Shown: positions 1 to 64,000 of the stretch, piece by piece
Numbering within the stretch: position 1 is the stretch's first letter
How the letters are laid out: the number at the start of each line of letters is the position of its first letter
Source: an uncultured Pseudomonadota bacterium
Lineage (GTDB): Bacteria > Myxococcota_A > Polyangia > Fen-1088
DNA length: 64,000 nt
Assembly: GCA_963847705.1 (NCBI GenBank)
Contig: CAWKBC010000001.1
Coordinates: 128,001-192,000 of the forward strand
Direction of reading: 5' to 3'
The notes under the pieces: model-generated
The model's input: the letters and a program-made list of their open reading frames with translations, nothing else
Told to the model about the DNA's origin: nothing
Database searches by the model: none
Made by a program: the position numbers and the translations under genes

Positions 1-2
1 CG

Positions 3-104
3 GGATTCGTCGCCCACCTGGTCAAACCGGTCGACCCGGATCGCTTGATTGCCATCGTCGAAGAGCTCACAGAACCCCTAGAAGCAGACGCTCAGAGGAG
101 TTAG
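3..104 (+). CDS. C-terminal fragment of a response-regulator receiver domain (gene runs off the left edge)
   Basis: Manual translation from base 3 gives GFVAHLVKPVDPDRLIAIVEEL...TAG, the typical GF(D)xHLxKP end of a receiver domain. Confidence 0.75.
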   Translation, partial: GFVAHLVKPVDPDRLIAIVEELTEPLEADAQRS

Positions 105-397
105 CCCGCCGCTGTGCGAATGCCCCCCCTCACCGCGCGCGGCAATGAGAGGACGACCTGATGGTGTGGCGTCCGTCGGACGGCAACTGGTACATGTTCC
201 CGAGCAACTGGCAGGGCGCCTACAACCACTTCGACAAGGACTGCTACGATGCCGGGGATGCTCCCATCCCCTGACGTCGGGTCTCATTGTCCTGGCTGGA
301 TAATAGGAGTCGGGCAGACGTAGGCCGCAGCGGAAAGGGTGCGGGGGGAGGCGTTGGCGCCCCGGGCGGCAGCCGTCCGTCGCAACCGCGCGCGGGT

Positions 398-1153
398 TTA
401 CCGAAGCACGCGGCGCTGGAACAGCGGAGACCGCACCAGGCCCATGCGATCGAGCCGGTACTGCACGGCGGTGGCGCAACAAAGGATTCCGTAGCGCAGG
501 CTGTGGCGGAAATTGATGCTCGAGGCTTCGGCGAAGTATTTGGTCGGGCAGGTCAACTCGGCGATTCGGAAGCCGAGCGCGTGGGCTTGCACGAGGGCCT
601 GATTGTCGAAGATGTAATCGTCCGAGTTGCGGTGATACGGAATGCCCTCCAACACGCGGCGCCGGTAGGCGCGAAAGCCGGTGTGGTACTCGGAGAGCTT
701 CTGCCCGGTGACGATGTTTTCGAACAGCGTGAGCGCCCGGTTGGCCACGTACTTGTAAAGAGGCATGCCGCCCTCGAGCGCGCCGTTTCCCAGGATGCGC
801 GAGCCGAGCACGATGTCGTAGACGTCCTCGACAAGGACGCTGACCATGGCCCGCACGAGCTTCGGCGTGTACTGGTAGTCGGGATGGAGCATGACGACGA
901 TGTCCGCACCGAGGCCGAGGGCCGTGTCGTAGCAGGTCTTCTGATTGGCGCCGTAGCCGCGATTCGCGTCGTGGAGGATGGCATGCTTGATCCCCAGCGC
1001 TTTGGCCAGCGCCAGCGTGTCATCGGCGCTTCGGTCGTCGACCAACACGACCTCGTCGACGATGTCGGTCGGAATCTCGCGATAGGTCTGTTCCAGCGTT
1101 CTTGCGGCGTTGTGGGCCGGCAGAACCACGACAATCTTGTGACCGAGCAACAT
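398..1153 (-). CDS. GT2 glycosyltransferase (DPM1/polyprenol-phosphate glycosyltransferase-like)
   Basis: VVLPAHNAA, VDDRSADDT, NRGYG, HPDYQY and GFRAY motifs. Confidence 0.9.
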   Translation of the reverse strand: MLLGHKIVVVLPAHNAARTLEQTYREIPTDIVDEVVLVDDRSADDTLALAKALGIKHAILHDANRGYGANQKTCYDTALGLGADIVVMLHPDYQYTPKLVRAMVSVLVEDVYDIVLGSRILGNGALEGGMPLYKYVANRALTLFENIVTGQKLSEYHTGFRAYRRRVLEGIPYHRNSDDYIFDNQALVQAHALGFRIAELTCPTKYFAEASSINFRHSLRYGILCCATAVQYRLDRMGLVRSPLFQRRVLR

Positions 1154-1263
1154 CGTGGAGCACCCACTCTACAGGGTGCCGGTTCGGTCTGCTCGGGCCG
1201 GGGAGGGCCGATCGGCCTATTGGCGCCTGGCGATCTTGCGGCTTGAATGACCCGCGGGTGATC

Positions 1264-2688
1264 ATGCGCATCCAGAGTCCAGGATCAGTCGCCGTCGGTC
1301 TCGTGTCTGGTCTCGTCGCGCTTTCGCTGGCCGGCTGCGGCGGCTCAACCGGGAGTGGAGGGGCCGGCGGCGGCCCGGGTGGCGAAGAGACCGGAGGGCA
1401 CAATGGAGCCGGGGGAGCCTTCGCAACCGGGGGCTCGGTCGGCTCCGGCGGCGCGGCAGGCCGGGGAGGCGGATCCGGCGGAACGTCGGTGGGGAGCGGC
1501 GGCTCGGGCGGCGCGGTCGGCGCGGTCGGCTCGGGCGGCGCGGTCGGCGCGGTCGGCTCAGGCGGCGCGGTCGGCCCGGGCGGCTCGGGCGGGAAAGGCG
1601 GCCTCGGTGGTGCAACCGCGCGGGGCGGCTCGGGCGGCGGGGCCGCGAAGGGTGGGGCGGGCGGTGGCGGGGCAATGGGCGGTGCCGCCGGGAGCTCCGC
1701 CGGTGGCGGCGCGGCGGGCTCGTCGACGTCGGATGCGGGCGCCGGGTCCTCGAACGCCACGCTCGTCCCGGACCCTTCCTGGGCCTGCGGGATGGCGAAG
1801 GGCATCGCGGCGCCGGCCCGCGGCACGCTGGTGTTCCGTGCGACGCTGCAGCTGACGGCAACCCAGGACGTGGGAACCACGCAGTACGGCCATCGGCGAA
1901 TCTTCGACATCGGCGGCGGGACCGCGACGGGCTCGCGGTTGCAGGCCACGTTCCTCAAGGGGGGCTTCGACTTCGAGCTCACGCTCTCGAACGGTGTCGT
2001 CGAGCAGGAACAGATCGACGTGCTCGAGGCCAGCGACGGCACGCTCATTTACCTCCGGACCTGCGGCGTTGCGCCCGCGGGCGACTCGGAGATCCGGATC
2101 GTCCCCGACTTCGAGGTGGCCACATCCAGCTCGCTGGCCTGGCTCAACACCGGCGTCTTCGCCGGGACGCTGACGGTCGACAGCACGGGCACGACGATGG
2201 AGCTGGACGTCTACGACATCTCCAGCGTTCCGACCGGCAGCCCTTCGATCCAGCTTTCGGTCCCGGCCGGCGCGACACCGCAGCCCTGGGACTGCTCGAC
2301 CGCCACGGGAGCCAAGGGCGCCAGCGTGTTCACCGAGAACGTGACCCTCGGGTCTTCGCTGTCGATCGGCGCCAGCAAGCGAGGAACACGGAACATCATC
2401 CCGATCACCGGAGGCTCGGTGAGCGGCCAGGTGGCGGGGACCGTCCTTTACGGCGGCGGCGACTATCAGCTGCTCGGCAGCCCGACCAAGCTGGACGCCC
2501 GCTACGTCATCTCGGCCAACGGAAACTACGTCATCGTTCGGAACTGCGGTCCGCTGGGCTCGCTGGTCCCCTGGTTCGAGGCCCGGGCCGACGGTCCCTA
2601 CGCCTTTCTGAACGCCAACGACTTCGTGAGCTCCGACCCGGGGTCCGGCAGCGGCGGCGTCAGCATCACGTTCTACCAGCGCCAATGA
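1264..2688 (+). CDS. Lipoprotein with Gly-rich linker and two tandem DUF3237-like beta-barrel domains
   Basis: Lipobox LAGC; GSGG linker; two repeats resembling DUF3237 (GHRRIFDIGGG...GGFDF and GTRNIIPITGG...GGGDYQ...LDARY); start moved to ATG 1264. Confidence 0.7.
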   Translation: MRIQSPGSVAVGLVSGLVALSLAGCGGSTGSGGAGGGPGGEETGGHNGAGGAFATGGSVGSGGAAGRGGGSGGTSVGSGGSGGAVGAVGSGGAVGAVGSGGAVGPGGSGGKGGLGGATARGGSGGGAAKGGAGGGGAMGGAAGSSAGGGAAGSSTSDAGAGSSNATLVPDPSWACGMAKGIAAPARGTLVFRATLQLTATQDVGTTQYGHRRIFDIGGGTATGSRLQATFLKGGFDFELTLSNGVVEQEQIDVLEASDGTLIYLRTCGVAPAGDSEIRIVPDFEVATSSSLAWLNTGVFAGTLTVDSTGTTMELDVYDISSVPTGSPSIQLSVPAGATPQPWDCSTATGAKGASVFTENVTLGSSLSIGASKRGTRNIIPITGGSVSGQVAGTVLYGGGDYQLLGSPTKLDARYVISANGNYVIVRNCGPLGSLVPWFEARADGPYAFLNANDFVSSDPGSGSGGVSITFYQRQ

Positions 2689-3172
2689 CCGCCACGGCTG
2701 ATGAGCGCCGCGCGCCGGTCGAGAGAGCCTTGCCGAAGCGAGGCTTGCCTGCCGGCAGAGCGTGCCAGACGGAAGCGGAAGCCAAGCCCGCCTTCCTGCG
2801 CGCGTTCGACTCGGCGAGGCTTTGGACGTCGCTCCACCTCCCCGTCAGGAGCCTGGTCGCACGTCTCACGGCCCGAATCCAATGCAGCAAGATCCAATCG
2901 CCGGGATCCTCCCCCATCTCTTGGCGGATACGCTGGTAACAGGAGTCGAGGTCATATCCCGCATGCGAGGTCACGTCCCGCCAGCGCAGGCCCAGACGCC
3001 TCACCAGTTCCCTCTCCGCCGCCTGTCCGGCGGCGGTGAGGGTGAGCCAGTCATCGAGGGAGCCGTTCGCAATGACCCGCGCGGCGATCGTGTGGCCCGC
3101 GTCGTGATAGGCAGCGAGGATGGCGTCCGAAGGATGACCGGCCTCTGTTCGCGAATCGCCTGGAGTCTTCAC
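2666..3172 (-). CDS. Small stand-alone M41 (FtsH protease domain)-like protein with HDxxH
   Basis: AAYHDAGH, AAGQAAEREL and AGYDL parallel the FtsH AYHEAGH / LAGRAAEE / GAxxD motifs; conserved upstream element 10 nt before the GTG. Confidence 0.5.
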   Translation of the reverse strand: MKTPGDSRTEAGHPSDAILAAYHDAGHTIAARVIANGSLDDWLTLTAAGQAAERELVRRLGLRWRDVTSHAGYDLDSCYQRIRQEMGEDPGDWILLHWIRAVRRATRLLTGRWSDVQSLAESNARRKAGLASASVWHALPAGKPRFGKALSTGARRSSAVAVIGAGRT

Positions 3173-3182
3173 GCCCCTGCAT

Positions 3183-3209
3183 TTGCTGCGACGGAGGCGA
3201 ACTTGTCAG
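3183..3209 (-). promoter_or_regulatory. Bipartite element CTGACAA-N15-AGCAA upstream of the M41-like gene
   Basis: Degenerate copy of the window-wide motif; 10 nt before the start. Confidence 0.5.
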
Positions 3210-3254
3210 AAAATGCAACCAACCCCCAGACGACGACCTCTGGTGTCAGTCTCC

Positions 3255-3281
3255 CTGACAACGGCCGAGGCCTGCCGACAA
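3255..3281 (+). promoter_or_regulatory. Bipartite element CTGACAA-N15-GACAA upstream of the AraC regulator
   Basis: Exact match; 13 nt before ATG 3295. Confidence 0.75.
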
Positions 3282-3294
3282 GTACATAACAGGC

Positions 3295-4314
3295 ATGGAT
3301 GAGAGGGCGACCGGACGCCGCGCGAACTGGCCAAGCGTCTTGCAACCTGACGCGCCTGCGCCCACGGTGATGGCGCGAGCGGCGCGCGGTGGAATGGCAT
3401 CCCTGCTGAGGGCACTCGACGAGATTCGCTCCCTCGATGATACCGACCTCATCCTGCGCCGCGCGATCGAGCTCGCCCGCGATCGAATAGGTTTGAAGCG
3501 CGCGGGGATCTTCGTGCTCGATACCTCCCGGAGGGTGATGCTGGGGACGTGGGGGATGGATCTCTCCTGCACCGTCGTCGATGAACATCAAGTCATCTAC
3601 GAGCTCTGCGGGACCGACGAGGAGGCGCTGCGCCGCGCCGCGGACGAGAGAATGCATTTCACAGTCTTCGAGAACTGCCCGATCATCGAGCACCACCGAG
3701 GCGAGACTCGGATTGCTGGACGCGGCTGGGTGGCAAAGACGCCGATCCGATCGCGGGACATGGCAATCGGGATGATGTTCAACGACGCGGGATTGACCGG
3801 CGCTCCTTTCGACGACGCGAAGCAGGCACAAGCTGCCATCCTCTGCATGATGCTCGGGTCAGTGCTGGACCCCCTGCGCGGGCTCCATGGGCATCGGGTC
3901 GGTCCCCTCTTCGAATCGCCCAGCCAGTCGATCGTCTCCTCGACGGTCGCGATGCTGGACGCAGAGCCGGGAATGAGTGGAGGGGAGATCGCCAGGTCGT
4001 TGAACATCAGTCAGTCGCATCTCGGTCGCGCGTTCAGAGCCGTCAAAGGAATGTCGCTCGTTGATTACCGGAATCGGTTGCGCGTGGAAAAGTTCATTGC
4101 GCTCCTCGAGCGCGGTGAGACCAACCTTCTCGATGCGGCGTTGGAGGCCGGGTTCGGCAGTTATTCTCACTTCCACCGCGTGTTTTTGGAGCAACGGCGC
4201 GTGACCCCCAGCGAGCACCTTCGCCGGTTGAACAGCGGGCGTCGCGCCTCAAGGCTGTCCGACAGCGTCGAGCAGGGCCGCCACGACGGCCGTGGCCGCC
4301 GCTTCTCGAAGTGA
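3295..4314 (+). CDS. AraC-family transcriptional regulator with GAF-like N-terminal domain
   Basis: C-terminal double HTH (IARSLNISQSHLGRAF...GMSLVDYRNRLR...AALEAGFGSYSHFHRVF...TPSE); N-terminus ends in a PIRSRDMAIGMMFND GAF-like strand. Confidence 0.85.
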   Translation: MDERATGRRANWPSVLQPDAPAPTVMARAARGGMASLLRALDEIRSLDDTDLILRRAIELARDRIGLKRAGIFVLDTSRRVMLGTWGMDLSCTVVDEHQVIYELCGTDEEALRRAADERMHFTVFENCPIIEHHRGETRIAGRGWVAKTPIRSRDMAIGMMFNDAGLTGAPFDDAKQAQAAILCMMLGSVLDPLRGLHGHRVGPLFESPSQSIVSSTVAMLDAEPGMSGGEIARSLNISQSHLGRAFRAVKGMSLVDYRNRLRVEKFIALLERGETNLLDAALEAGFGSYSHFHRVFLEQRRVTPSEHLRRLNSGRRASRLSDSVEQGRHDGRGRRFSK

Positions 4315-4525
4315 TTTGCGTGACAACTTCAGATCCGGCGGGAACAACGACAGGGGACCGGCGGGGTGGGCGGTTCGGGAGTCGGACCCGACCGATCCGG
4401 GCCAGTCGAAGAGCTGGGAATATCAAAATGTCTGGACCTTTCTCGGGCAATTCCGAGGCCGACCCGGCGGTCGCATCTTCGAGGTCCCCGGGGTGAAGAT
4501 TTCTGCGGGATTTTGCTCGATCTAA

Positions 4526-4563
4526 ATATTAATCTGTTAATATCGCGTATGTGAGCTTACGCG
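4526..4563. promoter_or_regulatory. Two adjacent inverted repeats in an AT-rich patch (candidate operators)
   Basis: ATATTAA-TCTG-TTAATAT (4526-4543) followed by CGCGTA-N8-TACGCG (4544-4563), just upstream of the GGDEF-EAL gene. Confidence 0.4.
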
Positions 4564-4600
4564 TTATAGCTTATCAGATGTTGGACGAGGCGGCGTCCAG

Positions 4601-6397
4601 GTGAGCCGGGCCCTGCGCGTGAGAGCCGGCTCCCCCACCGCTGACGCCGCGCTCACCGGCGAGACCAGCGAGGAGATCTTGCAACTCGAAGACGCCATCT
4701 TCTTGCTCGAGACGTTGATGGACAACGTCCCTGACGCCATCTACTTCAAGGATCTCGACAGCCGCTTCACACGCGTCAACCGATACGCGGCCGCGCGGTT
4801 TGGCGTCGCTGGCCCGGCGCACGCTGTCGGTCGAACCGACTTCGACTTCTTCACCGGCGAGCATGCCCAGCAGGCGCTGAGGGACGAGCAAGAGATCATC
4901 CGCACCGGACAGCCGTTGGTGAACGTGGAGGAGAAGGAGACGCTGGCGAACGGCGAGATCCGCTGGGTCTCGACGACCAAGCTCCCCTTGCGCGATCGGA
5001 AGGGGGAGATCGTGGGGACCTTCGGGATCTCGCGAGACATCAGCGACCGCAAGAAGGCCGAGGAGCAGCTCCAGCGGCAGGTGTTCTACGATCCACTCAC
5101 CGATCTCCCCAACCGCGCGCTGTTCCTCGACCGGTTACAGCACCTGTTTCACCGGGCCCGGCGCTCGTTGGGCAGTCCGCAGTTCGCGGTGCTGTACCTC
5201 GATCTCGATCGCTTCAAGTCGGTCAACGACAGCCTCGGACACCAGGTCGGTGATGAGCTCCTGATCGCCACTGCGCGCCGGCTCGAACGCTGCTTGCGTC
5301 CAGGCGACACGCTGGCGCGCCTCGGCGGCGACGAGTTCACGGTCCTGCTCGACGATGTGCGCTCCGAGGCGGACGCCACGGGCGTGGCCCAGCGGATCCA
5401 TCAGGAGATGGCCGCCTCACTCGAGGTGCGGGGCGCGGAGGTGTTCACCAGCGTCAGCGTCGGCATCGCGCTGTCGAGCGCGGGCTACGAGTCCCCCGAG
5501 GACATGCTGCGGGATGCGGACACGGCGATGTACCGAGCGAAGGAAGGCGGGCGCGCCGGCCATCGGGTGTTCGACGGGGACATGCACCGACGGGCGGTCT
5601 CCTCCCTGCGGCTCGAAACGGATCTTCGACGCGCGCTCGAGCGTCAGGAAGTCGTCCCCTACTACCAACCGATCGTGGAGCTCGACACGGGCACGTTGGT
5701 CGGGTTCGAGGCGCTCGCGCGTTGGCGGCATCCGACCAGGGGAATCCTTCTGCCCGATCTCTTCATTCCCGTCGCGGAAGAGACCGGGCTGGTCGTGGAG
5801 CTCGGTGCCCGGATGCTGGAGGAGGCCTGCCGGCAGGCGCGCGAATGGCAGCGCGCGCATCCGCGCTGGTCGGCGCTCGGGATGAGCGTCAACGTCTCCG
5901 GCCGACAGCTCTCCCAGGGCGGCCTCGCCGCCGAGGTCGAACGCGTGCTGGCCGCGACCGGCCTGGAACCCACCAGTTTGACCCTCGAGATCACGGAGAG
6001 CGCGCTCATGCACAACCTGACCGCCGGAGCGGTAACGGTCGAGCGCCTGCACGCCATGTCCGTCGGCCTGCACCTGGACGACTTCGGGACGGGCTACTCC
6101 TCGCTCGGGTACCTGCAAAGCCTCCCCGCGCAAGGACTGAAGATCGATCGTTCCTTCGTCAGCCGCATGGACCAGGCGCCGCAGCAGCTGGCGATCGTCA
6201 AGGCGATCGTTTCACTGGCACAGGATCTCGGGATGGAGGTGATCGCCGAGGGGCTCGAGACGCGGGCGCAGGTGGAGACCCTCCGCGCGTTCGGCTGCCG
6301 GCTCGGGCAAGGATTCCGGTTTTCGAAGCCACTGCCCGCGGAGCAAGCGGAGCGGCTCCTCGCCAGCGGCGTTCCCACCATCTACAAACGACTCTAG
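4601..6397 (+). CDS. PAS-GGDEF-EAL diguanylate cyclase/phosphodiesterase
   Basis: PAS (IYFKDLDSRFTRVN...WVSTTKLPL), intact GGDEF, FEALARW, LDDFGTGYSSL, LKIDRSF. Confidence 0.95.
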   Translation: MSRALRVRAGSPTADAALTGETSEEILQLEDAIFLLETLMDNVPDAIYFKDLDSRFTRVNRYAAARFGVAGPAHAVGRTDFDFFTGEHAQQALRDEQEIIRTGQPLVNVEEKETLANGEIRWVSTTKLPLRDRKGEIVGTFGISRDISDRKKAEEQLQRQVFYDPLTDLPNRALFLDRLQHLFHRARRSLGSPQFAVLYLDLDRFKSVNDSLGHQVGDELLIATARRLERCLRPGDTLARLGGDEFTVLLDDVRSEADATGVAQRIHQEMAASLEVRGAEVFTSVSVGIALSSAGYESPEDMLRDADTAMYRAKEGGRAGHRVFDGDMHRRAVSSLRLETDLRRALERQEVVPYYQPIVELDTGTLVGFEALARWRHPTRGILLPDLFIPVAEETGLVVELGARMLEEACRQAREWQRAHPRWSALGMSVNVSGRQLSQGGLAAEVERVLAATGLEPTSLTLEITESALMHNLTAGAVTVERLHAMSVGLHLDDFGTGYSSLGYLQSLPAQGLKIDRSFVSRMDQAPQQLAIVKAIVSLAQDLGMEVIAEGLETRAQVETLRAFGCRLGQGFRFSKPLPAEQAERLLASGVPTIYKRL

Positions 6398-6460
6398 GCG
6401 GAGGCGGCAGGCCCCTGCGGGCCTGCGGGTCGAGCAGCCACGGGGCCGTTGGCCGTCGAG

Positions 6461-7978
6461 TCAGACCCGCCGTCGACGGCGGGCAAGGGCGAGCAGGGCA
6501 AGTCCAAGGGCAAGGGCGGCTTCCAGGTCGGCGTGTGCCTTCCCCGTCGCTCCGCCAAGCGCACAGCTGCAGCCGCCACTGGAGTCGGACTCGGTCCCGC
6601 CGGACGAGCCGCCGCTTCCCACCTCTCCGCCGGTGCCGGCGCTCGAGGTTCCGCCCGAGCCGCTGCCTCCGGTCGCCGCCTGACCGCCCGTCGCGCTGCC
6701 GCCGGCGCCGAACGCTCCGCCGGTGCCAGTCGCGCCGCCCGAGCCCGGTGTGCCGCCGGTCCCATTGCCGCCGCTGCCCGGCGTCCCTCCCTCCCCCGAC
6801 GCTCCACCGGTCGCTCCGTTCCCTGCGTGCCCGCCGACGCCGCCGCCCCCGCCGCCTCCGACAGAGCCGCCGCGCCCCGCCGATCCCCCGCTTCCGCTGG
6901 TTCCGCCGGTGCTCCCGCCCTTGCCGCCAGCGCCGCCGCTGCCGACGGCGCCTGCGCCTCCACCTGCGCCACCAGCTCCTCCCGTCGAGCAGGCGGCGAT
7001 CTCGGGATCCACCGGACCGGTCTTGTCGAGACCCAAGAAGGGGACGACGTAGGTCGCGTCGAAGAGAGCGTCCGAGGGGCCGTGATCGCCGCCGATCGAC
7101 GTGAAAGCATCGAGGACGACGTAGCCGCACGAATTCTTCCACTGCTGCCGCGTCGCCTGGTGAGTCCCCAGGGTCAGCCCGGTCGTCGTCGACGTCGGGC
7201 TGGTGCTCAACCCCAGAACGTTGGTCCACTGCTTGATGGCTTCGCCGAAATTTTTGTAGCTGATGGTGGGATCGGAGTCGCCGTGGAAGAGCTGCACGCG
7301 GGGGCGAGGTCCCGTGTATCCCGGGTCCATTCCCCGCGCGAGATCCCCCCATTGCTGCGCGGTCATGATGTCGTTGCCGCCCGCGCAGGTCCCACCCCAG
7401 TTGCTGGCGGCGCTCCAACCGTCGGACCAACATCCGGCCGGCACCCCGGCGAACGAGGCGCCCCCCTTGAACACGTCGGGGTAGACGGCCATCAGCGCCT
7501 GCGTCATCATCGCGCCCGACGAGTCTCCCGTCGCGTACACGCGATCGGCGTTGGCGCCGTACTTGGTGATCGTGTACTTCACCATCTCTGCGATGGCCTG
7601 GGTGTCGCCGCCGCCGTCGTGCGTGAGCGAGGCCTTCGAGCCGACGTCCCAGCATTTCGCGGAGGTCGCGGGGTTGGTCGTCTGCGGGAAGATCATGATG
7701 AAGCCGTACTGGTCGGCGGCCGCCACGACCCCGCCCCCTTGCGCCTGCCCAAAAACGGCGGAGGCACTGCCTCCGCAGAAGTGCGAGACGACCAGGATCG
7801 GCGGGTCCGTCGCCAGCTTGTCCGGCACGTAGATGTACATGCTGATGTAGCTGGGGACGCCGCTCGCTCCCCAGTTGCTGACCGGCTGCAGCGACGCCGC
7901 CTCAGCCGGCCTGGCCACCAGCCAGCCGAGCAACGTGGTGAGGAGGAGAACACGCGCAACGGTAACCCTGGGGGACAT
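6461..7978 (-). CDS. PHB-depolymerase-family/CE1-like esterase (acetylxylan or feruloyl esterase) with Gly linker and MYXO-CTERM tail
   Basis: Signal peptide; MYIYVP, HFCGG, KCWDV, GDSSG nucleophile, FHGDSD, GDH; tail GGCSC...hydrophobic...RRRRR; start moved to ATG 7978. Confidence 0.85.
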   Translation of the reverse strand: MSPRVTVARVLLLTTLLGWLVARPAEAASLQPVSNWGASGVPSYISMYIYVPDKLATDPPILVVSHFCGGSASAVFGQAQGGGVVAAADQYGFIMIFPQTTNPATSAKCWDVGSKASLTHDGGGDTQAIAEMVKYTITKYGANADRVYATGDSSGAMMTQALMAVYPDVFKGGASFAGVPAGCWSDGWSAASNWGGTCAGGNDIMTAQQWGDLARGMDPGYTGPRPRVQLFHGDSDPTISYKNFGEAIKQWTNVLGLSTSPTSTTTGLTLGTHQATRQQWKNSCGYVVLDAFTSIGGDHGPSDALFDATYVVPFLGLDKTGPVDPEIAACSTGGAGGAGGGAGAVGSGGAGGKGGSTGGTSGSGGSAGRGGSVGGGGGGGVGGHAGNGATGGASGEGGTPGSGGNGTGGTPGSGGATGTGGAFGAGGSATGGQAATGGSGSGGTSSAGTGGEVGSGGSSGGTESDSSGGCSCALGGATGKAHADLEAALALGLALLALARRRRRV

Positions 7979-7987
7979 GTCGAGGGA

Positions 7988-8013
7988 TTGTCCGACCCGC
8001 GAAAAATTGTCAC
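7988..8013 (-). promoter_or_regulatory. Bipartite element GTGACAA-N14-GACAA upstream of the CE1 esterase
   Basis: 9 nt before ATG 7978; no Shine-Dalgarno in between. Confidence 0.65.
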
Positions 8014-8100
8014 GCCGGGCGCGATTTGCGCCCGAGCACGACGCCGAATCGCCAGGGACTCCCATCCGATGCGTGAAAAGGAGGATGCCCCCACATTTGC

Positions 8101-8127
8101 GTGACAAGAGGGCGGCCCGAGGGACAA
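8101..8127 (+). promoter_or_regulatory. Bipartite element GTGACAA-N15-GACAA upstream of araB
   Basis: Exact match; 18 nt before ATG 8146. Confidence 0.75.
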
Positions 8128-8145
8128 CAACCACTAGACAGCATC

Positions 8146-9831
8146 ATGAGTGGCAACGCCTGTGTGGTGGGGATCGACTTCGGCACCGACTCGGTGCGCA
8201 GCATCGTCGCTGATGCGACCACGGGAAGCGTCCTCGGCACTTCGGTAAGGAACTACTCCCGGTGGGCCGACCGGCTCTATTGCGCTCCGGTCGACAACAG
8301 GTTCCGGCAACACCCGCTCGACTACCTCGAAAGTATGGAAGCGGCGGTGCGGGAGGCGCTCCGGGAGGCGGGGCCGGCGGCGTCCGCCCTGGTGCGTGGC
8401 ATCGCGGTGGACACGACCGGTTCCACGCCGGTGCTGGCCGACCGATCGGGCGCGCCCTTGGCGCTCAGCGCCCCGTTTGCCGAGAACCCCAACGCCATGT
8501 TCGTCCTCTGGAAGGACCACACCGCCGTCGCCGAGGCCGAGCGGCTGAATCGTCTCGCGCGGACGTGTGGCGGGGTGGACTACACCAAATACGTCGGCGG
8601 GATCTATTCGTCGGAATGGTTCTGGGCCAAGGCGATTCACGTCCTCGAGACCGACCCGGCGGTGGCCGAGGCGGCGGTCACCGTCCTCGAGCATTGCGAC
8701 TGGATTCCCGCCGTGCTCACCGGCACGACCGACCTCGCGCGGTTCAAACGAAGTCGCTGCGCCGCCGGACACAAGGCCCTCTGGCACGCGGAGTTCGGTG
8801 GCTACCCGTCGGACGCGTTTCTCGCGAAGCTCCACCCCAAGCTTCCGGCGCTCAAGAAAACACTGGGGACGGAGACCTTCACCGCCGACGTGCCCTTCGG
8901 CGCGCTCTCGGCCGAGTGGGCGGCCAAGCTCGGCCTGTCGCGCGAGACGGTGGTGGCGGTGGGCGCGTTCGACGCTCACATGGGCGCCGTGGGCGGAGGC
9001 ATCGGCCGGAACCGACTGCTCAAGGTGATGGGAACGAGCACCTGCGACATCGTCGTCGCGGCTCCTGCCAATGAGCCCGAGAAGCTGGTCGCCGGGATCT
9101 GCGGGCAGGTCGATGGGTCGGTCATTCGAGGCATGATCGGCTATGAGGCCGGCCAGTCCGCGTTTGGAGATGTGTACGCCTGGTTCAAGGCGCTCCTCTC
9201 CTGGCCTCTCGAAGCCATCTTGCCGACGCTGACCGGCATCTCGGACCTGGTGAAGCGTCAGGTGGCCGACGGCATCGCTGAAAAGATCATCCCGGCGCTG
9301 GAACAGGGTGCGACGGCTTTGAACGTCGAGGAGACGGTTCCCGTCGCGCTCGATTGGTTGAACGGTCGGCGGACCCCGGACGCCAATCAACGACTCACGG
9401 GCGCCATCACCGGCCTCCGGTTGGGCACCGATGCCCCTCGCATCTTTCGGAGCCTGGTCGAAGCCACGGCGTTCGGCTCTCGGGCCATCGTGGAGCGCTT
9501 TCGCGCCCAGGGGATCCGGATCGACCGCGTCATCGCCATCGGCGGCGTGGCCAAGAAGAGCCGCTTCGTGATGCAGACGATCGCGGACGTCATGGGCCTC
9601 GAGGTTGCGGTGGCGGCCGGTGATCAGCCTGTCGCGCTGGGTGCCGCGATGTTTGCCGCCACGGCGGCCGGTCTCTATGGCCAGGTCGAAGAGGCTCAAC
9701 AGGCGATGTCGGCCGGCACCGAGACGGTCTATCGCCCCGAGCCTATCCGCGTGAAGCGTTACGACAGTCTCTACAAAGAGTATTTGGCGCTGGGCGCGTT
9801 TGTGGAGACCGGGCTGAAGGACAACTCGTGA
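8146..9831 (+). CDS. araB: Ribulokinase
   Basis: GIDFGTDSVR, FRQHPLDY, LWKDHTA, YVGGIYSSEWFWAK, LDWLNGRRTP; first gene before araA and araD. Confidence 0.95.
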   Translation: MSGNACVVGIDFGTDSVRSIVADATTGSVLGTSVRNYSRWADRLYCAPVDNRFRQHPLDYLESMEAAVREALREAGPAASALVRGIAVDTTGSTPVLADRSGAPLALSAPFAENPNAMFVLWKDHTAVAEAERLNRLARTCGGVDYTKYVGGIYSSEWFWAKAIHVLETDPAVAEAAVTVLEHCDWIPAVLTGTTDLARFKRSRCAAGHKALWHAEFGGYPSDAFLAKLHPKLPALKKTLGTETFTADVPFGALSAEWAAKLGLSRETVVAVGAFDAHMGAVGGGIGRNRLLKVMGTSTCDIVVAAPANEPEKLVAGICGQVDGSVIRGMIGYEAGQSAFGDVYAWFKALLSWPLEAILPTLTGISDLVKRQVADGIAEKIIPALEQGATALNVEETVPVALDWLNGRRTPDANQRLTGAITGLRLGTDAPRIFRSLVEATAFGSRAIVERFRAQGIRIDRVIAIGGVAKKSRFVMQTIADVMGLEVAVAAGDQPVALGAAMFAATAAGLYGQVEEAQQAMSAGTETVYRPEPIRVKRYDSLYKEYLALGAFVETGLKDNS

Positions 9832-9905
9832 GCTACGAAAGACGTCTTCGCTTGGCTTCCCGCGGCGGCCAGGAATGGTCTGAACGAAATGAGGACATTG
9901 GAGCA

Positions 9906-11411
9906 ATGAGCGCAGTAAGCACCCAGGAAGTCTGGTACGTGACAGGCAGTCAAGAGTTGTACGGTCAGGAAACGTTGGACAAGGTCGCGGAGCACTCCCG
10001 CGAAATTGCCGCGTATCTCAGCGATCAGCTGCCGGTGAGGGTTGTCTGCAAGCCCACGCTCACTGGGCCAGAGGCGATCTCGCAGATGTGCCTGGAGGCC
10101 AACGCCGCTCCCCAGTGCGTTGGCCTGATCACCTGGATGCACACCTTTTCGCCCGCGAAGATGTGGGTGAACGGCCTGAATCAACTGACGAAGCCGCTGG
10201 CGCACCTGCACACGCAGTACAACCGCGAGCTCCCCTGGTCGGAGATCGACATGGGGTTCATGAATCTGAACCAGTCGGCCCACGGCGACCGCGAGTACGG
10301 GTTCATCCTGGCCCGACTCCGGCTCGACCGAAAGATCGTGGTCGGTCACTGGCAGGACAGCGCTGTCATGGCCGAGCTCGACGCCTGGTCGCGCGTCGCC
10401 TGCGCCGTCGCCGAGTCGCGCAAGCTGAAGATCGTGCGCTTCGGAGGCATGAACATGCGCGAGGTCGCAGTGACGGGCGGCGACCGCCTGGAGGCCCAGA
10501 TTCAGCTGGGGTGGTCGACGAACGGCTACGGCGTGGGCGATCTGGTGGCGCACATCGCCGAGGTGCGAGACGCCGAGATTGACCAGCTCGTGGAGCAGTA
10601 CGAGGCGCAATACACCGTGGTTCCCGAGCTGCGCCGGGGCGGGGCCAAGCGTGAGAGCCTGCGCTACGCCGCCCGGCAGGAGATCGGGATTCGCGCGTTC
10701 CTCACGGAGGGCGGCTACGGTGCCTTCACCACGACGTTTGAGGACTTGCACGGGCTGAGCCAGCTTCCTGGGCTGGCCGTCCAGCGTCTGATGGCGGACG
10801 GCTACGGCTTTGGCGCCGAGGGCGACTGGAAGGCGGCCGGGCTGGTCCGCCTCATGAAGATCATCGCCGCCGGCCGCAAGGGCGGCGTGTCCTTCATGGA
10901 GGACTACACCTACCACCTGGTGAAGGGTCAGGAGACGATCCTCGGCGCGCACATGCTCGAGATCTGCCCGTCGATCGCCGATCTCGCGGAAGGAAAGCCC
11001 TCGCTGGAGATCCATCCGCTCTCCATCGGCGGCAAGGGTGATCCCTGCCGGCTGGTCTTCAACGCGGCGCCGGGGCCTTCGGTCGCCGCTTCGATCATCG
11101 ACATGGGCGGGCGGCTGCGAATGGTCGTGCAGGAGATGGACGCGGTCAAAGCCGAGCACGCGATGCCGAAGCTCCCCGTGGCGCGCGCCCTCTACGTGCC
11201 GCGGCCGGACTTTCGCCGCGGGTGCCAGGCCTGGCTGCTGGCGGGCGGCGCGCACCACACCTCGTTCAGCCAGGCGGTCACCGGCGAGCAGCTCTCCGAC
11301 CTGGCCGGCATGTTGGGCATCGAGTGCGTGCGCATCGGAAACGACACCGAGCTCGGCGCGCTCAAGAACGAGCTCCGCTGGAACGACGCGGCCTATCGGT
11401 TGGGCCTCTAG
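9906..11411 (+). CDS. araA: L-arabinose isomerase
   Basis: GSQELYG, WMHTFSPAKMW, MNLNQSAHGDRE, GFGAEGDWK, SFMEDYTY, GAHMLE, AGGAHHT. Confidence 0.97.
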   Translation: MSAVSTQEVWYVTGSQELYGQETLDKVAEHSREIAAYLSDQLPVRVVCKPTLTGPEAISQMCLEANAAPQCVGLITWMHTFSPAKMWVNGLNQLTKPLAHLHTQYNRELPWSEIDMGFMNLNQSAHGDREYGFILARLRLDRKIVVGHWQDSAVMAELDAWSRVACAVAESRKLKIVRFGGMNMREVAVTGGDRLEAQIQLGWSTNGYGVGDLVAHIAEVRDAEIDQLVEQYEAQYTVVPELRRGGAKRESLRYAARQEIGIRAFLTEGGYGAFTTTFEDLHGLSQLPGLAVQRLMADGYGFGAEGDWKAAGLVRLMKIIAAGRKGGVSFMEDYTYHLVKGQETILGAHMLEICPSIADLAEGKPSLEIHPLSIGGKGDPCRLVFNAAPGPSVAASIIDMGGRLRMVVQEMDAVKAEHAMPKLPVARALYVPRPDFRRGCQAWLLAGGAHHTSFSQAVTGEQLSDLAGMLGIECVRIGNDTELGALKNELRWNDAAYRLGL

Positions 11412-11418
11412 GCTGCCC

Positions 11419-12144
11419 ATGAAATCGATCTACGCCGATCTGAAAGAAGAGGCCTGGCGGGCGAACATGGAGATCCCGCGCCGGGGGCTGGCCATCTACA
11501 CCTTTGGCAACGTCTCGGCGTTCGACGCCGGGCGCGCGGTGTTCTCCATCAAGCCGAGCGGAGTCGCTTACGAGAACCTCACCGTCGCCGACATGGCCGT
11601 GGTCGACGTCGAGGCCAACCTGGTGGAAGGACACCTCCGGCCATCATCCGACACCAGGACGCACGCCGCGCTCTACCGCGCCTTTCCGGGCGTGGGCGGG
11701 ATCGTCCACACCCACTCGACCTATGCCACCGCCTGGGCCCAGGCGGGCCTGTCGATCCCGATCTACGGCACGACCCACGCAGACCACCTGACCGAGGACG
11801 TCCCTTGCACCGCGGTCATGAGCCCCGAGGCGGTCGAGAGAGACTACGAGGCGGAGACGGGCAAGCAGATCATCGACTGCTTTCGCACGCGTGATCCACT
11901 CCAGACGCCGATGGTGCTGGTGGCCGGGCATGGAGCGTTCGCCTGGGGCAAGACGGCGGACAAGGCGGTGTACCACGCCGTCGTCCTCGAAGAGCTCGCC
12001 AAGATCGCCTCCATCACGCGCAGCCTCGATCCCGGCGCGCGTCGCCTGCCGGAGCACCTCGTTCGCAAGCACTTCGAGCGCAAGCACGGGAAGAGCGCCT
12101 ACTACGGGCAATCGGTCGTCACGCTTCGCAAACCGGCCGGTTGA
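11419..12144 (+). CDS. araD: L-ribulose-5-phosphate 4-epimerase
   Basis: TFGNVS, IKPSGV, PSSDT, VHTHS, YGTTHAD, HFERKHGKSAYYGQ. Confidence 0.95.
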   Translation: MKSIYADLKEEAWRANMEIPRRGLAIYTFGNVSAFDAGRAVFSIKPSGVAYENLTVADMAVVDVEANLVEGHLRPSSDTRTHAALYRAFPGVGGIVHTHSTYATAWAQAGLSIPIYGTTHADHLTEDVPCTAVMSPEAVERDYEAETGKQIIDCFRTRDPLQTPMVLVAGHGAFAWGKTADKAVYHAVVLEELAKIASITRSLDPGARRLPEHLVRKHFERKHGKSAYYGQSVVTLRKPAG

Positions 12145-12177
12145 ACAGCCGGAAAAACCCGGGAGGACGGGTCAACC

Positions 12178-13743
12178 ATGAGACGAGCACTGCAAATTTG
12201 GGGACTGTCGGGGCTGTTGGTGCTGGGCGCCGCGTCGACGCGCGCTCTTGCCCAGGAACCGACCGAAGACGACACCGCACACGACACGCGGGCGGATGCC
12301 CATCACAACACCGAAGAACCCAAAGAGGCCGAGCAGCCGGTCCCGGTCATCGAGCCGGGGGCCGCGACGGGCACGCCAACGGAGGCGGCCATCGCGCCAC
12401 CTTCCGCCACGCTCCCGCCGCCCGCCAGGCCGAAGGTCGGCGATCTCTCGATCACCGGATATTTCCGCGGCGGTTTCGGCGCGGTCCAGCAGGAGTCGTC
12501 CGGACCGGGCATGACGGTCGGCGGCCGCCAGACCTGCTTCTCGCTCTCCAACCCAGCGGGGCTGGTCGCCAAGTACCGGCTCGGCAACGAGTGCGAGGTC
12601 TGGTCCGAGACGCACTTCACGATGGTGACCTACGTGGGGGACGACGGGGTGGTGTCGACCATGCACTTCATGCCGACCGTCTACATCCCCAACACGAACA
12701 TCGGCTACACCCCGAACGGAACGGTCACTTCACCGTCGATTTATACGACCGCCACCGGGGCCACGATCTCCTTTCCCAATCTCTACGTCGACCTCAAGGG
12801 GATCCCTTGGCTCCACGGAGGCACCGCCTGGGCTGGAACCCGCTACTACAAGCGCGAGTCGGTCTACATCAACGACTTCTTCTACTGGAACCCCTCCGGC
12901 GTGGGCGCCGGCGTCGAGGACATCAAGCTCGGCAAGGACCCGCGTCTCAGCCTGGCGGCCTTCGCCGTCGACGGAGAGCCAGCGCCGCCGGCCGACCCCA
13001 CCGCGCCGTTGCTGCCGTCGCAGCTCGACTTCGGCGTTCGCCTCGACGGACAGCTTCGCGGGATCAAGCCGTGGGAGAGTGGTGAGCTTCAGCTCGGGCT
13101 GCAGTACATCTGGGATTACAGCAACCACCCCGATCCGAACACCGGCCTGTCGGTCACGCACGGCGGCTGGGGAGTCACGTTCCAGTACGTGCAGAAGCTG
13201 CTCGGCGGCGACAACAAGCTCGCCTTGCAATATGGCAAGGGGGCGGGGACAGGCTTTGGAACGCTCTCGCGCTTCTACTACCCGGACTTCTCTCTCTACT
13301 TCGACCCGAGTGAGTACCGGTTCCGGTTCGTCGACGTCCTGACCATACAGCCCGTCGCCTGGCTGGGGGGACAGTTCGACGTCATCTACCAGCGTGACCA
13401 GAACTTTCTCGGCGTCGCCGGGCAGAGCACGACCTGGTACTCCGCGGGCGGGCGCTTGAGCTGGGCGGTTCTCGACCACTTCAAGATGGTCGGCGAGATC
13501 GGCTACGATCGTGTGACCAAAAGTATCAGTCCAGATGTGCAACAGCTGACCAAGTACACCATCGCCCCCACGCTGACCACCGGGCCAGGGCTCATGACCC
13601 GCCCCGAGCTGCGCCTCTTTTACACCTACGCGGTCTGGAGCGAGGCGGCGGCGGAGGCCAACGTCGACTCGGGCATGATCTACCGGGCCACCAACCTCTT
13701 GAGCGGCTCCACCTTCGGCATCCAAGCGGAGACCTGGTACTAG
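12178..13743 (+). CDS. LamB-family carbohydrate porin
   Basis: Signal peptide; GYFRGG, KYRLGNECE, WAGTRYYKR, RPELRLF and C-terminal FGIQAETWY are LamB hallmarks; follows araD. Confidence 0.85.
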   Translation: MRRALQIWGLSGLLVLGAASTRALAQEPTEDDTAHDTRADAHHNTEEPKEAEQPVPVIEPGAATGTPTEAAIAPPSATLPPPARPKVGDLSITGYFRGGFGAVQQESSGPGMTVGGRQTCFSLSNPAGLVAKYRLGNECEVWSETHFTMVTYVGDDGVVSTMHFMPTVYIPNTNIGYTPNGTVTSPSIYTTATGATISFPNLYVDLKGIPWLHGGTAWAGTRYYKRESVYINDFFYWNPSGVGAGVEDIKLGKDPRLSLAAFAVDGEPAPPADPTAPLLPSQLDFGVRLDGQLRGIKPWESGELQLGLQYIWDYSNHPDPNTGLSVTHGGWGVTFQYVQKLLGGDNKLALQYGKGAGTGFGTLSRFYYPDFSLYFDPSEYRFRFVDVLTIQPVAWLGGQFDVIYQRDQNFLGVAGQSTTWYSAGGRLSWAVLDHFKMVGEIGYDRVTKSISPDVQQLTKYTIAPTLTTGPGLMTRPELRLFYTYAVWSEAAAEANVDSGMIYRATNLLSGSTFGIQAETWY

Positions 13744-13890
13744 CGCCGCCGCCGCTGACGCGACCGCCGGATGAAGTCCGAGCGTGACGCGGGAGCAGGA
13801 GTCGGTCTGAAGCGGCGGGTGTGCGCGTTTCGTCGACGGGGAAGGTGAAGGTGGTCGACCCGGGGAAATGACGCGTGCTGGAAGCATTTC

Positions 13891-13917
13891 CTGACAACGC
13901 CAGCCCGGGCCAGACAA
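13891..13917 (+). promoter_or_regulatory. Bipartite element CTGACAA-N15-GACAA upstream of the orphan anti-sigma-like gene
   Basis: Exact match. Confidence 0.65.
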
Positions 13918-14051
13918 GACGACATGAGGGTGATGGCGAATCGATTGTGTTTCGCGTTGTCGGAGCGATGCTTGGTGCCACTCCCCGATTGCCGACAGAG
14001 CGTTGCGAACTAGGTATCTGTGTGGCGAATTCCGGGAAAAGGGGTTGGCGG

Positions 14052-14714
14052 GTGACTCGGGTGCCGGGCGCATGGTCGAGCGGTGTGCGAGAGATGCTTG
14101 CCCAGGAGCGGCGGATACCTGCGGTGCCGGCCGCTACCCGGGATCGGGCTCTTGCGCGCGCGTTGGAGGCGATGACCACGATCGCCGCATCACCGCTCGA
14201 ACCGAGACCGCGGCGGAGGTTCCCTTGGGCGGTGTTCGTACCGGTGCTCGGTCTGGCGAGCGCCGCCGGCGGATTGGCTATCTACAGCGCCGGCACCTAC
14301 GCAAAAGCCGTCCCGGCGGTGGCGGTGGCGGTGGCAGCGGGACAAATGCCCCAGTTGATGCCTGAGCGGGAAACGAAGGCCATCGCGATGACTGTCCCGC
14401 GGGTGGAGGTGACAGGTGTGTCTCCCCTTGCTCCGCATGTCCGGAGTCCAGCCGACGGGGAGGTGCATCTCCTGGAGCAAGCACGGGTGGCCTTGGATCG
14501 GGCGGATTTTGCTGCGGCCATGATTCCCCTCGTCGAGCATGCGCGGCGGTTCCAGAACGGACAGCTGGCAGAGGAACGAGAGGCTCTGCGGGTGCGGGCG
14601 CTGTCTGGGCTCGGCCTGCGCGACGAGGTCCGGCGCGCCGCCGCGGACTTCGAAGCGCGGTTTCCACTCAGCCCCCTTTTGCCGGCCGTCACCCGATTGG
14701 CGTCTTCATCATGA
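14052..14714 (+). CDS. Orphan putative anti-sigma membrane protein with TPR-like C-terminus
   Basis: Paralog of 50581 and 53063 (ER..P..P...R.R.L.RA; one TM; EEREALRVRAL...FEARFPLSP); start placed at GTG 14052 by alignment. Confidence 0.6.
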   Translation: MTRVPGAWSSGVREMLAQERRIPAVPAATRDRALARALEAMTTIAASPLEPRPRRRFPWAVFVPVLGLASAAGGLAIYSAGTYAKAVPAVAVAVAAGQMPQLMPERETKAIAMTVPRVEVTGVSPLAPHVRSPADGEVHLLEQARVALDRADFAAAMIPLVEHARRFQNGQLAEEREALRVRALSGLGLRDEVRRAAADFEARFPLSPLLPAVTRLASSS

Positions 14715-14801
14715 CCTCGCGCGGTCACGCTCAGTTGCGTCGACCGGCTGTTTAGGTTGGCGTGGATGATCCCCAGCGTTCCCCCTGACAGGACGGCCGG
14801 A

Positions 14802-16748
14802 ATGTCCCTCTCATGGACGGGGGGAGCGTGCTGGATCTGGACGGTGACGGCCGGGGTGATGGCGATGACTTCCTCCGTCAGGGCGCAGACGCCGGCGACC
14901 GTGGATGTCTCGGTCGACGCGACCGTGGTCGGGACGCCGCTCGAGCGCGTGTGGGCGTTTCACGGCTACGACGAGATCAACTACACGACCACGCCGGAGG
15001 GCGAGGCGTTGCTCGGGGTCATCGCCGCCGCGGACAGCGCACCGGCCCACGTGCGCAGCCACTTCCTTCTCAACACCGGCGACGGCACCCCGGCCATGAA
15101 GTGGGGATCGACGAACGTCTACACTGAGGACGCCGCGGGGAACCCGGTCTACAGCTGGGACCTGACCGACGGGATCATGGACGCCATCACCTCGGTCGGA
15201 GCGTTCCCGCTGGTCGAGCTCGGCTTCATGCCCGAGGCGCTCTCGACCCACCCGACCCCCTACCGCAACTCCAGCACCACCACGCTCGACGGCGGCTGCT
15301 TCTACCCGCCGACCGACTACACGAAGTGGGCGGATCTCATCAGCACGTGGGCGATGCACGCCAGCGCACGCTACCCGAACGTCGCGGCCAGCTGGCTGTG
15401 GGAGCTGTGGAACGAACCCGACTTCAATTACTGGGAGGGGACGCCGGACGAGTACGCGGAGCTCTATGACTACACGGAGTCGGCGCTGCACGCGGTGCTC
15501 CCGGACGCGGCGCTCGGCGGTCCGGCGGTGGCCGGCCCCGGCGGCAGCTTCCTGCCCCAATTTCTCAAACACTGCGCGACCGGGGTCAATGCCGTCACGG
15601 GCGAGATCGGGACCCGGCTCGACCTGGTGACCTTCCACGCGAAGGGCGGCGTCGGCGTGGTGGGGGACCACATCGAGATGGACCTCGGCAACCAGCTTCG
15701 GTTGCACAGAGCCGGGTTCGACGCGGTTGCCGCTGTCCCCCAGTTCAGCCAGACGCCCATCTACGTCACCGAGGCGGATCCCGACGGATGCGCCGCCTGT
15801 CCGGTGAGCGGCACGCCCGCCGATGCGTACCGGTATTCGCCAGCGTACGGCGCTTACGTGATCGCGATGATGAAGCACACCCTCGAGCTCGAGGCCGAGA
15901 TGGGCGTGAAGCTGGGCGGGCTGCTCACCTGGGCGTTCACGTTTCCGGGCACGCCGTATTTCGCCGGGTATCGCACCCTCGCCACGAACGGCATCAACCT
16001 CCCGGTCATGGGCGCGTTCGAGCTGCTGGGCCGCCTGGCCGGGACCCGCTTGCCCCTGACCAGCAGCGGGGCGCGCACGCTGGACGACATTCTTGCGAAC
16101 GGCGTGCTCGGCGAGCCGGACGTCGACGGGATGGCCACATTGAACGGCCCCGCGGTCCAGGTGCTGCTCTGGAACTACCACGACGACATCGTGACGGTCT
16201 CCGCGACGCCGGTGCACCTGGCGGTCGAGGTTCCTTCCAGCTTCGGAGCCACGGCGCGCGTCTCGCACCTGCGCCTCGACGACTCGCACGGCGACGCGTA
16301 CACCGTCTGGGTCTCGCAGGGCATGCCGGCCAGCCCATCGGCAGCGCAGATTGCGGCCCTGCAGCAGGCGATGGATCCCGCGTTGCTGGTTCCGGACCAG
16401 ACCGTCGCGGTGGCGGCGGACGGCACGGTCGGCGTCGACTTCGATCTGCCTCGGTTCGGCGTTTCGCTGGTCACGATTCAACCGGCGGATGGTGCGATCG
16501 ACGGCGGCACCGTCGCCGACGGCTCAGCAGGCGTCGGCGGTGACGGCGGCGGCAATGGCAGCAGTGGGTGCGGGTGTCGCATCGGCGGTCGCGACGTCGG
16601 CGCGGCCAATTCGGCGGCGGCGCTCTCCGGTCTGGCCGCCATGGTCATCGTCATGCTCGCGCGCCGTCGGAGCGCCGGCGAGGTTTCTGCCGAGAAGCGG
16701 TGTCGGAGAAGAAGATGGTCAGCTCTCTCAGGCGCCGACCGAACGTGA
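14802..16748 (+). CDS. GH39 beta-xylosidase-like glycoside hydrolase with MYXO-CTERM-like tail
   Basis: KWGSTNVY, VELGFMP, WELWNEPD, VTEAD; C-terminal SGCGC...hydrophobic...RRRS; exact start uncertain. Confidence 0.85.
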   Translation: MSLSWTGGACWIWTVTAGVMAMTSSVRAQTPATVDVSVDATVVGTPLERVWAFHGYDEINYTTTPEGEALLGVIAAADSAPAHVRSHFLLNTGDGTPAMKWGSTNVYTEDAAGNPVYSWDLTDGIMDAITSVGAFPLVELGFMPEALSTHPTPYRNSSTTTLDGGCFYPPTDYTKWADLISTWAMHASARYPNVAASWLWELWNEPDFNYWEGTPDEYAELYDYTESALHAVLPDAALGGPAVAGPGGSFLPQFLKHCATGVNAVTGEIGTRLDLVTFHAKGGVGVVGDHIEMDLGNQLRLHRAGFDAVAAVPQFSQTPIYVTEADPDGCAACPVSGTPADAYRYSPAYGAYVIAMMKHTLELEAEMGVKLGGLLTWAFTFPGTPYFAGYRTLATNGINLPVMGAFELLGRLAGTRLPLTSSGARTLDDILANGVLGEPDVDGMATLNGPAVQVLLWNYHDDIVTVSATPVHLAVEVPSSFGATARVSHLRLDDSHGDAYTVWVSQGMPASPSAAQIAALQQAMDPALLVPDQTVAVAADGTVGVDFDLPRFGVSLVTIQPADGAIDGGTVADGSAGVGGDGGGNGSSGCGCRIGGRDVGAANSAAALSGLAAMVIVMLARRRSAGEVSAEKRCRRRRWSALSGADRT

Positions 16749-18748
16749 CGGTCACCTACGGCGGGTTGGACCTGGCCGTTGCGGCGCTGGCGGCGGCCGT
16801 GGTCGCCGGGTGGGCGGCGGTGGCCGGGGGCGCCTTCTCGCCGCTGGCGCTCGGCGCCTGCGAGCTCGCCTTCCTGGCGTTCTATCTGGTGGGCTCGCTC
16901 TTTGCGGCCTGGGGCGCCCTGGCGGCGGGCGCCCTCTTCGATCTGCCGCTTCGCCTGCTCATGGGGTACGCCGCCATCAACACGGCGTTGCTCGTCCTGG
17001 CCTGGCTTTCACCGCTCGGCATCGTCGCCAACTTCGGCCTCCTGTTCGCCGCCGCCGCCGCGCTGTTCGTCGCCGGAAGACCGATCCGACAGCGGCCCAA
17101 GGACGACTCCGTCGGTCTCCTGGTCGTCGGACTGTCTCTGGTCGCCGCCACCCTCTGGTGCCAGGACTCGCTCCGCCCGATCGCGGTCGAAGAGAACACC
17201 GTCACCTTCAAGCCGTGGATCGACGGCTTCTATCACGCGGTTCATCTTCGAATCTTCGGCGCCGCCCACGGGGCGTCCACCATCGAGGACTTCCGGATGG
17301 CAGGCGTGCCTGCGCGCCTCTACCACTATGGGGCGTACATGACGCCAGCCTTCATCAAGCAGGCGTCGGGAATCCGTGCGTATGCAGCCTTCGCCGGCAT
17401 TCTGGCGCCGATGGGTGTCTTCTTCACCGGGCTCGGGGCGTACGCTCTCGTCGGATCGTTCTGGGGCAGTTGGCCCGGATTGGCCGCCGCTTCGGCGCTG
17501 CTCCTGCTGCCGGACGGCGCGCAGCAGGGGATGCAGAACAGCTTCATGTCGTATCACTGGCTGACGCAGATCTCGCCCAGCGCGAGCTACGGGTTGGCTC
17601 TGCTGGCGCTGGCCTGGATGTTCGTCCTCCTGGGGTGCCGGCAGGGCAGCCGGGTGCAGTTGATCGCGGGCTGGCTGATCGCGGGGATTCTCACGTTCTA
17701 CAAGCTGCACTTCTTCATCGCGAGCGCTCTGCTGCTGTTGCTGCTGCCTCCGCTGTTTTTTCGTCGGCCGCTCGGGGTTCGCAAGCGAGTCCTGTGGACC
17801 GTCTCTGCCGCCGCCGTGTTTGTCCTGACCGTCATCGGCGTGCAGAAGATCCCTGGCGTTCCTCTCATTCGGCTCGATGGCTCGAGCGTCCGCGAGATCT
17901 TCTCCCTCATCAAAGGGTTCGCTCAGCGCGGGGGGCTCCGCGACCTCCTCGACAGCCGGCTCGGGCCGGAGCATTCGCGGCTCTCGAACCTGACCTTCGG
18001 CGCACCCTATGTCCTGCTCTCCGCCCTCGGTCTCTTCGCGCCCCTGCTGGTGATTCTGGCCATTCGCCTGCGCCGGCGCACCTCACCCGTGCTGGTGATC
18101 TTTCCGTTGCTGCTCGTCGCCAATTTCCTGGCGATGTTCCTGGGGCTGGCGCTCGACCTTCGCAGCAGCACCCCCGACGAGCTCTCGCATCGCCCGATCA
18201 TGATCGTCTACTTTTTCGTGGTGGCCTGGGTGGGCGGGGCCGCCGGCCTGTCGCTGGTCGACTCCCCACGTCTGGGTCGCCTGGCCCGCCCGGCCCTGCT
18301 CTTGGCGGCGGTCTTGCTGCTGGCCGTCCCGGCGTTTCTGGGGGCGGGCGTCCAGCGAATCGCGGCCATGCGCATGTTTTCCCCCGTTCGCGTCCCGCTC
18401 GGCCTGGTGCGGGCCGCCGCGTACATCCGCGACCACGGGGACGGCCAGGACCTGGTCCAGGATTCGCAGTTCGATCGGACCTACGCCCTCGCCGCCCTGG
18501 CCGAGCGGAGGACGTACGCCTCCCGGTCGCTGACGATCATCAGCTACAACATCGACCTCTTGCAGCAGCGGATCGCTTTGGTCGAGCGCTTCATGGACCT
18601 TCGCGACGTCGCCGCGGTCGTGGCGACCGCGCGCCAGCTCGGTCTTCGCTGGTTCCTGCTCGATCCTGGCGACCAGGTCGCCTGGCCGGCCGAGGTGGTC
18701 CAACACCCGGTGTTCGAGCTCGGCGGGTACCGGCTCTATCGCTTCTGA
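16715..18748 (+). CDS. Large polytopic membrane protein, possibly GT-C fold
   Basis: More than 12 hydrophobic segments, WIDGFYH loop, YHYG, soluble C-terminal domain; adjacent to another GT-C-like gene. Confidence 0.55.
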   Translation: MVSSLRRRPNVTVTYGGLDLAVAALAAAVVAGWAAVAGGAFSPLALGACELAFLAFYLVGSLFAAWGALAAGALFDLPLRLLMGYAAINTALLVLAWLSPLGIVANFGLLFAAAAALFVAGRPIRQRPKDDSVGLLVVGLSLVAATLWCQDSLRPIAVEENTVTFKPWIDGFYHAVHLRIFGAAHGASTIEDFRMAGVPARLYHYGAYMTPAFIKQASGIRAYAAFAGILAPMGVFFTGLGAYALVGSFWGSWPGLAAASALLLLPDGAQQGMQNSFMSYHWLTQISPSASYGLALLALAWMFVLLGCRQGSRVQLIAGWLIAGILTFYKLHFFIASALLLLLLPPLFFRRPLGVRKRVLWTVSAAAVFVLTVIGVQKIPGVPLIRLDGSSVREIFSLIKGFAQRGGLRDLLDSRLGPEHSRLSNLTFGAPYVLLSALGLFAPLLVILAIRLRRRTSPVLVIFPLLLVANFLAMFLGLALDLRSSTPDELSHRPIMIVYFFVVAWVGGAAGLSLVDSPRLGRLARPALLLAAVLLLAVPAFLGAGVQRIAAMRMFSPVRVPLGLVRAAAYIRDHGDGQDLVQDSQFDRTYALAALAERRTYASRSLTIISYNIDLLQQRIALVERFMDLRDVAAVVATARQLGLRWFLLDPGDQVAWPAEVVQHPVFELGGYRLYRF

Positions 18749-18766
18749 GGCGCGGCGCGCTCAACC

Positions 18767-20479
18767 ATGAACAGACCATTCGTGACCACCGGGGCGGTCG
18801 CTCTCGTCCTCGTGCCGCTGGCGCTCCTCGCCTTGCTGGTGATCGGCGCGGCGGAGATCAGCTACGCCCAGACGCTGTTCGTTCACACGACGTACTACTT
18901 CCTCCTGGCCACGGTGCTCTGCTGGGCCGGCACCTACCTCCGGGCCGCCCGCGACGTGCGCCGGGAGACGATCGCGGCCTGGTTGAAGGAAAACTGGCCC
19001 GGCCTCGTCATCGCGCTGGCGTTGACCGTCATCGCCTGGCTCGCGGTTCATCCCGCCCTGCGGATCCTCTCCGACGAGGCGGACTTGGTGGGGACGTCGA
19101 AGAATCTCTTCTCTTCGAGGACCGCCACCTTCACCGTCTCCGGCAAGAACTACTACGACAGCTACTGGGACGTCGACGTGGCCATCGACCGCCGGCCGGC
19201 GCTGTTCCCCTTCCTGGTCAGCCTGGTCCACGTCGTGTGCGGCTACTCGTACAAGAACGTCTTCCTGTTCAACTTGCTGTTGCTGCCGGCGTTCGTCCTG
19301 GTGTCGTACCGGCTGGCGAAGTCCCTGGGGGGCGAGACGTTCGCCGTCGTGACCTCGCTGCTGGTGGTGGCCCATCCCATCACCCTCATCTCCGTCCGTT
19401 CGGGCGGCTTCGACTTCCTTGCCCTGTTCTTCGCGCTGCTGGTCCTCAAGAGTGTGTTCGACCACCTGCGCGAGCCATCGGCCGCCAGGCTGGCGATTCT
19501 CTGGATGAACCTCTGCATGTTCGCCGAGATCCGCTACGAGAGCGCGCTGTTCATCGTGCCGGTGGTGGCGCTGCTCTGTCTCTTCAGGATGAGCACCGCG
19601 ACCCTCCTGCGCCCCTACGCCTTCATCTACGCGCTCACGCCGGCCTACCTCGCGCCCCGCATCTGGCAGGCGGTGCTGCGCGGGAGCGTGCCGGACCAGG
19701 AACCCGGGGCGACCGCGCTGAGCGCCGAGAACTTCTTCAACAACGCGCGCGAGTACTTCAGGCCCGTTCTGTCACCCTTGAACGGCTATCCCGCGCACGC
19801 GGGGATGGTCATCGCGCTCGGTCTGGCTGGCTGCGTCGTCTGGCTGGCGTCGCACCGCCGCGAATTGGTCTCGCCCGACTGGAAGGCACCCCGGGAGAGG
19901 TTCGCGGTCTTCGTCGCCGTCTGGATGCTGCTCCAGGTGATCGTCGTCTTCAGCTACGTGTGGGGACGCGCCCAGGCCCCTTCGGCCGCGCGCCTGGTCA
20001 TCGCGATCGACACCTTCTTCTCGTTCGTCGCCGCCTGGGCGCTGACCCTGGCGCTCAGACGCTGGAGACCCTTCGTCCCCGTGCTGCTCGCCGTCGGGGT
20101 TCTGGCGATCCACCTGCCCATCGCCGGGCAGCAGCGGATGCTGAACCGTTTGACCCAGACGCGAGAGACGGCCACCGCCTGGCGCTTCTTCGAGAGCCTG
20201 CACGAGAAGCGCATCCTGATCGTGACGGACCGTCCCGATCTCTTCACCATCATGGACTACGGCGCCATGAGCTTCGAGGCGGCGAGGCAGGACCCCTTCC
20301 TCTTCGAGGCCTTCGCCCGCCACCTCTTCTATGACATCTACGTCGTCCAGCAGATCAAGCTGTCCACGAACAGCCCGCTGCCCGGATACGACCTTCCGTC
20401 CACGCGTAAGCTGGAGACGATGCTCGAATACCAGAACGACGCCGACGTGTTGATCCGCATCTCGCGTCTCAGCCACTGA
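18767..20479 (+). CDS. ArnT/PMT-like GT-C glycosyltransferase (polytopic membrane protein)
   Basis: LSDEAD acidic motif in the first periplasmic loop, RPALFPFL, IRYE, multiple TM helices. Confidence 0.65.
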   Translation: MNRPFVTTGAVALVLVPLALLALLVIGAAEISYAQTLFVHTTYYFLLATVLCWAGTYLRAARDVRRETIAAWLKENWPGLVIALALTVIAWLAVHPALRILSDEADLVGTSKNLFSSRTATFTVSGKNYYDSYWDVDVAIDRRPALFPFLVSLVHVVCGYSYKNVFLFNLLLLPAFVLVSYRLAKSLGGETFAVVTSLLVVAHPITLISVRSGGFDFLALFFALLVLKSVFDHLREPSAARLAILWMNLCMFAEIRYESALFIVPVVALLCLFRMSTATLLRPYAFIYALTPAYLAPRIWQAVLRGSVPDQEPGATALSAENFFNNAREYFRPVLSPLNGYPAHAGMVIALGLAGCVVWLASHRRELVSPDWKAPRERFAVFVAVWMLLQVIVVFSYVWGRAQAPSAARLVIAIDTFFSFVAAWALTLALRRWRPFVPVLLAVGVLAIHLPIAGQQRMLNRLTQTRETATAWRFFESLHEKRILIVTDRPDLFTIMDYGAMSFEAARQDPFLFEAFARHLFYDIYVVQQIKLSTNSPLPGYDLPSTRKLETMLEYQNDADVLIRISRLSH

Positions 20480-20534
20480 CAGGCCCGTCGAGGCTGGCCG
20501 CGCAGACGGCCACGTTGCACTTTCGCCTCTGGAC

Positions 20535-22487
20535 CTACTTGCCGTAGCCGGCGCTCACGATGTTCGCTTGAATGGCCGCGTCGGTGGCGTCGGACGGATA
20601 GCCGGCGACGATGGCGCCTTCGTAGAAGGTCCCCTGGCTGGCCGTGTTGTTGCTGTAGCAGCAGTCGCCGCCGCTGCCGAGAACGATCGACCCCTGCTTC
20701 TTGGCCGGGTTGTATCCGGGGGGAACCGCCCCGCTGTAGAACGTGCTCAGGCTGCCGGTCGTCGCGTCGGCCCCCTTGAGGGCGAAGGTCCCGGTGCCGG
20801 TGTTTTTCTCCATGGCCGTGACATAGCTGTAGCTCATGGTCGGATCGGCCGTGCTCTGTCCGGAGCCGCCCTTGGCATAGAGCCCCCCCTCGAGATCGGC
20901 CATGACCCAGGGACCGGCGCCGGTGCCCGTTCCCCAGATCGTGCAGTTGCTAAAATTGACGGCGTCCATCGAGGGGCCGGCGACGTACATGCGGCCGGTT
21001 TCGCCGTTGCCGTAGTCGAAGCAACATCCGCTGCCGTAGTGCTTGCCGCTGGTGACCATGTAGATCCCTTGCGGAGAGCTGCCGAGCGGCATCCCCGACT
21101 TGGAGCCGTCCCTCCAGTAGGCCTGGCTGGTCTTCATGTAGAGCGAGTAGACCTTGTGGCCGTTGAGGGTCAGCGACTCCTGGGTGGCGTTGGAGGCAGT
21201 CATGCCGGCGTGGCCGCCGACGGTGCTGTTGGGGGTCTCGGCCTCGACGAAGTTGCCGTGCCCGGACTGGTCATAAACGATCGTGATCGTGCACGTCGTG
21301 CCGGAGCAGAACGCATCTTGCGTCGCAGTGTCGGCGAGACCGCCAGGGCTGACGACGCCGATGTCCTTGGTCGCGCCGTCCGACGCGCGCGTGACCTGGT
21401 AGAGACTGCCGCTGTAGGCGCCGAGCAGCGCGCGCACCGTGCTGTGCGCGGCGACGCACGCGGTGTTGGCGGCCGCGTAGATATCACACGGCGCCATCCC
21501 AGAGGCGCCGGACGTGCCTCCATTCGCGCTGGTTCCGCCGCTGCCGCCCTTGCCGGCGGCACCGCCGGTCCCGGGCGCGCCGGCCGTCCCGCCCGCGCCG
21601 CCCCTTCCGCCCGAGCCGGTGGCACCCCCCGAACCTCCGGCGCCTCCCGTGCCTGGAGCACCGCCCGTCCCGACGGTGCCGCCCGTGCTGATGGCACCAC
21701 CGGAGCCCGTGGCGCCACCGGTCGCGCTCGACCCGCCCGAGCCCGACGAGGTGCCGCTCTTCTGAAGCACGACCGTGCCGGAGAGGGGGAGGATCGTCGG
21801 CTTCGGGGTCACGGTCAGCGTGTTTCCCGAGACGCAGTAGGAGTAATCGACGGTGGCGTCGGTGTTGAGGCCGGAGCTGGAGGTCGTGTAGTTGCCGCTG
21901 GTCATCGCCCAGGGAGAAACCACGCCGAGGCCGCCGCTCTGGTTGGCGGTGGCCGTGCAGGCGCAATGGCCGCTGGAATCGTTCGAGCAGGTGGCCGTGG
22001 CCCAGCCGAGCGCCGTGATGGCCCCCGATGCCTTGTCGCACGCGACGTTGACGGACGAAACCGAGAGGCACGCGGCGGCCAACGGGAAGGTGACGGAGCC
22101 GGAGGTGACCGTGTTGTCGGTGTAGGTCCCGTTGCTGTTGGCGATCCATGTTCCGGTCACCTGCAGGGATCCGGTCACGGGAACGGTCTTGCACCCCAAG
22201 CTGGCCAGCGAGACATCCATGTCACCCGACAGGGCCAGACATGACGACGACACGGTCCAGGTGCCGATCAGGCTGCCGCCGCAGGCCGTCCCGTTGGGAC
22301 AGGACGTCGCTCCCCCGGTCCCGCTGGAGCTTCCGCCGGTCCCTGCTCCTCCCGTGGCCGTCGACCCGCCAGTGCCCGTGTTCCCTCCTGTGGCACCTCC
22401 TTGGACGTTGTTGCTGCCACAACCGCCGCTGGCCATCGCCGAGGCGAGAGCCACCGCGCCAAGAAGTCCAAAGAGTCTGTTTCGCAT
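20535..22487 (-). CDS. abfB: GH54 alpha-L-arabinofuranosidase B-like lipoprotein with N-terminal Cys-rich domain
   Basis: Lipobox SGGC; PCDIY, CVAAHSTVRAL, YDQSG, CCFDYGN, ADLEGG, GGD, GTFYEG; no CBM42. Confidence 0.9.
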   Translation of the reverse strand: MRNRLFGLLGAVALASAMASGGCGSNNVQGGATGGNTGTGGSTATGGAGTGGSSSGTGGATSCPNGTACGGSLIGTWTVSSSCLALSGDMDVSLASLGCKTVPVTGSLQVTGTWIANSNGTYTDNTVTSGSVTFPLAAACLSVSSVNVACDKASGAITALGWATATCSNDSSGHCACTATANQSGGLGVVSPWAMTSGNYTTSSSGLNTDATVDYSYCVSGNTLTVTPKPTILPLSGTVVLQKSGTSSGSGGSSATGGATGSGGAISTGGTVGTGGAPGTGGAGGSGGATGSGGRGGAGGTAGAPGTGGAAGKGGSGGTSANGGTSGASGMAPCDIYAAANTACVAAHSTVRALLGAYSGSLYQVTRASDGATKDIGVVSPGGLADTATQDAFCSGTTCTITIVYDQSGHGNFVEAETPNSTVGGHAGMTASNATQESLTLNGHKVYSLYMKTSQAYWRDGSKSGMPLGSSPQGIYMVTSGKHYGSGCCFDYGNGETGRMYVAGPSMDAVNFSNCTIWGTGTGAGPWVMADLEGGLYAKGGSGQSTADPTMSYSYVTAMEKNTGTGTFALKGADATTGSLSTFYSGAVPPGYNPAKKQGSIVLGSGGDCCYSNNTASQGTFYEGAIVAGYPSDATDAAIQANIVSAGYGK

Positions 22488-22503
22488 GAGTCCTCAGTCC
22501 TGT

Positions 22504-22530
22504 TTGTCCGTTCGGCGGGACTTTGTTCAC
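22504..22530 (-). promoter_or_regulatory. Variant element GTGAACAA-N14-GACAA upstream of the GH54 gene at 22487
   Basis: 16 nt before ATG, with a GAGGA Shine-Dalgarno in between. Confidence 0.5.
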
Positions 22531-22691
22531 AATTCCTCTCGAGTCCCCGGGAAAGCCCGATGGGATGCGTTCCGAACAAATCCGTCGCGTCATCTGTCGG
22601 TTCGGAGGACTTTGTTCAACGGTTTTTCTGGTGAAGATTTTTTGGCCGGCGCCGCCCTTCCACGGCGAACCCGTATGATAGTGAGGAGCCA

Positions 22692-23573
22692 GTGACCGAT
22701 AGCTCTCCCAGCCGCGAATCGAGCCGCGCGGACCGTTCGGCCGAACAGGCGCAGCTCGAAGAGCGGGTCTTCTCGGTGAAGAAGCGCTTTCTGGCCATGT
22801 ACAAGATGGCGCACGCGGGACACATCGGCAGCTCGCTGTCGTGCGCCGAGATTCTGGTCTTTCTAAAGCACGCCTGGATGCGCGACGAGGACACGTTCAT
22901 CCTCTCCAAGGGCCACGCAGTGGCGGCGCTCTACGCGCTGCTCGCCGAGGCGAACGCCCTCGACCCGCGCGAGCTCGACACCTTCTATAAAGACGGGACG
23001 CGCTTACCTGCCCTGCCGCCGGTCAACGCGATCAAGGAGATCCCGTTCGCCACGGGGAGCCTGGGTCATGGGCTCTCGCTCTGTGCCGGCATGGCCGTCG
23101 GGGCGCGACTCAACCGAAGCGAGCGGCGCTTCTTCTGCCTCACCTCCGACGGGGAGCTCGACGAGGGGAGCACCTGGGAGGCCGCCCTCTTCATCGCCCA
23201 CCGCAGGCTGACCAACGTCGCGTGGCTGATCGATCGCAACCGCATTCAGGGCATCGGCGGGACCGAAGAGGTGCTGGCCCTGGAGCCGCTCGACGCGAAG
23301 CTCGAGGCCTTCGGCTTTCACGTGATCGCCGTCGACGGGCATGACTGCGCCTCTCTGCTGGCGCTGCGCGACGCCTGCGCCCACGCTCCGGCAAGCCAGG
23401 GAAGACCGCTGGCCGTCATTTGCAACACCATCAAGGGGCACGGCATTCGTCACATGCAAGACACGGTGGCGTCCCACTACCTGCCGATGGACGATGCGCA
23501 GTACGCGCAAGCTCTCGACGACCTGGCGGCCGCGCATGCGTCCGCGCTGGCGGGGGCTCGCCATGCGGGATGA
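22692..23573 (+). CDS. Transketolase-like protein, N-terminal (TPP-binding) subunit
   Basis: GHIGSSLS, LSKGHA, TGSLGHGL, SDGELDEGSTWEA, DRNRIQ, TIKGHG. Confidence 0.92.
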   Translation: MTDSSPSRESSRADRSAEQAQLEERVFSVKKRFLAMYKMAHAGHIGSSLSCAEILVFLKHAWMRDEDTFILSKGHAVAALYALLAEANALDPRELDTFYKDGTRLPALPPVNAIKEIPFATGSLGHGLSLCAGMAVGARLNRSERRFFCLTSDGELDEGSTWEAALFIAHRRLTNVAWLIDRNRIQGIGGTEEVLALEPLDAKLEAFGFHVIAVDGHDCASLLALRDACAHAPASQGRPLAVICNTIKGHGIRHMQDTVASHYLPMDDAQYAQALDDLAAAHASALAGARHAG

Positions 23574-24471
23574 ATTCGCCCAGGCGATGATCGCGCTCTT
23601 TCGCGAGCGGAGCGATCTGGTCTTCCTCACCGGCGACGTCGGCTTCATGGCGCTCGAGGGGATCGCCCAGACGTACGGCGAGCGCTTCATCAACGCCGGC
23701 GTCGCGGAGCAGAACATGGTGTCCCTCGCCGCAGGGCTGGCCCGCGAAGGGCAGCTGGCCTGGGTTTACAGCATGGCCCCCTTCGTCGCGCTTCGCCCCT
23801 ACGAACAGATTCGCACCGACGTGTGTCTGCACAGACTCCCGGTCAAGCTGGTCGGCAACGGCGGCGGCTACGGCTACGGCATCATGGGGGCGACCCATCA
23901 CGCCCTCGAGGACGTCGGCGCCATCCGTGTCCTGCCCAACATGCGGCTCTACCTCCCGCTGACCGCGACGGACGTGGGGCAGGTCGTCGGCATGATGGCG
24001 CAGGATCCCCTGCCCAACTACCTGCGGCTCAACACCGCCGCGCCAATTCCGGCGGAGGTTCCGCCGTTCGCGCCGTGGCGGAGGATCAAGCGAGGCCGGA
24101 CGACCGTGGTCGTCGGGCTGGGGCCAGTGGTGGGCAATCTCTACCAGGTGGGCGACCAAGACCTGCTCGACGAGCTCGAGATCTGGAGCGTCGGGACTCT
24201 CCCGCTCGCGGACCTTCCGGCCGAACTCGTCGCGAGCATCGAAGAGAAGCGGCGGGTCGTGACCATGGAGGAGCACTATCTGTCTTGCGGCCTGGCCGAG
24301 GCGCTGAGCTACCGGCTCTTGAGCCAGGGTGTTCATCCGCGGTCCTTCACCAGCCTCCACGCCAAGGGATATCCGAGCGGACGTTACGGCAGCCAGCGCT
24401 GGCACCAGGAGGAGAGCGGTCTGGCGGGTCAGGCGTTGCGCGCGCAGCTGGAGCGGGTCGCTCGTGGCTGA
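23563..24471 (+). CDS. Transketolase-like protein, C-terminal subunit
   Basis: LTGDVG, NAGVAEQNM, RPYEQIR, GATHHALED, TMEEH; overlaps the upstream stop. Confidence 0.92.
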   Translation: MRDEFAQAMIALFRERSDLVFLTGDVGFMALEGIAQTYGERFINAGVAEQNMVSLAAGLAREGQLAWVYSMAPFVALRPYEQIRTDVCLHRLPVKLVGNGGGYGYGIMGATHHALEDVGAIRVLPNMRLYLPLTATDVGQVVGMMAQDPLPNYLRLNTAAPIPAEVPPFAPWRRIKRGRTTVVVGLGPVVGNLYQVGDQDLLDELEIWSVGTLPLADLPAELVASIEEKRRVVTMEEHYLSCGLAEALSYRLLSQGVHPRSFTSLHAKGYPSGRYGSQRWHQEESGLAGQALRAQLERVARG

Positions 24472-25519
24472 CGCCAGGCCCCGGCGCCTCTCCGCCGTGA
24501 TCGTTTGCTATCTGGACGCGCAGGCGATCCCTCTGATGTACCGGCGGCTGTCCGAGGTGTTCTCCGCCTTGGCCGTGGACTACGAGATCATCTTCGTCAA
24601 CGACGGCAGCCCCGACGACACCCACTCGGTGTTGAAGGCCCTGACGGAGAGCGACGACCACGTGCTGGCCATAGAGCACTCCAGAAACTTCGGCTCGCAG
24701 AACGGGTTTCTGAGTGGAATGGAGCTCGCCACCGGCGACGCCGTGGTTCTTCTCGATGGCGATCTCCAGGATCCGCCCGAGGTCATCCCCGCCCTCTACG
24801 AGAAATGGCGGCAGGGAAACGACGTGGTCTACGGCCGTCGATCCAAACGCCAGGCGCCCGCACTCATGGCGCTCGCCTACAGGGCCTTCTACCGAGTCTT
24901 CCGGGGCGTCTCTTACGTCCCCGTGCCGCTCGACGCCGGCGATTTTTCGCTGATGGACCGAAGGGTCGTCGACGAGCTGCTGGCGCTTCCCGAGACCGAT
25001 CAGTTCTTGCGCGGGCTTCGGGCCTGGGTCGGCTTCAAGCAGACGGGCGTCGACTACGTCCGCCCCGCGCGCGCCTTCGGACGCTCGACCAACAGCCGGT
25101 TGAAGAACCTCTGGTGGGCGAAGAAGGCCCTCTTCTCGTTCAGCTTCCTGCCCATCGAGGTGCTGGGCTACGCCGCCGCCGTGATGACCGCGCTGTCGTT
25201 TGCGGCCGTCATCTATCAGGTCGTCGACGGCCTTCGTCGTCCCGACCTCAGTCACGGCATCTCCACCCTCATCGTTCTGGTCGTGTTCTTCGGCAGTCTC
25301 ACTCTTCTGGCCATCGCCGTGCTGGGCGAGTACCTCATCAGGGTCTTCGAGGAGGTCAAACGGAGACCGAGGTTCATCCGGAAGGCCTTGTGGCACGGCG
25401 GACGCGGGTTGCAGAGCGCGGCGGAGGTGGAGAGTTTCGTGGGGCGAAGGAAGGCCGCGCTGCGATCGACCGGGGCGGGTGCGCCGGAGGCCGATGGGCC
25501 GGAGACCTGTGAACGTTAG
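24464..25519 (+). CDS. GtrB-like polyprenol-phosphate glycosyltransferase (GT2 plus two TM helices)
   Basis: VNDGSPD, SRNFG, DGDLQDPPE, AGDFSLMDR, FLRGLRAWVGF, GEYLIRVFEEVKRRP. Confidence 0.9.
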   Translation: MADARPRRLSAVIVCYLDAQAIPLMYRRLSEVFSALAVDYEIIFVNDGSPDDTHSVLKALTESDDHVLAIEHSRNFGSQNGFLSGMELATGDAVVLLDGDLQDPPEVIPALYEKWRQGNDVVYGRRSKRQAPALMALAYRAFYRVFRGVSYVPVPLDAGDFSLMDRRVVDELLALPETDQFLRGLRAWVGFKQTGVDYVRPARAFGRSTNSRLKNLWWAKKALFSFSFLPIEVLGYAAAVMTALSFAAVIYQVVDGLRRPDLSHGISTLIVLVVFFGSLTLLAIAVLGEYLIRVFEEVKRRPRFIRKALWHGGRGLQSAAEVESFVGRRKAALRSTGAGAPEADGPETCER

Positions 25520-26303
25520 GAGCGTCCTCATCACGGGCACGACCTCCGGTCTCGGCCGGGGCCTCCTCCAGCATTACGCCGAGCAGGCGGTGAAGGTGAT
25601 CTCCGTCAACCGGCGCCGCGTCGAGGCGCTCGAGTCCCAGTATCCGTCCGTCCGCTTCGAGTGCGTGGATGTCCGTTCGGCCGAGCGTGTCGAGAGCCTG
25701 GTCCGCGATCTGGCGGCGTCGGGTGACCTGCCCGACGTCCTCATCTTGAACGCCGGGATCAACCGCCTGGACAACGACGCTGCGTTCGACTTGCCCCTCT
25801 GCCGGGAGGTCGTCGACACCAACCTGTACGGCGCCCTGAACTTCATCGCGCCCCTGACCCGCGTTCCAGCGGCCGGCGGCCAGCGACACATCGTGGCGAT
25901 CAGCTCCATGGTCAATTACGCCGGGAACCCTTACTGCCTCGGGTATTACGCGAGCAAGAAGGCCCTGACGGCTTGCTTCGACGTGTGGGCCGAGATGTAC
26001 GCGGGGACCGATCTGGTGTTCAAGCAGGTCATGCTGGGGCCCGTTCAGACGGCGATCTACACGATGGGCGACAGGCTTCCCCGGTGGATGGTCCGGATCA
26101 AGAGCCTTTGTTCCGCATCGCTCGACGACACGGTCCGCGCGGTTGCACGCTTTGCGCCGACCCGCGGGAGAAAGCTGATCTATCCGTGGCGAGCGCTCCC
26201 TGCCTTCGGTGCGATGCGGCTCGGTCGACGACTCATTCCCGGCTTCTTCCACGGCCGCAAGACGACCGCCGGACAGCCGCGGCGGCGCCTGCCCGGCCGC
26301 TGA
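25509..26303 (+). CDS. SDR-family oxidoreductase
   Basis: ITGTTSGLG, LNAG, ISS, YYASK. Confidence 0.88.
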   Translation: MNVRSVLITGTTSGLGRGLLQHYAEQAVKVISVNRRRVEALESQYPSVRFECVDVRSAERVESLVRDLAASGDLPDVLILNAGINRLDNDAAFDLPLCREVVDTNLYGALNFIAPLTRVPAAGGQRHIVAISSMVNYAGNPYCLGYYASKKALTACFDVWAEMYAGTDLVFKQVMLGPVQTAIYTMGDRLPRWMVRIKSLCSASLDDTVRAVARFAPTRGRKLIYPWRALPAFGAMRLGRRLIPGFFHGRKTTAGQPRRRLPGR

Positions 26304-26390
26304 CCGAGTCTGTCGTTCGCTCCCTGACTTCCGGCTGGGGGGTGCTGAAGGCGGACGCCGGTCGGGCGGGTGCGAAGCGGCGCAGTTTTC

Positions 26391-26417
26391 GTGACAACAG
26401 CGGGCTCCCGGGGACAA
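26391..26417 (+). promoter_or_regulatory. Bipartite element GTGACAA-N15-GACAA upstream of the GH54 gene at 26465
   Basis: Exact match; 47 nt before ATG. Confidence 0.7.
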
Positions 26418-26464
26418 ACACCACAAGACCCCCCCTTAGTTCCCCCTTGGAAGGAGCCCCTTCG

Positions 26465-28439
26465 ATGAAGGTTCAATCTGCTTTTCCGGCGATGCCGCTC
26501 GCAATCGCAATGATGTTAGGCGCTTGCAGCTCTAGCTCGATTGGTTCATCGGGCACGGGTGGAACCACCGGCACCGGCGGAACCACCGGCACCGGCGGCA
26601 GCTCCAGCGGGACCGGGGGAGGATCGTCCTGTCCCAACGGGACCGCCTGCGGCGGCAGCGTGGTCGGTTCTTGGACGGTGAGCTCGTCGTGTCTGACGTT
26701 GAGTGACAGCAACCTCGACATTTCGCTGGCGGGTCTCGACCCTCGCTCTTGCACGAACGTGACGCTGTCGGGCTCGCTCACCGTGACCGGCATGTGGTCC
26801 GCCAAGTCGGACGGAACGTACACCGATGGCACGACCACTTCGGGCACCGCACAGCTTCAGCTGCCGGCCGGCTGCTTGCAGATTTCGGGGACCACCACCA
26901 CGTGCCAGCGGATCGGTGGTCCTCTCGCAGGTCTGGGCTTCGCTTCTGCCACTTGCACCGATGCCACCGGGGGCGGGTGCTCCTGCACGGCGACGGTGCA
27001 ACAGACGGGTGGGCTCGGGTTTCTGACCTCCGATCCGCAGACCAACGGCAACTACGCCACCTCGGGCAGCACGCTCACCGACGATACGGTGTCGCCGTAC
27101 TCGTACTGCGTCGCGGGAAACCAGCTGACGCTGACCCCGCAGCCGACGAACCCGTCCGGGACCGGGACGATCGTGCTCCAGAAGGCTGGAACGACCGGCA
27201 CCGGCGGCGCGATTGGTACGGGCGGCACGACCAGCACGGGCGGCACGACCGGCACCGGCGGCACGACCGGCACGGGCGGCACGACCGGCACCGGCGGCGC
27301 GAGCGCGACGGGTGGCTCCGGCGGCAAGGGCGGTACGACCGGTACCGGCGGCATGGCCGGCGCCAAGGGGACCGGCGGCGCGCCGGCGACTGGTGGCGCG
27401 ACGGGCACCGGCGGCACCGCCGCGACCGGTGGCGCGACGGGGACCGGGGGATCGACGACGACTGCCGCGGGCCCCTGTGACATCTACGCTGCCGCGGGCC
27501 AGCCCTGCGCGGCCGCCTACAGCATGATTCGGGTGCTCTCGATGGCGTACACCGGCCCGCTCTACCAGGTCAGGAGCGGGAGCTCGAGCATGAACACGGG
27601 CTCGGGCGGAACGACCAAGGACATCATGAGCATCGGTGGCTTCGCCGACACAGCCACCCAGGACACCTTCTGCAGCGGCTCGACCTGCACCGTCTCCATC
27701 CTTTATGACCAGTCCGGGAACGGCAACGATCTCAGGGCGGCGCCCCCCGGCCTCTCCGGCGGGGGAACCTACGCAGCGATGCACGACTTCGAGTCGAGCG
27801 CGACGAAGGGTGCGCTGACCGTCGGCGGGCACAAGGTCTACGCGCTCTACACGAATGCGCGAGAGGGGTATCGGACCGCCGTGGGCGTCAAGGGCAAGAA
27901 CATGCCGATCGGCAATACGCCGCAGGGGATTTACGAGCTCGCGGACGGCACGCACACGGGCACCGCCTGCTGCTGGGACTTCGGGAATGTCTCGACCGAT
28001 CCCACGGTCTACGGCGTCATGAACACCATCTTCTTCGGGACCGGATTCTGGGGCACCGGGGCCGGCAGCGGCCCCTGGTTTCTGGGCGACTTCGAGGGGG
28101 GAGTCTGGGCGGGGGGGTCGGGCGCGTCCACCGTGAACAACCCCAACGACCCGTCAATGAAGGTTCCCTACGCCTTTGGCATCGTCAAGACCAGCTCCGG
28201 GCAATACGCCATCAGGGCCGCCAATGTGCAGACGGCCACCGATTCTGACGACCGCCTACGACGGCGCCTCACCCAAGACCTGGGCCAACACGGGCGGGAT
28301 CCTCCTTGGGATCGGCAGCGACAACAGCAACAACTCGTGGGGGACCTTCTACGAGGGCGCCATCACCGCCGGCCGACCGGCCGACGCGACCGATCTCGCC
28401 GTCCTGAAGAACGTTCAGGCGGCGGGCTACGGCAAATAA
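26465..28439 (+). CDS. abfB: GH54-like lipoprotein with Cys-rich domain, split by a +1 frameshift near 28243
   Basis: Lipobox LGAC; PCDIY, CCWDFGN, GDFEGG; the C-terminus GIGSDNS...GTFYEG...AGYGK is in another frame and is rejoined by removing one T from GATTCTG. Confidence 0.8.
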
Positions 28440-28569
28440 GACTCGTCGCGCAACAAAGCCGTCCCCGCTGGCCGTCGCAACGTCCAGCGGGGCTTGAAAG
28501 CTGGATTCCCGCCGCTGCGGCGGTACGGATTGGTTGCGACCTTCAACCCCCCTAGAAGGAGTGAGCCTC

Positions 28570-29695
28570 ATGAGATCCAAGGTCCTGTTCTCCGGTCTGG
28601 CGACGTGCCTGGCGCTCGGGGGATGCGGCTCGGGCGGCACTGATTCGGGTATGACAGCGGGCTCCGGCGGCGCGGCCAGTACTGGTGGGGCCACCGGCTC
28701 CGGTGGGGGCCCTGCCTCCGGCGGAACCACCGGCTCCGGCGGTAAGACCGGCTCGGGAGGGACGACCGGCTCCGGTGGGGTGACCGGCTCGGGCGGGACG
28801 ACCGGCTCGGGCGGGGTGACCAGCACGGGAGGGACCACCGGTTCCGGTGGGACGATTGGCACGGGAGGCGTCACCGGTGTGGCTGGCCGCGGCGGCATGA
28901 CCGGCTCGGGTGGCGCGGCCGGGCGCGGCGGCGTGACCGGTTCTGGCGGGGCAGCCGGGCGGGGCGGCACCACGGGGTCGGGCGGCACCACCGGATTCTG
29001 GAGGCTCCGGCACCGACGGCGGCGTGACGGTCGATTGCTCGGCCACGCTGCCCACCGGCGGAACGACCTACACCGGAACCAACATCAACGGCAGCGCCGA
29101 CGGGCTCGGCTATGGGATCTGGACGAACGGAAGCGGCGGGAGCATCACCGTCTTCCCCAACGCCCACGCGTTCTCGACCTCCTGGAACAACAGCCAGGAC
29201 TTCCTGGCCCACCTCGGCCTCGATTTCAACTCCTCGAAGGCTTACACGGCCTACGGGACCATCGAGGCGCAGTTCTCCGAGGTGAAATCAGGAAGCGCCG
29301 GCGGCTTCTCATCCATCGGAATGTACGGATGGATGCACAGCCCGTGTGTCGAGTGGTACATCAACGAAGACTCGTTCAACGGTCTCGCCCCGCGCGGCAG
29401 CGTCACCGCCGTCATCGACGGAGCCACGTACTACCTGACCACGACGACCACCACCGGAACCGGTGGCGCCAACGCCTGCGAATCTGGCCATACCGGTGGT
29501 TGGACTCAAATGATCAGCACCCGGAAAACGGCTCGCACCTGCGGCAACATCACCGTCAGCGATCACTTCGCGGCGTGGGCGAACCAGGGCTGGAGCTTGG
29601 GCACCCTCTCGTCGGTCCACATCAACGTCGAAGTGGGCGGCGGCTCCGGGAGCATTCAATTTCCGGTGGCAAACGTCACGACGACCAGCAAATGA
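28570..29695 (+). CDS. GH11 xylanase-like lipoprotein, split by a +1 frameshift near 28996
   Basis: Lipobox LGGC and linker in one frame; YGW, VEWYINE, IDGATY, ITVSDHFAAW, VEVGGGSGS in the next; rejoined by removing one T from GATTCTG. Confidence 0.75.
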
Positions 29696-29843
29696 CCCGC
29701 TCCTGACCAGGCTGGCCACCGGCCGTTTTCAAATCGACCCGGGGCGCCTCGGCGCTCGACGGCCCTCCCTCCACCGGCCGGCTTGGGCCTCAGGCTGTGA
29801 GCGTCGAGGAGGATCCGGCTCTCGATCTCGGGCGCGACGCCGT

Positions 29844-31001
29844 CTACTGGGCTCCGTAGACGGAGACGATGTTGGCCTGCACGGCGTCGTCGGCCGAGTC
29901 CGAGGAGTAGGCGGTGGTCATCACGCCTTCGAACCAGTTCCCGGTGGCGGCGTTGCTGTTGTCGCCGCCGGTGCCCAGGCCGATGGCGCCTTCCTTCCTC
30001 ATCGGCGTGTACCGCGTGCTGGGGCGCTGGCCGTCGAACGGTGTGGTCAGTCCGCCGGACTGCGCGTTGCCGCTCTTGATGGTCCAGTGGTTCTTGCCGG
30101 CGGCGTCGCCCTTCACCATCCCGGTGACGTAGCTGAAGGTCAGCGGCATGTTGTTGTCGTAGGGGCTCACGTTGCCAGCCCAGAGTCCGTTTTCGAGATC
30201 TCCCATCACCCAGGGACCGTTGTCAGCGCCTTTGCCCCAGATGGTGCAGTTTCCGAAGTAGACGGCTTCCATCGTCCCCTCGCCGTCGTCCCGGCTCGTG
30301 GTTTCCATGTTCCCGTAGTCGAAGCAGCACCCGCTGTTGTAGGGCGACCCGGCGACGACCATGTACTCGGTCTCGGGGTTGTCGCCGGTCGCGGTGCCAC
30401 AGGCCGTGTTGTTGCGATAGCCCACGCCGGGAACGATGTGGACGCCGTAGACGGCGTGGCCACCGAAGGTGGCCGAGACGGACTTCGCGTTCGCTTCGTT
30501 GTCGGGAGTCGTCTTGGCGCCGCCCGCGGGCGCCGAGGTGAGGTTGTTCCCGTTGCCCGACTGGTCATAGATGATCGAGATGGTGCAGGCGGCGGTGCCG
30601 CAGAAAGTGTCCTGGTCGGCCGAGCTGGCGAAGCCCCCCGGCGCGAGGACGCCGATGTCCATCGTCGTGCCGTCCGTCTTCTTGACCTGGTAGAGCGGTC
30701 CGCTGTACGCGGCGTAGAGAGCCCGAACCGTGCTGTGGGCCGCTACACACGCGCCACCGTCGGCGGCGTAGATGTCGCAAGGGCCGCCGGTCGGGCCGCT
30801 GGTGGTCGTCGGTACGCCTGTACAGGCCCTGGTGCCCGTACCGCCGGTGCCGGGGGTGCCGGTGGTGCCGCCCGAACCGACGGTGCCACCCGTCGAGGAG
30901 ACCTCTCCATCCGGCCGGTCCGCGGTGACCTTGCAGCCCAAGCACGAGACGCCCACGATCGCCACCAACGACAGCTTGGTCCCGAATCCTGTTTTTCTCA
31001 T
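29844..31001 (-). CDS. abfB: GH54 alpha-L-arabinofuranosidase B-like lipoprotein
   Basis: Lipobox CLGC; GPCDIY, CCFDYGN, TMEAVYFG, GDLENG, GGDNS; start moved to ATG 31001. Confidence 0.92.
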   Translation of the reverse strand: MRKTGFGTKLSLVAIVGVSCLGCKVTADRPDGEVSSTGGTVGSGGTTGTPGTGGTGTRACTGVPTTTSGPTGGPCDIYAADGGACVAAHSTVRALYAAYSGPLYQVKKTDGTTMDIGVLAPGGFASSADQDTFCGTAACTISIIYDQSGNGNNLTSAPAGGAKTTPDNEANAKSVSATFGGHAVYGVHIVPGVGYRNNTACGTATGDNPETEYMVVAGSPYNSGCCFDYGNMETTSRDDGEGTMEAVYFGNCTIWGKGADNGPWVMGDLENGLWAGNVSPYDNNMPLTFSYVTGMVKGDAAGKNHWTIKSGNAQSGGLTTPFDGQRPSTRYTPMRKEGAIGLGTGGDNSNAATGNWFEGVMTTAYSSDSADDAVQANIVSVYGAQ

Positions 31002-31013
31002 GGATAGGGGGGT

Positions 31014-31040
31014 TTGTCGGGGAGCAGGAATCTTTGTTAC
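31014..31040 (-). promoter_or_regulatory. Variant element GTAACAA-N15-GACAA upstream of the GH54 gene at 31001
   Basis: 12 nt before ATG; no Shine-Dalgarno. Confidence 0.6.
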
Positions 31041-31186
31041 GGTAAAGTGCCTCGACCGCACGAGCGGGGCCGTCTCTGGCCCTGGCCCCGGCCCCGGCTC
31101 AGACACCGGGTGACGCGCCGCAAGGCTACCGGTTTCGCTCGAGAGTCGATCTCCCGATTGATGGGAATGTAAGGTGGCATGCTCTT

Positions 31187-32020
31187 ATGGCTAACATGAT
31201 GGTCCGCGGACTGACGATCCTGACGCGCAAGGTGATCGTCACGCGCCGGTTTGGTGCCGACGCCTGGCTGCTGCTCTATCGCGACGTCGCCGGGGCGCAT
31301 CGCTCCTTCCGCTCGCTGATCACCTCCGAGACGCTGATCCCGCTCTCCGACTACCTCACCTTTCACGACGAGCTCGTTCGTCGTTTCTACAAGGACGACG
31401 ACAGCTCGCATTTCGCGCTCGGCAGGGAATCAGCGCGCTGGGCGCTGGTCGACGGGCCGTGCAAGTCGTTCCTGGAGCAGAAAGACCTGCGTGGGTTCGT
31501 CAGGTCGTTCCCGAAGTTCTGGGAGACCTATTTCTGGGAGACGACGAGCCGCTCGCAGGCTTCGCTGAACGGTGACTCGGTCGAGTTCAAGGCGTTCGAT
31601 CTGCCGCGCTGGCATCCTTACTTCGAGCATTTCGTCATGGGGTACATGACGGAGGCGCTGGAGATGTTCTGCGCGAACCCGATTGGCGCCACCCGACTGC
31701 GCGGCGGCGGCGGGGCGGGTTATCACTACCTGCTCCATACGGCGCCCACGGCGCTGGAGCTCTCGCCCGACCACGGCGGCAGCGCCTCGGGGCGGAGTTT
31801 GCCCGTGCGCGGAGCGTCGCCGCACCCCTCGAACCGGGAGCTCGAGGTCCTGCTCCTGGTGGCCGAGGGGAAGACCAATGAGGAGATCGGTCTGGTGCTG
31901 GGGATCTCCGGCAAGACCGTCCAGCACCACGTCGCGCGTGCCTACCGGAAGATCGACGTCACCGGCCGCGTCGGCGCCGCCATGTGGCTCGCCCAGCGCG
32001 GTCTGGTCGGCAAGAACTAG
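31187..32020 (+). CDS. LuxR-type HTH regulator with an uncharacterised N-terminal sensor domain
   Basis: C-terminal SNRELEVLLLVAEGKTNEEIG..LGISGKTVQHHV. Confidence 0.85.
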   Translation: MANMMVRGLTILTRKVIVTRRFGADAWLLLYRDVAGAHRSFRSLITSETLIPLSDYLTFHDELVRRFYKDDDSSHFALGRESARWALVDGPCKSFLEQKDLRGFVRSFPKFWETYFWETTSRSQASLNGDSVEFKAFDLPRWHPYFEHFVMGYMTEALEMFCANPIGATRLRGGGGAGYHYLLHTAPTALELSPDHGGSASGRSLPVRGASPHPSNRELEVLLLVAEGKTNEEIGLVLGISGKTVQHHVARAYRKIDVTGRVGAAMWLAQRGLVGKN

Positions 32021-32035
32021 AGCCGCGCACCGAGC

Positions 32036-33334
32036 TCAGGGCAGCGTGTACTTCTTCAGCATCGGCCAGACGATGTTGGCATTCGCCGCTTCGTGTCCGC
32101 CGTTGTTGTCCGTGCACAGCGTGACCTGAACACCCCCGCCGCACTGAGAGTACGTCTGACAGTTGTTTGAATCTGCCGCGCTGGGATTTCCGGTGCATCC
32201 GTCGAGGCTGGCCCATTTCTGAAAGGTGCCGACAGCTCCCAGAAAATCGATCGCCATGCCCGTGACCAGCGCCGAGTGCCCCCCGGCATAAGGCACGGTG
32301 GTGTCATTCTTGCCGCGCCACTCGATCATGGTGAGGGGACGCGCAGGCGCGCAATCCCCCTCGTTCTGTTGTGTCAGGTCGAAAGAGGCCGGCCCCGCGG
32401 CAGCAAAGAGATCCGCCGCATGACATCCGAGATAGTTCGACATGCCTCCGCCCATCGAGAAGCCCACCGCATACACGCGCTTGACGTCGATGCAGGCGAC
32501 CTTCTCCACCGCGGCCACCAGCGCCCTCGCAAAGGCCACGTCGTCGACGGCGACGCCGTTGATCGGCGAGGTGCAACAGCCCTCGATATCCCAGGCGTTT
32601 CCCAGATTCGGGCTTGGCTCTCCGTTGGGGAACGCCGAGACGACGCCTTCCTTGTCGATCACCGCGGGGTACGGCGAGCCGGACCTCCACTCGGTGTCGG
32701 AGCCGCCGATGGGATGAAAATCGACCACCAGTGGGACGGCCGTGGTACCGGTGTACCCGCTCGGCACGTGCAGGATGTATTCGCGGCTGAGCGTGCCGAC
32801 GGTGATCTTGGTGGTGGTGTCCCCGGCTTTCAAAGCGGTCGAAGGACAGGTCACCGATCCCCCTCCGGTTCCACCGGCGCCCGTACCTCCAGCTGTTCCG
32901 CCCGAGCCAGTCGCGCCGCTGCTGCCTCCATGGCCGCCGGTTCCCGCCGGGCCTCCTCCGGTTCCCGTGCCGCCGCTGCCCCCACCGAGGCCCGACAATC
33001 CGCCGGTGCTGCCGCCGGTGGCGCTGCCGCCGGTGCCGGTCGTGCCGCCGGTGCCGGTCGTGCCGCCGGTGCCGGTCGTGCCGCCGGACGACCTGCCGGC
33101 TGCGCCGCCGGTGGCCACGCTGCCGCCGGTGCCCGAGCCGATGCCCCCGGTTCCCGTGTTCGTCCCTCCGGTTCCGTGACCTCCGGTCTCCGAGCTGGAG
33201 CCGCCCGTGCTCGAGACAGAGCCGCCGCTCCCTCCAGGACCCGTCGAGTTACCCTGGTCGGTCCCGCACGCCGGTGGAAGAAGAACACCGACGAGGAACG
33301 TCGCTCTAAGACAGGCTTTCATTGAAGGTCGCAT
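32036..33334 (-). CDS. LpqC/PHB-depolymerase-like (CE1-like) esterase lipoprotein
   Basis: Lipoprotein signal and Gly linker; REYILHVP, PLVVDFH, VDDVAF, GFSMGG, GKNDTTVPY, GGH. Confidence 0.85.
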   Translation of the reverse strand: MRPSMKACLRATFLVGVLLPPACGTDQGNSTGPGGSGGSVSSTGGSSSETGGHGTGGTNTGTGGIGSGTGGSVATGGAAGRSSGGTTGTGGTTGTGGTTGTGGSATGGSTGGLSGLGGGSGGTGTGGGPAGTGGHGGSSGATGSGGTAGGTGAGGTGGGSVTCPSTALKAGDTTTKITVGTLSREYILHVPSGYTGTTAVPLVVDFHPIGGSDTEWRSGSPYPAVIDKEGVVSAFPNGEPSPNLGNAWDIEGCCTSPINGVAVDDVAFARALVAAVEKVACIDVKRVYAVGFSMGGGMSNYLGCHAADLFAAAGPASFDLTQQNEGDCAPARPLTMIEWRGKNDTTVPYAGGHSALVTGMAIDFLGAVGTFQKWASLDGCTGNPSAADSNNCQTYSQCGGGVQVTLCTDNNGGHEAANANIVWPMLKKYTLP

Positions 33335-33437
33335 AGGCTCTCCTCCGGGGGTTGATCTGCGTGCGAATATCGCCAGTGGCCCGCCAATACGGCAATAGGC
33401 CGATCGGCCCTAGCAGAGCTCAGGCGCTGCGCGGAGC

Positions 33438-34628
33438 TCAGAGAAGATGGGGGCTGATCGCGCCGTAGAACGAATCGCCCAGAACCGCATAGCCTGCCGT
33501 GTTCGGGTGCAGGTAGTTCGACATCTCCGTCGTCGTGTAGTTCGCGTCCTTGATGAAGGCGGCGTAGTTGTCGACGAAGATGACGTGCTTTCCGGCGGCC
33601 GCGCGGGTGCTGACCAGCCCGGGGATCGCCGCGTTGTAGGCCATCGCGTTCTTGTTGTTGGTGCCGTTGATTGGAATGATCGACGCGACGACCACCAGCG
33701 CGGTCGGTGAATCGGTGGTGATCTCGTCGATCAGGTTGCCGAGCCGCGTGGGCGCGTTGGCGACGTCGACGTTGCCGTTGACGTCGTTGGTCCCGATCAT
33801 CAGGAGCACGATGTTCGGGTGGTAGTTGGACATGGCCTGGTCGGTGATCGAACCGGAGATTCCATTGTTGCCGCCGCCGGTGTCGATGGTGTAGCCGTCG
33901 TGCCCTTCGTGCTTCTTGGGAAAGGTCTGGTTCTCGACGGTGTTGGGAGCGTTCGATGAGGTCTGCGACCCGACGAACGTGATGTTCTTGCCGGCCAGCA
34001 CCGCCTTGCTGAAGAGCTCGACGCGGTATCCGCCCACGCCGCCCGTCGGTAGCCATCCCTCGGTGATCGAGTCACCGAGGGGCAGGATCGCGCAAGCGGT
34101 CCCCGCTGTCGTGGGGCAGGGCATGTATTCGGTGCCAGAGGTCCCGGCGGTCCCTGAGGTGCCACCCCCGGAGGCACCGCCAGAGCCCAGCGCGCTGCCG
34201 CGCCCACCGGCGCCCCCGGACCCTGCCTCCGAGCCCCCGACGCCGCCCTTGCCAGCGGCTCCGCTCGCGCCCGACGTCCCACCCGTGCCGCCGGTGCCCG
34301 TCAGCCCGCCGGTGCCCGCTCCTCCACGGCCGCCGGAGCTCGTTCCACCGGAGCCACCCGCGCCTTCGCCGGTGGTTCCGCCCGTTCCGGCTGTTCCTCC
34401 GGTTCCGCTGCTCGTGCCACCGGTTCCGCTCTGCCCGCCGGTGGCAGGTCCGCTGCCGCCGGTCGAGACGTTCCCCCCGGTGCCCGTCTCGCCGCCGGTT
34501 CCAATCGTCCCGCCCGTGCCCGTCGTTTGATCGCCGCCGGTTCCGCCGCTGCCCTGGCCGCCCTCGCCGCCACCGCAACCCATGCAACCGACGGCGACGG
34601 CCAGCGCCAGGAGTGGTCGACGTCCCAT
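33438..34628 (-). CDS. SGNH/GDSL esterase lipoprotein (CE3-like)
   Basis: PLGDSIT, GGYR, FVGS, HEGHDG, IGTND, LHPNTAGY. Confidence 0.88.
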   Translation of the reverse strand: MGRRPLLALAVAVGCMGCGGGEGGQGSGGTGGDQTTGTGGTIGTGGETGTGGNVSTGGSGPATGGQSGTGGTSSGTGGTAGTGGTTGEGAGGSGGTSSGGRGGAGTGGLTGTGGTGGTSGASGAAGKGGVGGSEAGSGGAGGRGSALGSGGASGGGTSGTAGTSGTEYMPCPTTAGTACAILPLGDSITEGWLPTGGVGGYRVELFSKAVLAGKNITFVGSQTSSNAPNTVENQTFPKKHEGHDGYTIDTGGGNNGISGSITDQAMSNYHPNIVLLMIGTNDVNGNVDVANAPTRLGNLIDEITTDSPTALVVVASIIPINGTNNKNAMAYNAAIPGLVSTRAAAGKHVIFVDNYAAFIKDANYTTTEMSNYLHPNTAGYAVLGDSFYGAISPHLL

Positions 34629-34662
34629 GAAGGAACGCGCCCGCGGGCGACCGAACACGAGG

Positions 34663-36318
34663 TTACGGCTTTCCGACGAAGGTCGTCACGGACTGCCCGG
34701 CGAGCGACGCTGAGAACCGCCCCCCGGAAACGGAGATGGGCGTGCCGGCCGCCAGCTTGGAGCTGGACGTCGTCACGTACGGGGTGACGGACGCCGGCCA
34801 GGCGTTGCCCGCGACGAAGAACGAGACGTTCGCGGCTCCGCCACCGTTCACCACCACGATGGAGACCGTCCCGTCCGACAGGTTCGTGAACGCCACAACG
34901 AGTGGCGTGGTTCCGGACGCTTTGGGGGCGCCGCTGACGTCGACGCGGTAGTAGCCGGGGCGCACGTACTTGCTGAAGTTCCCCAGCGCGTAGACCTGCG
35001 GGGGCGGGCTGCTCGCGTTCGGCACCAGCGCCTCGGTCCACCAGTAATGCCACCCGCTCACGCCGCCGGTCGAGAACGCCGCGTAGATCATGGTGGCGAT
35101 GGTGATCGGTCCCGTGTCGCCCGGCGTGCACTCGGTCTCCCAGACGTGGTGCGTGTTGTTCGACGGGGGCGCTGGACGCCCATACGTCCCCGCGCTGGTG
35201 TTGCCGTAGTCGTGCGTGGCGATCGGTCCGACGAGGGAATTGGCCATCGAGTCGGCGATGATGGCGGGGCCATAGCCGTCGCCGCCCCAGATGTTGCCCC
35301 AGTTGTCAGGCTCGGCCGCCAGCACCTTGACCGGCGGGCTGAGCGCCGCCAGCGCCGGGCCCAAGACGTCGATCCAGGCCACCATCTGCGAGGCGTTGAA
35401 CAGGCACGACTGGTAGCTGGCCGTGAAATCGGGCTCGTTCTGGGCCGAGATCGCGTAGAGGTCCACGCCACCGTTCTTCTTGTAGAAGGCAGGAAACGCC
35501 GCGAGCACCTTGGACCACGAGGCGTAATCGCTCGAGTTCAGGTGGCCGCCGTTGTTGACGTTGTTGTTGTCCTTGTCTCCCGCGGGCGGTGACCAGGGCG
35601 CCGCCCACACCTTGCAATCGCTGCCGTTGAACTTCACGCAGGCCGTGCCGTCGGCGTATCCCGCGGAGCCCATGATGTTGGGCGAGCCGCTCGTGCCGTC
35701 GATGCCGACGCGGAGCAGGTTGAGCCCGATCCCGTTGACCGGGTCCCACAGCAGCGTCTGCATGGCCGTCGACGACGAGTTCTGCCAGACGTCGGCTTCG
35801 CCGAAGCCGTCGACGATCTGATAGGTCTTCGACGGAGTGACGGTGATGTCACCCGACTGGGCCGTTCCTGGCGTCTTCGTCCCCACGTACATCCCGCCGG
35901 CCCCGCCCGTGGCGGTGGGGGTGCCGCCGGTGCCGGTGCCGGTGCCGCCCGTGCCGATGCCGCCGGTGCCCGAACCACCGGTGCCCGGCCGGCCTGCCGA
36001 GCCTCCGGTCCCGCCCGTGGCGGTGGGGGTGCCGCCGGTGCCGATGGGACCGCCGTTACCGCCGGAACCACGCCCGGCACTCCCGCCGGAGTTACCGCCC
36101 GTGCTGACGATGCCGCCGGTGCCGAGGATGCCCCCCGTTCCGGTCGACCCACCCGTGCTGAAGTTGCCGCCCGTGGCAGTGTTGCCGCCGCTGCCGGTCT
36201 CCCCCCCTTCGGCGGAGGAGCCGCCAGTGCCCTCCGTGCTCATGGAACCATTGGCGCACGCCAATCCGCCTGTCAGCATCGTGGCGAGAAGAAGACGGCG
36301 CACGGTGTCGTATTGCAT
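34663..36318 (-). CDS. GH30 xylanase-like (XynC/GH30_8-type) lipoprotein
   Basis: Lipobox GLAC; WAAPWSPP, AQNEPDF, WETE, WHYWW, GNFSKYVRPG. Confidence 0.85.
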   Translation of the reverse strand: MQYDTVRRLLLATMLTGGLACANGSMSTEGTGGSSAEGGETGSGGNTATGGNFSTGGSTGTGGILGTGGIVSTGGNSGGSAGRGSGGNGGPIGTGGTPTATGGTGGSAGRPGTGGSGTGGIGTGGTGTGTGGTPTATGGAGGMYVGTKTPGTAQSGDITVTPSKTYQIVDGFGEADVWQNSSSTAMQTLLWDPVNGIGLNLLRVGIDGTSGSPNIMGSAGYADGTACVKFNGSDCKVWAAPWSPPAGDKDNNNVNNGGHLNSSDYASWSKVLAAFPAFYKKNGGVDLYAISAQNEPDFTASYQSCLFNASQMVAWIDVLGPALAALSPPVKVLAAEPDNWGNIWGGDGYGPAIIADSMANSLVGPIATHDYGNTSAGTYGRPAPPSNNTHHVWETECTPGDTGPITIATMIYAAFSTGGVSGWHYWWTEALVPNASSPPPQVYALGNFSKYVRPGYYRVDVSGAPKASGTTPLVVAFTNLSDGTVSIVVVNGGGAANVSFFVAGNAWPASVTPYVTTSSSKLAAGTPISVSGGRFSASLAGQSVTTFVGKP

Positions 36319-36411
36319 CGGGGGCTCCTCGTTTCAGGGGGCACCGGATTTCGTCACAGCACCAGCACTTCTGCTTCGCCGGACGAGACGGTGGGGTGGT
36401 CTCCTAGTTCA

Positions 36412-36438
36412 TTGCTCGTCGGCCGATGCAGTTGTCAC
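36412..36438 (-). promoter_or_regulatory. Variant element GTGACAA-N15-AGCAA upstream of the GH30 gene at 36318
   Basis: Degenerate second half-site; 93 nt before ATG. Confidence 0.45.
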
Positions 36439-36609
36439 CGAAAAGGAAAAAATCGTCCCAACAATCGAAGACCGCGGTGCAAAGACCGTTGCACGAATGC
36501 GGCCCGGAAGTGGGAGATGTAGTTAGGTGTAGTCCTTGCTAACGCGTGGGGCGGTGAATTTGGCCGTCGTCCGGCCACCGCGTCGCGTTCGCTGTTGGGT
36601 TCCGCGAGG

Positions 36610-38511
36610 TCAGGGCGTGACCCGGAGGGTCGCCCAGCCGTGGGCAGGGACCGTGAACTGGTAGAGCGTCTGCGAGAGCGCGCTGCCCACCCCCACCGTC
36701 GTCGCCGCAGCCGAGGAGGTCTTGTTGTAGACCTCCACGATGACGCTGCCGTCGGGGTTCTTGAAGGCGAGCGCGTCGTTGGTGCCCTGCGTCCCGATGC
36801 GGGTCGCGCCGGGAACGACGTAAGCCGAGAAGTGCCGAAAGGCGTAGTAGGCGGCCGTCGCCGTCAGCGTCTTCGCGGAGCGATCGACCACCAGCAGCGC
36901 GTCCTGGGGCCAGCCGTCCAGGCTCTTGCCGACGGTGTCGAGCACCATGTTCCAGGCGTTGTACGAGTTCACGCCGGCGGTGACCCAATCGCGGATCAGC
37001 TGCCAGCTCTCCTCTCCATAGGCGTGGTCGTTCGGCGGCTTGTTCGGGTTGTACTGGCTCATCTTCCAGTACGGCGTGTCGAAGTTGTAGTTGCCGCACT
37101 CGTGCTCGGTCTGCATCACCGGACCCTTGGGCGCCAGCGTCGCCGCCGTGCTCTGAAGGTTCCACTGCAGCCCGAAGCCCTTGACGTAGGCCAGCGACGC
37201 GGCGTCGCTCGCCACCGCCGTCGCGATGTTGGCGTCGGCGGGGGCCGACATCGTCCCGCACCAGATCTCGGCGGCGACGTTCTGTTGCGAGAACGTCGGC
37301 CCGAGGTACGTCTTGAAGAAGTTGATCAAGAGGGACTGGGCCCAGTGGACGCGGGCATAGCCGGGCTCGTTCTGGGGGTGGATGGCGGAGATCGTGATGC
37401 CGACCTTGCCGTACTCCTGCACGAACTTGGCGAGATAGAGCGCGTACGCCTGTTGCGTCTGGGCGTCGCTCTTCATGTTCGAGCTGCTGTCCTCCATCCA
37501 GCTCGGCGGAATCCAGGGGCTGGCCCAGAGGCGAAGGTCGGGCCGGACCTGTAGTGCGGCGTTGATGAACGGGATCAGCTTCTGTTGATCGCGGGAGATC
37601 GAGAACTTGGACATCGCGTAGTCGCCGGCCGTGTCGTCGAGCGTGTACCAGCTGAGCGCGTAGTCGCTCGCGCCGATGGGCACCCGGCCGTAGACGAACT
37701 TCGCGCCGGCCTGGTCGTCGAAGAGGAGCTTGATCGCGTTCGTCACCTGATCCGAGCTGAGGACCGAGAGCGCGTCCCAGCCGGCCTCGTTGAAGGCTCC
37801 GCCGAAACCGTCCCAGCGCTGGTACTTGGTGTTCTGGTCGACGACCAGGCCGGCCGTTCCGGTGGTCACCTTGGTGACCTGCCCCGAGATCCAGTAGGCG
37901 CCCGGACCGGAGGTCATCAGCTCGGGGGCAGGGGAAGCGCCGCCCGAACCGCCTCCGGTGCCTGGTTGGCCGCCGCTGCCGGGAGACCCACCCGACGCCG
38001 GGGCACCGCTGCCGCCGACCGCGCCGCTGCCGCCCGATGCGCTGCCGCCCAGCCCGCCGCCAGCGCTGCCGCCGGGCCCGCTGCCGCCGGACGCGCTGCC
38101 GCCGAGCCCGCTGCCGCCGGACGCGCTGCCGCCGGCGCTGCCGCCAGACGCGCTGCCGCCGGACGCGTTGCCGCCGGCCCCGTTCATCATGCCGCCCGAG
38201 CCGGTGCCGCCACCGGTTGCCGACCCTCCCGCGAGCACCGTGTTGATACAGGTGCCGAAGCTGGTGCAGTCGGTCATGGCCAAGCAGCCGTTGAGCGCGT
38301 TCTCGGAGTCGGATCGTCCGGCGCTGGACATGGACTGCAGGGAGTTGTTGACCACGTTCTTGCACTGGGCCGCGGTGATCCCCGAAAGAGAGTCGCAGTC
38401 ACCGGCCCTCTGACATACGGACCCGGCGAGGTCGTTGCCGCTCTGACGGCAGCCTGTGGCTCCCCCCGCCAGGATCCCGACGGCCATGGTTGCCGAGAAT
38501 ATCTTCCACAT
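36610..38511 (-). CDS. GH30 glycoside hydrolase lipoprotein (glucosylceramidase-like type)
   Basis: GFGGAFNE, RVPIGASDY, ASPW, QNEPG, QTEH, WNMVLD, HFSAYV.PGA, AFKNPDG; start moved to ATG 38511. Confidence 0.88.
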   Translation of the reverse strand: MWKIFSATMAVGILAGGATGCRQSGNDLAGSVCQRAGDCDSLSGITAAQCKNVVNNSLQSMSSAGRSDSENALNGCLAMTDCTSFGTCINTVLAGGSATGGGTGSGGMMNGAGGNASGGSASGGSAGGSASGGSGLGGSASGGSGPGGSAGGGLGGSASGGSGAVGGSGAPASGGSPGSGGQPGTGGGSGGASPAPELMTSGPGAYWISGQVTKVTTGTAGLVVDQNTKYQRWDGFGGAFNEAGWDALSVLSSDQVTNAIKLLFDDQAGAKFVYGRVPIGASDYALSWYTLDDTAGDYAMSKFSISRDQQKLIPFINAALQVRPDLRLWASPWIPPSWMEDSSSNMKSDAQTQQAYALYLAKFVQEYGKVGITISAIHPQNEPGYARVHWAQSLLINFFKTYLGPTFSQQNVAAEIWCGTMSAPADANIATAVASDAASLAYVKGFGLQWNLQSTAATLAPKGPVMQTEHECGNYNFDTPYWKMSQYNPNKPPNDHAYGEESWQLIRDWVTAGVNSYNAWNMVLDTVGKSLDGWPQDALLVVDRSAKTLTATAAYYAFRHFSAYVVPGATRIGTQGTNDALAFKNPDGSVIVEVYNKTSSAAATTVGVGSALSQTLYQFTVPAHGWATLRVTP

Positions 38512-38606
38512 TCGCGATCGCTCTTTTCTCTTCGCGCAGTCCGTCCGAGACGAAAGCCGGGCGCCGACCAAGGACAGCTGAGGCGCAGCGCTGGTCACTT
38601 CAAGAC

Positions 38607-38633
38607 TTGTCGTCTCGCGTCCCCGTTTGTCAG
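38607..38633 (-). promoter_or_regulatory. Bipartite element CTGACAA-N15-GACAA upstream of the GH30 gene at 38511
   Basis: Exact match; 95 nt before ATG. Confidence 0.7.
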
Positions 38634-38661
38634 AAGACCTCATCGCAGCGCGACGAAGGCG

Positions 38662-38922
38662 TCAGCGATGCAGGAGTCGGAGCATCGCCGTCAACCCGAT
38701 GAAGAGTGCCGCCGCCGAGAGGGACCAGAGGAGAACCAGCCGCAGGCGGCGTCGACGAGTGCGCCGGTCGTCCAGCGCACGCATCAACCTTTCGAACCCC
38801 GCTTTCGAGTCGAGTCCAGTCGCCGGAATCTCCAGGCCCAGGATGCGACTGACCTTGCTCCGCTCGATGAGCTCCTGGTCCTCTGAACCGAGGTTTCCCA
38901 TTTCTTCCAGGTCTCGATCCAT
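38662..38922 (-). CDS. Small single-pass membrane protein (86 aa)
   Basis: ATG 2 nt after the GH27 stop; amphipathic AGFERLMRAL, then RRRR, then a TM helix. Confidence 0.55.
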   Translation of the reverse strand: MDRDLEEMGNLGSEDQELIERSKVSRILGLEIPATGLDSKAGFERLMRALDDRRTRRRRLRLVLLWSLSAAALFIGLTAMLRLLHR

Positions 38923-38924
38923 CT

Positions 38925-40535
38925 CTACTGGGCGCTCGTCACCTTCAGCATCGTGACGCCGTGGCTCGGAACGGAGGTGGCCGTGAATGATCCGGTGAAC
39001 GTCCCCAGGTCCGTGTGGCTCCAGAGGTCGCGCACCGTCGCAGAGCCGGTGGGGATGCCGAGCGCGCTCCATTGAACGGTGATCGACGCGGTCGAGGTGC
39101 CGCGGTTGAGCAGCGCCACCGCGCGCGTGTTCGTGCCCGACAGCGTCTTCGACCAGACCTGCAGGTTCGTGCCCGGCGAAGCGACGAGGCGTCCCTGCAC
39201 GCCCATCGGATCCTGGTCCACCGCGATGACCTCGCTGTTCGTGAGCGTCGCCTTGGTGGCCGCGCTCATGCTGCGCAGATCATTTCCCGCGATGAGCGGG
39301 GCCGCGAGAATCGCCCACATGCTGAAGTGGGTCTGCCCCTCGGTGTCGGTCAACCCGTTGCCGACCTCCATCATGTCGGGATCGTTCCAGTGTCCGGGCG
39401 CCGCGTACGAATAGAGGTTGGCGTCCTGATCGACGAGGCCGATCATGGATGACCAGCTCCCGTTGATGTCGAAGCCGATGCGCCACATGTTGGCGATCGA
39501 GACCAGGTTGATCGAGCAGGTGTTCGGCGGGCAGCCGGAGCCGTCTCCTGGATTGATGCTGTAGAAGATGGAGCGCCCGGTCGCGCGGAGGGCGTCCCGC
39601 ATGACGGAAAATCCACTCAGCGGACCCGTGCACTTGTCGTACTTGAGATAGTCGATCCCCCACGAGGCGAACGTCTGCGCGTCGCTCGTCTCGTGCCCCT
39701 GGCTGCCGACGCCCGCCGCGCCGAGACTGCCGTAAAGGCTGGCGCAGGTCTTCGTGTTGGGCGTTTCGTAGATCCCGATCTTGAGGCCCTTGCCGTGGAC
39801 GTAGCTTGCCAGCGCAGGAATTCCCGAGGGGAACTTGGTGGTGTCCCACTGGATCTTTCCGCTCGAATCGCGGCCGTTCATCCAGCAGTCGTCCAGGCTG
39901 ACGTATTGGTAACCGACCGCCGCCATGCCGCTCGAGACGAAGGTGTCGGCCATCTGCTTGATGAGCGTCTCGTTCAGGCTGCACTGGAAGGTGTTCCACG
40001 AGTTCCAGCCCATGGGAGGCAGAGCGCCGAGAATCCCACTCGCTCCCGCGGCGCCGCCGGTGCCGGCTCCGCCGCCGCCTGCGGTTCCCCCCGAGCCAGT
40101 CGCTCCTCCTCGACCGCCTGCACCGGCGACGCCTCCGGAACCCGTCGACGCCCCGTGACCGCCCGATCCACCGGTGGCGCCTGTGCCGCCCTGCCCGTTG
40201 GTGCCGCCTTTGCCACCCGCGCCGCTTCCGCCCGTGGTGCCGGCCGTTCCGGCCGACCCCGCGCTCCCACCAGCGCCGCCCGAGCCCAACGTCCCCCCGG
40301 AAGCGGGCGTACCGCCCGAGCCCGGTGCTCCTCCCGAGCCCCTGATCCCTCCCGAGCCGGTCGATCCGCCTGAGCTCGGCGACTCCCCCCCGGAGCCGTT
40401 CGATCCTCCCGAGGCGCTGCTTCCCCCTGGTCCGGCGTCCGACTCCGTCATCGGTGTGCCGCAGGCGGCCCACGACGTCAGCAGAACGGCGCAGCAAAGC
40501 ACGAGGCGAAGGTCCGATCGCGAATAGACGCTCAT
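38925..40535 (-). CDS. GH27 alpha-galactosidase-like lipoprotein
   Basis: PPMGWNSWN, LDDCW, FPSGI, DYLKYDKC, MWRI, WNDPDMMEVGN, FSMWA. Confidence 0.93.
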   Translation of the reverse strand: MSVYSRSDLRLVLCCAVLLTSWAACGTPMTESDAGPGGSSASGGSNGSGGESPSSGGSTGSGGIRGSGGAPGSGGTPASGGTLGSGGAGGSAGSAGTAGTTGGSGAGGKGGTNGQGGTGATGGSGGHGASTGSGGVAGAGGRGGATGSGGTAGGGGAGTGGAAGASGILGALPPMGWNSWNTFQCSLNETLIKQMADTFVSSGMAAVGYQYVSLDDCWMNGRDSSGKIQWDTTKFPSGIPALASYVHGKGLKIGIYETPNTKTCASLYGSLGAAGVGSQGHETSDAQTFASWGIDYLKYDKCTGPLSGFSVMRDALRATGRSIFYSINPGDGSGCPPNTCSINLVSIANMWRIGFDINGSWSSMIGLVDQDANLYSYAAPGHWNDPDMMEVGNGLTDTEGQTHFSMWAILAAPLIAGNDLRSMSAATKATLTNSEVIAVDQDPMGVQGRLVASPGTNLQVWSKTLSGTNTRAVALLNRGTSTASITVQWSALGIPTGSATVRDLWSHTDLGTFTGSFTATSVPSHGVTMLKVTSAQ

Positions 40536-40543
40536 GTTATCTG

Positions 40544-40569
40544 TTGTCGGCGAGCAGCCGGCTTGTCAG
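40544..40569 (-). promoter_or_regulatory. Bipartite element CTGACAA-N14-GACAA upstream of the GH27 gene
   Basis: 8 nt before ATG; no Shine-Dalgarno. Confidence 0.65.
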
Positions 40570-40658
40570 AAAATGTTCCATTCCCCGTGGCTCGCCTCCC
40601 GAGTGTTTGACGATCTCCTGGACAGGGAGGGTCGTCTGTCGGCGACGGCTCGACCCGT

Positions 40659-41861
<1,203 letters not shown>

Positions 41862-41926
41862 GGATACGCATGAAAAGAAACCAGGTGCGATCGCCGTGGC
41901 GGTTATTGGACGGCCTCCCCTGTCGA

Positions 41927-41953
41927 TTGCCGTGAGGACGGCGAAGTTGTCAC
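41927..41953 (-). promoter_or_regulatory. Variant element GTGACAA-N15-GGCAA upstream of the CBM-like lipoprotein
   Basis: One mismatch in the second half-site; divergent from the copy at 42031. Confidence 0.55.
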
Positions 41954-42030
41954 AGGAACGAAGGATCGGGCCGGAACGTCGAGCAGACGCGACCCGCACA
42001 AAGCCCGCCGTCCTGAGCCCGTCTCGTTTC

Positions 42031-42057
42031 ATGACAACAGAACGGCGAGAACGACAA
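42031..42057 (+). promoter_or_regulatory. Bipartite element ATGACAA-N15-GACAA upstream of the GH10 gene
   Basis: Exact core match. Confidence 0.7.
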
Positions 42058-42162
42058 ACATTCAAAACCACGTGCCAGGTCGACGGTCGCGTGCGCGCGG
42101 CGGTTCACCCGAGCCCCCAACTTCGATGGGACGGATACATGCGTCGATCTGATGGACTGTTC

Positions 42163-43464
42163 ATGCGACGGATCGGGACCGGTGTCGCAATGATGGCCAT
42201 GCTCGGCCTGTCATGCGCCGGCAGCGAGGATGTCACCTCTGGAGCTGGCGGTAGCCCCGGCAGCGGTGGCGCCAGCGCGGCGACCGGCGGCGCCAGCTCG
42301 GCGAGCGGCGGCGCATTCGGGTCGGGCGGGATCTTGGGGAGCGGCGGCAACGGAGCAGGCGGCGTGACGGGGACCGGCGGAACGGAGACAGGGGGCATCG
42401 CAGGCGGCGGTGCGTCCGGGTCCGCGGGCGGAGGCACGTCGGGACGGGCGGGCAGCGGCGGCGCGGGTGCCGGCGGACGAGGCGGTGAGGCCGGCGCCCC
42501 GGGGCGCGGCGGCGCGGCCGGTGCCGGCACCGTCGGTGCTGCCGGGACCTCGGGCACGGGCGGCACCACCGGGACTGGAGGTGGCGGAACCATCCAGTGG
42601 CCGAAGAAATTCTTGGGGAACATCACCCAGCGCGGCCAGATCCCCTCGAACTTCACGACCTACTGGGATCAGATCGTCCCGGAGAACGAGGGGAAGTGGG
42701 GCTCGGTCGAAGGGACGCAAGGCCAGTACAACTGGACCGCGCTCGACAACATTCACAGCTTCGCCAAGCAGCACAATATCCCCTTCAAGGAACACAATTT
42801 CGTCTGGGGGAGCCAGCAGCCGGGCTGGATCGGTGGCCTGTCGCAAGCCAACCAGAAGGCGGCGGTCGAGGACTGGATCAAGCAGTTCTGCACCCGTTAT
42901 CCGGACACGCAGATGATCGACGTGCTCAACGAGCCACCGCCTCACACGACGCCGTCCTACCTGGCCGCGCTGGGCGGTGCCGGTGCCAGCGGTTACGACT
43001 GGGTCATCACCATCTTCAAGTGGGCACGTCAGTACTGCCCCACCTCGATCCTGATCGTGAACGATTACAACATCATCGAGCAGTCGGGCGACAACAACAA
43101 CATGATCAAGCTCGTCACCAGCGCGATGAAGGGGGGCGCGCCGATCGACGCCATCGGGGCTCAGTCGCACGGTCTGACCAACGCCTCGGCCAGCACCACG
43201 CAGATGTACATCGACAAGCTGTCCTCGTCGACGGGCCTGCCGGTGCTGATCAGCGAGTTCGACCTCAACATCGCCGACGACACGCAGCAAAAGAATCAGA
43301 TGCAGAGCCTGTTCACCATGTTCTGGAACGACACCAACGTGAAGGGCGTCACCTACTGGGGGTACATCCAGGGCGAGACCTGGGAGACGAACACCTGGCT
43401 CCTGAGCAGCGGCGGCACAGAACGTTCGGCGATGAGTTGGCTCATGCAGTTCGTCGGACGGTAG
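42163..43464 (+). CDS. GH10 endo-1,4-beta-xylanase lipoprotein
   Basis: Lipobox GLSC; PENEGKW, HNFVWGSQQP, DVLNEP, NDYN, IGAQSH, ISEFD, TYWG. Confidence 0.93.
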   Translation: MRRIGTGVAMMAMLGLSCAGSEDVTSGAGGSPGSGGASAATGGASSASGGAFGSGGILGSGGNGAGGVTGTGGTETGGIAGGGASGSAGGGTSGRAGSGGAGAGGRGGEAGAPGRGGAAGAGTVGAAGTSGTGGTTGTGGGGTIQWPKKFLGNITQRGQIPSNFTTYWDQIVPENEGKWGSVEGTQGQYNWTALDNIHSFAKQHNIPFKEHNFVWGSQQPGWIGGLSQANQKAAVEDWIKQFCTRYPDTQMIDVLNEPPPHTTPSYLAALGGAGASGYDWVITIFKWARQYCPTSILIVNDYNIIEQSGDNNNMIKLVTSAMKGGAPIDAIGAQSHGLTNASASTTQMYIDKLSSSTGLPVLISEFDLNIADDTQQKNQMQSLFTMFWNDTNVKGVTYWGYIQGETWETNTWLLSSGGTERSAMSWLMQFVGR

Positions 43465-43493
43465 CCAAAAAAAGCACGTCTGGCTGCCAAATG

Positions 43494-43520
43494 GTGACAC
43501 AAACGGTGGCCGCCAGACAG
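43494..43520 (+). promoter_or_regulatory. Variant element GTGACAC-N15-GACAG upstream of the GH39-CBM6 gene
   Basis: 20-bp period kept; 8 nt before ATG; no Shine-Dalgarno. Confidence 0.55.
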
Positions 43521-43528
43521 ATACTTAC

Positions 43529-46021
43529 ATGAGGACCATTCTGAATCCGGCCGCTGCGATCGGCGCCCTCGCGCTGGCGCTGCTGACGGGGCCGCGCGCG
43601 GCGAACGCCACCAACTACACCATCACGGTAGATGCATCGAAGCAGACCGCGGGCAACCCGCCTTTCTGGGCGGCCAGCGTCGGGACGGGCACGGCCAGCC
43701 TCACGCTGCGGTCCGATCTCGAGACGCACTACAAGATCGGCGCCCGCGAGGCCGGCTTCAAGCGCGTGCGTGGTCACGGCGTCCTCAGTGACGCCATGGG
43801 CATCTACAAGGGTCCCGGCTCTTACAGCTGGACGAACTTCGACAAGTACCTGGCCGCCATCGTCTCGGCGGGGATGCGCCCGATCATGGAGATGGACTTC
43901 ATGCCGACGGCCCTCGCGCTGAACGGCAACGACAAGGACATCTACAAGAGCGTGACCGACTACAAGAACTTCATCCAGGCGGTGGTCCAGCACTGCGTGG
44001 ACAAGTACGGCATGTCGGACGTCTCGCAGTGGTACTGGGAGATCTGGAACGAGCCCGACTATCCGGGTTTCTGGAACGGTTCGAACTCCAGCGAGGCGAC
44101 CAGCGCCAAGATGACCGAGTACTACAGCCTCTACGACGCGGCGGTCGCCGCCATCACCGCCGTCTTGCCCAGCGCCTTCGTCGGCGGGCCGACCACGACC
44201 ACCTACGGTCCCATCGGTGACTTCTTGAAGCACTGCAAGAGCGCGGGGACTCGCGTGACCTTCGCCTCGTCGCACGTCTATCCGGGCGGTGCGAACACTG
44301 GCTCCTCGGCGGACGCCAATGGGCTGGTGAGCGACAACAACAGTCGAATCAGCCAGATCACCAGCGGCGGTTACACCACCTCCTCGGTGATGTCGTTCAA
44401 CACCGAGTGGAACTCGTCGTACTCCGGCCAGGGCGGCCTCGCCGGTGACGTCGTCACCAGCATGGACAACAACTGGAACGTCGGCTTCATTCTCAAGGGG
44501 ACGAAGCTGCTCTCCGACAAGAACTCGGGCAACACGCCGCCGCTCAGCGTGTTCTCGTACTGGGTGCTGTCGGACGTCTTCGACGAATCGAGCGGCCCCT
44601 CCGGCTCCTACATTCTCGGCCAGACGGCAAATGGAACGCTCCCCTTCGGTCAGGTGTTCGGTCTCATGACCTTCCAGGGGATTCGCAAGGCGTCCTTCAA
44701 CGCCTTCAAGATGCTGAACTACCTCGGCCCCACGCGCCTGCAGTCGAGCGGCGGCACCAGCAGCGACGGCGTCGACGCCATGGCCACCACGTCGAGCAGC
44801 GGCGACTCGATCCAGATCCTGGCGTACGACCAGTACGCGACGCTCAACACCACCGGCACCGACAGCGTGACCATCAACGTGAGCAACTTGCCCTCCGCGC
44901 TGGCCGGCAATCAGGTCTTCGTCACGCAGTTCATCGTCGACGCCACCCACAGCAACCCGTACAGCGTCTGGACCAGCCAGAGCAAGCCGACCGCGCCGAC
45001 CGAGGCCCAGCTGCAAGCCATGAAGGCGGCGCAGCACCTGGCGCTCCTCCAGCCGGTCAGCATGGCGACCCTCACCACCTCGTACACGACCACCTTCACC
45101 ATGAACCGGCAGGCGGGGACGCTTCTCATCCTCAGCCTGAAGCGCCCGGTGACCGGACGCGACGGTCTTGGAACGATGGAAGGCGAGGACTACGACGGCC
45201 AATCGGGCGCGACCAAGGAAGACAGCAACGACACCGACCTGGGCCAGTCGATCTCCGTGACCAGCGGCGGATCGATCTTCTACGACGTGGTCGACTTCAG
45301 CGACGCGGGCGTCGGCTCCGTGCAGATGCGCGTCAACGCCTCGGCCGCGACCAACCTCGAGCTCCACGCCGACTCCGCCACCGGCACGCTGCTCGGCAAG
45401 TGCGCCGTCAGCGCCACCAGCGGCGCGTGGGCCACGCAGTCTTGCACCCTGACCCCGATCAGCGGCGTTCACACGCTCTACGTGGTCTTCGACGGCGCCG
45501 CACACCTCAACTGGCTTCTGTTCCAACCGGCCTCGACCAGCACGACCGGGACCGGTGGGAGCGGCGCCGGCACGGGCGGCTCGAGCGGCACCGGCGGAGT
45601 CGGGGGCAAGAGCGGCGGGACCGGCGGCACGGGAACCACCGGCGCCGGTGGTACGGGAACGACCGGCACCGGTGGCACGGGAACCACCGGGACCGGCGGC
45701 ACGGGAACCACTGGCACGGGCGGCACGGGAACGACCGGCACAGGTGGCGCGATCGTCAGCGGCACGGGCGGCACTGGAACTCCCGGCGCGGGTGGGTCAG
45801 GGACCGGCGGCACTGGCACCGGGGGCTCGGGTACGAGCTCAGGGACCGGCGGCTCCGGATTTGGCGGAGGCACGGGCTCCGGTGGAGCGTCTCCAGCCAG
45901 CGGCGGCAGCGGCTGCGCTTGCGACGTGGGCGGTTCGACGGGAGCGCCAGGAACGGGCCTTCTGCTCGGGCTGGTGATGGTGGTGGCCGGCGTTCGCCGA
46001 CGGCGCGGCGCACGTCGCTGA
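43529..46021 (+). CDS. GH39 beta-xylosidase-like enzyme with CBM6-like domain, Gly/Thr linker and MYXO-CTERM
   Basis: RVRGHG, MEMDFMP, WEIWNEPD, NTEWN, FGL; EGEDYD...VDFS...LELHADSATG..LG...GVHTLYVVF (CBM6-like); GCACDVG...TM...RRRR. Confidence 0.9.
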   Translation: MRTILNPAAAIGALALALLTGPRAANATNYTITVDASKQTAGNPPFWAASVGTGTASLTLRSDLETHYKIGAREAGFKRVRGHGVLSDAMGIYKGPGSYSWTNFDKYLAAIVSAGMRPIMEMDFMPTALALNGNDKDIYKSVTDYKNFIQAVVQHCVDKYGMSDVSQWYWEIWNEPDYPGFWNGSNSSEATSAKMTEYYSLYDAAVAAITAVLPSAFVGGPTTTTYGPIGDFLKHCKSAGTRVTFASSHVYPGGANTGSSADANGLVSDNNSRISQITSGGYTTSSVMSFNTEWNSSYSGQGGLAGDVVTSMDNNWNVGFILKGTKLLSDKNSGNTPPLSVFSYWVLSDVFDESSGPSGSYILGQTANGTLPFGQVFGLMTFQGIRKASFNAFKMLNYLGPTRLQSSGGTSSDGVDAMATTSSSGDSIQILAYDQYATLNTTGTDSVTINVSNLPSALAGNQVFVTQFIVDATHSNPYSVWTSQSKPTAPTEAQLQAMKAAQHLALLQPVSMATLTTSYTTTFTMNRQAGTLLILSLKRPVTGRDGLGTMEGEDYDGQSGATKEDSNDTDLGQSISVTSGGSIFYDVVDFSDAGVGSVQMRVNASAATNLELHADSATGTLLGKCAVSATSGAWATQSCTLTPISGVHTLYVVFDGAAHLNWLLFQPASTSTTGTGGSGAGTGGSSGTGGVGGKSGGTGGTGTTGAGGTGTTGTGGTGTTGTGGTGTTGTGGTGTTGTGGAIVSGTGGTGTPGAGGSGTGGTGTGGSGTSSGTGGSGFGGGTGSGGASPASGGSGCACDVGGSTGAPGTGLLLGLVMVVAGVRRRRGARR

Positions 46022-46055
46022 CGGATCCCGGCGCCCCGTTTCACTTGAGAACGTC

Positions 46056-47723
46056 GTGAGCTCACGCCGCACCACGCTGCCGGCGGTCGCCCCGGCACGC
46101 CGCTTTGCCCCCGTCGTCGCTCTTCTGGCCGTCGCCTGCACGAGCGGAGCGGCTGACCCCGGCACGATCTGCCCCGCCGGTCAGACGGCCTGTGGGGCGA
46201 CCTGCCTCGACGTCTCCGCCGATCCGCTGAACTGCGGTGGTTGCGGCATTCCTTGCTCGGCGGGACAGCTCTGTCAGGCAGGCGCCTGCCAGTGCGCGTC
46301 CGGGACATTGTGCAACGGTTCCTGCGTTGCGCCCGATGCCGGCGTCTGCGGTTCCGCCGGCGCGACCGGCAGCCCCCCGATGCTGGTGACCTCCGGGCCC
46401 GGCGCTTACTGGAAGACGGACGGCGTGTTGACCGCGGTGACGGCCGGCGGCGCCGACGTGACGGTCGACGAGGCATCGACGGCGCAGACCTGGGAAGGGT
46501 TCGGCGGCGCGTTCAACGAGATGGGCTGGAACGATCTCTCCATGCTCAGCCAGACCGACCGTGACACGGCGCTCGAGCTGCTTTACGGCGCAGACGGGGC
46601 GCGCTTCGTCTTCGGGAGGATCCCGATCGGGGCCAGCGACTATGCAATGGATCGCTACACCGACGACGAAACCAGCAGCGGTTCGGACGACCAGCTCACC
46701 GGCTTCTCGATCGCCCGCGACATGGAGAGGCTCATCCCCTACGTCAAGGCCGCGCAGGCGGTCAAACCGAGCATCCGATTCTGGGCCAGCCCCTGGACGC
46801 CACCGACCTGGATGAAGCAGGGCCCGTTTTCAGCGGGCAACATGCCGAGCCCCTTCGACGGTGGGACCATGAAGACCGACGCCGCCACGATGGAGGCGTT
46901 CGCGCAGTACCTGATCGCCTTCGTGCAGGCGTACGCGCTGCAGGGAATCAGCATCGAGGCGATCTCCGCCCAGAATGAGCCGAACTACACTGGAACATAC
47001 CCGACCTGCGGCTGGTCGCCGGCGCCCTACACGACGTTCATCGGCCAGTATCTCGGCCCGGCCGTCGCCGGCGCCGGGCTGACGACCAAGATCATGCTCG
47101 GCACCTTCAACGGCGGCGGGTCTGACAGATCGATCGTCAGCAGCGTGATGGGCGACGCCACGGCGCGCGGCTACGTCAAGGTGCTGGGGTATCAGTGGGG
47201 GATGCAGAGTGACGTCGCCGGCGCCAAACATTATGACCTTCCCGTTTGGCAAACGGAGCACAAGTGCGGCAACTATCCCTGGGAGACGCCGTTCGACGCG
47301 GCCATGGCGCCCAACGATCAGGCGTACGCGGTCGAGAGCTGGGGCCTCATCCGCGACTGGATCAGGGCGGGCGTCACCGCGTACAGCGCCTGGAACATGG
47401 TGCTGGACACGGTGGGCGTCGGAATCGACTCGACGCGCGTGTGGCCACAGGACGCCCTTCTGGTGGTGGACACATCCGCCAAGACGCTGATCGTCACGCC
47501 GGCCTATTATGTCTTCCGGCACCTCTCGCAATTCGTGGCACCGGGAGCCAAGGTCCTGGCGACGACCGGCGGCGACGCCTTGGCATTCAAGAACCCAGAC
47601 GGCAGCCTCGTCGCCGTGCTCTACAACTCCGGGTCGGCCAAGATGATGACCGTCGCCCTCGCCGGCAAGAAGCTTCAATTCGCCATGCCCGCCGACGGCT
47701 GGGCCACCGTGCTGTCGCGCTGA
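46056..47723 (+). CDS. GH30 lipoprotein with N-terminal Cys-rich (DPxNCGxCG) repeat
   Basis: Lipobox AVAC; CPAGQTACG..C.D...DPLNCGGCG; catalytic domain is a paralog of 36610 (QNEPN, QTEH). Confidence 0.88.
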   Translation: MSSRRTTLPAVAPARRFAPVVALLAVACTSGAADPGTICPAGQTACGATCLDVSADPLNCGGCGIPCSAGQLCQAGACQCASGTLCNGSCVAPDAGVCGSAGATGSPPMLVTSGPGAYWKTDGVLTAVTAGGADVTVDEASTAQTWEGFGGAFNEMGWNDLSMLSQTDRDTALELLYGADGARFVFGRIPIGASDYAMDRYTDDETSSGSDDQLTGFSIARDMERLIPYVKAAQAVKPSIRFWASPWTPPTWMKQGPFSAGNMPSPFDGGTMKTDAATMEAFAQYLIAFVQAYALQGISIEAISAQNEPNYTGTYPTCGWSPAPYTTFIGQYLGPAVAGAGLTTKIMLGTFNGGGSDRSIVSSVMGDATARGYVKVLGYQWGMQSDVAGAKHYDLPVWQTEHKCGNYPWETPFDAAMAPNDQAYAVESWGLIRDWIRAGVTAYSAWNMVLDTVGVGIDSTRVWPQDALLVVDTSAKTLIVTPAYYVFRHLSQFVAPGAKVLATTGGDALAFKNPDGSLVAVLYNSGSAKMMTVALAGKKLQFAMPADGWATVLSR

Positions 47724-47802
47724 CCGAACCGGAGCGCACAAATGAATTCGGCCGGTCCCGCGCAGCGGAACCGGCCGAATCGTGACGATGCCTCGAGCGG
47801 GG

Positions 47803-49206
47803 CTAGTTCATCGGGAAGGCCTGGATGTAGAGCTTCTGATTGCTCCCGCCGCTGCAATCCCAGATTTGCATCGGCAGGCCGGGCGAGGTGCTTCCGGCAT
47901 TTTCGTCCATGCAGCGATTGGCCTGGACGTTCTTGAAGATGAAGGCGCCGGTCTGGGCGTCCGCGGTGATGTTCCAGGCCTCGCTCGGCTTTCCGGCCTG
48001 ACAGTCGTTGATCCGGAGCTGGGTCGAGTTGCCCAGCGAGCTGCCGCTGCCTGCCAGGTCGATGCACTTGGTGTTGTTGGCGTTCATCACGATGTGCCAG
48101 TTCGGTCCGTCGGGGAGCAGGTTGAACATCTGGGGCGTTCCGTTCCAGGTCGTGTACTGCTGGACAGTGGTCCCGTCAGTGGTCGAGCCGTTGGCGATGT
48201 CGAGCGAGACGTTGCCGCCACCGGTCAGCGGAGCCAGACGGTAGATGTAGCCCGAGTCGAAGACCGGCGTGTAGTTGTTGTTGCGCCAGACGGTGATGCC
48301 GTGCTGCCAGACGCCGCCATTCGAGGGGCTGGTCAGGGCCTTGTAGCCATCGGGGCAGCCAGCCGCGGGATTCGTGTTCGAGCCGGGAGGGCAGCTTCCC
48401 CCGACCCCAGCGCTGAATTGCCCCACCGATCCAGGCGCATTCTGGCAGAGCGCGCCGCTGCCGAACGGGTTGACGTAGGGAGCGCCGACCTGATTGGCGC
48501 CGAGGCGACCGGCGACGACGCCGCTGGCGCCGCCGGGGAAGCCCGCACCCTCGCAGTAGTAGGCGACCGGCGCGACCACGGTGGGCTTGGAGAGGTTGGT
48601 GAGCGATCCGGTGTCCAGGATGTCGCCAAAGAAGGTCCCCTCCTGCATCGGGTAGTTCACCCGATCGACGCCCCAGCCGATGCTCGGGTCATTGGAGTCG
48701 AGCCAGAGGGGGACGTGAACCCCCGCGGTGTTGACGTGGGCGATCATGCAGGCGGAGAGGCCCTCCATGCAGGTCGAGTTGGTCGAAACGCCACCGTTCT
48801 TCCAGGCGGGGCAGAGACCAAGCCCGCCTGCGTAGGTGTAGTTGACGCCATTCTGATCCTGCTTGACCAGCGTGTCGTTGGCGTTGAGGGCGCACTTGAC
48901 CAGGTAGGAGATCGTCTTGCGGCCGCCCGAGGTGGTCATGAGGCCATTGATCGACGACAGGCCGTTGATCGACGACAGGCCGTTGATCGACGACAGGCCA
49001 TTGATCGACGACAGGCCGTTGATCGACGACAGGCCGTTGATCGACGACAGACCGTTGATCGACGACAGGCCGTTGATCGACGACAGCGCGAAATCGTGAC
49101 TGGTGGTCTCGACGTCGCCAGCCTGGTCACCGCCGCAGCCGATGAGGCCCACGATGGCGCCGAGCGCGATGCTGATCTGGATGGTTCTTTTACCGAGTTC
49201 TCGCAT
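47803..49206 (-). CDS. Lipoprotein with (LSSING)8 repeat, Cys-rich core and C-terminal ricin-B (CBM13-like) lectin
   Basis: Lipobox LIGC; tandem repeat; QxW-type subdomains (VQQY..QMF, KCIDL..EAW, RCMD..QIWDC..NQK). Confidence 0.8.
   Translation of the reverse strand: MRELGKRTIQISIALGAIVGLIGCGGDQAGDVETTSHDFALSSINGLSSINGLSSINGLSSINGLSSINGLSSINGLSSINGLSSINGLMTTSGGRKTISYLVKCALNANDTLVKQDQNGVNYTYAGGLGLCPAWKNGGVSTNSTCMEGLSACMIAHVNTAGVHVPLWLDSNDPSIGWGVDRVNYPMQEGTFFGDILDTGSLTNLSKPTVVAPVAYYCEGAGFPGGASGVVAGRLGANQVGAPYVNPFGSGALCQNAPGSVGQFSAGVGGSCPPGSNTNPAAGCPDGYKALTSPSNGGVWQHGITVWRNNNYTPVFDSGYIYRLAPLTGGGNVSLDIANGSTTDGTTVQQYTTWNGTPQMFNLLPDGPNWHIVMNANNTKCIDLAGSGSSLGNSTQLRINDCQAGKPSEAWNITADAQTGAFIFKNVQANRCMDENAGSTSPGLPMQIWDCSGGSNQKLYIQAFPMN
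48943..49086. repeat. 18-bp tandem repeat, 8 copies (GCCGTTGATCGACGACAG)
   Basis: Eight near-identical units read directly from the sequence; encodes LSSING on the minus strand. Confidence 0.97.
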
Positions 49207-49494
49207 GATGGTTTCCCCCTGAGGCAACCCGGCTGACTGCGTGAGTCCCGATGGTTTTGCGTCCCCCGATCGCTCGGGGTTTGCGGTTTGGTCACAGGTG
49301 CTGCTGATGGACACAGGGATACAAAAGCAGTAATCAGGCCAACCATTTTTTTAGTGAAATAGCGGCTCAATGGGGAGTTTGGACACCATCCGTTGTTGCC
49401 AAAACAACAGAATGGATGTCGCCGAGGCAACGCTTGGCGAGGACGCGTGACGCAGGGGAGGCGTCGCTGGCGCCGCGATGCGGCACGAAAAATC

Positions 49495-49665
49495 TCAGTC
49501 GCGCAGAGCTTTTAGTATTCGGCGATGGCGCCCATCGCGGACGTGGACGCGCTTGCACCGAGCAGAACAGGCAAAGACGACGATCCGGGCTTTCTCGCAG
49601 ATCGTGCAAACCCAGAACGAGGCGATCGGCTGGCGGCAAACCGAGCAGCTCTGTGCACCGGGCAT
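49495..49665 (-). CDS. Small zinc-finger protein (HIT/MYND-like), 56 aa
   Basis: CSVC-X9-CTIC-X9-CSARC-X3-H-X5-H; ATG 1 nt after the upstream stop. Confidence 0.55.
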   Translation of the reverse strand: MPGAQSCSVCRQPIASFWVCTICEKARIVVFACSARCKRVHVRDGRHRRILKALRD

Positions 49666-49666
49666 G

Positions 49667-49896
49667 TCAGGTGGGCTCAAAAGGCTGGTTCGAACCGGTC
49701 CCGGTGAGGCGCGGTCGATAATCTCTGGGCTGGCGCGCGTCAACGACCTGGCAGGTCAGCTCCTCGGCCGCCTCTCGATCGAGCGGCAGCGTGACCGGTC
49801 CGACGGTGATCAGGAAGCCACGAGCCGAGGGACAACCTCCAGGTGGGCCCTAACATTCCGAAATCTATGTTTCTTTCCGGGCTTTCTGATCGCCAT
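49667..49896 (-). pseudogene. Small hypothetical gene interrupted by an apparent 1-nt deletion near 49835
   Basis: MAIRKPGKKHRFRNVRAHLEV joins CPSARGFLITVGPVTLPLDREAAEELTCQVVDA... if one base is restored; motif 14 nt upstream; stop abuts the zinc-finger ATG. Confidence 0.4.
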
Positions 49897-49910
49897 CCCG
49901 CTCTGTGTAT

Positions 49911-49937
49911 TTGTCTCGTCCACCTCCGCATTGTCAT
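49911..49937 (-). promoter_or_regulatory. Bipartite element ATGACAA-N15-GACAA pointing at the small-gene pair
   Basis: TTGTC at 49911 and 49931 on the plus strand. Confidence 0.7.
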
Positions 49938-49988
49938 GGAACCGGGGGTACGCAATCGCACCACCCATCCCGAACCCTGACAGGTTGT

Positions 49989-50015
49989 CTGACAAGGCAG
50001 GGCAGATCGCGACAA
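49989..50015 (+). promoter_or_regulatory. Bipartite element CTGACAA-N15-GACAA upstream of the ECF sigma factor
   Basis: Exact match; 17 nt before GTG 50033. Confidence 0.75.
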
Positions 50016-50032
50016 TGGTCGGGTGGGTTATT

Positions 50033-50584
50033 GTGAGTCATCTGCGCCTCATTCCCCGAGCAGCTCCGCAGATGTCGCCCGACGATGCCTGCCTCGGTGC
50101 CTTCCAGCAGGAGCTCGGTTACATCTACCGATCGTTCCGGCGACTCGGCACCCCTCCCTCGGAGGTGGAGGACCTGACTCAGGATCTGTTCGTGGCGCTC
50201 CGAAGAGCCTGGAGCAAGTACGACTCCACCCGTCCCCTGCGCCCCTACCTGTTTGGGTTCGCCTTCCGGATCGCGGCTGCCCACGAGCGTAAGCGGACAC
50301 GCGAGGTGGCGTCCGGCCTGGTCCAGCTGGACGACACCGGGCCGGGGGCAGAGGAGGAGCTCCAATCCCATCAGACGCGCCGGCTGGTGCTGGCGGCGCT
50401 CAACCGGATTCCGCTTCCCAGGCGTGCCGTTCTCGTCATGCACGAGCTCGATGACGTTCCGGTGGCCGAGGTGGCCTCCACCCTCTCGATCCCCCTCTTC
50501 ACCGTCTACTCGCGGTTGCGGAAGGCCCGTCGAGAGCTCCAGACGGGAATTCGGCGCCTGCTGAGGGAAGCGGGCGGCGAGTGA
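50033..50584 (+). CDS. ECF RNA polymerase sigma factor
   Basis: VEDLTQDLF, LRPYLFGFA, RRAVLVMHEL, EVASTLSIPLFTVYSRLRKAR. Confidence 0.92.
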   Translation: MSHLRLIPRAAPQMSPDDACLGAFQQELGYIYRSFRRLGTPPSEVEDLTQDLFVALRRAWSKYDSTRPLRPYLFGFAFRIAAAHERKRTREVASGLVQLDDTGPGAEEELQSHQTRRLVLAALNRIPLPRRAVLVMHELDDVPVAEVASTLSIPLFTVYSRLRKARRELQTGIRRLLREAGGE

Positions 50585-51255
50585 TCGAATCGAAGGGAAG
50601 ACTTCCCCCAGCGGTGCGGGCGCTGCTGGATCGAGAGCGTCAGATTTCGGACCTGCCCGCCGCCGCCCGTGCCAGGATGCTCTCTCGTGCGCGCGCTGCG
50701 CTGGCCGCGGGGGTGGCCAGGCAGCCAATCCCGCCGAGGGCACCCTCAGCAGTTCGATGGGCGGCGGCGGCGGGGCTGGCCTGCGTGGCAGCCGTGGCGT
50801 CGGGCGCGGCCGCTTACAGCGTCGGCGTCCACGCCCGGCCGGTCGCGCCCGGCCTCCCGACGCCGCCCGCGCAATCCCCCACCGCCCGCTCGGACGCGGG
50901 AGACGGGCCGATCGTCGACCTGCGCCCTGCGCCGGCGCTCGCCGCGAAGCCGACCCGCCCCTCGGCTGGCGCTGGCCGGGCGGAGCTGCGTCTCCTCCAG
51001 CAGGCGCGGGCGGCCGTGGCGCGAGAGGATTTCATGCTGGCGCTCCAGCTGCTGGGCGAACACGCGCACCGCTTCAGAACGGGGCGGTTGGTGGAAGAGA
51101 GGGAAGCTCTGCGCGTCAAGTCCCTGGCGGGTCTTGGGCGCCGCGGGGCCGCCCGCCGTGCAGCGGCCGATTTCGAAGCCAACTTTCCGCGCAGCCCCCT
51201 TCTGCCCAGCGTCAGCGACATGCTCGATTCGTCCGCAGAGAATGAACGAAATTGA
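50581..51255 (+). CDS. Putative anti-sigma factor (single TM, Pro-rich linker, TPR-like C-terminus)
   Basis: GTGA overlap with the sigma gene; TM helix; EEREALRVKSL...FEANFPRSP. Confidence 0.7.
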   Translation: MIESKGRLPPAVRALLDRERQISDLPAAARARMLSRARAALAAGVARQPIPPRAPSAVRWAAAAGLACVAAVASGAAAYSVGVHARPVAPGLPTPPAQSPTARSDAGDGPIVDLRPAPALAAKPTRPSAGAGRAELRLLQQARAAVAREDFMLALQLLGEHAHRFRTGRLVEEREALRVKSLAGLGRRGAARRAAADFEANFPRSPLLPSVSDMLDSSAENERN

Positions 51256-51434
51256 GTCACGGCCGCGGGCGGCAACTCCTCGGGGCTAGCCACCACATTC
51301 CGTTTTCGCGGCCGGCGCCGGGCCAGGCAAGATCCAACGGGACTGGCTGTCGCCAGGTTCGCTAGGCCTGGCGCGACATGCCAGCATGCGAGGGTGTCGC
51401 CGTCTCAATCGCGAGGCTGTCGGAAAAATATCTC

Positions 51435-52475
51435 GTGAGGTGGCTCCTGTTCAGCTTGTCCTTGATGGCTCCCGCGTCGACGCTCCTCGGAACGACCGCC
51501 TGGGCCGCTTCGCCGACGACCGTCACGCTCGATTACCAGGTCGATCCAGAGGTGACTGGATGTCCGGCGGCGGCGGAGTTTCGGAGCACCGTGGAGCGCC
51601 AGCTTGGCTACGATCCGTTTCGGGCTGTCGCTGAACGGCGGGTCGCCGTCCAGATAGGGCGCAGGGGCGCCAGCTTCGACGGACGGATCAAATGGAGCGA
51701 CGACCATGGACGATGGGTGGGCGATCGCCAACTGGCTTCGCGACGCCCGGGGTGCGCCGATCTCGCGGCCAGCCTGGCTTTCTCGGTGGCGGTGCAGATA
51801 CAGCTCATCGCGGCGCTTGCGCCGTCCACGCCGGAGCCGCCCGCTCCGGTGCAGACCCCCGTCGCTCCTCCCGCCCCGGCGATGGTGTCGGAGCAACCTC
51901 CGATCTCTCCTGCGCAACCTCTCCCGCCGGCGGGCAAAGTCGCCGCGCCGCCAACCCCGGAACCGCGCTCGGCGGAACATGCGCGGCGTCTGAAGCTATT
52001 CCTCGGCGTTGGTCCCTCGCTGACTCTGTGGTCGGCGCCTCATCCCACGGGACTCGGCCGGATCTTCGCCAGCGGACGGGTCTCCTGGATCTCGGTCGAG
52101 ATCGCCCTGGACGCCGCGTTGCCGGCAACCCAAAGAGAGGCCGACGGAAGCGGCTTTTCACTCGACCGGTTCGCGGCTGGTGCGGCCGTGTGTGGTCACG
52201 CATCGGCCTTGGCCGCCTGCCTCACGACGACGGTGGGTCTGCTGCGGGCCCGTGGGCTCGAGGTGGACGCTCCTGCTTCGTCCTCCGGCCTCTTCTCCCA
52301 GCTGGGGGCCCGGATTGGGGTGGCGGAAAATCTCGGTCGCTACTTCGTCGCCGCCAGAACGGACGCGCTCGTCATGCTCTCCTCGTGGTCGGTGAGGCTC
52401 AATGACACCGCCGTCTGGACGACACCCCGCGTCGGCCTCGTCGTCGGCTTCGACCTCGGCGTGCGCTTTTTCTGA
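51435..52475 (+). CDS. Secreted protein with a probable C-terminal outer-membrane beta-barrel
   Basis: Signal peptide; Cys-pair N-terminal domain; Pro linker; amphipathic strands ending GFDLGVRFF. Confidence 0.55.
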   Translation: MRWLLFSLSLMAPASTLLGTTAWAASPTTVTLDYQVDPEVTGCPAAAEFRSTVERQLGYDPFRAVAERRVAVQIGRRGASFDGRIKWSDDHGRWVGDRQLASRRPGCADLAASLAFSVAVQIQLIAALAPSTPEPPAPVQTPVAPPAPAMVSEQPPISPAQPLPPAGKVAAPPTPEPRSAEHARRLKLFLGVGPSLTLWSAPHPTGLGRIFASGRVSWISVEIALDAALPATQREADGSGFSLDRFAAGAAVCGHASALAACLTTTVGLLRARGLEVDAPASSSGLFSQLGARIGVAENLGRYFVAARTDALVMLSSWSVRLNDTAVWTTPRVGLVVGFDLGVRFF

Positions 52476-52508
52476 GAAGACCTTTTGTCTGCGAGCACCT
52501 ACAATCCG

Positions 52509-53066
52509 ATGCAGTCCGTGCGTCAATTGCGCCTAGTGCCGTCACCCTCTCCAGCGGTGACCCCTGACGAGGCCTGCCTGGAGGCCTTTCTGCGCGAGCT
52601 CGACTACGTGCACCGAACGTTGCGCCGCCTCGGCACCTCCCCGTCGGAGACGGACGATCTGGCGCAGGAGGTGTTCCTCGCTCTGCGCAATTGCTGGAGC
52701 AAGTACGATCCCGAGCGGCCGTTGCGCCCGTATCTGTTCGGGATCGCCTTCCGGATCGCGCTGGCGCACCACCGCAAGAGAAACCGCGAGGTGGCATTCG
52801 AGGTCGTCGAGGTCAGCGACACCGGTCCTGGACCCGATGATGTGCTCCAGAGCAAGCAGGCCCGTGCGCTGGTGTTGGCGGCTCTCGAGCACATTCCTCT
52901 GCGACGACGTGCCGTGCTGCTCATGCACGATCTCGACGAGGTCCCCGCCGAGGAGGTCGCCGCGGCGCTCGGAATCCCGAAGTTCACCGTCTACTCGCGC
53001 CTGCGAAAGGCCCGCCGCGAGATGGAGACCGCCGTGCGGCGACTGACGAAGCCGAGGACCCGATGA
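52509..53066 (+). CDS. ECF RNA polymerase sigma factor (close paralog of 50033)
   Basis: DDLAQEVF, LRPYLFGIA, RRAVLLMHDL, GIPKFTVYSRLRKAR. Confidence 0.92.
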   Translation: MQSVRQLRLVPSPSPAVTPDEACLEAFLRELDYVHRTLRRLGTSPSETDDLAQEVFLALRNCWSKYDPERPLRPYLFGIAFRIALAHHRKRNREVAFEVVEVSDTGPGPDDVLQSKQARALVLAALEHIPLRRRAVLLMHDLDEVPAEEVAAALGIPKFTVYSRLRKARREMETAVRRLTKPRTR

Positions 53067-53737
53067 CCATGCGTTCCGACATGCCCCCCGAGCTCCGCAC
53101 GCTGCTCGACCAGGAGCGGGTCATCCCGCCTCTTCCGTCCTCGCAACGGGCGCGCGCCATGGCCCGGGCGCGGGCAGCCCTGGCCACGCCAGCCAAGGCC
53201 ACCGCTGCACCGTTCGGCGCGCCGCCGCGTCTCCGGTGGGCCACAGCGGCGGCGGCTGTCCTGGTGGTCAGCGCGGCGGTCGCCGCCGCCGCATACGAGA
53301 TCCACACCCGGTTCGCGCCCGGACCGACGACTGGTCCGGCAGCGGTAGCCTCGGTGCCCAAGGTCGTGGCGAACGCCCCCTCTCCGTCGCCGCCTGCGGG
53401 GGCGCTCCCCGAACTGCCCCCTGCGCCGGCACCCACCGTCGCGGCACCGGTCCAGTCGCCGGCGGATGCGGCGCGCGAGGAGCTGCATCTCATGCGGCAG
53501 GCGCGCGCGGCGGTCGCGCGCGGTGACTTCGCAGCGGCGCTCGCGCCTCTCGCCGAGCACGCGCGCCTCTGCAAGAACGGTCGGCTCGTCGAGGAACGGG
53601 AGGCGCTGCGCGTGAAGGCGCTCATGGGCCTCGGCCGCTCCGAAGAGGCGCGTCGCGCGGCGGCCGCTTTCCGCGCACGTTTCCCGCGCAGCGTTCTCTT
53701 GCCGGCAGTCGGTCAGATGCCGGTTTCGCGACCGTGA
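53063..53737 (+). CDS. Putative anti-sigma factor (paralog of 50581)
   Basis: ATGA overlap; TM helix; EEREALRVKAL...FRARFPRS. Confidence 0.7.
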   Translation: MTMRSDMPPELRTLLDQERVIPPLPSSQRARAMARARAALATPAKATAAPFGAPPRLRWATAAAAVLVVSAAVAAAAYEIHTRFAPGPTTGPAAVASVPKVVANAPSPSPPAGALPELPPAPAPTVAAPVQSPADAAREELHLMRQARAAVARGDFAAALAPLAEHARLCKNGRLVEEREALRVKALMGLGRSEEARRAAAAFRARFPRSVLLPAVGQMPVSRP

Positions 53738-54756
53738 TCGGGGCTGGGCTTCGTCCGCCCGGCGGACGGCTGCCAGTCGCGCTTCGCTTGGTTCTCGTTC
53801 TGGTGGCGGCGAGCTGCTCCGGCACGCTCGACGCTGGCAAGGACATTCCCCACGGGATGCTCCCGGTCGACGAGCGGAACCCGGTGATCATCTACAACGA
53901 CTCCTCGATCGACAACTGGATGGGAGAGTACGCATTCCTGCTGGCGAACAGCGGAGGACCTCCGGTGGCCGGACTTGTCGCGACGGCCAGCGGCTACTGG
54001 CACAACGTCAACGACAACGCCAGCGGTTGGAGCAACGTGTTGACCGCCGCGCAGTCGAGCGGGTTGAAGAACATTCCGGCGACGGTCATCACGAGCACGA
54101 ACAATCCTCCGCTCACGCGACCCATGGACGGACAGATCGACGACACTGCGCCCAACAACTCGGCCGGCGCTTCGTTGATCGTGAATCTGTCGCGCGAGCT
54201 GAGCCTGCCGTGGCGTCCGGTCGTCGTCTTGGCGGGCACGCAAATGACCGACGTCGCCGACGCCTATCTGATCGATCACAGCGTCGCCGAGCGGGTGGTC
54301 GTGGTGGCGGCGCTCGGAACCTACGCCGCGCCGAACGGTGTCATGGCTGCACCCAACGGCGAGCTCGACCCGTGGGCCGACTGGATCGTGGCCCAGCGGT
54401 TCCAGTACGTGCAGGTCAGCGCCTTTTACGATCAGACGGTGGATGTGACGACGGCTGAGCTCCCCGATCTGCCGTCCAATGCACTGGGTGCCGAGATGGC
54501 CGCGAAGCAACCCAACATCTTCACCATCACCACCGCGGCCGATCAGGTGAGCGTCCTGGCCGTCGCCTTACCCGCCTTCGTTGGCGCGGTGCAACGAGCG
54601 GTCCCCGACACCACGGCCGCCTTCGATTCCACCCAGGGCCCGCCATTGATTCCGGCCGCGAACGGCAACGTCTGGATCGTCACGCAGATCGCCGCGCCGC
54701 TCGCCGGCGCCACTCTCTGGCAGATGCTGCTCGATCGCACCCTCTTCGGCGGCTGA
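53734..54756 (+). CDS. Lipoprotein of unknown function, possibly nucleoside-hydrolase-like fold
   Basis: Lipobox AASC; VIIYND..D, GASLIV, VVVLAG..TDVADAYL.D..VAERVVVV, NGELDPWA echo the IU-NH fold. Confidence 0.45.
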   Translation: MIGAGLRPPGGRLPVALRLVLVLVAASCSGTLDAGKDIPHGMLPVDERNPVIIYNDSSIDNWMGEYAFLLANSGGPPVAGLVATASGYWHNVNDNASGWSNVLTAAQSSGLKNIPATVITSTNNPPLTRPMDGQIDDTAPNNSAGASLIVNLSRELSLPWRPVVVLAGTQMTDVADAYLIDHSVAERVVVVAALGTYAAPNGVMAAPNGELDPWADWIVAQRFQYVQVSAFYDQTVDVTTAELPDLPSNALGAEMAAKQPNIFTITTAADQVSVLAVALPAFVGAVQRAVPDTTAAFDSTQGPPLIPAANGNVWIVTQIAAPLAGATLWQMLLDRTLFGG

Positions 54757-54890
54757 CCGCCCGACGACGGTCGCGACGGAAGCCGGCGCAGTTTTCCCTC
54801 AACAAAACGACGGCCGCCAGCAGTTCCAGTGTGGTCGCCGTCCGCGCTCTGCGGACAGGCCCCCCCAGACCTGCGGCCAAGGAGAGCTTC

Positions 54891-56371
54891 GTGCAACAGA
54901 CTGCGTCCCGTTTCAAGAAGACGTTCCGGATCGCTGCGCCAGTTCTGGCGGCCCTCATCGCCGGGTGTGGAGCAGCGGACACCGACGGCGGTGAGAGTGG
55001 CTCTGGTGGCCGCCTGGGGACCGGAGGAATGGTTGGCGGGGGAGGGGAGACGGCGTCCGGAGGGAACGGCGGGACGAGAACGGCGGCCGGGGGGACGTTC
55101 GGCTCTGGCGGGATCGGCACCGCGACAGGCGGAAGCGTCGGGGGAGGTGGCGCGGCTGGCAGCGGACCGGCGGGGTCGGGCGGCGCCACGGCGACCGGCG
55201 GGCATCTCGGCTCCGGGGGAGCGGGAAACGGCGGCGCAGGTGGAGGGAGCAGCGGTGGCGGCACGGGAAGCGGCGGGGCTGCTGGGACGGGCGGGACGAG
55301 CGGCGGGGGGACGAGCGGCAGCGGCGGCAAAGGCGGCGGCGGGACACCCGGCTCGGGCGGCACCGCCGGCTCGGCCGGCGCGGGGGGAGCGTCGGGGGCC
55401 CTCGGGCCGTGCGACATCTACCAATCGGCGGGCACTCCCTGCGTGGCGGCCCACAGCACCGTCCGTGCGCTCTATGCCGCCTACAAGGGCGCCCTCTACC
55501 AGGTCCGGCGAGCTTCAGACAATTCTACGAAGGACGTCCCGGTGCTCAACGCCGGAGGGTTCGCTGACGTCTCCGTTCAAAATACTTTCTGCTCCGGCAC
55601 GAAGTGCACCATCTCGATCCTCTACGACCAGTCGACGAACCACAACAACCTCGTCAAGTCGGGCGTCGCGCATTGGTTGCCGAACGGAGGAACCGAAGCC
55701 GATGCCGCGGCCGGACAGATCACGGTCAGCGGTCACACGGTTCACGGAATCTACGTCACCGGCGACTCCACGAACGTCGCTTACAGAAACAACGCCACGA
55801 CGGGGGTGGCGAAGGGAGATCAGGCGGAGGCGATGTACATGGTGGTGGACGGCAAGCGCACCAGCGACCAGTGCTGCTTCGACTACGGAAACGCCGAGAC
55901 CACCGGGGTCGACGACGGCAACGGCACGATGGAGGCCGTGTACTGGGGGTCCGACACCACCTGGGGGGGAAGGGCGAAGGCAACGGCCCGTGGGTGGCCG
56001 CCGACCTCGAGAATGGGATGTTCAAGAGCAACCAGGGCGGATGGCAAACCACCTCGACGTCGCCGAACGACAAGTCGGTGGTCGCGGCCTTCGCGACCGC
56101 GATGTTGAAAGGTCCGTCCGGGAATCATTTCACGCTCAAGGCTGCGGACGCGCAGTCTGGCGCCCTGACCACGATGTGGGACAGCGTGCGTCCATCTCCC
56201 GGCTACAGTCCCAAGAAGTTGGAGGGGGCGATCATCTTGGGAACGGGCGGGGACGGAAGCAATGGCGGCACGGGAACCTTCTTCGAAGGAGCCATGACCA
56301 GCGGCAATCCGTCGGACGCGACCGACGCCGCCATCCAGGCCAACATCGTGGCGGCGGGCTATGGGCGCTGA
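54891..56371 (+). CDS. abfB: GH54-like lipoprotein, split by a 1-nt deletion in a G run near 55965
   Basis: Lipobox IAGC; GPCDIY, CCFDYGN, TMEAVYWG, then in another frame ADLENG, GGDGS, GTFFEG; break lies at CTGGGGGGGAAG. Confidence 0.82.
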
Positions 56372-56448
56372 GGTCCCGTCGTCGAGAAAAGTGAGCTAGT
56401 TCTCGCGAATCGGGCCACTGCGGGGTACTCGGAAGACAGCCACGCGCG

Positions 56449-57081
56449 ATGCCGATCCCCCGTTCCAAGCCACCTCTCTCACTGGTCGTCGGCGGAGCTC
56501 CCCGCGACGCCAGCGATCGCGACCTGGCAGCCGGTCTCGTCGCGGGAGAGGAGTGGGCCGTCTCTGAAACCTGGCGCCGGTTCGCGCCCATGGTTCTCAT
56601 GGCCGCCGAGCGTATCCTTGGTTCGAGCTCCGAGGCCGAGGACGTCGCCCAGGACGTGTTTTGCCTGGTCTTTCAGCGCGTGAGAACGCTCCGGCAGTTC
56701 GGAAGCTTTCGGAGCTTCGTCTATTCCTTCGCCGTCCGGCGGCTGCGGGAGGAGCTGCGCCGCCGCAAGCGACGTCACTGGCTGTCGCTCTTCGGTGCCG
56801 CCCAGCCGGACGCGCCAGATCTCCGATCCGCGGATCTGGAGTCCCGGGACGTGTTGCGGCGGTTCGACCGGTTGCTCGATCGGCTTTCGGCCCGCGACAG
56901 GCTGGTGTTCGTCCTCAGGCGCATGGACGACATGACGATCGAGGAGATCGCCGGGACGATGGATCTGTCGACGTCGACGGTGAAGCGCGCGATGGCACAC
57001 GCCTCCGAGCGGCTGTCCCGCTGGGTCGCGGCCGACTCGGGCCTTGCCGCCCTGGCGGGGGGGAAACGATGGGAAAAGTAA
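56449..57081 (+). CDS. ECF RNA polymerase sigma factor
   Basis: AEDVAQDVF, FRSFVYSFA, RLVFVLR, EEIAGTMDLSTSTVKR. Confidence 0.9.
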   Translation: MPIPRSKPPLSLVVGGAPRDASDRDLAAGLVAGEEWAVSETWRRFAPMVLMAAERILGSSSEAEDVAQDVFCLVFQRVRTLRQFGSFRSFVYSFAVRRLREELRRRKRRHWLSLFGAAQPDAPDLRSADLESRDVLRRFDRLLDRLSARDRLVFVLRRMDDMTIEEIAGTMDLSTSTVKRAMAHASERLSRWVAADSGLAALAGGKRWEK

Positions 57082-58412
57082 CGGCGGGGGCCGACGGCCC
57101 ATTCGCGGGCGACCCGGGCGATCATCCGGCCCTGTCGTCGCTGGTCGAGCTGAGCCGCGACGCGGTGAAACCACCCAGCGAGGCGCAGCTGGAACGAGGA
57201 TTGATCGAGGTGCGGGAGCGCCTGGCCGAGGTTCGTTCGCGCGGCCGCGTCTGGCGGCGGGCTGCGGTCGCCGGAGCGGCGGCGGCGGTCCTGCTTGCGA
57301 CCGGGATCTGGGGAGTGTCGGTGTTTCGGAGTGGTGCGATTTTGGGCCCGCTGGCCGTCGATCGGCCGGTGACGGTTGATCGGATCGAAGGCGGGGAGTT
57401 GCTGGACGGAGGTTATCTTTCCGAATCGGGACATGGGGGCGTCGGTGTGTTCTTCAATGAAGGAAGCTCATTCCTGCTTGCGCCGGGAACCCGGGGTCGC
57501 TTGCGCGAGGTCTCCAAGGACGGCGCCCGCTTTGCGCTCGAGGACGGCGGGGCGTCGTTCCAGATCACGCCGAACGGGGCCCGCCGGTGGTCGGTCGAGG
57601 CCGGACCTTTCCTGGTGACCGTCAAGGGGACCGTCTTCAACGCCGCGTGGGATCCGGTCAGCGAGCGCTTCGAGCTGTCTCTGCGTCGAGGTCGCGTGGT
57701 GGTCAGCGGGCCGGTCGCGGGCGGGGCCATTCCCCTTCGCGCTGGACAGCACCTCGTCATCGTCCTGCCCCGAGCAGAGATGGTCATCACTGAAGAACGG
57801 TCACAGGAGCCGCCAGAGGAGCAGGCCCGGGAGGGCCCGCCGACTGAGATGCCCGCGGCTGCGGCGGCGCCCTCCGCGAAGCATCCGGCCGCGCGGACGA
57901 ACATGGCCGGTGGCGCGGCACCTCTCGTCTCCAGCACCAGCGCGGGGCGACGCTGGGCCGAGCTGATGGCCGCTGGACACTGGGACCAGATCCTGGCCGA
58001 CGTCGATCGCCAGGGGATCGACGCCGCGCTGGAGTCTGCCTCCAGCGAGGACTTGCTGGCGCTCGCCGATGCCGCTCGCTATCGGCGCCGCGCGGGTCTG
58101 GCGCGCGCGGCGCTCCTCGCCCAGCGACGCCGCTACCCTGGCTCGGTCCGGGCGCTGGACGCGCTGTTCCTGCTCGGTCGGGTCGAGGAGCTGAGCTCAG
58201 ACGGTGCCGCGCGTGCGATCGCGTTTTATGACGACTATCTCGAGCGTGCGCCCCGGGGCGGATATGCGGCGGAGGCGCTGGGGCGCAAGATGATCCTCAC
58301 CAACGACCTCGGCGGTCCGGGCAAGGCGCGGCCGCTCGCCGACGAGTATCTGCGTCGCTTTCCCAGCGGCAGCTACGCGGGGTCGGCGCGGGCGCTCGGC
58401 CGCGTACCGTAG
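57069..58412 (+). CDS. FecR-domain anti-sigma factor with C-terminal TPR-like domain
   Basis: TM helix; FNEGSSF.L, LEDG, VEAGPFLVTVKGTVF (FecR); RRYPGS...ALFLLGR...YLRRFPSG. Confidence 0.82.
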   Translation: MGKVTAGADGPFAGDPGDHPALSSLVELSRDAVKPPSEAQLERGLIEVRERLAEVRSRGRVWRRAAVAGAAAAVLLATGIWGVSVFRSGAILGPLAVDRPVTVDRIEGGELLDGGYLSESGHGGVGVFFNEGSSFLLAPGTRGRLREVSKDGARFALEDGGASFQITPNGARRWSVEAGPFLVTVKGTVFNAAWDPVSERFELSLRRGRVVVSGPVAGGAIPLRAGQHLVIVLPRAEMVITEERSQEPPEEQAREGPPTEMPAAAAAPSAKHPAARTNMAGGAAPLVSSTSAGRRWAELMAAGHWDQILADVDRQGIDAALESASSEDLLALADAARYRRRAGLARAALLAQRRRYPGSVRALDALFLLGRVEELSSDGAARAIAFYDDYLERAPRGGYAAEALGRKMILTNDLGGPGKARPLADEYLRRFPSGSYAGSARALGRVP

Positions 58413-58418
58413 GGCATC

Positions 58419-59441
58419 GTGGTGGCCCTGGCGCCCACGGTCTTGCTGACGTCACTCGCCTGTCTGTGGGGGGCTCGTCTCGAGGCGGCCACCGTCCTGA
58501 TCGTGCGCCCGGCCTCTCCTTCGGCCGAGCTGACCGAGACGGTCTCGCGGCTACACGGCGAGATGTTGTCGGTGGGGTTGGCCGTCACGATCGACGAGCG
58601 CCCTCGAACGGACGCCTCGAGCGCGCCCGCCTGGTTGGAGGGCGTGGCGCTCGACCGCGGGATCGACGCGGCGATCGACGTGATCGGCGGTGGGCGGGTG
58701 CAAGCGGCCGACATCTGGGTGTTCCATCCTGCGCCGCGGCCGCCGCAGGTCACCCGCGTGATGGTCGAGCCGGACGTCGAGAACGCGCCGGCGCGCCTGG
58801 CCATTCGCGCCATCGATGTTCTTCGCTCGTTGCTCATCGAAAGAGAGCTGGCGGTCGCACCGACGGTGCCGTCGCCGGCGACGCCCGCGGTGGTGGTCGC
58901 CACCGACGCTTCACCGGTCCACGCCGGCGTGCAGATCGGGTTCGAGCTGGGCGCGGCAGCGCTGGCCAGCCTGGACGGCGTCGGCCCCGCGATCTTGCCG
59001 CTCCTTCGCATCGACGCGGCGGTGAGTCCATGGCTGGGGCTACAAGCCGAGGCAGCGGGATTCGGAACGCGCCCCACGGTGGGAGCGCCGGGGGCCAGCG
59101 CGCGGGTCGCCCAGCAGTATGCGCTGGCCGGAGCGTGCATCTGCGCGCCTTCGATGGCGCGCCTGCGGCTGGTCGCGGGCCTTTCGGCCGGCGCCCTGCG
59201 GACGGCGGCCGACGGCGAGGCAGCGGCGCCGTTGCAGGGGCACTCGGTCGCGCAGTGGTCCTTCGTGCTCGAGGCGAGTGTCGGTGCGCGCTTGCGGCTC
59301 GCCAGGCGCGCCCACCTCACGGCCGCCGTGCACGTTCAGGTCGCCGAGCCCTACGTCGACGTCCGCGTGGTGAACGCAGGATCCGCCACCAGCGGTCGCC
59401 CCAACGTCCTCGTGACCTTCGCCGTCGGTGAGTGGTTGTGA
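58419..59441 (+). CDS. Secreted protein with a probable C-terminal beta-barrel
   Basis: Signal peptide; N-terminal domain (LAIRAIDVLRS); Pro linker; amphipathic strands; same layout as 51435. Confidence 0.5.
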   Translation: MVALAPTVLLTSLACLWGARLEAATVLIVRPASPSAELTETVSRLHGEMLSVGLAVTIDERPRTDASSAPAWLEGVALDRGIDAAIDVIGGGRVQAADIWVFHPAPRPPQVTRVMVEPDVENAPARLAIRAIDVLRSLLIERELAVAPTVPSPATPAVVVATDASPVHAGVQIGFELGAAALASLDGVGPAILPLLRIDAAVSPWLGLQAEAAGFGTRPTVGAPGASARVAQQYALAGACICAPSMARLRLVAGLSAGALRTAADGEAAAPLQGHSVAQWSFVLEASVGARLRLARRAHLTAAVHVQVAEPYVDVRVVNAGSATSGRPNVLVTFAVGEWL

Positions 59442-60367
59442 CGGGCGGCGCGCGCTGGTCTGCCCTGGTTGCGCTGGCGGTGGCCCTCGCGCAGGTGGCC
59501 TGTTCGCGCGCCACCCTGGACGCCGTGACCGGCGCTCCCGCCGACGCCGCGGCCGATGCGCTCCTCTCGGCCGGATGCGCGTCGCCTGGGCTCCCGGCCG
59601 GCGATATGACGCGGACGCTGCAGGTGGGGACGGTGTCGCGCAGCTACGTCCTCCACCTGCCGGCGGCGTACGACGGCACGAAGGCCGCGCCGCTGGTCCT
59701 CGATTTCCACGGTATCGGCGGCACCGGCGCGAGCGAGCTGGCGAGCTCACCCTATCCGCCGCTGCTCGATCCCACCGGAGTGGTCATGGCGTTTCCCGAC
59801 GGGTTGAAGGGGCCCGCCGGCACCGCCTGGAACGTCGGTCCCTGCTGCGTGGCGGGCGTGGACGACGTGGCGTTCGCCCGCGCGGTGGTGGCCGACGTCG
59901 GACAGGCGGCCTGCATCGACGCGAATCGCGTCTACGCCGTGGGCGTGCTGACGGGCGGCGGGATGGCCTACTATCTCGCCTGCCAGGCCGCCGATCTCTT
60001 CGCGGCCGCGGCGCCCGCCGCGTTCGACATGCTGGCCGAGAACGTGGGCACGTGTCTCCCGTCGCGGGCCATCAGCGTCGTCTCCTTCCGGGGGACTGCC
60101 GACCCACGCGTCCCGTACGCGGGCGGCGCCTCGTCGCTGGTGCCGGGGATGCCGGTCACCTTCCTGGGCGCGGTGGGGTCGTTTCAGGCCTGGGCGCAGA
60201 TCGATCACTGTGCCGGGGCGGCCTCTTCTGCCGACGCGAACGGGTGCGCTCACTACTCCGGCTGTGAGGACGGGGTGGAGGTCATCCTCTGCAGCAAGCA
60301 AGGGGGGATGGATGATCCCGGGGATCCAACGATTGCCTGGCCAGTTCTCAGGCGGCACGCGCTCTGA
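59438..60367 (+). CDS. Esterase-fold lipoprotein lacking catalytic Ser and His (pseudo-enzyme; paralog of 32036)
   Basis: Aligns along its catalytic domain with 32036, but GFSMGG is GVLTGG and GGH is GGM. Confidence 0.8.
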   Translation: MTGGARWSALVALAVALAQVACSRATLDAVTGAPADAAADALLSAGCASPGLPAGDMTRTLQVGTVSRSYVLHLPAAYDGTKAAPLVLDFHGIGGTGASELASSPYPPLLDPTGVVMAFPDGLKGPAGTAWNVGPCCVAGVDDVAFARAVVADVGQAACIDANRVYAVGVLTGGGMAYYLACQAADLFAAAAPAAFDMLAENVGTCLPSRAISVVSFRGTADPRVPYAGGASSLVPGMPVTFLGAVGSFQAWAQIDHCAGAASSADANGCAHYSGCEDGVEVILCSKQGGMDDPGDPTIAWPVLRRHAL

Positions 60368-60393
60368 CAGGGCGTCGGGGCCCTGTTTTTTTT
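60367..60393 (+). terminator. Rho-independent terminator
   Basis: ACAGGGC-GTCGGG-GCCCTGT hairpin followed by a T tract, closing the third ECF operon. Confidence 0.75.
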
Positions 60394-60465
60394 GAACCAT
60401 TCGGCACCGCGGACGGCCACTGCGGGCCAAACGGACATTCTCCGTTCAAATCGAGGAGCGAAACC

Positions 60466-61761
60466 ATGAAGGCAGCACGTCTGTCGATCCTGATTCTGGC
60501 CGGTGGCATCGCAAGCATCTCTGGGTGCGGCGGCTCGGACGCGGGCGGAACCGGCGGCTCGGGCACCGGCGGCTCTTCGAACACCGGCGGGACGATCGGG
60601 ACTGGCGGCACGCGCGCCGGCACGGGCGGCTCGGGCACGGGCGGCTTCGGCACGGGCGGCTCGCAAACTGGAGGCGCTGCCGGTTCGCGGGCCACCGGCG
60701 GCGCGACTGGGACGGGCGGCGCCATCGCCACCGGCGGCGCGACCGGGACCGGCGGTGTCGCCACCGGCGGCGCGACCGGGACCGGCGGTGTCGCCACGGG
60801 CGGCACGACCGGGACCGGCGGTGTCGCCACCGGCGGCGCGGGGGGCGGGGGCGGGACCTCTGCCAGCGGAGGCGGTGCTGGTCACGGCGCCACCGGCGGT
60901 GAGAACGGTACCGGTGGCAGCGCGGGCGGCACGGGCAGCGGAACCTGCACGGCCTCGAAATCCGCCGGCGCGAGCGCGTCGGGCACGGGACCGCACAAGG
61001 TGACCGTCGAGACGAACGCCGACTCCGGAATCAACCAGGGAACCATCTTCCGGCCGTCCGATCTGGGCGGCACGGAGAAGTACCCCATCTTCGTCTGGGG
61101 CGAGGGCGGCTGTTCGGAGAATGGGCTCTCGAACTCGGCCGCGATGGGCGAGATCGCGTCGTACGGATACTTCGTCATCGCCGACGGCGTCCCCAACGGC
61201 AGCGCCTCCCGCACGATGACCTCGGGCGACCCCTCGACGATGGGGGTCCCGCTGCTGGCGTACGTCACCTGGGCGATCGCCGAGAACGACAAGCCCTGCA
61301 GCGCCTACTACCAGGCCCTGGACACCACCAAGGTGGCGGCCAACGGATTCTCGTGCGGAGGATTGATGTCCGAGGGGACCGCCGGCGATTCGCGCATCAC
61401 GACCTGGGGACTCAACAGCAGCGGGCTCCTGAGCGCGGACCCGACCTATCTCAAGACAGTCCATACCCCGGTCCTGGTCGTGCTGGGCGGTTCCGGCGAC
61501 ATCGCCTACACGAACGGCGAGCGCGACTACTCGACCATCGCCGGCAACGGGATTCCGATCATGCTGTTCAGCAAGGCGCTGGGGCACGGTGGTGACCTCT
61601 TCAGCGCCCATGGTGGCGATTTCACCAAGATCGATCTGGCCTGGCTCAACTGGCAGCTCAAGGGCGACACCACCGCCACCGGCAAGGGCCTGCTGATCGG
61701 CCCGAGCTGCCCTTACTGCAGCGACAGCGCCTGGGAAGTGAAGTCCCAGAACATCCAGTAG
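60466..61761 (+). CDS. Alpha/beta-hydrolase lipoprotein with Gly/Thr linker
   Basis: Lipobox ISGC; YPIFVWGEGGC, IASYGYFVIA, GFSCGG, GDIAY, GHGG. Confidence 0.82.
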   Translation: MKAARLSILILAGGIASISGCGGSDAGGTGGSGTGGSSNTGGTIGTGGTRAGTGGSGTGGFGTGGSQTGGAAGSRATGGATGTGGAIATGGATGTGGVATGGATGTGGVATGGTTGTGGVATGGAGGGGGTSASGGGAGHGATGGENGTGGSAGGTGSGTCTASKSAGASASGTGPHKVTVETNADSGINQGTIFRPSDLGGTEKYPIFVWGEGGCSENGLSNSAAMGEIASYGYFVIADGVPNGSASRTMTSGDPSTMGVPLLAYVTWAIAENDKPCSAYYQALDTTKVAANGFSCGGLMSEGTAGDSRITTWGLNSSGLLSADPTYLKTVHTPVLVVLGGSGDIAYTNGERDYSTIAGNGIPIMLFSKALGHGGDLFSAHGGDFTKIDLAWLNWQLKGDTTATGKGLLIGPSCPYCSDSAWEVKSQNIQ

Positions 61762-61764
61762 CCC

Positions 61765-61814
61765 CGCCGATCCCGGGCGTCGCTGACGCTCCTCGGCGCC
61801 GCGCCTCTTTTTTT
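61765..61814 (+). terminator. Possible Rho-independent terminator
   Basis: Interrupted hairpin (CGCCGA...GCGTC-GCT-GACGC...TCGGCG) with a T tract shortly after. Confidence 0.4.
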
Positions 61815-61873
61815 GTAACGAAAGTGCGAGAGCCGGCCACTGACAACGTGGTCCGCTCTCACCTGGAGGTCAA

Positions 61874-62911
61874 ATGAGGACGACGCGCGCGCAAGCTCTG
61901 TTCCTGGGAATCGCCGCGACCGGGCTCGTCGCCTGCAGCGGAAGCAGCGCCACCAGCGGCGGGACCGGTGGCACGGCCGTTTCGACCGGAGGCGCTGCTC
62001 CCACGGGCGGGTCGGTCGGCTCCGGCGGGAGCGCCAGCGGTGGCAACGGCGCGCGGGGCGGGAACGGCGGTGGCAGCGGCGGGGCGGTCTCCGTCGCCGA
62101 CGCCGGCGCGCCCTGCACGATGGGCAGCTGGCCCGCGGCCAATCCCACCGTCGCCGGTCCATTCGCGACGGTCACCGAGGACAACGTCGGCCCCGCGGCG
62201 GGCGTGGGAGCCGACGGCGGCCCACCCGTCGCCTTCACGATGTTCCGTCCAAAGGATCTCGGCCAAGGTGGTCTGTGCCACCCGGTCGTGACCTGGGGCA
62301 ACGGAACGGGCGCGAACCCCAGCCTCTACAAGGTGCTGCTGAATCAGCTCGCCTCGCACGGGTTCGTCGTCATCGCCTCGGACAGCCCGAACGTCTCGCA
62401 AGGGAGCCCGGCTCCGATGCTGGCCGGGGTGACCTGGGTGCTGCAAGAGAATGACGATCCGACCAGCGAGCTCTATCAGAAGATCGACACCACCCACGTC
62501 GGCGCGACCGGCCACTCGCAGGGCGCGTTCGCGACGACGACCGCCGGCGCGGACAGCCGCATCACCACCATCGCCCCTCTCTGCGGCGCCTCCGCCCAAC
62601 GGAACCTGCACGGTCCCGCCTGGCTGTTCTGCGGGGGCATGGACACCACCGTCCCCTGCAGCACCGTGCAGAGCTCCTTCACCGCCATCACCAACGTCCC
62701 CATCATGCTGGCCGACTACCTCTCCGTCGATCACGCCAGCTGGATCACCTTCCGGGGCACGACCCCTGGACCCGTCGAAGCGGCCGTGACCGCCTGGATG
62801 CGCGTGCAACTGATGGGCGACAGCGCGCTGCGCTCCTGGTTCTACGGCGCGTCGTGCAAGCTGTGCACCGACGCGGGCTGGCAGGTCATGCAGAAGATGA
62901 TGGACCAGTAG
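61874..62911 (+). CDS. Cutinase/chlorophyllase-like alpha/beta-hydrolase lipoprotein
   Basis: Lipobox LVAC; HPVVTWGNG, LASHGFVV, GHSQG, GMDTTV, DHASW. Confidence 0.82.
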   Translation: MRTTRAQALFLGIAATGLVACSGSSATSGGTGGTAVSTGGAAPTGGSVGSGGSASGGNGARGGNGGGSGGAVSVADAGAPCTMGSWPAANPTVAGPFATVTEDNVGPAAGVGADGGPPVAFTMFRPKDLGQGGLCHPVVTWGNGTGANPSLYKVLLNQLASHGFVVIASDSPNVSQGSPAPMLAGVTWVLQENDDPTSELYQKIDTTHVGATGHSQGAFATTTAGADSRITTIAPLCGASAQRNLHGPAWLFCGGMDTTVPCSTVQSSFTAITNVPIMLADYLSVDHASWITFRGTTPGPVEAAVTAWMRVQLMGDSALRSWFYGASCKLCTDAGWQVMQKMMDQ

Positions 62912-63157
62912 AGAATCGAAGCCCGGCCCCGTCCGGCGATCTGGACCTTTTTCCGCCGGCGCGCGAGCTTGGCGAGCACCCTGTCGAGGCTCTGCTGGTC
63001 CAGCCATCCAGGCGGATCCGTCGATTCACCCGGAATGCTGCGACCACAACCACCCGCAGCCGCGGTACACTGCGCGCTCGGCCGCAGGCGAAGGGATCTC
63101 GTTCCGCCGGCCCCACTTGGTCGTTAAATGACTTGGTTATTTGAAGGAGGCTCTGCC

Positions 63158-64000
63158 ATGGGTTCATTCGGACAGGTCCGAAGCCGTTCATTGGTCTTGG
63201 CTCTGATGTTCGTCCTGGGTTGCGGGAGCAGCGGATCTGGAGGCGGCGGAACGGGTGGATCCCAAGCGACCGGCGGGGCGACGGGAAGCGGCGGAGCGAG
63301 CGCAACCGGCGGATCCCACGGCACCGGCGGAGCGAACGGAACGGGAGGGGTGAGCGCGACGGGGGGCTCGCTCGGGACCGGTGGCGCGAGCGCCACGGGC
63401 GGCGCGAGCGGCACCGGTGGCGCGCACGCGACCGGCGGAGCGAGCGCGACGGGCGGCTCGGTCGGAGCGGGCGGCGCAGCGGGCAAAGGCGCGGCTGGTG
63501 GCAGCGGCACCGGCGGCGCTGGATCGGGCGGGCACGGCGGCGCGGCTGGCGGCGGGGGTCACGGCGGGGCCTCGAGCGGCACCGGCGGGACGAGCGCGAC
63601 CGGCGGCGCGTCGGGTTCGACCGGGGCCACCGACGGTGGCGCCTTGCCGGGTTGGGTCCTCACCTGGTCCGACGAGTTCAACGGACCGGATGGCTCGGCC
63701 GTCGATTCGACGAAGTGGGTCTACGACACGGGCGGTGGCGGGTGGGGAAACAACGAGCTCGAGACCTACACCAGCGGCACGGCCAACGCCGTCATTCAAG
63801 GCGGGAACCTGGTGATCACGGCGGCCAGCACGGGCGGGTCGAGCTACACCAGCGCGCGCCTCAAGACGCTAGGGAAATTCAGCCAGCAGTACGGCCGCTT
63901 CGAGGCGCGGATCCAGATCCCGGAGGGGCAGGGATTGTGGCCCGCGTTCTGGATGATGGGTGCCGACATCAACACCGTCAACTGGCCGTCTTGCGGCGAG
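63158..64000 (+). CDS. GH16 (laminarinase-like) lipoprotein, truncated by the window edge
   Basis: Not in the ORF track. AGGAGG SD, lipobox VLGC, Gly linker, WSDEFNG, WGNNELETY, YTSARLKT, YGRFEARI, GLWPAFWM, WPSCGE. Confidence 0.9.
   Translation, partial: MGSFGQVRSRSLVLALMFVLGCGSSGSGGGGTGGSQATGGATGSGGASATGGSHGTGGANGTGGVSATGGSLGTGGASATGGASGTGGAHATGGASATGGSVGAGGAAGKGAAGGSGTGGAGSGGHGGAAGGGGHGGASSGTGGTSATGGASGSTGATDGGALPGWVLTWSDEFNGPDGSAVDSTKWVYDTGGGGWGNNELETYTSGTANAVIQGGNLVITAASTGGSSYTSARLKTLGKFSQQYGRFEARIQIPEGQGLWPAFWMMGADINTVNWPSCGE

Follow-up and report, generated by a model that had tools for sequence, protein, structure and literature searches.

A probable ECF sigma factor promoter element, TGACAA-N15-GACAA, upstream of hemicellulose genes in an uncultured member of the Polyangia

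The DNA analyzed here (the window) is a 64-kb stretch of the 6.1-Mb genome of an uncultured member of the Polyangia. Within it, a plus-strand locus (49990-54756) opens with TGACAA-N15-GACAA (49990..50015), the predicted autoregulatory promoter of an ECF sigma gene (50033..50584) whose GTG start lies 17 nt downstream. The 183-aa product, a member of what we call clade A with the helix IPLFTVYSRLRK, is the predicted reader of the motif; it consists of regions 2 and 4 only (Pfam Sigma70_r2 and r4_2; TIGR02937 above cut-off), its best PDB relatives are SigW, SigH, CnrH and SigE, and an 80%-identical paralog at G000:C27:349913 (G000 being this genome) is also a predicted motif reader. The sigma stop codon overlaps by 4 nt with the gene for a predicted 224-aa anti-sigma (50581..51255), a common arrangement. 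We found no Pfam domain in this protein, which is predicted to have N-terminal sigma-binding helices, a hydrophobic helix at about residues 60-80 (present in 40/43 cases), a Pro-rich linker and a TPR-like C-terminus. A complex model of the sigma with the anti-sigma N-terminus scored 0.77 against 0.29 for the best control, passing a mark reached by 116/157 solved pairs and 2/215 mismatched pairs, although resemblance to sigma/anti-sigma pairs of known structure may account for part of this pass. Agreement between runs was 80% of contacts or better, the partner pLDDT was at least 70, and the model favors binding of the two proteins. We predict that the coupled downstream gene encodes a one-helix anti-sigma.

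Further along the same strand lies the gene for a predicted outer-membrane protein (51378..52475; for 44/60 homologs a sigma homolog lies no more than 2.5 kb away), with a predicted N-terminal alpha/beta domain, Pro linker, small OmpW/OmpX-like beta-barrel and terminal Phe. A variant site, TGAGAA-N14-GAGCA (52473..52497), precedes a second, tandem ECF sigma (52518..53066; 64% identical, helix IPKFTVYSRLRK), followed by a second anti-sigma-like gene (53063..53737) and a gene for a lipoprotein-like product with a predicted nucleoside-hydrolase fold (53734..54756; 22/44 homologs have a sigma homolog no more than 2.5 kb away), speculatively a candidate sugar sensor. The only FecR match in the window belongs to an unrelated pair at 57069.

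A preliminary description of this DNA had listed eight exact N15 and two N14 copies of the element, and we found a copy at every position given; a T directly precedes the first GACAA in 10/10. Pfam matches confirmed the identities of the targets it named (araBAD, glycoside hydrolases, a CE1 esterase, the AraC regulator and the ECF sigma). On the plus strand, exact N15 copies precede an AraC-family regulator gene that we read as a target (site 3256..3281; gene 3295..4314, ATG 13 nt downstream), araB-araA-araD-lamB (8102..8127; 8146-13743, start 18 nt downstream), GH54 plus a frameshifted GH11 (26392..26417; GH54 26465-28555) and GH10 (42032..42057; 42139-43464). The copy at 13892..13917 is followed first by an orphan anti-sigma-like gene (14085-14714) and only then by GH39 (14802-16748). 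On the minus strand, an exact N15 copy (38607..38632) precedes GH30 (36610-38511), and N14 copies precede a CE1-like esterase gene (7988..8012; 6461-7978, start 9 nt downstream) and GH27 (40544..40568; 38925-40535, ATG 8 nt downstream, predicted leaderless). The minus-strand exact copy at 49911..49936, divergent from the sigma promoter, does not precede a CAZyme gene; the next genes are two tiny ORFs, a small one with its ATG at 49896 and a 56-aa CxxC ORF (49495-49665).

The seven degenerate copies proposed earlier fared less uniformly. Four, all on the minus strand, scored 20.5-25.8 against a matrix built from the promoters of 25 sigma genes, all of them in other genomes: TGACAA-N15-AGCAA at 3183..3208, before a 168-aa ORF (2666-3172) without a Pfam match; TAACAA-N15-GACAA at 31014..31039, 12 nt from the start of GH54 (29844-31001); TGACAA-N15-AGCAA at 36412..36437, before GH30 (34663-36318) and two esterases, one of them of the GDSL type; and TGACAA-N15-GGCAA at 41927..41952, before a Gly-rich lipoprotein-like ORF (ending at 40659) without a Pfam match. 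The plus-strand site at 4321..4347 (N16, AACAA) is marginal (16.6), with a PAS-GGDEF-EAL gene beginning some 250 nt further on; the genes that follow it and the site at 3183 are non-carbohydrate ones. TGACAC-N15-GACAG at 43495..43520 (plus strand) is weak, with a score of only 3.1, yet the ATG of GH39-CBM6 (43529-46021) lies exactly 8 nt downstream. The minus-strand site at 22504..22529, before GH54 (20535-22487), is a distinct clade-B-type variant, TGAACAA-N14-GACAA, and has one other copy in the genome, the promoter of a paralogous sigma. A second B-type site is present at 22594-22618.

Genome-wide, TGACAA-N15-GACAA occurs 11 times, with 8/11 copies inside the window. Varying the gap k from 5 to 60 gave 11 copies of TGACAA-Nk-GACAA for k=15 and 4 for k=14, whereas none of the remaining 54 lengths gave more than 2 (mean 0.48). 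From the counts at other gap lengths, about 0.005 N15 copies would be expected per 64 kb; random placement of the 83 GACAA pentamers present in the window would give 0.054. The placement between genes also held: by our own codon-based gene caller, 11/11 N15 copies are intergenic and 0/11 genic, against an intergenic share of 15%. Of five exact copies outside the window, two lack a called same-strand gene adjoining. The matrix returned 18 matches of at least 20 in this genome, 18/18 intergenic and 13/18 in the window. Among related genomes of the genus, 23/24 carry the motif, before non-homologous genes on separate contigs, and reversed-pattern controls gave only 0-1 matches per genome. An exact copy is absent from G200, G190 and G008 although all three possess the sigma; their sigma promoters have variant -10 boxes.

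Autoregulation is indicated by the distribution of the motif among sigma genes. Across the 68 sigma-70 region-2 loci of this genome, an upstream score of at least 20 was obtained for the two clade-A sigmas only, and the next-best two (score 16) are tandem paralogs of clade-A sigmas. Over a set of 160 distinct sigma genes, drawn from related genomes that are not independent and with clade box patterns defined only after inspecting the sequences, the promoter boxes covary at the sequence level with the predicted DNA-reading residues of the sigma. Clade-A genes carry TGACAA-N14/16-nnCA[AG] upstream in 38/54 cases (the exact motif in 19); sorted by helix, TGACAA goes with F-T in 38/54, TGACGG with N-T in 15/23 (mostly paired with CCCAA), TGAGAA with K-T in 3/3, TGAT[AG]G with S-T in 2/2, T[GA]AACA with F-G in 21/36 and CCAA/CAAAA with G..RLY in 6/10, off-diagonal cells holding 0-4. 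In a single genome, G109, sigmas of three clades (L337, L354, L381) coexist, and the variant differs from clade to clade. The code is not one-to-one, as the clade-A pattern is missing from 16/54 clade-A genes and also found before non-A sigmas (4/17 tandem-type, 3/10 A2 and 2/36 B). Since the halves change independently with the recognition helix (TGACAA, TGACGG, TGAGAA or TGAACA; GACAA versus CCCAA), the direct repeat appears to be a coincidence.

The geometry is likewise that of an ECF promoter. The site lies 14-20 nt upstream of the start codon of the 50033 sigma and its closest orthologs, and among the 41 of 77 cases overall in which the first in-frame start falls within 3-22 nt of GACAA, 15 have it at exactly 8 nt (nominal P 6e-10, from kin sequences that are not independent), a pile-up expected of leaderless transcripts. 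A purine is found 8 nt after GACAA at 83/107 sites. A T precedes the second GACAA at 4/107 sites, the T-tract and T flank belonging to the first half only, and the 15-nt spacers are unrelated among copies (at most 0.38 bit of information per position). The N15 peak, the 8-nt start peak and the purine bias agree with ECF spacing; from these we infer the +1 itself, such that transcription would begin some 8 nt past GACAA and the mRNA would often be leaderless. Promoters of E. coli sigmaE, described as a 7-bp -35, 16 nt and then the -10, with 25-28 nt from -35 to +1 (PMC1312014, PMC1540707), match those predicted here in spacing and in the distance between -35 and +1.

In relatives, 46/77 first downstream ORFs encode glycoside hydrolases (39), esterases (5), AraA or LamB. 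The commonest hydrolases are GH54 (12), GH39 (8), GH62 (3) and GH11 (3), with two each of GH10, GH27, GH43, GH5 and GH51 and single cases of GH67, GH28 and GH30. Many hemicellulase genes of this genome lack a clade-A site: sites scoring at least 20 precede 2/11 GH54, 0/7 GH11, 1/5 GH30 and 0/6 GH43 genes. Of the GH5/GH9/GH13/GH43 genes here, 0/30 have a site upstream. Outside the genus the link is weaker (5/13 scanned ORFs are GH or esterase genes; other targets include RNase H, E1 dehydrogenase and PIN). The regulon is scattered across several contigs, not confined to one locus.

Taken as sequence evidence, target content, autoregulation, sigma-promoter covariation and geometry support both the hemicellulose regulon and the first of two models put forward in the preliminary description, an ECF promoter. 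We consider it very probable that the element comprises a -35 (TGACAA, after a T-tract) and a -10 (GACAA) read by the 50033 sigma and the C27 paralog; both sigmas would drive transcription of their own genes and of a regulon for arabinoxylan and hemicellulose. In our working model, the coupled one-helix anti-sigma would keep the sigma at the inner membrane until a periplasmic signal frees it, and autoregulation of the sigma gene would amplify the response. A second tier may consist of AraC, response regulators and further sigmas, and paralogous sigmas with other -35 boxes may drive other gene subsets. The least certain step is the signal, perhaps a hemicellulose-derived sugar acting via the outer-membrane barrel or the nucleoside-hydrolase-fold lipoprotein. 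If this reading is true, a self-activating sigma switches on hemicellulose digestion in uncultured myxobacteria.

Counting against an ECF promoter, a sigma70-like TANNNT lies 2 nt after GACAA at 7/107 sites, and also before several tandem sigma genes. Together with the resemblance of TGACA to the sigma70 -35 box and the presence of response-regulator genes among the targets (3/77 first downstream ORFs), this would suit a direct-repeat docking site for some response regulator or repressor, beside or over an ordinary sigma70 promoter. We regard this as improbable: TANNNT occurs at no more than 2/107 sites at any other distance of 0-15 nt, one trans-acting factor would leave the clade-specific variants within one genome unexplained, and among the 68 sigma loci the motif marks its own clade only.

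Less probable still is the second model proposed earlier, in which the AraC protein encoded at 3295 binds the element as its operator, two pentamers two helical turns apart, and activates a downstream sigma70 promoter. The spacing does equal that of the HrpX PIP box, given as TTCGB-N15-TTCGB-N30-32-YANNNT (PMC13436205), an exact copy precedes the AraC gene itself, AraC-type genes recur among the targets (three near targets), and the AraC family, like the sigma, is found in 22/24 genus genomes. However, (i) the motif (at most 1.5 mismatches) precedes 3/31 AraC homologs (3295 itself, its 95% ortholog and one beside a sigma) and is absent from 28/31; (ii) YANNNT lies 30-32 nt downstream at 2/107 sites, with 0-5 at control offsets; (iii) many start codons are only 6-20 nt from the motif; (iv) the halves, with the T-tract and T on the first only and each diverging independently with sigma clade, are not a true repeat; and (v) G007 (94% complete) has four sigmas, three sites and no AraC match with all 24 candidates scored, and G215 has five sigmas, eight sites and no AraC match among 10/18 candidates scored. 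The AraC gene thus looks like a target and not the motif reader, and the likeness to the PIP box is one of spacing, with no downstream -10, unequal halves and no AraC-gene link here. Least probable of all is a role in the RNA, as a translation signal or a site for an RNA-binding protein, or an origin by duplication within this island. Strand specificity, nearness to start codons and the concentration of 8/11 exact copies in one island might suggest such readings. Against them, starts 6-9 nt after GACAA would leave the element mostly outside the transcript, if leaderless; spacers are unrelated between copies; and the motif recurs across the genus before non-homologous genes, with very few reversed-pattern matches.

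The ECF promoter we favor has several known counterparts. With sigmaE-type ECFs it shares a region 2 + 4 sigma, a bipartite promoter, autoregulation and, as predicted, an anti-sigma at +1. SigmaE has Trp in region 2.3 and Arg in region 4.2, at both of which the 50033 sigma has Tyr, and its regulon concerns envelope stress as opposed to hemicellulases and arabinose catabolism. The E. coli sigmaE promoter is GGAACTT-N16-TCAAA, whereas the boxes here are TGACAA/GACAA plus an upstream T-tract. ECF promoter specificity is described as varying with recognition-helix residues (PMC7776599).

There is precedent in Clostridium thermocellum sigmaI-RsgI for paralogous alternative sigmas governing plant-polysaccharide enzymes, from promoters that combine a conserved -10, a -35 with an A-rich 3' end and, further upstream, a variable part that sets specificity (PMC6056542). 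The promoters here follow a similar logic, but the sigma family and boxes differ (CGAA -10 there). RsgI bears carbohydrate-sensing modules, whereas the anti-sigma here has a TPR-like tail, and the host is diderm with a predicted outer-membrane partner. SigI-RsgI identity was rejected given the ECF-type sigma, the GACAA -10 and an anti-sigma without a Pfam domain. Glycan genes under the control of an ECF sigma and its anti-sigma, with signalling through a Gram-negative envelope, the logic shared with Bacteroides PUL control and FecI-FecR, have also been described (PMC10766802). We rejected FecI/FecR-type signalling, as Pfam found no FecR domain in the 50581 anti-sigma and no TonB-dependent transporter or receptor among the window's matches; further differences are that the co-occurring outer-membrane protein is predicted to be a small barrel whose N-domain lies in the periplasm, and that the regulon extends over several contigs.

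None of the ECF group texts of Casas-Pastor 2021 lists TGACAA/GACAA boxes. These texts give ECF210, ECF216, ECF220 and ECF267 as myxobacterial groups, with promoters of the first three not conserved, a +1 TM anti-sigma for ECF216 and FecR-like anti-sigmas, unlike that at 50581, for ECF267; by these group descriptions, ECF210 and ECF216 are candidate groups for the 50033 sigma. ECF218 subgroups (s28/s33/s41) have comparable boxes, TGCAAG / CGACA, but are actinobacterial, and ECF21, which also pairs an ECF sigma with a beta-barrel, either as part of the anti-sigma or encoded at +2, has GCAACC/CGTCT. ECF-type control of polysaccharide degradation is known from other plant-degrading bacteria, and what would be new here is its use of a sigma family for whose promoter we found no description. 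It is a tentative idea, and one we would put at well short of even, that the Polyangia possess a Gram-negative counterpart of clostridial sigmaI-RsgI, in which paralogous ECFs share a -10 and split the hemicellulase genes by -35, each served by a TonB-independent relay through the envelope that joins a small outer-membrane barrel with its periplasmic domain, a TPR-tailed one-helix anti-sigma and a repurposed nucleoside-hydrolase-fold lipoprotein as pentose sensor.

The TGACAA-N14/15-GACAA element is real. The ten exact copies (all 11 bases) that the preliminary description had placed in the window are at their positions and each reads TGACAA-N14/15-GACAA; of its seven degenerate copies, four score highly with a matrix built from 25 sigma promoters of other genomes, and the remaining three are a marginal copy, a variant of paralog type and a weak copy. 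In the whole genome (G000; 6.1 Mb, 85% complete) there are 11 copies with N15 and 4 with N14, whereas the remaining 54 gap lengths average 0.48. Copies were said to lie between genes, and all 11 N15 copies genome-wide do so, intergenic DNA being only 15% of the genome. The matrix scan gave 18 sites at >=20 bits, all 18 intergenic and 13 of them inside the window (1% of the genome). The pattern also recurs in 23 of 24 genomes of the genus, with reversed controls giving 0-1 each; in genomes of other families the exact 11-base pattern is uninformative, at 0-8 copies and often near the reversed-pattern control. Two exact sites elsewhere in the genome, at C21:163463 and C27:339325, have no same-strand gene called nearby, the second being aimed back at the end of a GH11 gene; either might belong to a small gene or an antisense RNA.

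We consider it very probable that the element is an ECF promoter, read by the sigma encoded at 50033-50584 (+). This was one of two readings offered at the outset, and it is supported by a motif at the sigma's own gene, by boxes that follow the class of recognition helix and by sigmaE-like geometry. The exact motif lies 17-18 nt before the start of both this gene and its 80%-identical paralog on contig C27. The sigma family has six members in this genome. In a comparison of all 68 sigma-70 loci there, a score >=20 is reached at these two alone, and the next-best scores are at their tandem paralogs. Across 76 family members the exact motif precedes 21, and most other clades have variants equally close to the start. 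Homologs number at least 1472 proteins at E 1e-40 or better, the best 120 coming from metagenomes and MAGs; the family of genome G034 gave 0/59 matches with 58 candidates scored per genome, too few to show absence. The window encodes one more ECF sigma, a third that is unrelated and paired with a FecR-type protein (56449-58412, +); no motif lies upstream of it.

We grouped 160 distinct sigma genes according to recognition helix, having first set aside 38 duplicates, 9 genes whose helix could not be read, 4 short hits and 1 gene lacking upstream DNA. Each helix class had its own -35 box, with 0-4 genes in the off-diagonal cells; the box patterns were chosen after inspection, and related genomes are not independent. 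TGACAA goes with the F-T helix of the cognate sigma (38/54), TGACGG with N-T (15/23, the commonest -10 being CCCAA), TGAGAA with K-T (3/3), TGAT[AG]G with S-T (2/2), T[GA]AACA with F-G (21/36) and CCAA/CAAAA with G..RLY (6/10). Two classes are split: F-T-G has T[AG]GCAA (6/10) or TGACAA (3/10), and [RK]-F-T has TGAGAA (5/17) or TGACAA (4/17). A single genome, G109, holds three sigma clades with three different promoters. A quick tree of the sigmas served only to order rows. In an alignment, the class-varying residues fall on the SigW helix IPVGTVKTRIH, and in sigmaE numbering they correspond to G168, T169, S172 and F175. Passages of PMC1540707 name T169, S172 and F175 of sigmaE among the -35 contacts. 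A T-tract accompanies the first half of the motif only, T preceding the second GACAA in 4/107 sites; the direct repeat is a coincidence. Genome counts of TGACGG-N14/15-CCCAA are non-discriminating (6 in G000, which is without the N clade, and 4-7 in carriers), and the loose patterns for the T (tandem) and D variants are too unspecific for defining regulons. TGACGG-N14/15-CCCAA is also the conserved promoter of a broader ECF clade (helix PLNT.YSRLRLAR) that occurs in several other families (loci L344, L345, L376, L377, L381 and others).

The sigmaE promoter, as given in parts of PMC1540707 and PMC1312014, has GGAACTT at -35 to -29, 16 nt and TCAAA, with 25-28 nt from -35 to +1. Aligned to it, TGACAA occupies -34 to -29 and GACAA -13 to -9, and +1 falls 8 nt past GACAA, where a purine stands in 83/107 sites. 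Start codons cluster at this same position, which takes 15 of the 41 first in-frame starts found within 3-22 nt (77 in total); ATG triplets are commonest 8 nt (15) and 6 nt (8) past GACAA. The pile-up is consistent with leaderless mRNAs.

The other initial reading was that the AraC-family regulator encoded at 3295 binds the motif as HrpX binds the PIP box. Presence and absence within the genus cannot separate the two proteins (22/24 genomes each), and the regulator's own gene carries the motif. Among 31 AraC homologs, only this gene, its 95% ortholog and one beside a sigma do so, and sigmas and sites coexist in genomes where no match to it was found: in G007 every candidate was scored and none matched, and G215, G181 and G176 gave no match with candidates partially scored. 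A PIP-type -10 box (as defined in the part of PMC13436205 consulted) is at background level, in 2/107 sites, and start codons about 8 nt past GACAA leave no space for one. An AraC operator with PIP geometry was rejected on the homolog count, the PIP-type -10 count and the genomes that have sites but gave no AraC match among the candidates scored. A housekeeping sigma70 promoter was rejected because the genome has only 11 exact copies, concentrated at CAZyme and sigma genes. The sigma-read promoter may in places be overlapped by a housekeeping one giving basal sigma expression, as a small TANNNT peak 2 nt past GACAA (7/107) might indicate.

Sites do precede the targets first listed: Pfam matches place araBAD, three GH54, GH10, GH27, two GH30, GH39 and a CE1-like esterase, plus LamB, behind them. 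Other sites lead into regulators or small ORFs. To survey the regulon, we retrieved 80 regions, each around an exact site that does not precede the cognate sigma (79 in genomes of the genus, 1 in G215); roughly twelve further sites were omitted because they sat close to a contig end or duplicated a site in a closely related genome. The 77 first downstream ORFs comprised 39 glycoside hydrolases (mainly GH54, GH39, GH62, GH11, GH10, GH27, GH43, GH51 and GH5), 5 esterases, AraA, LamB, 11 regulators (sigmas, anti-sigma-like, AraC, response regulators) and 20 other or unassigned. In G000, none of 11 GH5, 4 GH9, 9 GH13 and 6 GH43 genes scores >=16, against 13/5055 genes overall at >=20; this and the hydrolase-rich downstream ORFs indicate that the regulon leans toward arabinoxylan/hemicellulose. 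Scores >=20 occur at 2/11 GH54 and 0/7 GH11 genes, and the regulon is part of the hemicellulase set, not all of it. The GH54 gene at 22487 and the clade-B sigma share the rare TGAACAA-N14-GACAA form, and several other adjacent-island genes have GACAG with different -35 boxes. Outside the genus the target link is weaker (5/13 scanned ORFs). Directly behind exact sites at L186, L215, L237, L250 and L253, with ATG always 8 nt past GACAA, is a secreted family of ~570-600 aa with no Pfam match, whose members are candidate new carbohydrate-active enzymes; the motif marks unannotated secreted proteins such as these as likely hemicellulose-active.

Several neighbours deserve mention. After a GH54 gene, a GH11 xylanase (28570-29706, +) has its lipoprotein N-terminus and catalytic domain (29024-29695, Pfam GH11) in different frames, either a real frameshift or an assembly error. 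Behind the -49911 site, 49495-49896 (-) holds a frameshifted small ORF, intact in G001 (L101; ~70 aa), and a 56-aa Cys-rich (CxxC) ORF conserved there. A secreted protein (47803-49206, -) has eight tandem SINGLS repeats and, at its C-terminus, a ricin-type lectin domain. At 16745-20479 and 22692-26303, the CAZyme island includes two large membrane proteins that match nothing in Pfam and a transketolase/GT2/SDR cluster, possibly for surface-glycan modification. The island goes on through C1:192000-230264 (L265-L267) with GH54, GH29, GH31, GH43-CBM6, GH39-like and GH2 genes and two more sigma/anti-sigma/barrel/lipoprotein modules, with GACAG promoters and other -35 boxes.

The gene after the sigma (50581, a predicted anti-sigma) usually overlaps the sigma stop by 4 nt; its homologs have a hydrophobic helix (40/43) and a conserved TPR-like tail. 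In a complex model, residues 1-58 on the sigma scored 0.77 against 0.29 for the best control, with runs sharing >=80% of contacts and partner pLDDT >=70; 116/157 solved pairs reach the model mark, as against 2/215 mismatched pairs. The model supports putative binding of the sigma by the anti-sigma N-terminus. An orphan anti-sigma-like gene without a sigma (14085-14714, +) lies under an exact site, as do similar genes in G017 and G019 (L228, L229). It could act in feedback inhibition or be left over from a deleted sigma. The protein encoded at 51378 is predicted to combine an alpha/beta domain with a small OmpW/OmpX-like barrel (pLDDT 87.5), with 44/60 homologs <=2.5 kb from a sigma. It also adjoins distant sigma-family members in other families, so it need not be sugar-specific. 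The lipoprotein encoded at 53734 has a nucleoside-hydrolase fold (PF01156 in 25/30 homologs, TM ~0.6), with an N-terminal Asp motif departing from the canonical one; it is found in 18/24 genus genomes and 0/16 others, half of its copies adjoining a sigma. That either protein senses sugar is speculation.

The system would work as an ECF regulon: the sigma type, the motif at its own gene, the promoter geometry and the covariation of boxes with helix all agree with one, and an anti-sigma partner is predicted. ECF control of polysaccharide degradation is known; for this lineage, promoter and envelope module we found no description, nor did our literature search, which covered sources outside subscription journals, find one of the motif or of myxobacterial ECF control of hemicellulases. 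In the available parts of the Casas-Pastor classification (PMC7826278), myxobacterial groups lacked genomes and conserved promoters, and no ECF group text names the TGACAA/GACAA boxes, which may be present unnamed in logos given as images. A term search of the Todor supplement (PMC7776599), as far as accessible, gave 0 hits; its entries are likely coded by taxon id and matrices, and the boxes may again be present unnamed. The sections seen of a 2024 review (PMC10766802) state that ECF control is not as well understood for hemicellulase genes as for cellulase genes, and they do not include Sorangium. What is supplied here is a sigma, its predicted promoter, a genus-wide conserved regulon and a candidate anti-sigma, together with naturally occurring helix/promoter variants, which could act as orthogonal ECF switches; a heterologous host would suffice for testing all of these, with no need to grow the organism itself. 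The system belongs to neither of two known groups, yet it shares with sigmaI-RsgI, in the portion of PMC6056542 consulted, the logic of a constant -10 and a variable -35 part, and with the Bacteroides ECF systems, in the same sections of PMC10766802, its purpose.

Follow-up and report, generated by a model that had tools for sequence, protein, structure and literature searches.

A putative TonB-independent glycan receptor of barrel and lipoprotein linked to ECF sigma factors in a Polyangia bacterium

Polysaccharide sensing in Gram-negative bacteria is thought to follow the import of polymer fragments through TonB-dependent transporters. The locus described here, contained in the window (the whole stretch of 64,000 nucleotides analysed), raises the question of how an external signal could reach ECF sigma factors that adjoin single-pass anti-sigma factors, a feature of cell-surface signalling, with no TonB receptor nearby. 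The answer we favour, with a probability of roughly 0.6, is that each four-gene unit is a modular, TonB-independent, two-piece outer-membrane glycan receptor that relays to the anti-sigma. If this is true, the polymer would be detected from outside by means of a swappable disabled enzyme, a different sensing route, and the modules would be directly testable, each being made up of four small genes with a named interface and with candidates at hand for both ligand and promoter. They would also bear on the regulation of hemicellulose breakdown in uncultured Polyangia and might serve in biosensors or in surface display as a component that can be plugged in.

Gene order and linkage in relatives

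The ten genes of the locus, all on the + strand (as are the other features placed below by start..end coordinates, unless stated), were confirmed in the sequence at the positions of the sequence-only reading. That reading had divided them into three cassettes; they form instead two four-gene modules, its first two cassettes being one module plus an extra sigma/anti-sigma pair. Three independent cassettes are ruled out by the relatives, in which the unit is barrel-sigma-anti-sigma-lipoprotein. In module A, barrel protein A (51435..52475, alternative start at 51378) is followed by ECF sigma-2 (52509..53066), positioned as in most relatives, the short TPR-like anti-sigma-2 (53063..53737) and lipoprotein A (53734..54756). 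The additional pair, ECF sigma-1 (50033..50584; 64% identity to sigma-2) and anti-sigma-1 (50581..51255), stands 5' of the module. Module B has the order ECF sigma-3 (56449..57081), FecR/TPR anti-sigma-3 (57069..58412), barrel protein B (58419..59441) and lipoprotein B (59438..60367). Each sigma gene overlaps its anti-sigma gene, as had been read, by 4 nt (50581-84), 4 nt (53063-66) and 13 nt (57069-81). The terminator assigned to the end of module B is present as a hairpin and T-run (60361..60387), but sites of this kind number 5 across the region, where 4.5 are expected by chance. All three sigmas match Pfam Sigma70_r2 and r4_2, and TIGR02937 above cut-off; types A (sigma-1 and sigma-2) and B (sigma-3) are separate clades in a quick tree.

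Between the modules, and outside both, lies a lipoprotein gene for an alpha-L-arabinofuranosidase B (GH54-type; 54831..56371), in which PF09206 is split into halves lying in different frames, with a frameshift near 55,965-55,975, and is missing at the equivalent position in locus L060. Arabinoxylan enzymes and araBAD belong to the same gene island, with a LamB-type porin adjoining araBAD. The absence of a nearby TonB receptor was borne out: the genome (85% complete) has 8 receptor-like ORFs, none on this contig and the nearest 57 kb from any cassette, and none was found in 159 related loci (934 kb, many short).

The linkage of the genes, predicted by the same reading, is conserved in relatives for both types. 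Among the best 80 of 369 type-B loci, which were not de-duplicated, the anti-sigma lies directly 5' of the barrel in all 68 loci with room, the sigma is present in 36/36 and a dead esterase follows in 51/55. Type-A loci contain the sigma in 19/20, the anti-sigma in 18/20 and the lipoprotein in 15/20 cases, and of 39 distinct loci, 38 have as the gene 3' of the barrel either a sigma (28) or a lipoprotein (10), the remaining one being too short. The four parts stay linked in at least three gene orders. The barrel family occurs in 63/88 other genomes of the same family, and barrel B in at least 1/200 other genomes of a phylum-wide sample and at least 12/121 of an order-wide one, both lower bounds with few candidates scored per genome.

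These data also bear on an unlikely alternative, in which barrel and lipoprotein are an output: a surface-display pair anchoring a substrate-binding adhesin that grips the plant cell wall, while the anti-sigma alone senses released oligosaccharides or another periplasmic cue. It would fit the existence of a sigma/anti-sigma tandem that lacks both barrel and lipoprotein (C27:349-352 kb) and of barrel plus lipoprotein without sigma (C34, L004), and the LamB-type porin beside araBAD could bring small sugars into the periplasm. These incomplete sets, to which an anti-sigma and a lipoprotein each standing alone are to be added, count against the receptor reading. However, loci picked by their anti-sigma have a barrel-family gene next in 20/20 cases (20 of the top 24 of 53 matches; barrel scores of 20-360 bits, background at most 7.4), which is stricter than the placement of a lipoprotein directly after the barrel in distant type-B loci (13/20, one more doubtful), and each sigma subfamily goes with a barrel subfamily of its own, which points to matched partners.

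Barrel proteins and degenerate-enzyme lipoproteins

The two proteins suspected of being beta-barrels both model as a periplasmic N-terminal domain, a Pro-rich linker and an 8-stranded barrel of the OmpA/OmpW type. Barrel protein A comprises a signal peptide, an alpha/beta N-domain (residues 30-128) and a predicted barrel at 187-344; its AlphaFold2 model (mean pLDDT 85) superimposes on the OprF barrel with Z 17.6 and rmsd 1.7 over 126 aligned residues. In barrel protein B (mean pLDDT 87) the signal peptide precedes a TolB-N/anticodon-binding-like alpha/beta domain (25-146) and a predicted barrel at 172-339, the model matching OmpW (Z 17.9, rmsd 2.9, 167 aligned) and TolB (Z 9.3, rmsd 2.7, 102 aligned); N-domain fold matches come from the lower ranks of whole-protein structure searches, at Z 8.8-10. 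Profile-profile comparison of barrels A and B gave no significant match, and the barrel-B HMM matches one barrel-A-type protein (C34) with E 1e-11.

Both lipoproteins carry the expected lipobox Cys, conserved in relatives. Their degenerate-enzyme nature, the swappable domain and the docking tag had escaped the sequence-only reading. Lipoprotein B has a feruloyl-esterase fold (match to 9j07, E 4e-28) in which the nucleophile Ser is found in 0/42 lipoproteins B, being replaced by L/A/G in 42/42; His is kept in 8/42 and Asp in 39/42, so that the Ser-Asp-His triad is lost. An intact feruloyl-esterase-type paralogue (32036..33334, - strand; 52% identity) has Ser, Asp and His all present. Lipoprotein A shows a weak but repeated match to the nucleoside-hydrolase fold with an altered active-site motif: Asp56, Asp60 and Asp270 are retained, residue 61 is Asn in 121/121 sequences, and Ala/Ser/Gly precedes Asp270, where 1mas has His. 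Its N-terminal aspartate motif was matched by eye to what we take to be the nucleoside-hydrolase pattern, and no paper stating that pattern was found in a literature search. Several metal- or sugar-site acids are kept, and lipoprotein A may be an enzyme of new specificity. In some relatives the lipoprotein has a GH141 fold lacking one catalytic Asp, with Gly where BT1002 and the intact paralogues have Asp; that Asp is the residue named as nucleophile in PMC10154630. Four type-B loci without the esterase (among the best 80 of 369) carry such a GH141-type lipoprotein with the same tag.

This short tag after the lipid Cys, present also in lipoprotein B, is unchanged when the lipoprotein domain is swapped, and its conservation is 0.69, against 0.32 for the following linker. 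In module A it corresponds to residues 28-38, from the lipid Cys onward (53815..53847), and is predicted between barrel loops 3 and 4, so as to complete the outer sheet of the barrel. The predicted complex, in which lipoprotein residues 28-38 contact barrel residues 235-241, 270-288 and 316-327, scored 0.70 against 0.00 for the best of 3 controls; the score mark was reached by 116/157 solved pairs and 2/215 mismatched pairs in a calibration whose counts are rough, own alignments having been used. At least 80% of contacts are shared between the runs, and partner pLDDT is at least 90. The interface as a whole is no better conserved than the remaining barrel (0.71 vs 0.73), and lipoprotein/barrel co-variation (43 pairs) is not separable from shuffles. 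The interaction among components that had been proposed is supported in part, by this predicted complex of barrel and lipoprotein in module A.

A lost catalytic residue does not prove ligand binding, and the predicted complex and degenerate enzymes fit the adhesin explanation equally well. The fourth gene varies, which also suits an adhesin, and the lipoproteins of distant type-B loci include some DM13 or Cys-rich proteins, for which there is no link to glycans. On the other hand, a simple anchor could do without a periplasmic domain that is conserved and set on a long linker. It is very improbable that the lipoproteins still catalyse by some unusual chemistry, or that the sigmas answer to protein kinases as suggested for ECF267, with the linkage reflecting co-expression only: the aspartates retained in lipoprotein A and the kinase control proposed in the ECF267 description (PMC7826278) would agree with this, but the uniform loss of Ser from lipoproteins B and the lack of any protein-kinase family match among the 43 window proteins scanned argue against it.

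Anti-sigma factors, signal relay and candidate promoters

All three anti-sigmas have a single hydrophobic segment (residues ~59-83) and end in helices that are conserved. Anti-sigma-1 shows cytoplasmic helices, one TM segment, a Pro linker and a conserved, TPR-like helical domain of ~85 residues, and anti-sigma-3 a TM segment, a FecR-like domain with Gly187-Thr188, a Pro linker and a TPR-like domain. The FecR-like domain is confined to anti-sigma-3 (Pfam 21.7 bits, cut-off 24; solved anti-sigma 4m0n, E 1.5e-4) and absent in type A. The description of these proteins as TPR anti-sigmas holds weakly for the third (CpoB, E 0.014; TIGR02795, E 0.021), while the two short ones gave no family-library match; their C-terminus we would read as TPR from its helical motif. 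Domain searches of the anti-sigmas gave no STN match, with the weak TPR matches instead, and profile-profile comparison of types A and B found no significant similarity. Gly-Thr, a putative self-cleavage site, occurs in 46/46 type-B anti-sigmas and is the dipeptide where FoxR self-cleaves (PMC11637429).

Conservation is 0.74-0.78 in the anti-sigma C-domains, 0.64-0.77 in the barrel N-domains and 0.26-0.39 in the linkers. Conserved periplasmic domains on both sides are counted in favour of a relay from barrel to anti-sigma; anti-sigma/barrel co-variation (49 pairs) is not separable from shuffles. TPR-like domains usually bind proteins, which is a further point against barrel and lipoprotein as mere output.

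In the receptor model, the degenerate-enzyme lipoprotein, probably surface-exposed, would clip by its short tag onto the outer loops of the predicted 8-stranded barrel, candidate ligands being feruloyl or other ester groups for B and, for A, a pentofuranose (arabinofuranose, for instance). Through its periplasmic domain the barrel would keep hold of the anti-sigma at the TPR-like end; on ligand binding the sigma would be set free, presumably by regulated proteolysis as in cell-surface signalling. We know of no established way for small rigid barrels to pass a conformational signal. Since the barrel is too narrow for oligosaccharide import, the most likely trigger would be the binding of polymeric substrate, which would cluster or pull the tethered chain and expose the anti-sigma to proteases. 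The likely output would be the module itself and neighbouring secreted hydrolases, such as the alpha/beta-hydrolase lipoprotein with intact G-x-S-x-G motif at 60466..61761, a likely sigma-3 target. Glycan sensing is supported indirectly, by the degenerate carbohydrate-enzyme folds, the arabinoxylan island and the promoter-like motifs.

An envelope or own-lipoprotein assembly monitor (Rcs- or Dma-like), in which the anti-sigma reads barrel folding and tag occupancy rather than glycan, seems improbable. Occupancy could be the signal if the tag completes the outer sheet as predicted; Dma1, which connects an ECF sigma with an 8-stranded barrel, has vesicles rather than glycan genes under its control (PMC10927553), and the periplasmic domain of OmpA serves to buffer RcsF against IgaA (PMC7553776). 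A monitor would leave unexplained, however, why three carbohydrate-enzyme folds were recruited, each minus catalytic residues with the fold kept, and why a single genome has retained 11 sigmas of this kind, several of them within the hemicellulase island.

Two motifs may take part in regulation. Motif A (TTGTC-N15-TTGTC) at 49910..49941 scores 19.1 bits with a PWM trained on related loci and may be an operator or promoter; a copy in the opposite reading (TGACAA-N-GACAA; 49989..50016), directly 5' of sigma-1, also matches the sigma-70 consensus 9/12. The island, 1.7% of the genome, holds 14/30 matches (shuffled matrices, 0-1) and, after retraining, 14/68 (shuffled, 1-2), and two copies lie upstream of an AraC-type gene (3394-4314). 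One orientation is found 5' of the barrel (15/39) and the opposite one 5' of the sigma (10/27); because of this difference, motif A is not established as the type-A sigma promoter; with equal or greater likelihood it is a sigma-70-like element or the operator of a different regulator. Motif B (TGAaCCA-N16-cact), sense-only in relatives, is a likely autoregulatory promoter of sigma-3 at 56392..56419, where it ranks first among 5010 upstream regions of the genome, and its second copy, 5' of the hydrolase (60393..60421), ranks third. It precedes an intact hydrolase of the same gene family in five loci (here, L064, L079, L121 and L133). A wide motif-B regulon is ruled out, 2/68 island genes carrying it, and the motif was not found 5' of the intact esterase paralogue (score 2.7) or of the intact GH141 gene in L075.

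Somewhat short of an even chance is the broader proposal of an undescribed receptor class of Polyangia, with the barrel as socket and the lipoprotein as a plug donating one beta-strand. Specificities would arise by copying, disabling and tagging secreted glycan enzymes. Binding to the insoluble plant wall would be passed on along a linked chain spanning both membranes, as clustering or tension that needs neither transport nor energy from TonB, and would reach two anti-sigma types that are unrelated but built to the same design.

Comparison with known systems

The sigma/FecR-TPR half resembles ECF267, already described in Polyangiaceae genera as a sigma with a FecR-like anti-sigma fused to TPRs and no TonB receptor (PMC7826278, Casas-Pastor et al. 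2021), a precedent that the sequence-only reading had missed. Module B is likened to it by gene architecture, with the sigma followed at +1 by the FecR-like/TPR anti-sigma and no FecA-like or other TonB receptor; the available text of that description leaves out the short type-A anti-sigma, names no barrel or lipoprotein, proposes kinases and reports no conserved promoter. For the barrel-lipoprotein half no description was found in the literature searched, which covered few subscription papers. If the receptor model is true, it would name the missing input of ECF267-type sigma factors.

The SigI/RsgI system of Clostridium thermocellum spans one membrane, with the sensor fused to the anti-sigma, whereas here a separate lipoprotein would lie beyond the outer membrane. 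RsgI ectodomains are enzyme-like or CBM, and the putative sensor lipoproteins, with their enzyme-derived folds, resemble them in this; a Pfam scan of the three anti-sigmas gave no CBM or GH match. The likeness would further lie in the sigma/anti-sigma control of biomass-degrading enzymes and in autoproteolysis (PMC10766802).

Dma1/Das1 and Reo/EcfO of Bacteroidota likewise link an 8-stranded outer-membrane barrel across the periplasm to an anti-sigma (PMC10927553). Dma, which is reported to be confined to Bacteroidota and controls vesiculation, is one polypeptide, whereas in the window and in related loci the barrel and the anti-sigma have an ORF each, with facing folded domains and a lipoprotein in addition. 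RcsF-OmpA-IgaA is likewise composed of a lipoprotein, a partner in the inner membrane and an 8-stranded barrel that has a periplasmic domain; there RcsF binds the periplasmic domain of OmpA and signals to a phosphorelay (PMC7553776), whereas the lipoprotein of the present modules is predicted to sit on the outer loops, with a sigma as the putative output. With FecA/FecR/FecI and FoxA/FoxR/FoxI the modules share linked genes, an ECF sigma, an outer-membrane protein with an N-terminal periplasmic domain and, in type B only, a single-pass FecR-type anti-sigma with the Gly-Thr site (PMC11637429). They differ from them in a predicted 8-stranded barrel in place of the TonB-dependent transporter, in a TPR-like anti-sigma C-terminus in place of STN, in a type A without FecR, and in ligand recognition that apparently resides on a separate, swappable lipoprotein.

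Two modules within a hemicellulase island

All ten genes of the sequence-only reading were found, on the + strand, in an island of ~100 kb that encodes secreted hemicellulases (GH10, GH11, GH30, GH39, arabinofuranosidase B and esterases) together with araBAD and a LamB-type porin. The genome (6.1 Mb, completeness 85%) has its closest labelled relatives in the Polyangia/Polyangiaceae, Myxococcota. The three sigma factors contain regions 2 and 4 only and score above the TIGR02937 cut-off; each overlaps, as had been described, the next gene, which encodes a single-pass protein. Three cassettes had been proposed, and this division was not borne out. There are two modules, the first two cassettes being one type-A module (window 51435-54756: barrel A, 51435; sigma-2, 52509; anti-sigma-2; lipoprotein A, 53734) preceded by an extra sigma-1 (50033)/anti-sigma-1 pair (64% sigma identity), an arrangement shared by one related locus, L001. 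Barrel-sigma-anti-sigma-lipoprotein is the type-A order seen most often among relatives, where, across 39 distinct loci, barrel A is followed by a sigma in 28 and by a lipoprotein in 10, the remaining locus being too short; two more type-A modules on the same contig differ in gene order. Module B (56449-60367) runs sigma-3 (56449), FecR/TPR anti-sigma-3 (57069), barrel B (58419), lipoprotein B (59438), and four of the five type-B sigmas of the genome are followed by a gene that fits the barrel-B profile. A quick phylogeny of 78 sigma sequences placed types A and B in separate, well-supported groups (SH-aLRT 100 and 98), with one sigma pre-labelled 'other' inside clade A.

The gene-neighbourhood survey showed that the linkage of barrel, anti-sigma, sigma and lipoprotein is conserved in relatives for both types. 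Of the 369 barrel-B loci the 80 best were taken, duplicates kept in; here the anti-sigma lies immediately 5' of the barrel in 68/68 loci with room, the sigma lies upstream in 36/36 loci with room, and an esterase-fold lipoprotein follows the barrel in 51/55. Starting from the anti-sigma, a barrel-family gene came next in 20/20 loci at 20-360 bits (two at only 20-21; no other ORF above 7.4). The anti-sigma had 53 matches in five other genomes; from the top 24, four were skipped, and the other 20, which come from four genomes, are the loci counted here. The sample is biased because the genomes were picked for carrying barrel A. Within 3.2 kb of type-A barrels a sigma was present in 19, an anti-sigma in 18 and a lipoprotein in 15 of 20 loci, three of the five lipoprotein misses being truncated loci. 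The claimed absence of a TonB receptor near the cassettes holds for this contig and 159 fetched loci, where no TonB-receptor-like ORF was found.

Partial or divergent arrangements occur elsewhere in the genome (contigs C14 to C34). A sigma-anti-sigma-sigma-anti-sigma tandem at C27:349.9-352.4 kb, close to the two pairs of the window, has neither barrel nor lipoprotein. A lipoprotein with ~9 tandem 'LSSING' repeats and a ricin-type lectin domain (window 47803-49206, -) is divergent from sigma-1; its paralogues lie at C27:347742-349577, also adjoining the tandem, and C34:29585-31237. The 323-residue protein of C30:4582-5553 (+) joins a type-A sigma, inside clade A, to a long unrelated C-terminal part, as a fusion or a frameshift. 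At C34:112127-114074 (-) a barrel-A-type gene stands with a LamG lipoprotein and no sigma nearby; the barrel half of its protein fits the barrel-B profile and may connect the two types. Other ECF sigmas beside weak barrel-like or short TPR-type genes (C30:311.9-314.7 kb, C27:509.9-512.9 kb, C14:196-199 kb) may extend the design to further sigma clades. Between modules A and B, a frameshift at a G-run near 55,965-55,975, which may be an assembly error, splits the arabinofuranosidase B gene (54831-56371, +).

Predicted barrels, degenerate enzymes and a putative docking tag

The view that 51435 and 58419 encode barrels with an N-terminal domain was upheld by AlphaFold2 models (mean pLDDT 85 with 119 homologues for barrel A, 87 with 121 for barrel B), in both of which a Pro-rich linker of low confidence joins an alpha/beta N-domain to eight strands that run to the C-terminus. 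The best structural matches were OprF for barrel A (Z 17.6, rmsd 1.7, 126 aligned) and OmpW for barrel B (Z 17.9, rmsd 2.9, 167 aligned), with concordant Foldseek results; Pfam and NCBIfam gave no meaningful match for either. Similarities of the N-domains were middling: a hibernation-factor fold for A (Z 8.8) and TolB-N/anticodon-binding-like folds for B (Z 9-10). Signal peptide and standard topology would place the N-domain in the periplasm and loops 1-4 outward.

The lipoproteins resemble enzymes with altered catalytic residues. Solved structures of feruloyl esterases match lipoprotein B (E 4e-28), but the nucleophile is replaced by Leu, Ala or Gly in 42/42 sequences and the His is kept in 8; the intact paralogue at 32036-33334 is 52% identical. 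In the four type-B loci that lack the esterase, its place is taken by a 640-residue GH141-type lipoprotein (three distinct proteins), always with Gly where BT1002 has Asp523, the putative nucleophile (PMC10154630). The Asp is retained in the intact GH141 copies of this genome and of the related locus L075, where the intact copy (71% identical) lies a few kb off. Four signals, each weak but in agreement, point to a nucleoside-hydrolase fold for lipoprotein A (Atlas 0.87, PF01156 on 10/120 homologues, PDB profile matches and a genome scan); three aspartates are kept, Asn ends the N-terminal cluster in 121/121, and the His of the His-Asp pair is missing. Since the nucleoside-hydrolase family binds ribofuranose, arabinofuranose is a candidate ligand. 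In distant type-B loci a lipoprotein follows the barrel in 13/20, and the domains met there are of LamG lectin, pectate-lyase, DM13 or Cys-rich type; at L151:4481-6187 the fourth gene of such a module encodes a pectate-lyase-fold lipoprotein.

Each lipoprotein family has a conserved segment of ~10 residues directly after the lipid Cys, the tag (in lipoprotein B, conservation 0.69 vs 0.32 over the following 14 residues). The tag is predicted to dock on the barrel, because it is conserved, is shared by the GH141 and esterase types across their swap, and is absent from most secreted enzymes of the island, which are Gly/Ser/Thr-rich there. Of the interactions proposed among the components, that between mature barrel protein A, N-domain included, and mature lipoprotein A is predicted, with a score of 0.70 (runs 0.66, 0.70, 0.72; best of three controls 0.00), and the residues given for the interface include none of the N-domain. 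The score mark used is reached by 116/157 solved complexes and 2/215 mismatched pairs, counts that are rough with the alignments of our own used here. The runs share at least 80% of contacts, with partner pLDDT of at least 90, and set residues 28-38 of lipoprotein A against loops 2, 3 and 4 of the barrel; from the contact registers, the tag would enter as a strand between loops 3 and 4. The closest predicted contacts (Phe241, Leu270, Ala272, Gly274, Val320, Leu322) are 92-100% conserved, the predicted interface overall being no more conserved than the rest of barrel A. The model supports binding of lipoprotein A to barrel A; no comparable solved complex is known to us. Such a pair might also serve display or adhesion as the output of the sigma, an unlikely reading beside the conserved periplasmic parts described below.

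Regulatory motifs

Motif A (TTGTC-N15-TTGTC) is concentrated in the island but in both orientations, which shows that module A shares regulation with arabinoxylan and arabinose genes and leaves the regulator unnamed by the motif. A candidate owner is the AraC-type regulator at window 3394-4314 (+), with two copies upstream; its paralogue at C32:174412-175326 (-) adjoins a type-B module. A strong copy lies immediately 5' of araB and a divergent esterase gene, in front of araB-araA-araD and the LamB-family porin (8146-13743, +); another precedes the lone type-A anti-sigma gene without a sigma (~13872-14714, +) directly after them. Outside the glycan island, a high-scoring copy is found upstream of a RecA-like gene (C21:209666, +).

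Motif B (TGAaCCA-N16-cact) precedes type-B sigmas in the sense orientation in 12/33 cases and reversed in 1. Among 5010 upstream regions of this genome the best was that of sigma-3 and the third best that of gene 60466, an alpha/beta hydrolase with its motif intact, whose family is also preceded by motif B in four other loci. Upstream of the intact esterase paralogue it was not found. Downstream of module B, window 60466-62911 encodes two secreted lipoproteins with cutinase/PETase-like folds.

Proposed signalling across the envelope and known systems

Conservation is 0.74 and 0.78 in the anti-sigma C-domains and 0.77 and 0.64 in the barrel N-domains; the linkers are not conserved. Gly-Thr occurs in 46/46 type-B anti-sigmas. 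FoxR self-cleaves at a Gly-Thr dipeptide, and the receptor periplasmic domain of the Fox system binds and protects the anti-sigma until the signal arrives (PMC11637429). By analogy, the periplasmic domain of the barrel may protect the anti-sigma in these modules. Co-variation of paired anti-sigma/barrel and lipoprotein/barrel sequences (49 and 43 pairs) did not separate from shuffles.

We favour, with a probability of about 0.6, a single receptor in two halves. The lipoprotein would be the half that binds the ligand, outside the cell, and the barrel the half that spans the outer membrane, its periplasmic domain holding the anti-sigma; binding outside would lead to proteolysis of the anti-sigma and release of the sigma.

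For Sorangium and Chondromyces, FecR-TPR anti-sigmas that have no TonB receptor are described as group ECF267, with kinases suggested (PMC7826278). Kinase control of the present sigmas, or lipoproteins acting as active enzymes, is very improbable. In Dma1 a single polypeptide comprises both the anti-sigma and the 8-stranded barrel (PMC10927553); RcsF/OmpA and SigI/RsgI are partial analogues. That the module senses the state of the envelope, or occupancy, is a rather improbable alternative to the two-part receptor. A barrel-plus-tagged-pseudoenzyme unit was not described in the literature searched, largely without subscription papers; new here are the module whose lipoprotein has a nucleoside-hydrolase fold, the persistence of the tag when esterase and GH141 domains are exchanged, and the predicted docking site. 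Compared with cell-surface signalling, the modules would work alike but without a linked TonB receptor, its defining part; they are real and conserved, and probably represent a new form of ECF signalling across the envelope in which one half, the receptor, has not been described before.

Follow-up and report, generated by a model that had tools for sequence, protein, structure and literature searches.

The operon and its surroundings

The window (a stretch of 64,000 nucleotides from a contig of an uncultured bacterium) contains a four-gene operon on the forward strand. Gene 1 (56449..57081, + strand) encodes an ECF sigma factor with Sigma70_r2 and r4_2 domains. Gene 2 (57069..58412, +) encodes an anti-sigma factor that is FecR-like, with a weak match to FecR (E = 2.8e-4; 21.7 bits, under the 24-bit cut-off). 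It has one transmembrane segment and, by inspection, a TPR-like C-terminus (Pfam returned no TPR family). Gene 3 (58419..59441, +) encodes a protein of 340 amino acids with a signal peptide, an alpha/beta domain (about residues 22-145, presumed to be periplasmic), and a predicted C-terminal 8-stranded barrel of the OmpA/OmpW type. No Pfam family matched gene 3. In its structural model (pLDDT 88), the barrel matches OmpW (Z = 17.8, rmsd 3.0, 168 residues aligned), and the N-terminal domain resembles anticodon-binding and TolB-N-like alpha/beta folds (Z = 9.5-10.3). Finally, gene 4 (59438..60367, +), whose start overlaps the stop of gene 3, encodes a pseudo-esterase lipoprotein with an alpha/beta-hydrolase fold, and this is the candidate sensor.

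In FecI-FecR-FecA cell-surface signalling, one operon encodes an ECF sigma factor, a FecR anti-sigma factor, and an outer-membrane barrel with an extra N-terminal domain. [quoted passage not shown] However, its barrel is predicted to be 8-stranded and OmpA/OmpW-like instead of a TonB-dependent transporter, and its specificity appears to reside in a separate, swappable lipoprotein. We considered a TonB-dependent receptor as the outer-membrane partner and rejected it on the length of gene 3 and its predicted 8-stranded barrel. Pfam also gave no match to an STN-type signalling domain on gene 3, where the fold matches are the anticodon-binding and TolB-N-like ones, and the four-gene unit includes no transporter.

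FecR-type anti-sigma groups have been classified among the ECFs (Casas-Pastor et al., 2021, PMC7826278). [quoted passage not shown] The ECF267 text of that paper mentions neither a barrel nor a lipoprotein and calls the promoter motif not conserved, whereas the motif is conserved here (see below).

Just upstream of the operon is a GH54-type arabinofuranosidase B gene (54831-56371, +) whose two parts are in different frames (covering positions 1-189 and 187-314 of the Pfam family), because of either a frameshift or an assembly error. Another type of ECF unit is found in tandem at 49478-54756 (+). The first of these units has an ECF gene, a TPR-like anti-sigma gene, and a barrel-like gene at 51378. 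The second has an ECF gene at 52485, an anti-sigma gene at 53063, and a lipoprotein gene at 53734 whose product has a start like that of the slot-4 proteins described below (CSGTLDAG). This lipoprotein resembles nucleoside hydrolases (Atlas 0.89, which we treat as a lead only); sequence searches of PDB and Pfam gave no match. It reads YNDSSID where nucleoside hydrolases have an Asp-rich motif, so it is possibly another disabled enzyme.

Loss of catalytic residues from the pseudo-esterase

Gene 4 encodes 309 amino acids with no internal stop (59432 holds another possible start, an in-frame GTG). By sequence, its best solved relatives are AoAxeB (PDB 9J07, E = 5e-20) and AaFaeD (8JH8, E = 7e-15). 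An AlphaFold2 model (mean pLDDT 85) has TM-scores of 0.67 to AoAxeB and 0.64 to AaFaeD, and the modelled alpha/beta-hydrolase fold matches the structure of 9j07 with E = 3e-16. The Pfam family Esterase_PHB scores 16.1 bits on this protein, under its 23-bit cut-off. The catalytic triad of AoAxeB is given as S149/H282/D213 (PMC12103068). In the sequence alignment to 9J07, S149 aligns with Leu171 of gene 4 (codon at 59948..59950, +) and D213 aligns with Asp222.

An earlier note on this DNA, made from the letters alone, had described gene 4 as colinear with an active-looking paralog in the window (32036..33334, - strand), which has GFSMGG, Asp, and GGH motifs and a long Gly/Thr linker. Indeed, the two proteins are 52% identical over 269 amino acids, and GFSMGG of the paralog corresponds to GVLTGG, as the note had said, with Leu171 in place of the nucleophile. 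The note was also right that the catalytic His is lost, but it assigned this to a change from GGH to GGM. We place the His column at Asp292 (codon at 60311..60313, +) rather than at Met291 because the alignment is ungapped, with gene 4 reading CSKQGGMDDPG where closer intact relatives read CTKQGGGHEPG. The note's other observations, that the reading frame, the Cys residues, the lipobox, and the catalytic Asp are intact and that the long Gly linker is missing, agree with what we found in this protein; in the wider family the Asp is relaxed. The linker is generally reduced in relatives that lack the His: the median number of GG, TG, or SG dipeptides ahead of the core is 4 in 92 His-less sequences and 31 in 33 intact ones.

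We rejected an active CE1-like esterase (ESTHER families Esterase_phb / FaeC), as the GxSxG nucleophile and the catalytic His are missing while the fold and Asp222 are present; the protein probably lacks esterase activity. With AoAxeB and AaFaeD it shares sequence, predicted fold, the catalytic Asp, and Cys at two disulfide positions. It differs from them in the loss of Ser and His, in being a bacterial lipoprotein with a docking-type tag, and in being fixed in a signalling operon.

These losses are conserved. We aligned the query with the best 120 of 1324 matches (59-94% identity), and the Ser is missing from 120 of the 121 sequences (118 have Leu, 2 have Ala, and 1 has Ser), while none has His at column 292. 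The catalytic Asp is retained by 104 of the 121, as compared to 39 of 39 His-bearing copies. Lipobox residue Cys22 is invariant in a 119-row alignment. We also assembled a set of 150 distinct esterase domains. They came from 16 loci of a genome scan, from 89 genomes searched for the family (with 40 extracted regions added), and from metagenomes (the best 80 of 412 matches). Two of these (L012 and L013) are His-less by column but were dropped, since their His is displaced and they cluster with the intact esterases. The His is present in 39 of 39 intact rows and in 0 of 109 rows of the His-less clade. Several residues of the former pocket or core (H91, W131, C136, C137, D197, and R218) are kept in all 109 of these rows and in nearly all of the intact rows.

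Could gene 4 still catalyse a reaction by shifted or non-canonical chemistry, using Thr172, Cys136/137, or the acidic residues at 292-293? T172 is present in 120 of the 121 sequences, the lost His is usually replaced by an acidic residue, and H91 and R218 are invariant. However, column 292 varies freely among 111 His-less rows (D in 45, E in 35, L in 10, Q in 9, A in 6, G in 3, T in 2, and a gap in 1), and basal members carry Met at 172. H91, R218, and the Cys pair are just as invariant in intact esterases. Also, each of the four unrelated folds that have lost catalytic residues in this operon position (described below) would require a new chemistry of its own. We consider this explanation very improbable.

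The dN/dS ratio (omega) is similar in dead and active forms. Under codon models (MG+F3X4, with kappa fixed at 1), omega was 0.130 for 28 rows from genomes that lack both Ser and His, and 0.125 for 9 His-less rows that retain Ser. The 30 metagenome rows gave 0.106, and the 34 intact ones 0.098. (L014-L016 and L164, which have long branches, were excluded from this run and from the 45-row tree discussed below.) As compared to the nearest genome, the pseudo-esterase gene has dN of 0.043 and dS of 0.33. Thus, the gene is under purifying selection, much like its active relatives, and the earlier note's view that the catalytic loss does not reflect decay holds up (omega of 0.13 versus 0.10 in active relatives). 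A pseudogene or an assembly error might have been suspected because the assembly is incomplete (84.7% complete, with 6% contamination) and because the window has at least one split gene (54831-56371). But identical substitutions are found in 120 other proteins at 59-94% identity, and they recur in independent assemblies. Given the 121-sequence alignment and the low omega, the chance of decay or error is negligible and we rule it out.

In phylogenetic trees, the His-less and intact forms are separated by one split (SH-aLRT support of 91 with 150 rows and 96 with 45 rows; both trees are quick searches from alignments that include the two trait columns). The basal His-less rows retain Ser and have Q or E in place of His. 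So, in the His-less clade, Ser was lost after His, possibly more than once (3 changes on the 45-row tree). The basal state, with Ser and Asp kept and His lost, is that of the plant gibberellin receptor GID1, which is described as an alpha/beta-hydrolase that became a receptor through loss of its catalytic His (PMC3531792). GID1 is a soluble plant protein from a different subfamily, and the crown clade here has lost Ser as well. As would be expected of a pseudoenzyme receptor of the GID1 kind, gene 4 and its relatives have consistently lost catalytic residues while purifying selection maintains the protein.

The named relatives are mostly from Myxococcota, Polyangia, and a phylum sample of 400 further genomes gave a match at E ≤ 1e-70 in 1 of them and none in the rest searched. 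A complete cassette is found in a record titled Acidobacteriota (L003), which could reflect either transfer or a binning error. Also, five stretches of a 1463-amino-acid protein (P0122) match the pseudo-esterase profile.

Slot 4 and its swappable domains

The dead form is tied to the fourth position of the operon, which we will term slot 4. Among 102 rows of the His-less clade with readable upstream DNA, 101 directly follow gene 3 or the FecR-like gene; the exception (L166) lies outside of any cassette. None of the 34 intact rows with context hold this position. In the 101 cassette copies, His is never kept and Ser alone is kept in 6, and in 100 of them the end of gene 3 shares 4 or 10 nucleotides with the start of gene 4. 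The family search of 89 genomes, which found 28 His-less copies inside the slot, 1 outside, and 24 intact copies outside, is the fairer sample because the metagenome rows were picked by their likeness to the dead form. A second family, that of a Sorangium genome, was examined in 251 genomes (the best 30 of 81 matching loci and one locus from the phylum sample). It has 20 dead copies in the cassette, all of which lack both Ser and His, 9 intact copies outside, and 2 of unknown status. Thus, the loss is both conserved among orthologs and tied to a translationally coupled signalling operon, and none of the sequence-based objections that the earlier note allowed for has held.

Five intact copies (L006, L127, L138, L153, and L156) lie directly behind a His-less copy, which fits an origin by local duplication. 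For L006 and L138, the promoter motif described below precedes the intact copy. There are also two orphan disabled enzymes, with no gene 3 upstream, that retain the N-terminal tag of slot-4 proteins: L166 (G031:C176), mentioned above, and L237 (G040:C116).

What else occupies slot 4? We searched 60 regions behind other matches to gene 3 (of 150 listed; 287 were found), dropped a spurious ORF (L188) and three regions without an ORF, and scanned 56 ORFs. (One locus that occurred twice, L179 = L294, was merged.) The 56 included 32 with lectin-like LamG domains, 7 GH141, 5 GH29, 9 esterases of a second, AaFaeD-like lineage, 1 PL11, 1 truncated ORF, and 1 uncoupled aldehyde dehydrogenase. The source genome itself has five ECF/FecR-like/barrel units. 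The four others end in a LamG lipoprotein, a lipoprotein that we could not place, a TPR-barrel gene with a 3keto-disac_hyd-like lipoprotein, or nothing; the paralogous cassette on contig C32 has no slot-4 gene. For the slot-4 lipoprotein of the paralogous cassette on contig C16 (G000:C16:22848-24383, - strand), no Pfam family scored above its cut-off, and an ORF for a protein kinase lies downstream of that cassette.

We searched for each of the three enzyme families (GH29, GH141, and the second esterase) across the 89 genomes and read 30 loci per family. The conserved nucleophile of GH29 is an Asp (PMC10154630), and in PDB alignments it sits in the WFDG of solved structures. All 5 cassette copies have Thr instead, as does 1 of 24 copies outside; the exception is L237, which carries the slot-4 tag. 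For GH141, we relied on the catalytic roles given for D523 and D564 of BT1002 in a review (PMC10154630), which we placed at chain positions 528 and 569 from their 41-residue spacing. All 7 cassette copies have Gly or Ser at the D523 column, and so do 2 of 21 copies outside. These two (L270 and L271) are not adjacent to gene 3, and L270 is near the end of a gene for a TPR-like anti-sigma factor. In the second esterase, Ser is changed to Ala at all 9 distinct cassette loci and at 0 of 20 outside, and His is changed to Leu at all 8 cassette loci that could be scored. Finally, the single PL11 in the slot has YGL and FNQ where a solved PL11 has HGD and YNQ. We take these residues to be catalytic, and the possibly disabled PL11 is a lead only. 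Overall, catalytic loss tracks slot 4 in every enzyme family that we compared, and the free-standing relatives are nearly all intact. The link amounts to about one evolutionary event per family. Because kin are not independent, the weight of this evidence lies in four families rather than in hundreds of genomes or in the counts of rows.

In two genomes, disabled GH141 cassette copies are 5-7 kb from other GH141 genes (G047:C220, 33499-42729, and G033:C12, 135441-142237), and those nearby in G047 keep both Asp (L291).

The slot-4 proteins of all domain types share an N-terminal tag. After the lipobox, the pattern C-x3-4-[LIVM]-x-[AVILP]-[IVLTA] occurs in 49 of 52 slot-4 proteins and in 0 of 30 downstream lipoproteins (the pattern is descriptive and was written after we viewed the slot-4 set). 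In gene 4, Cys22 and the tag (CSRATLDAVT) are encoded at 59501..59530 (+). As the tag is the only feature common to all of the slot-4 proteins, they might have a structural or protein-binding role, such as plugging or stabilising the barrel or sensing a protein (the active esterase or the state of the envelope), and binding of small molecules would be irrelevant. Several surface positions (P236, E281, K287, R306, and H307), which are invariant solely within the His-less clade, could be read in the same way. But a plug would not need four folds from carbohydrate enzymes, each with a targeted catalytic loss, nor would it need an invariant former pocket. We think this role quite unlikely.

A proposed cell-surface switch

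An AT-rich stretch followed by the motif TGRRCY-N19/20-[AT]CTGC is found in 42 of 47 regions upstream of the ECF gene, where shuffles predict 0.3. Behind gene 4 it occurs in 37 of 95 regions, as compared to 0.8 by shuffling. We defined the pattern with these regions already in view. In the window, the predicted promoters are ahead of the ECF gene (56387..56421, +) and ahead of a hydrolase gene downstream of the operon (60388..60423, +). When a matrix was trained without the source genome, the site at 60388 ranked first in its 6.1 Mb and the site at 56387 ranked second. The genome-wide scan gave no regulon past these two sites, with 31 hits as compared to 34 in the control, which is background. 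The operon is likely to be autoregulated from the promoter at 56387. The likely target of the other promoter (60466..61761, +) encodes an alpha/beta-hydrolase lipoprotein with a Gly linker, in which GFSCGG and the C-terminal GHGG are intact. It belongs to another hydrolase family than gene 4 and is the most conserved downstream target: of 30 genes that we recovered behind the motif after gene 4, 20 are its homologs, 2 correspond to the intact paralog, and the remaining 8 are truncated within the linker.

We propose that gene 4 is a swappable pseudoenzyme sensor, which would provide the ligand-binding input to a TonB-free, four-gene ECF cell-surface switch. We put the probability of this at roughly 70%. 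Four separate targeted inactivations, in a position that otherwise holds lectin-like domains, suggest that the slot selects for binding without turnover. The earlier note had favoured a binding-only sensor for this one gene, and that idea gains support because slot 4 also holds lectin-like domains or three other enzyme families that were disabled separately. In the proposed mechanism, the N-terminal tag, as a candidate docking strand, would dock the gene 4 lipoprotein on the gene 3 barrel, and the intact pocket would hold a fragment of an esterified plant glycan (of the acetyl- or feruloyl-xylan type) without cleaving it. The N-terminal domain of gene 3 would relay binding to the FecR-like anti-sigma factor, which would then free the ECF sigma factor to drive transcription of both the operon that encodes it and the intact esterase gene at 60466. 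Loss of catalysis may have been selected because a sensor that destroys its ligand would signal poorly. Against this reading stand the exceptions named above (L166, L237, L270, L271, and the cassette with an empty slot 4), the unlike hydrolase family of the main downstream target, the weak FecR match, and the way in which the promoter pattern was defined.

An alternative is that gene 4 does not signal and instead captures esterified glycan at the surface for the co-induced enzymes, much like SusD or a CBM, so that it would be an output of the ECF sigma factor rather than its input. Gene 4, being inside the operon, follows the promoter that is predicted to be autoregulated; genes for active enzyme lipoproteins are its neighbours; and lectin-like domains in slot 4 would fit capture as well as sensing. 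On the other hand, the four-gene unit has no transporter and the partner is a narrow 8-stranded barrel. Also, gene 4 is translationally coupled to the anti-sigma and barrel genes (in 100 of 101 copies), while the enzymes are behind a promoter of their own. We view capture as unlikely, and we prefer the sensor.

The sensor can be compared to the biomass sensors of Clostridium thermocellum, SigI-RsgI, which are described as having CBM, PA14, GH10, or GH5 modules (PMC6852018; see PMC10766802 for the logic of RsgI-GH sensors). In both systems, as far as these accounts describe SigI-RsgI, carbohydrate-binding or enzyme-derived modules would serve as exchangeable inputs, outside the cell, to alternative sigma factors that govern CAZyme genes. 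In contrast to the monoderm system, in which the sensor is fused to the anti-sigma factor, the system here is from a diderm and has a separate lipoprotein, a barrel, and repeated targeted loss of catalysis. We rejected an RsgI-type fusion, as the putative sensor is encoded by a separate gene two positions downstream of the anti-sigma factor. Judging from the sequences, then, this is not an active CE1 esterase, a TonB-receptor system, or an RsgI. Our literature searches, which covered papers available without a subscription, found no description of an ECF/FecR-like/barrel/lipoprotein cassette.

More broadly, we lean slightly towards the view that polysaccharide-degrading myxobacteria have a TonB-free and SusC/D-free chassis (ECF, FecR-TPR, and an 8-stranded barrel) whose specificity changes when a neighbouring CAZyme is copied, the copy gains a short lipoprotein tag, and its catalytic residues are knocked out. 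At least four families (two esterase lineages, GH29, and GH141; perhaps also PL11 and the nucleoside-hydrolase-like fold) would have undergone this separately, and with intermediates alive that lost His first and Ser later, it would be a repeatable route from enzyme to receptor. If so, this would account for how soil myxobacteria can sense specific plant glycans in the absence of SusC/D and of hybrid two-component sensors. It would also provide a bacterial enzyme-to-receptor series in which intermediates are still living and active sisters are close (52-75% identical), making the steps of the conversion directly testable. A modular glycan-sensor chassis could suit biosensor work. Databases label such proteins as "PHB depolymerase" despite the missing triad, so these annotations should be viewed with caution.

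As for the ligand, acetyl or feruloyl esters of xylan are only suggested, by ancestry (the nearest characterised relatives) and by the window's genes for arabinofuranosidase, GH30, and GDSL enzymes. Leu at the nucleophile position may fill the acyl pocket, and therefore the ligand may differ from the ancestral ester. A run of enzyme lipoproteins with Gly/Thr linkers is encoded at 29844-38643 (- strand): arabinofuranosidase B, the intact esterase, a GDSL esterase, and two GH30. The run adjoins a LuxR-type regulator at 31187. Another Gly-linker lipoprotein is encoded at 28534-29706 (+), and what is likely to be its glycoside hydrolase domain runs on in a different frame (ORF 29024-29695), which is a second apparent frameshift in the window.
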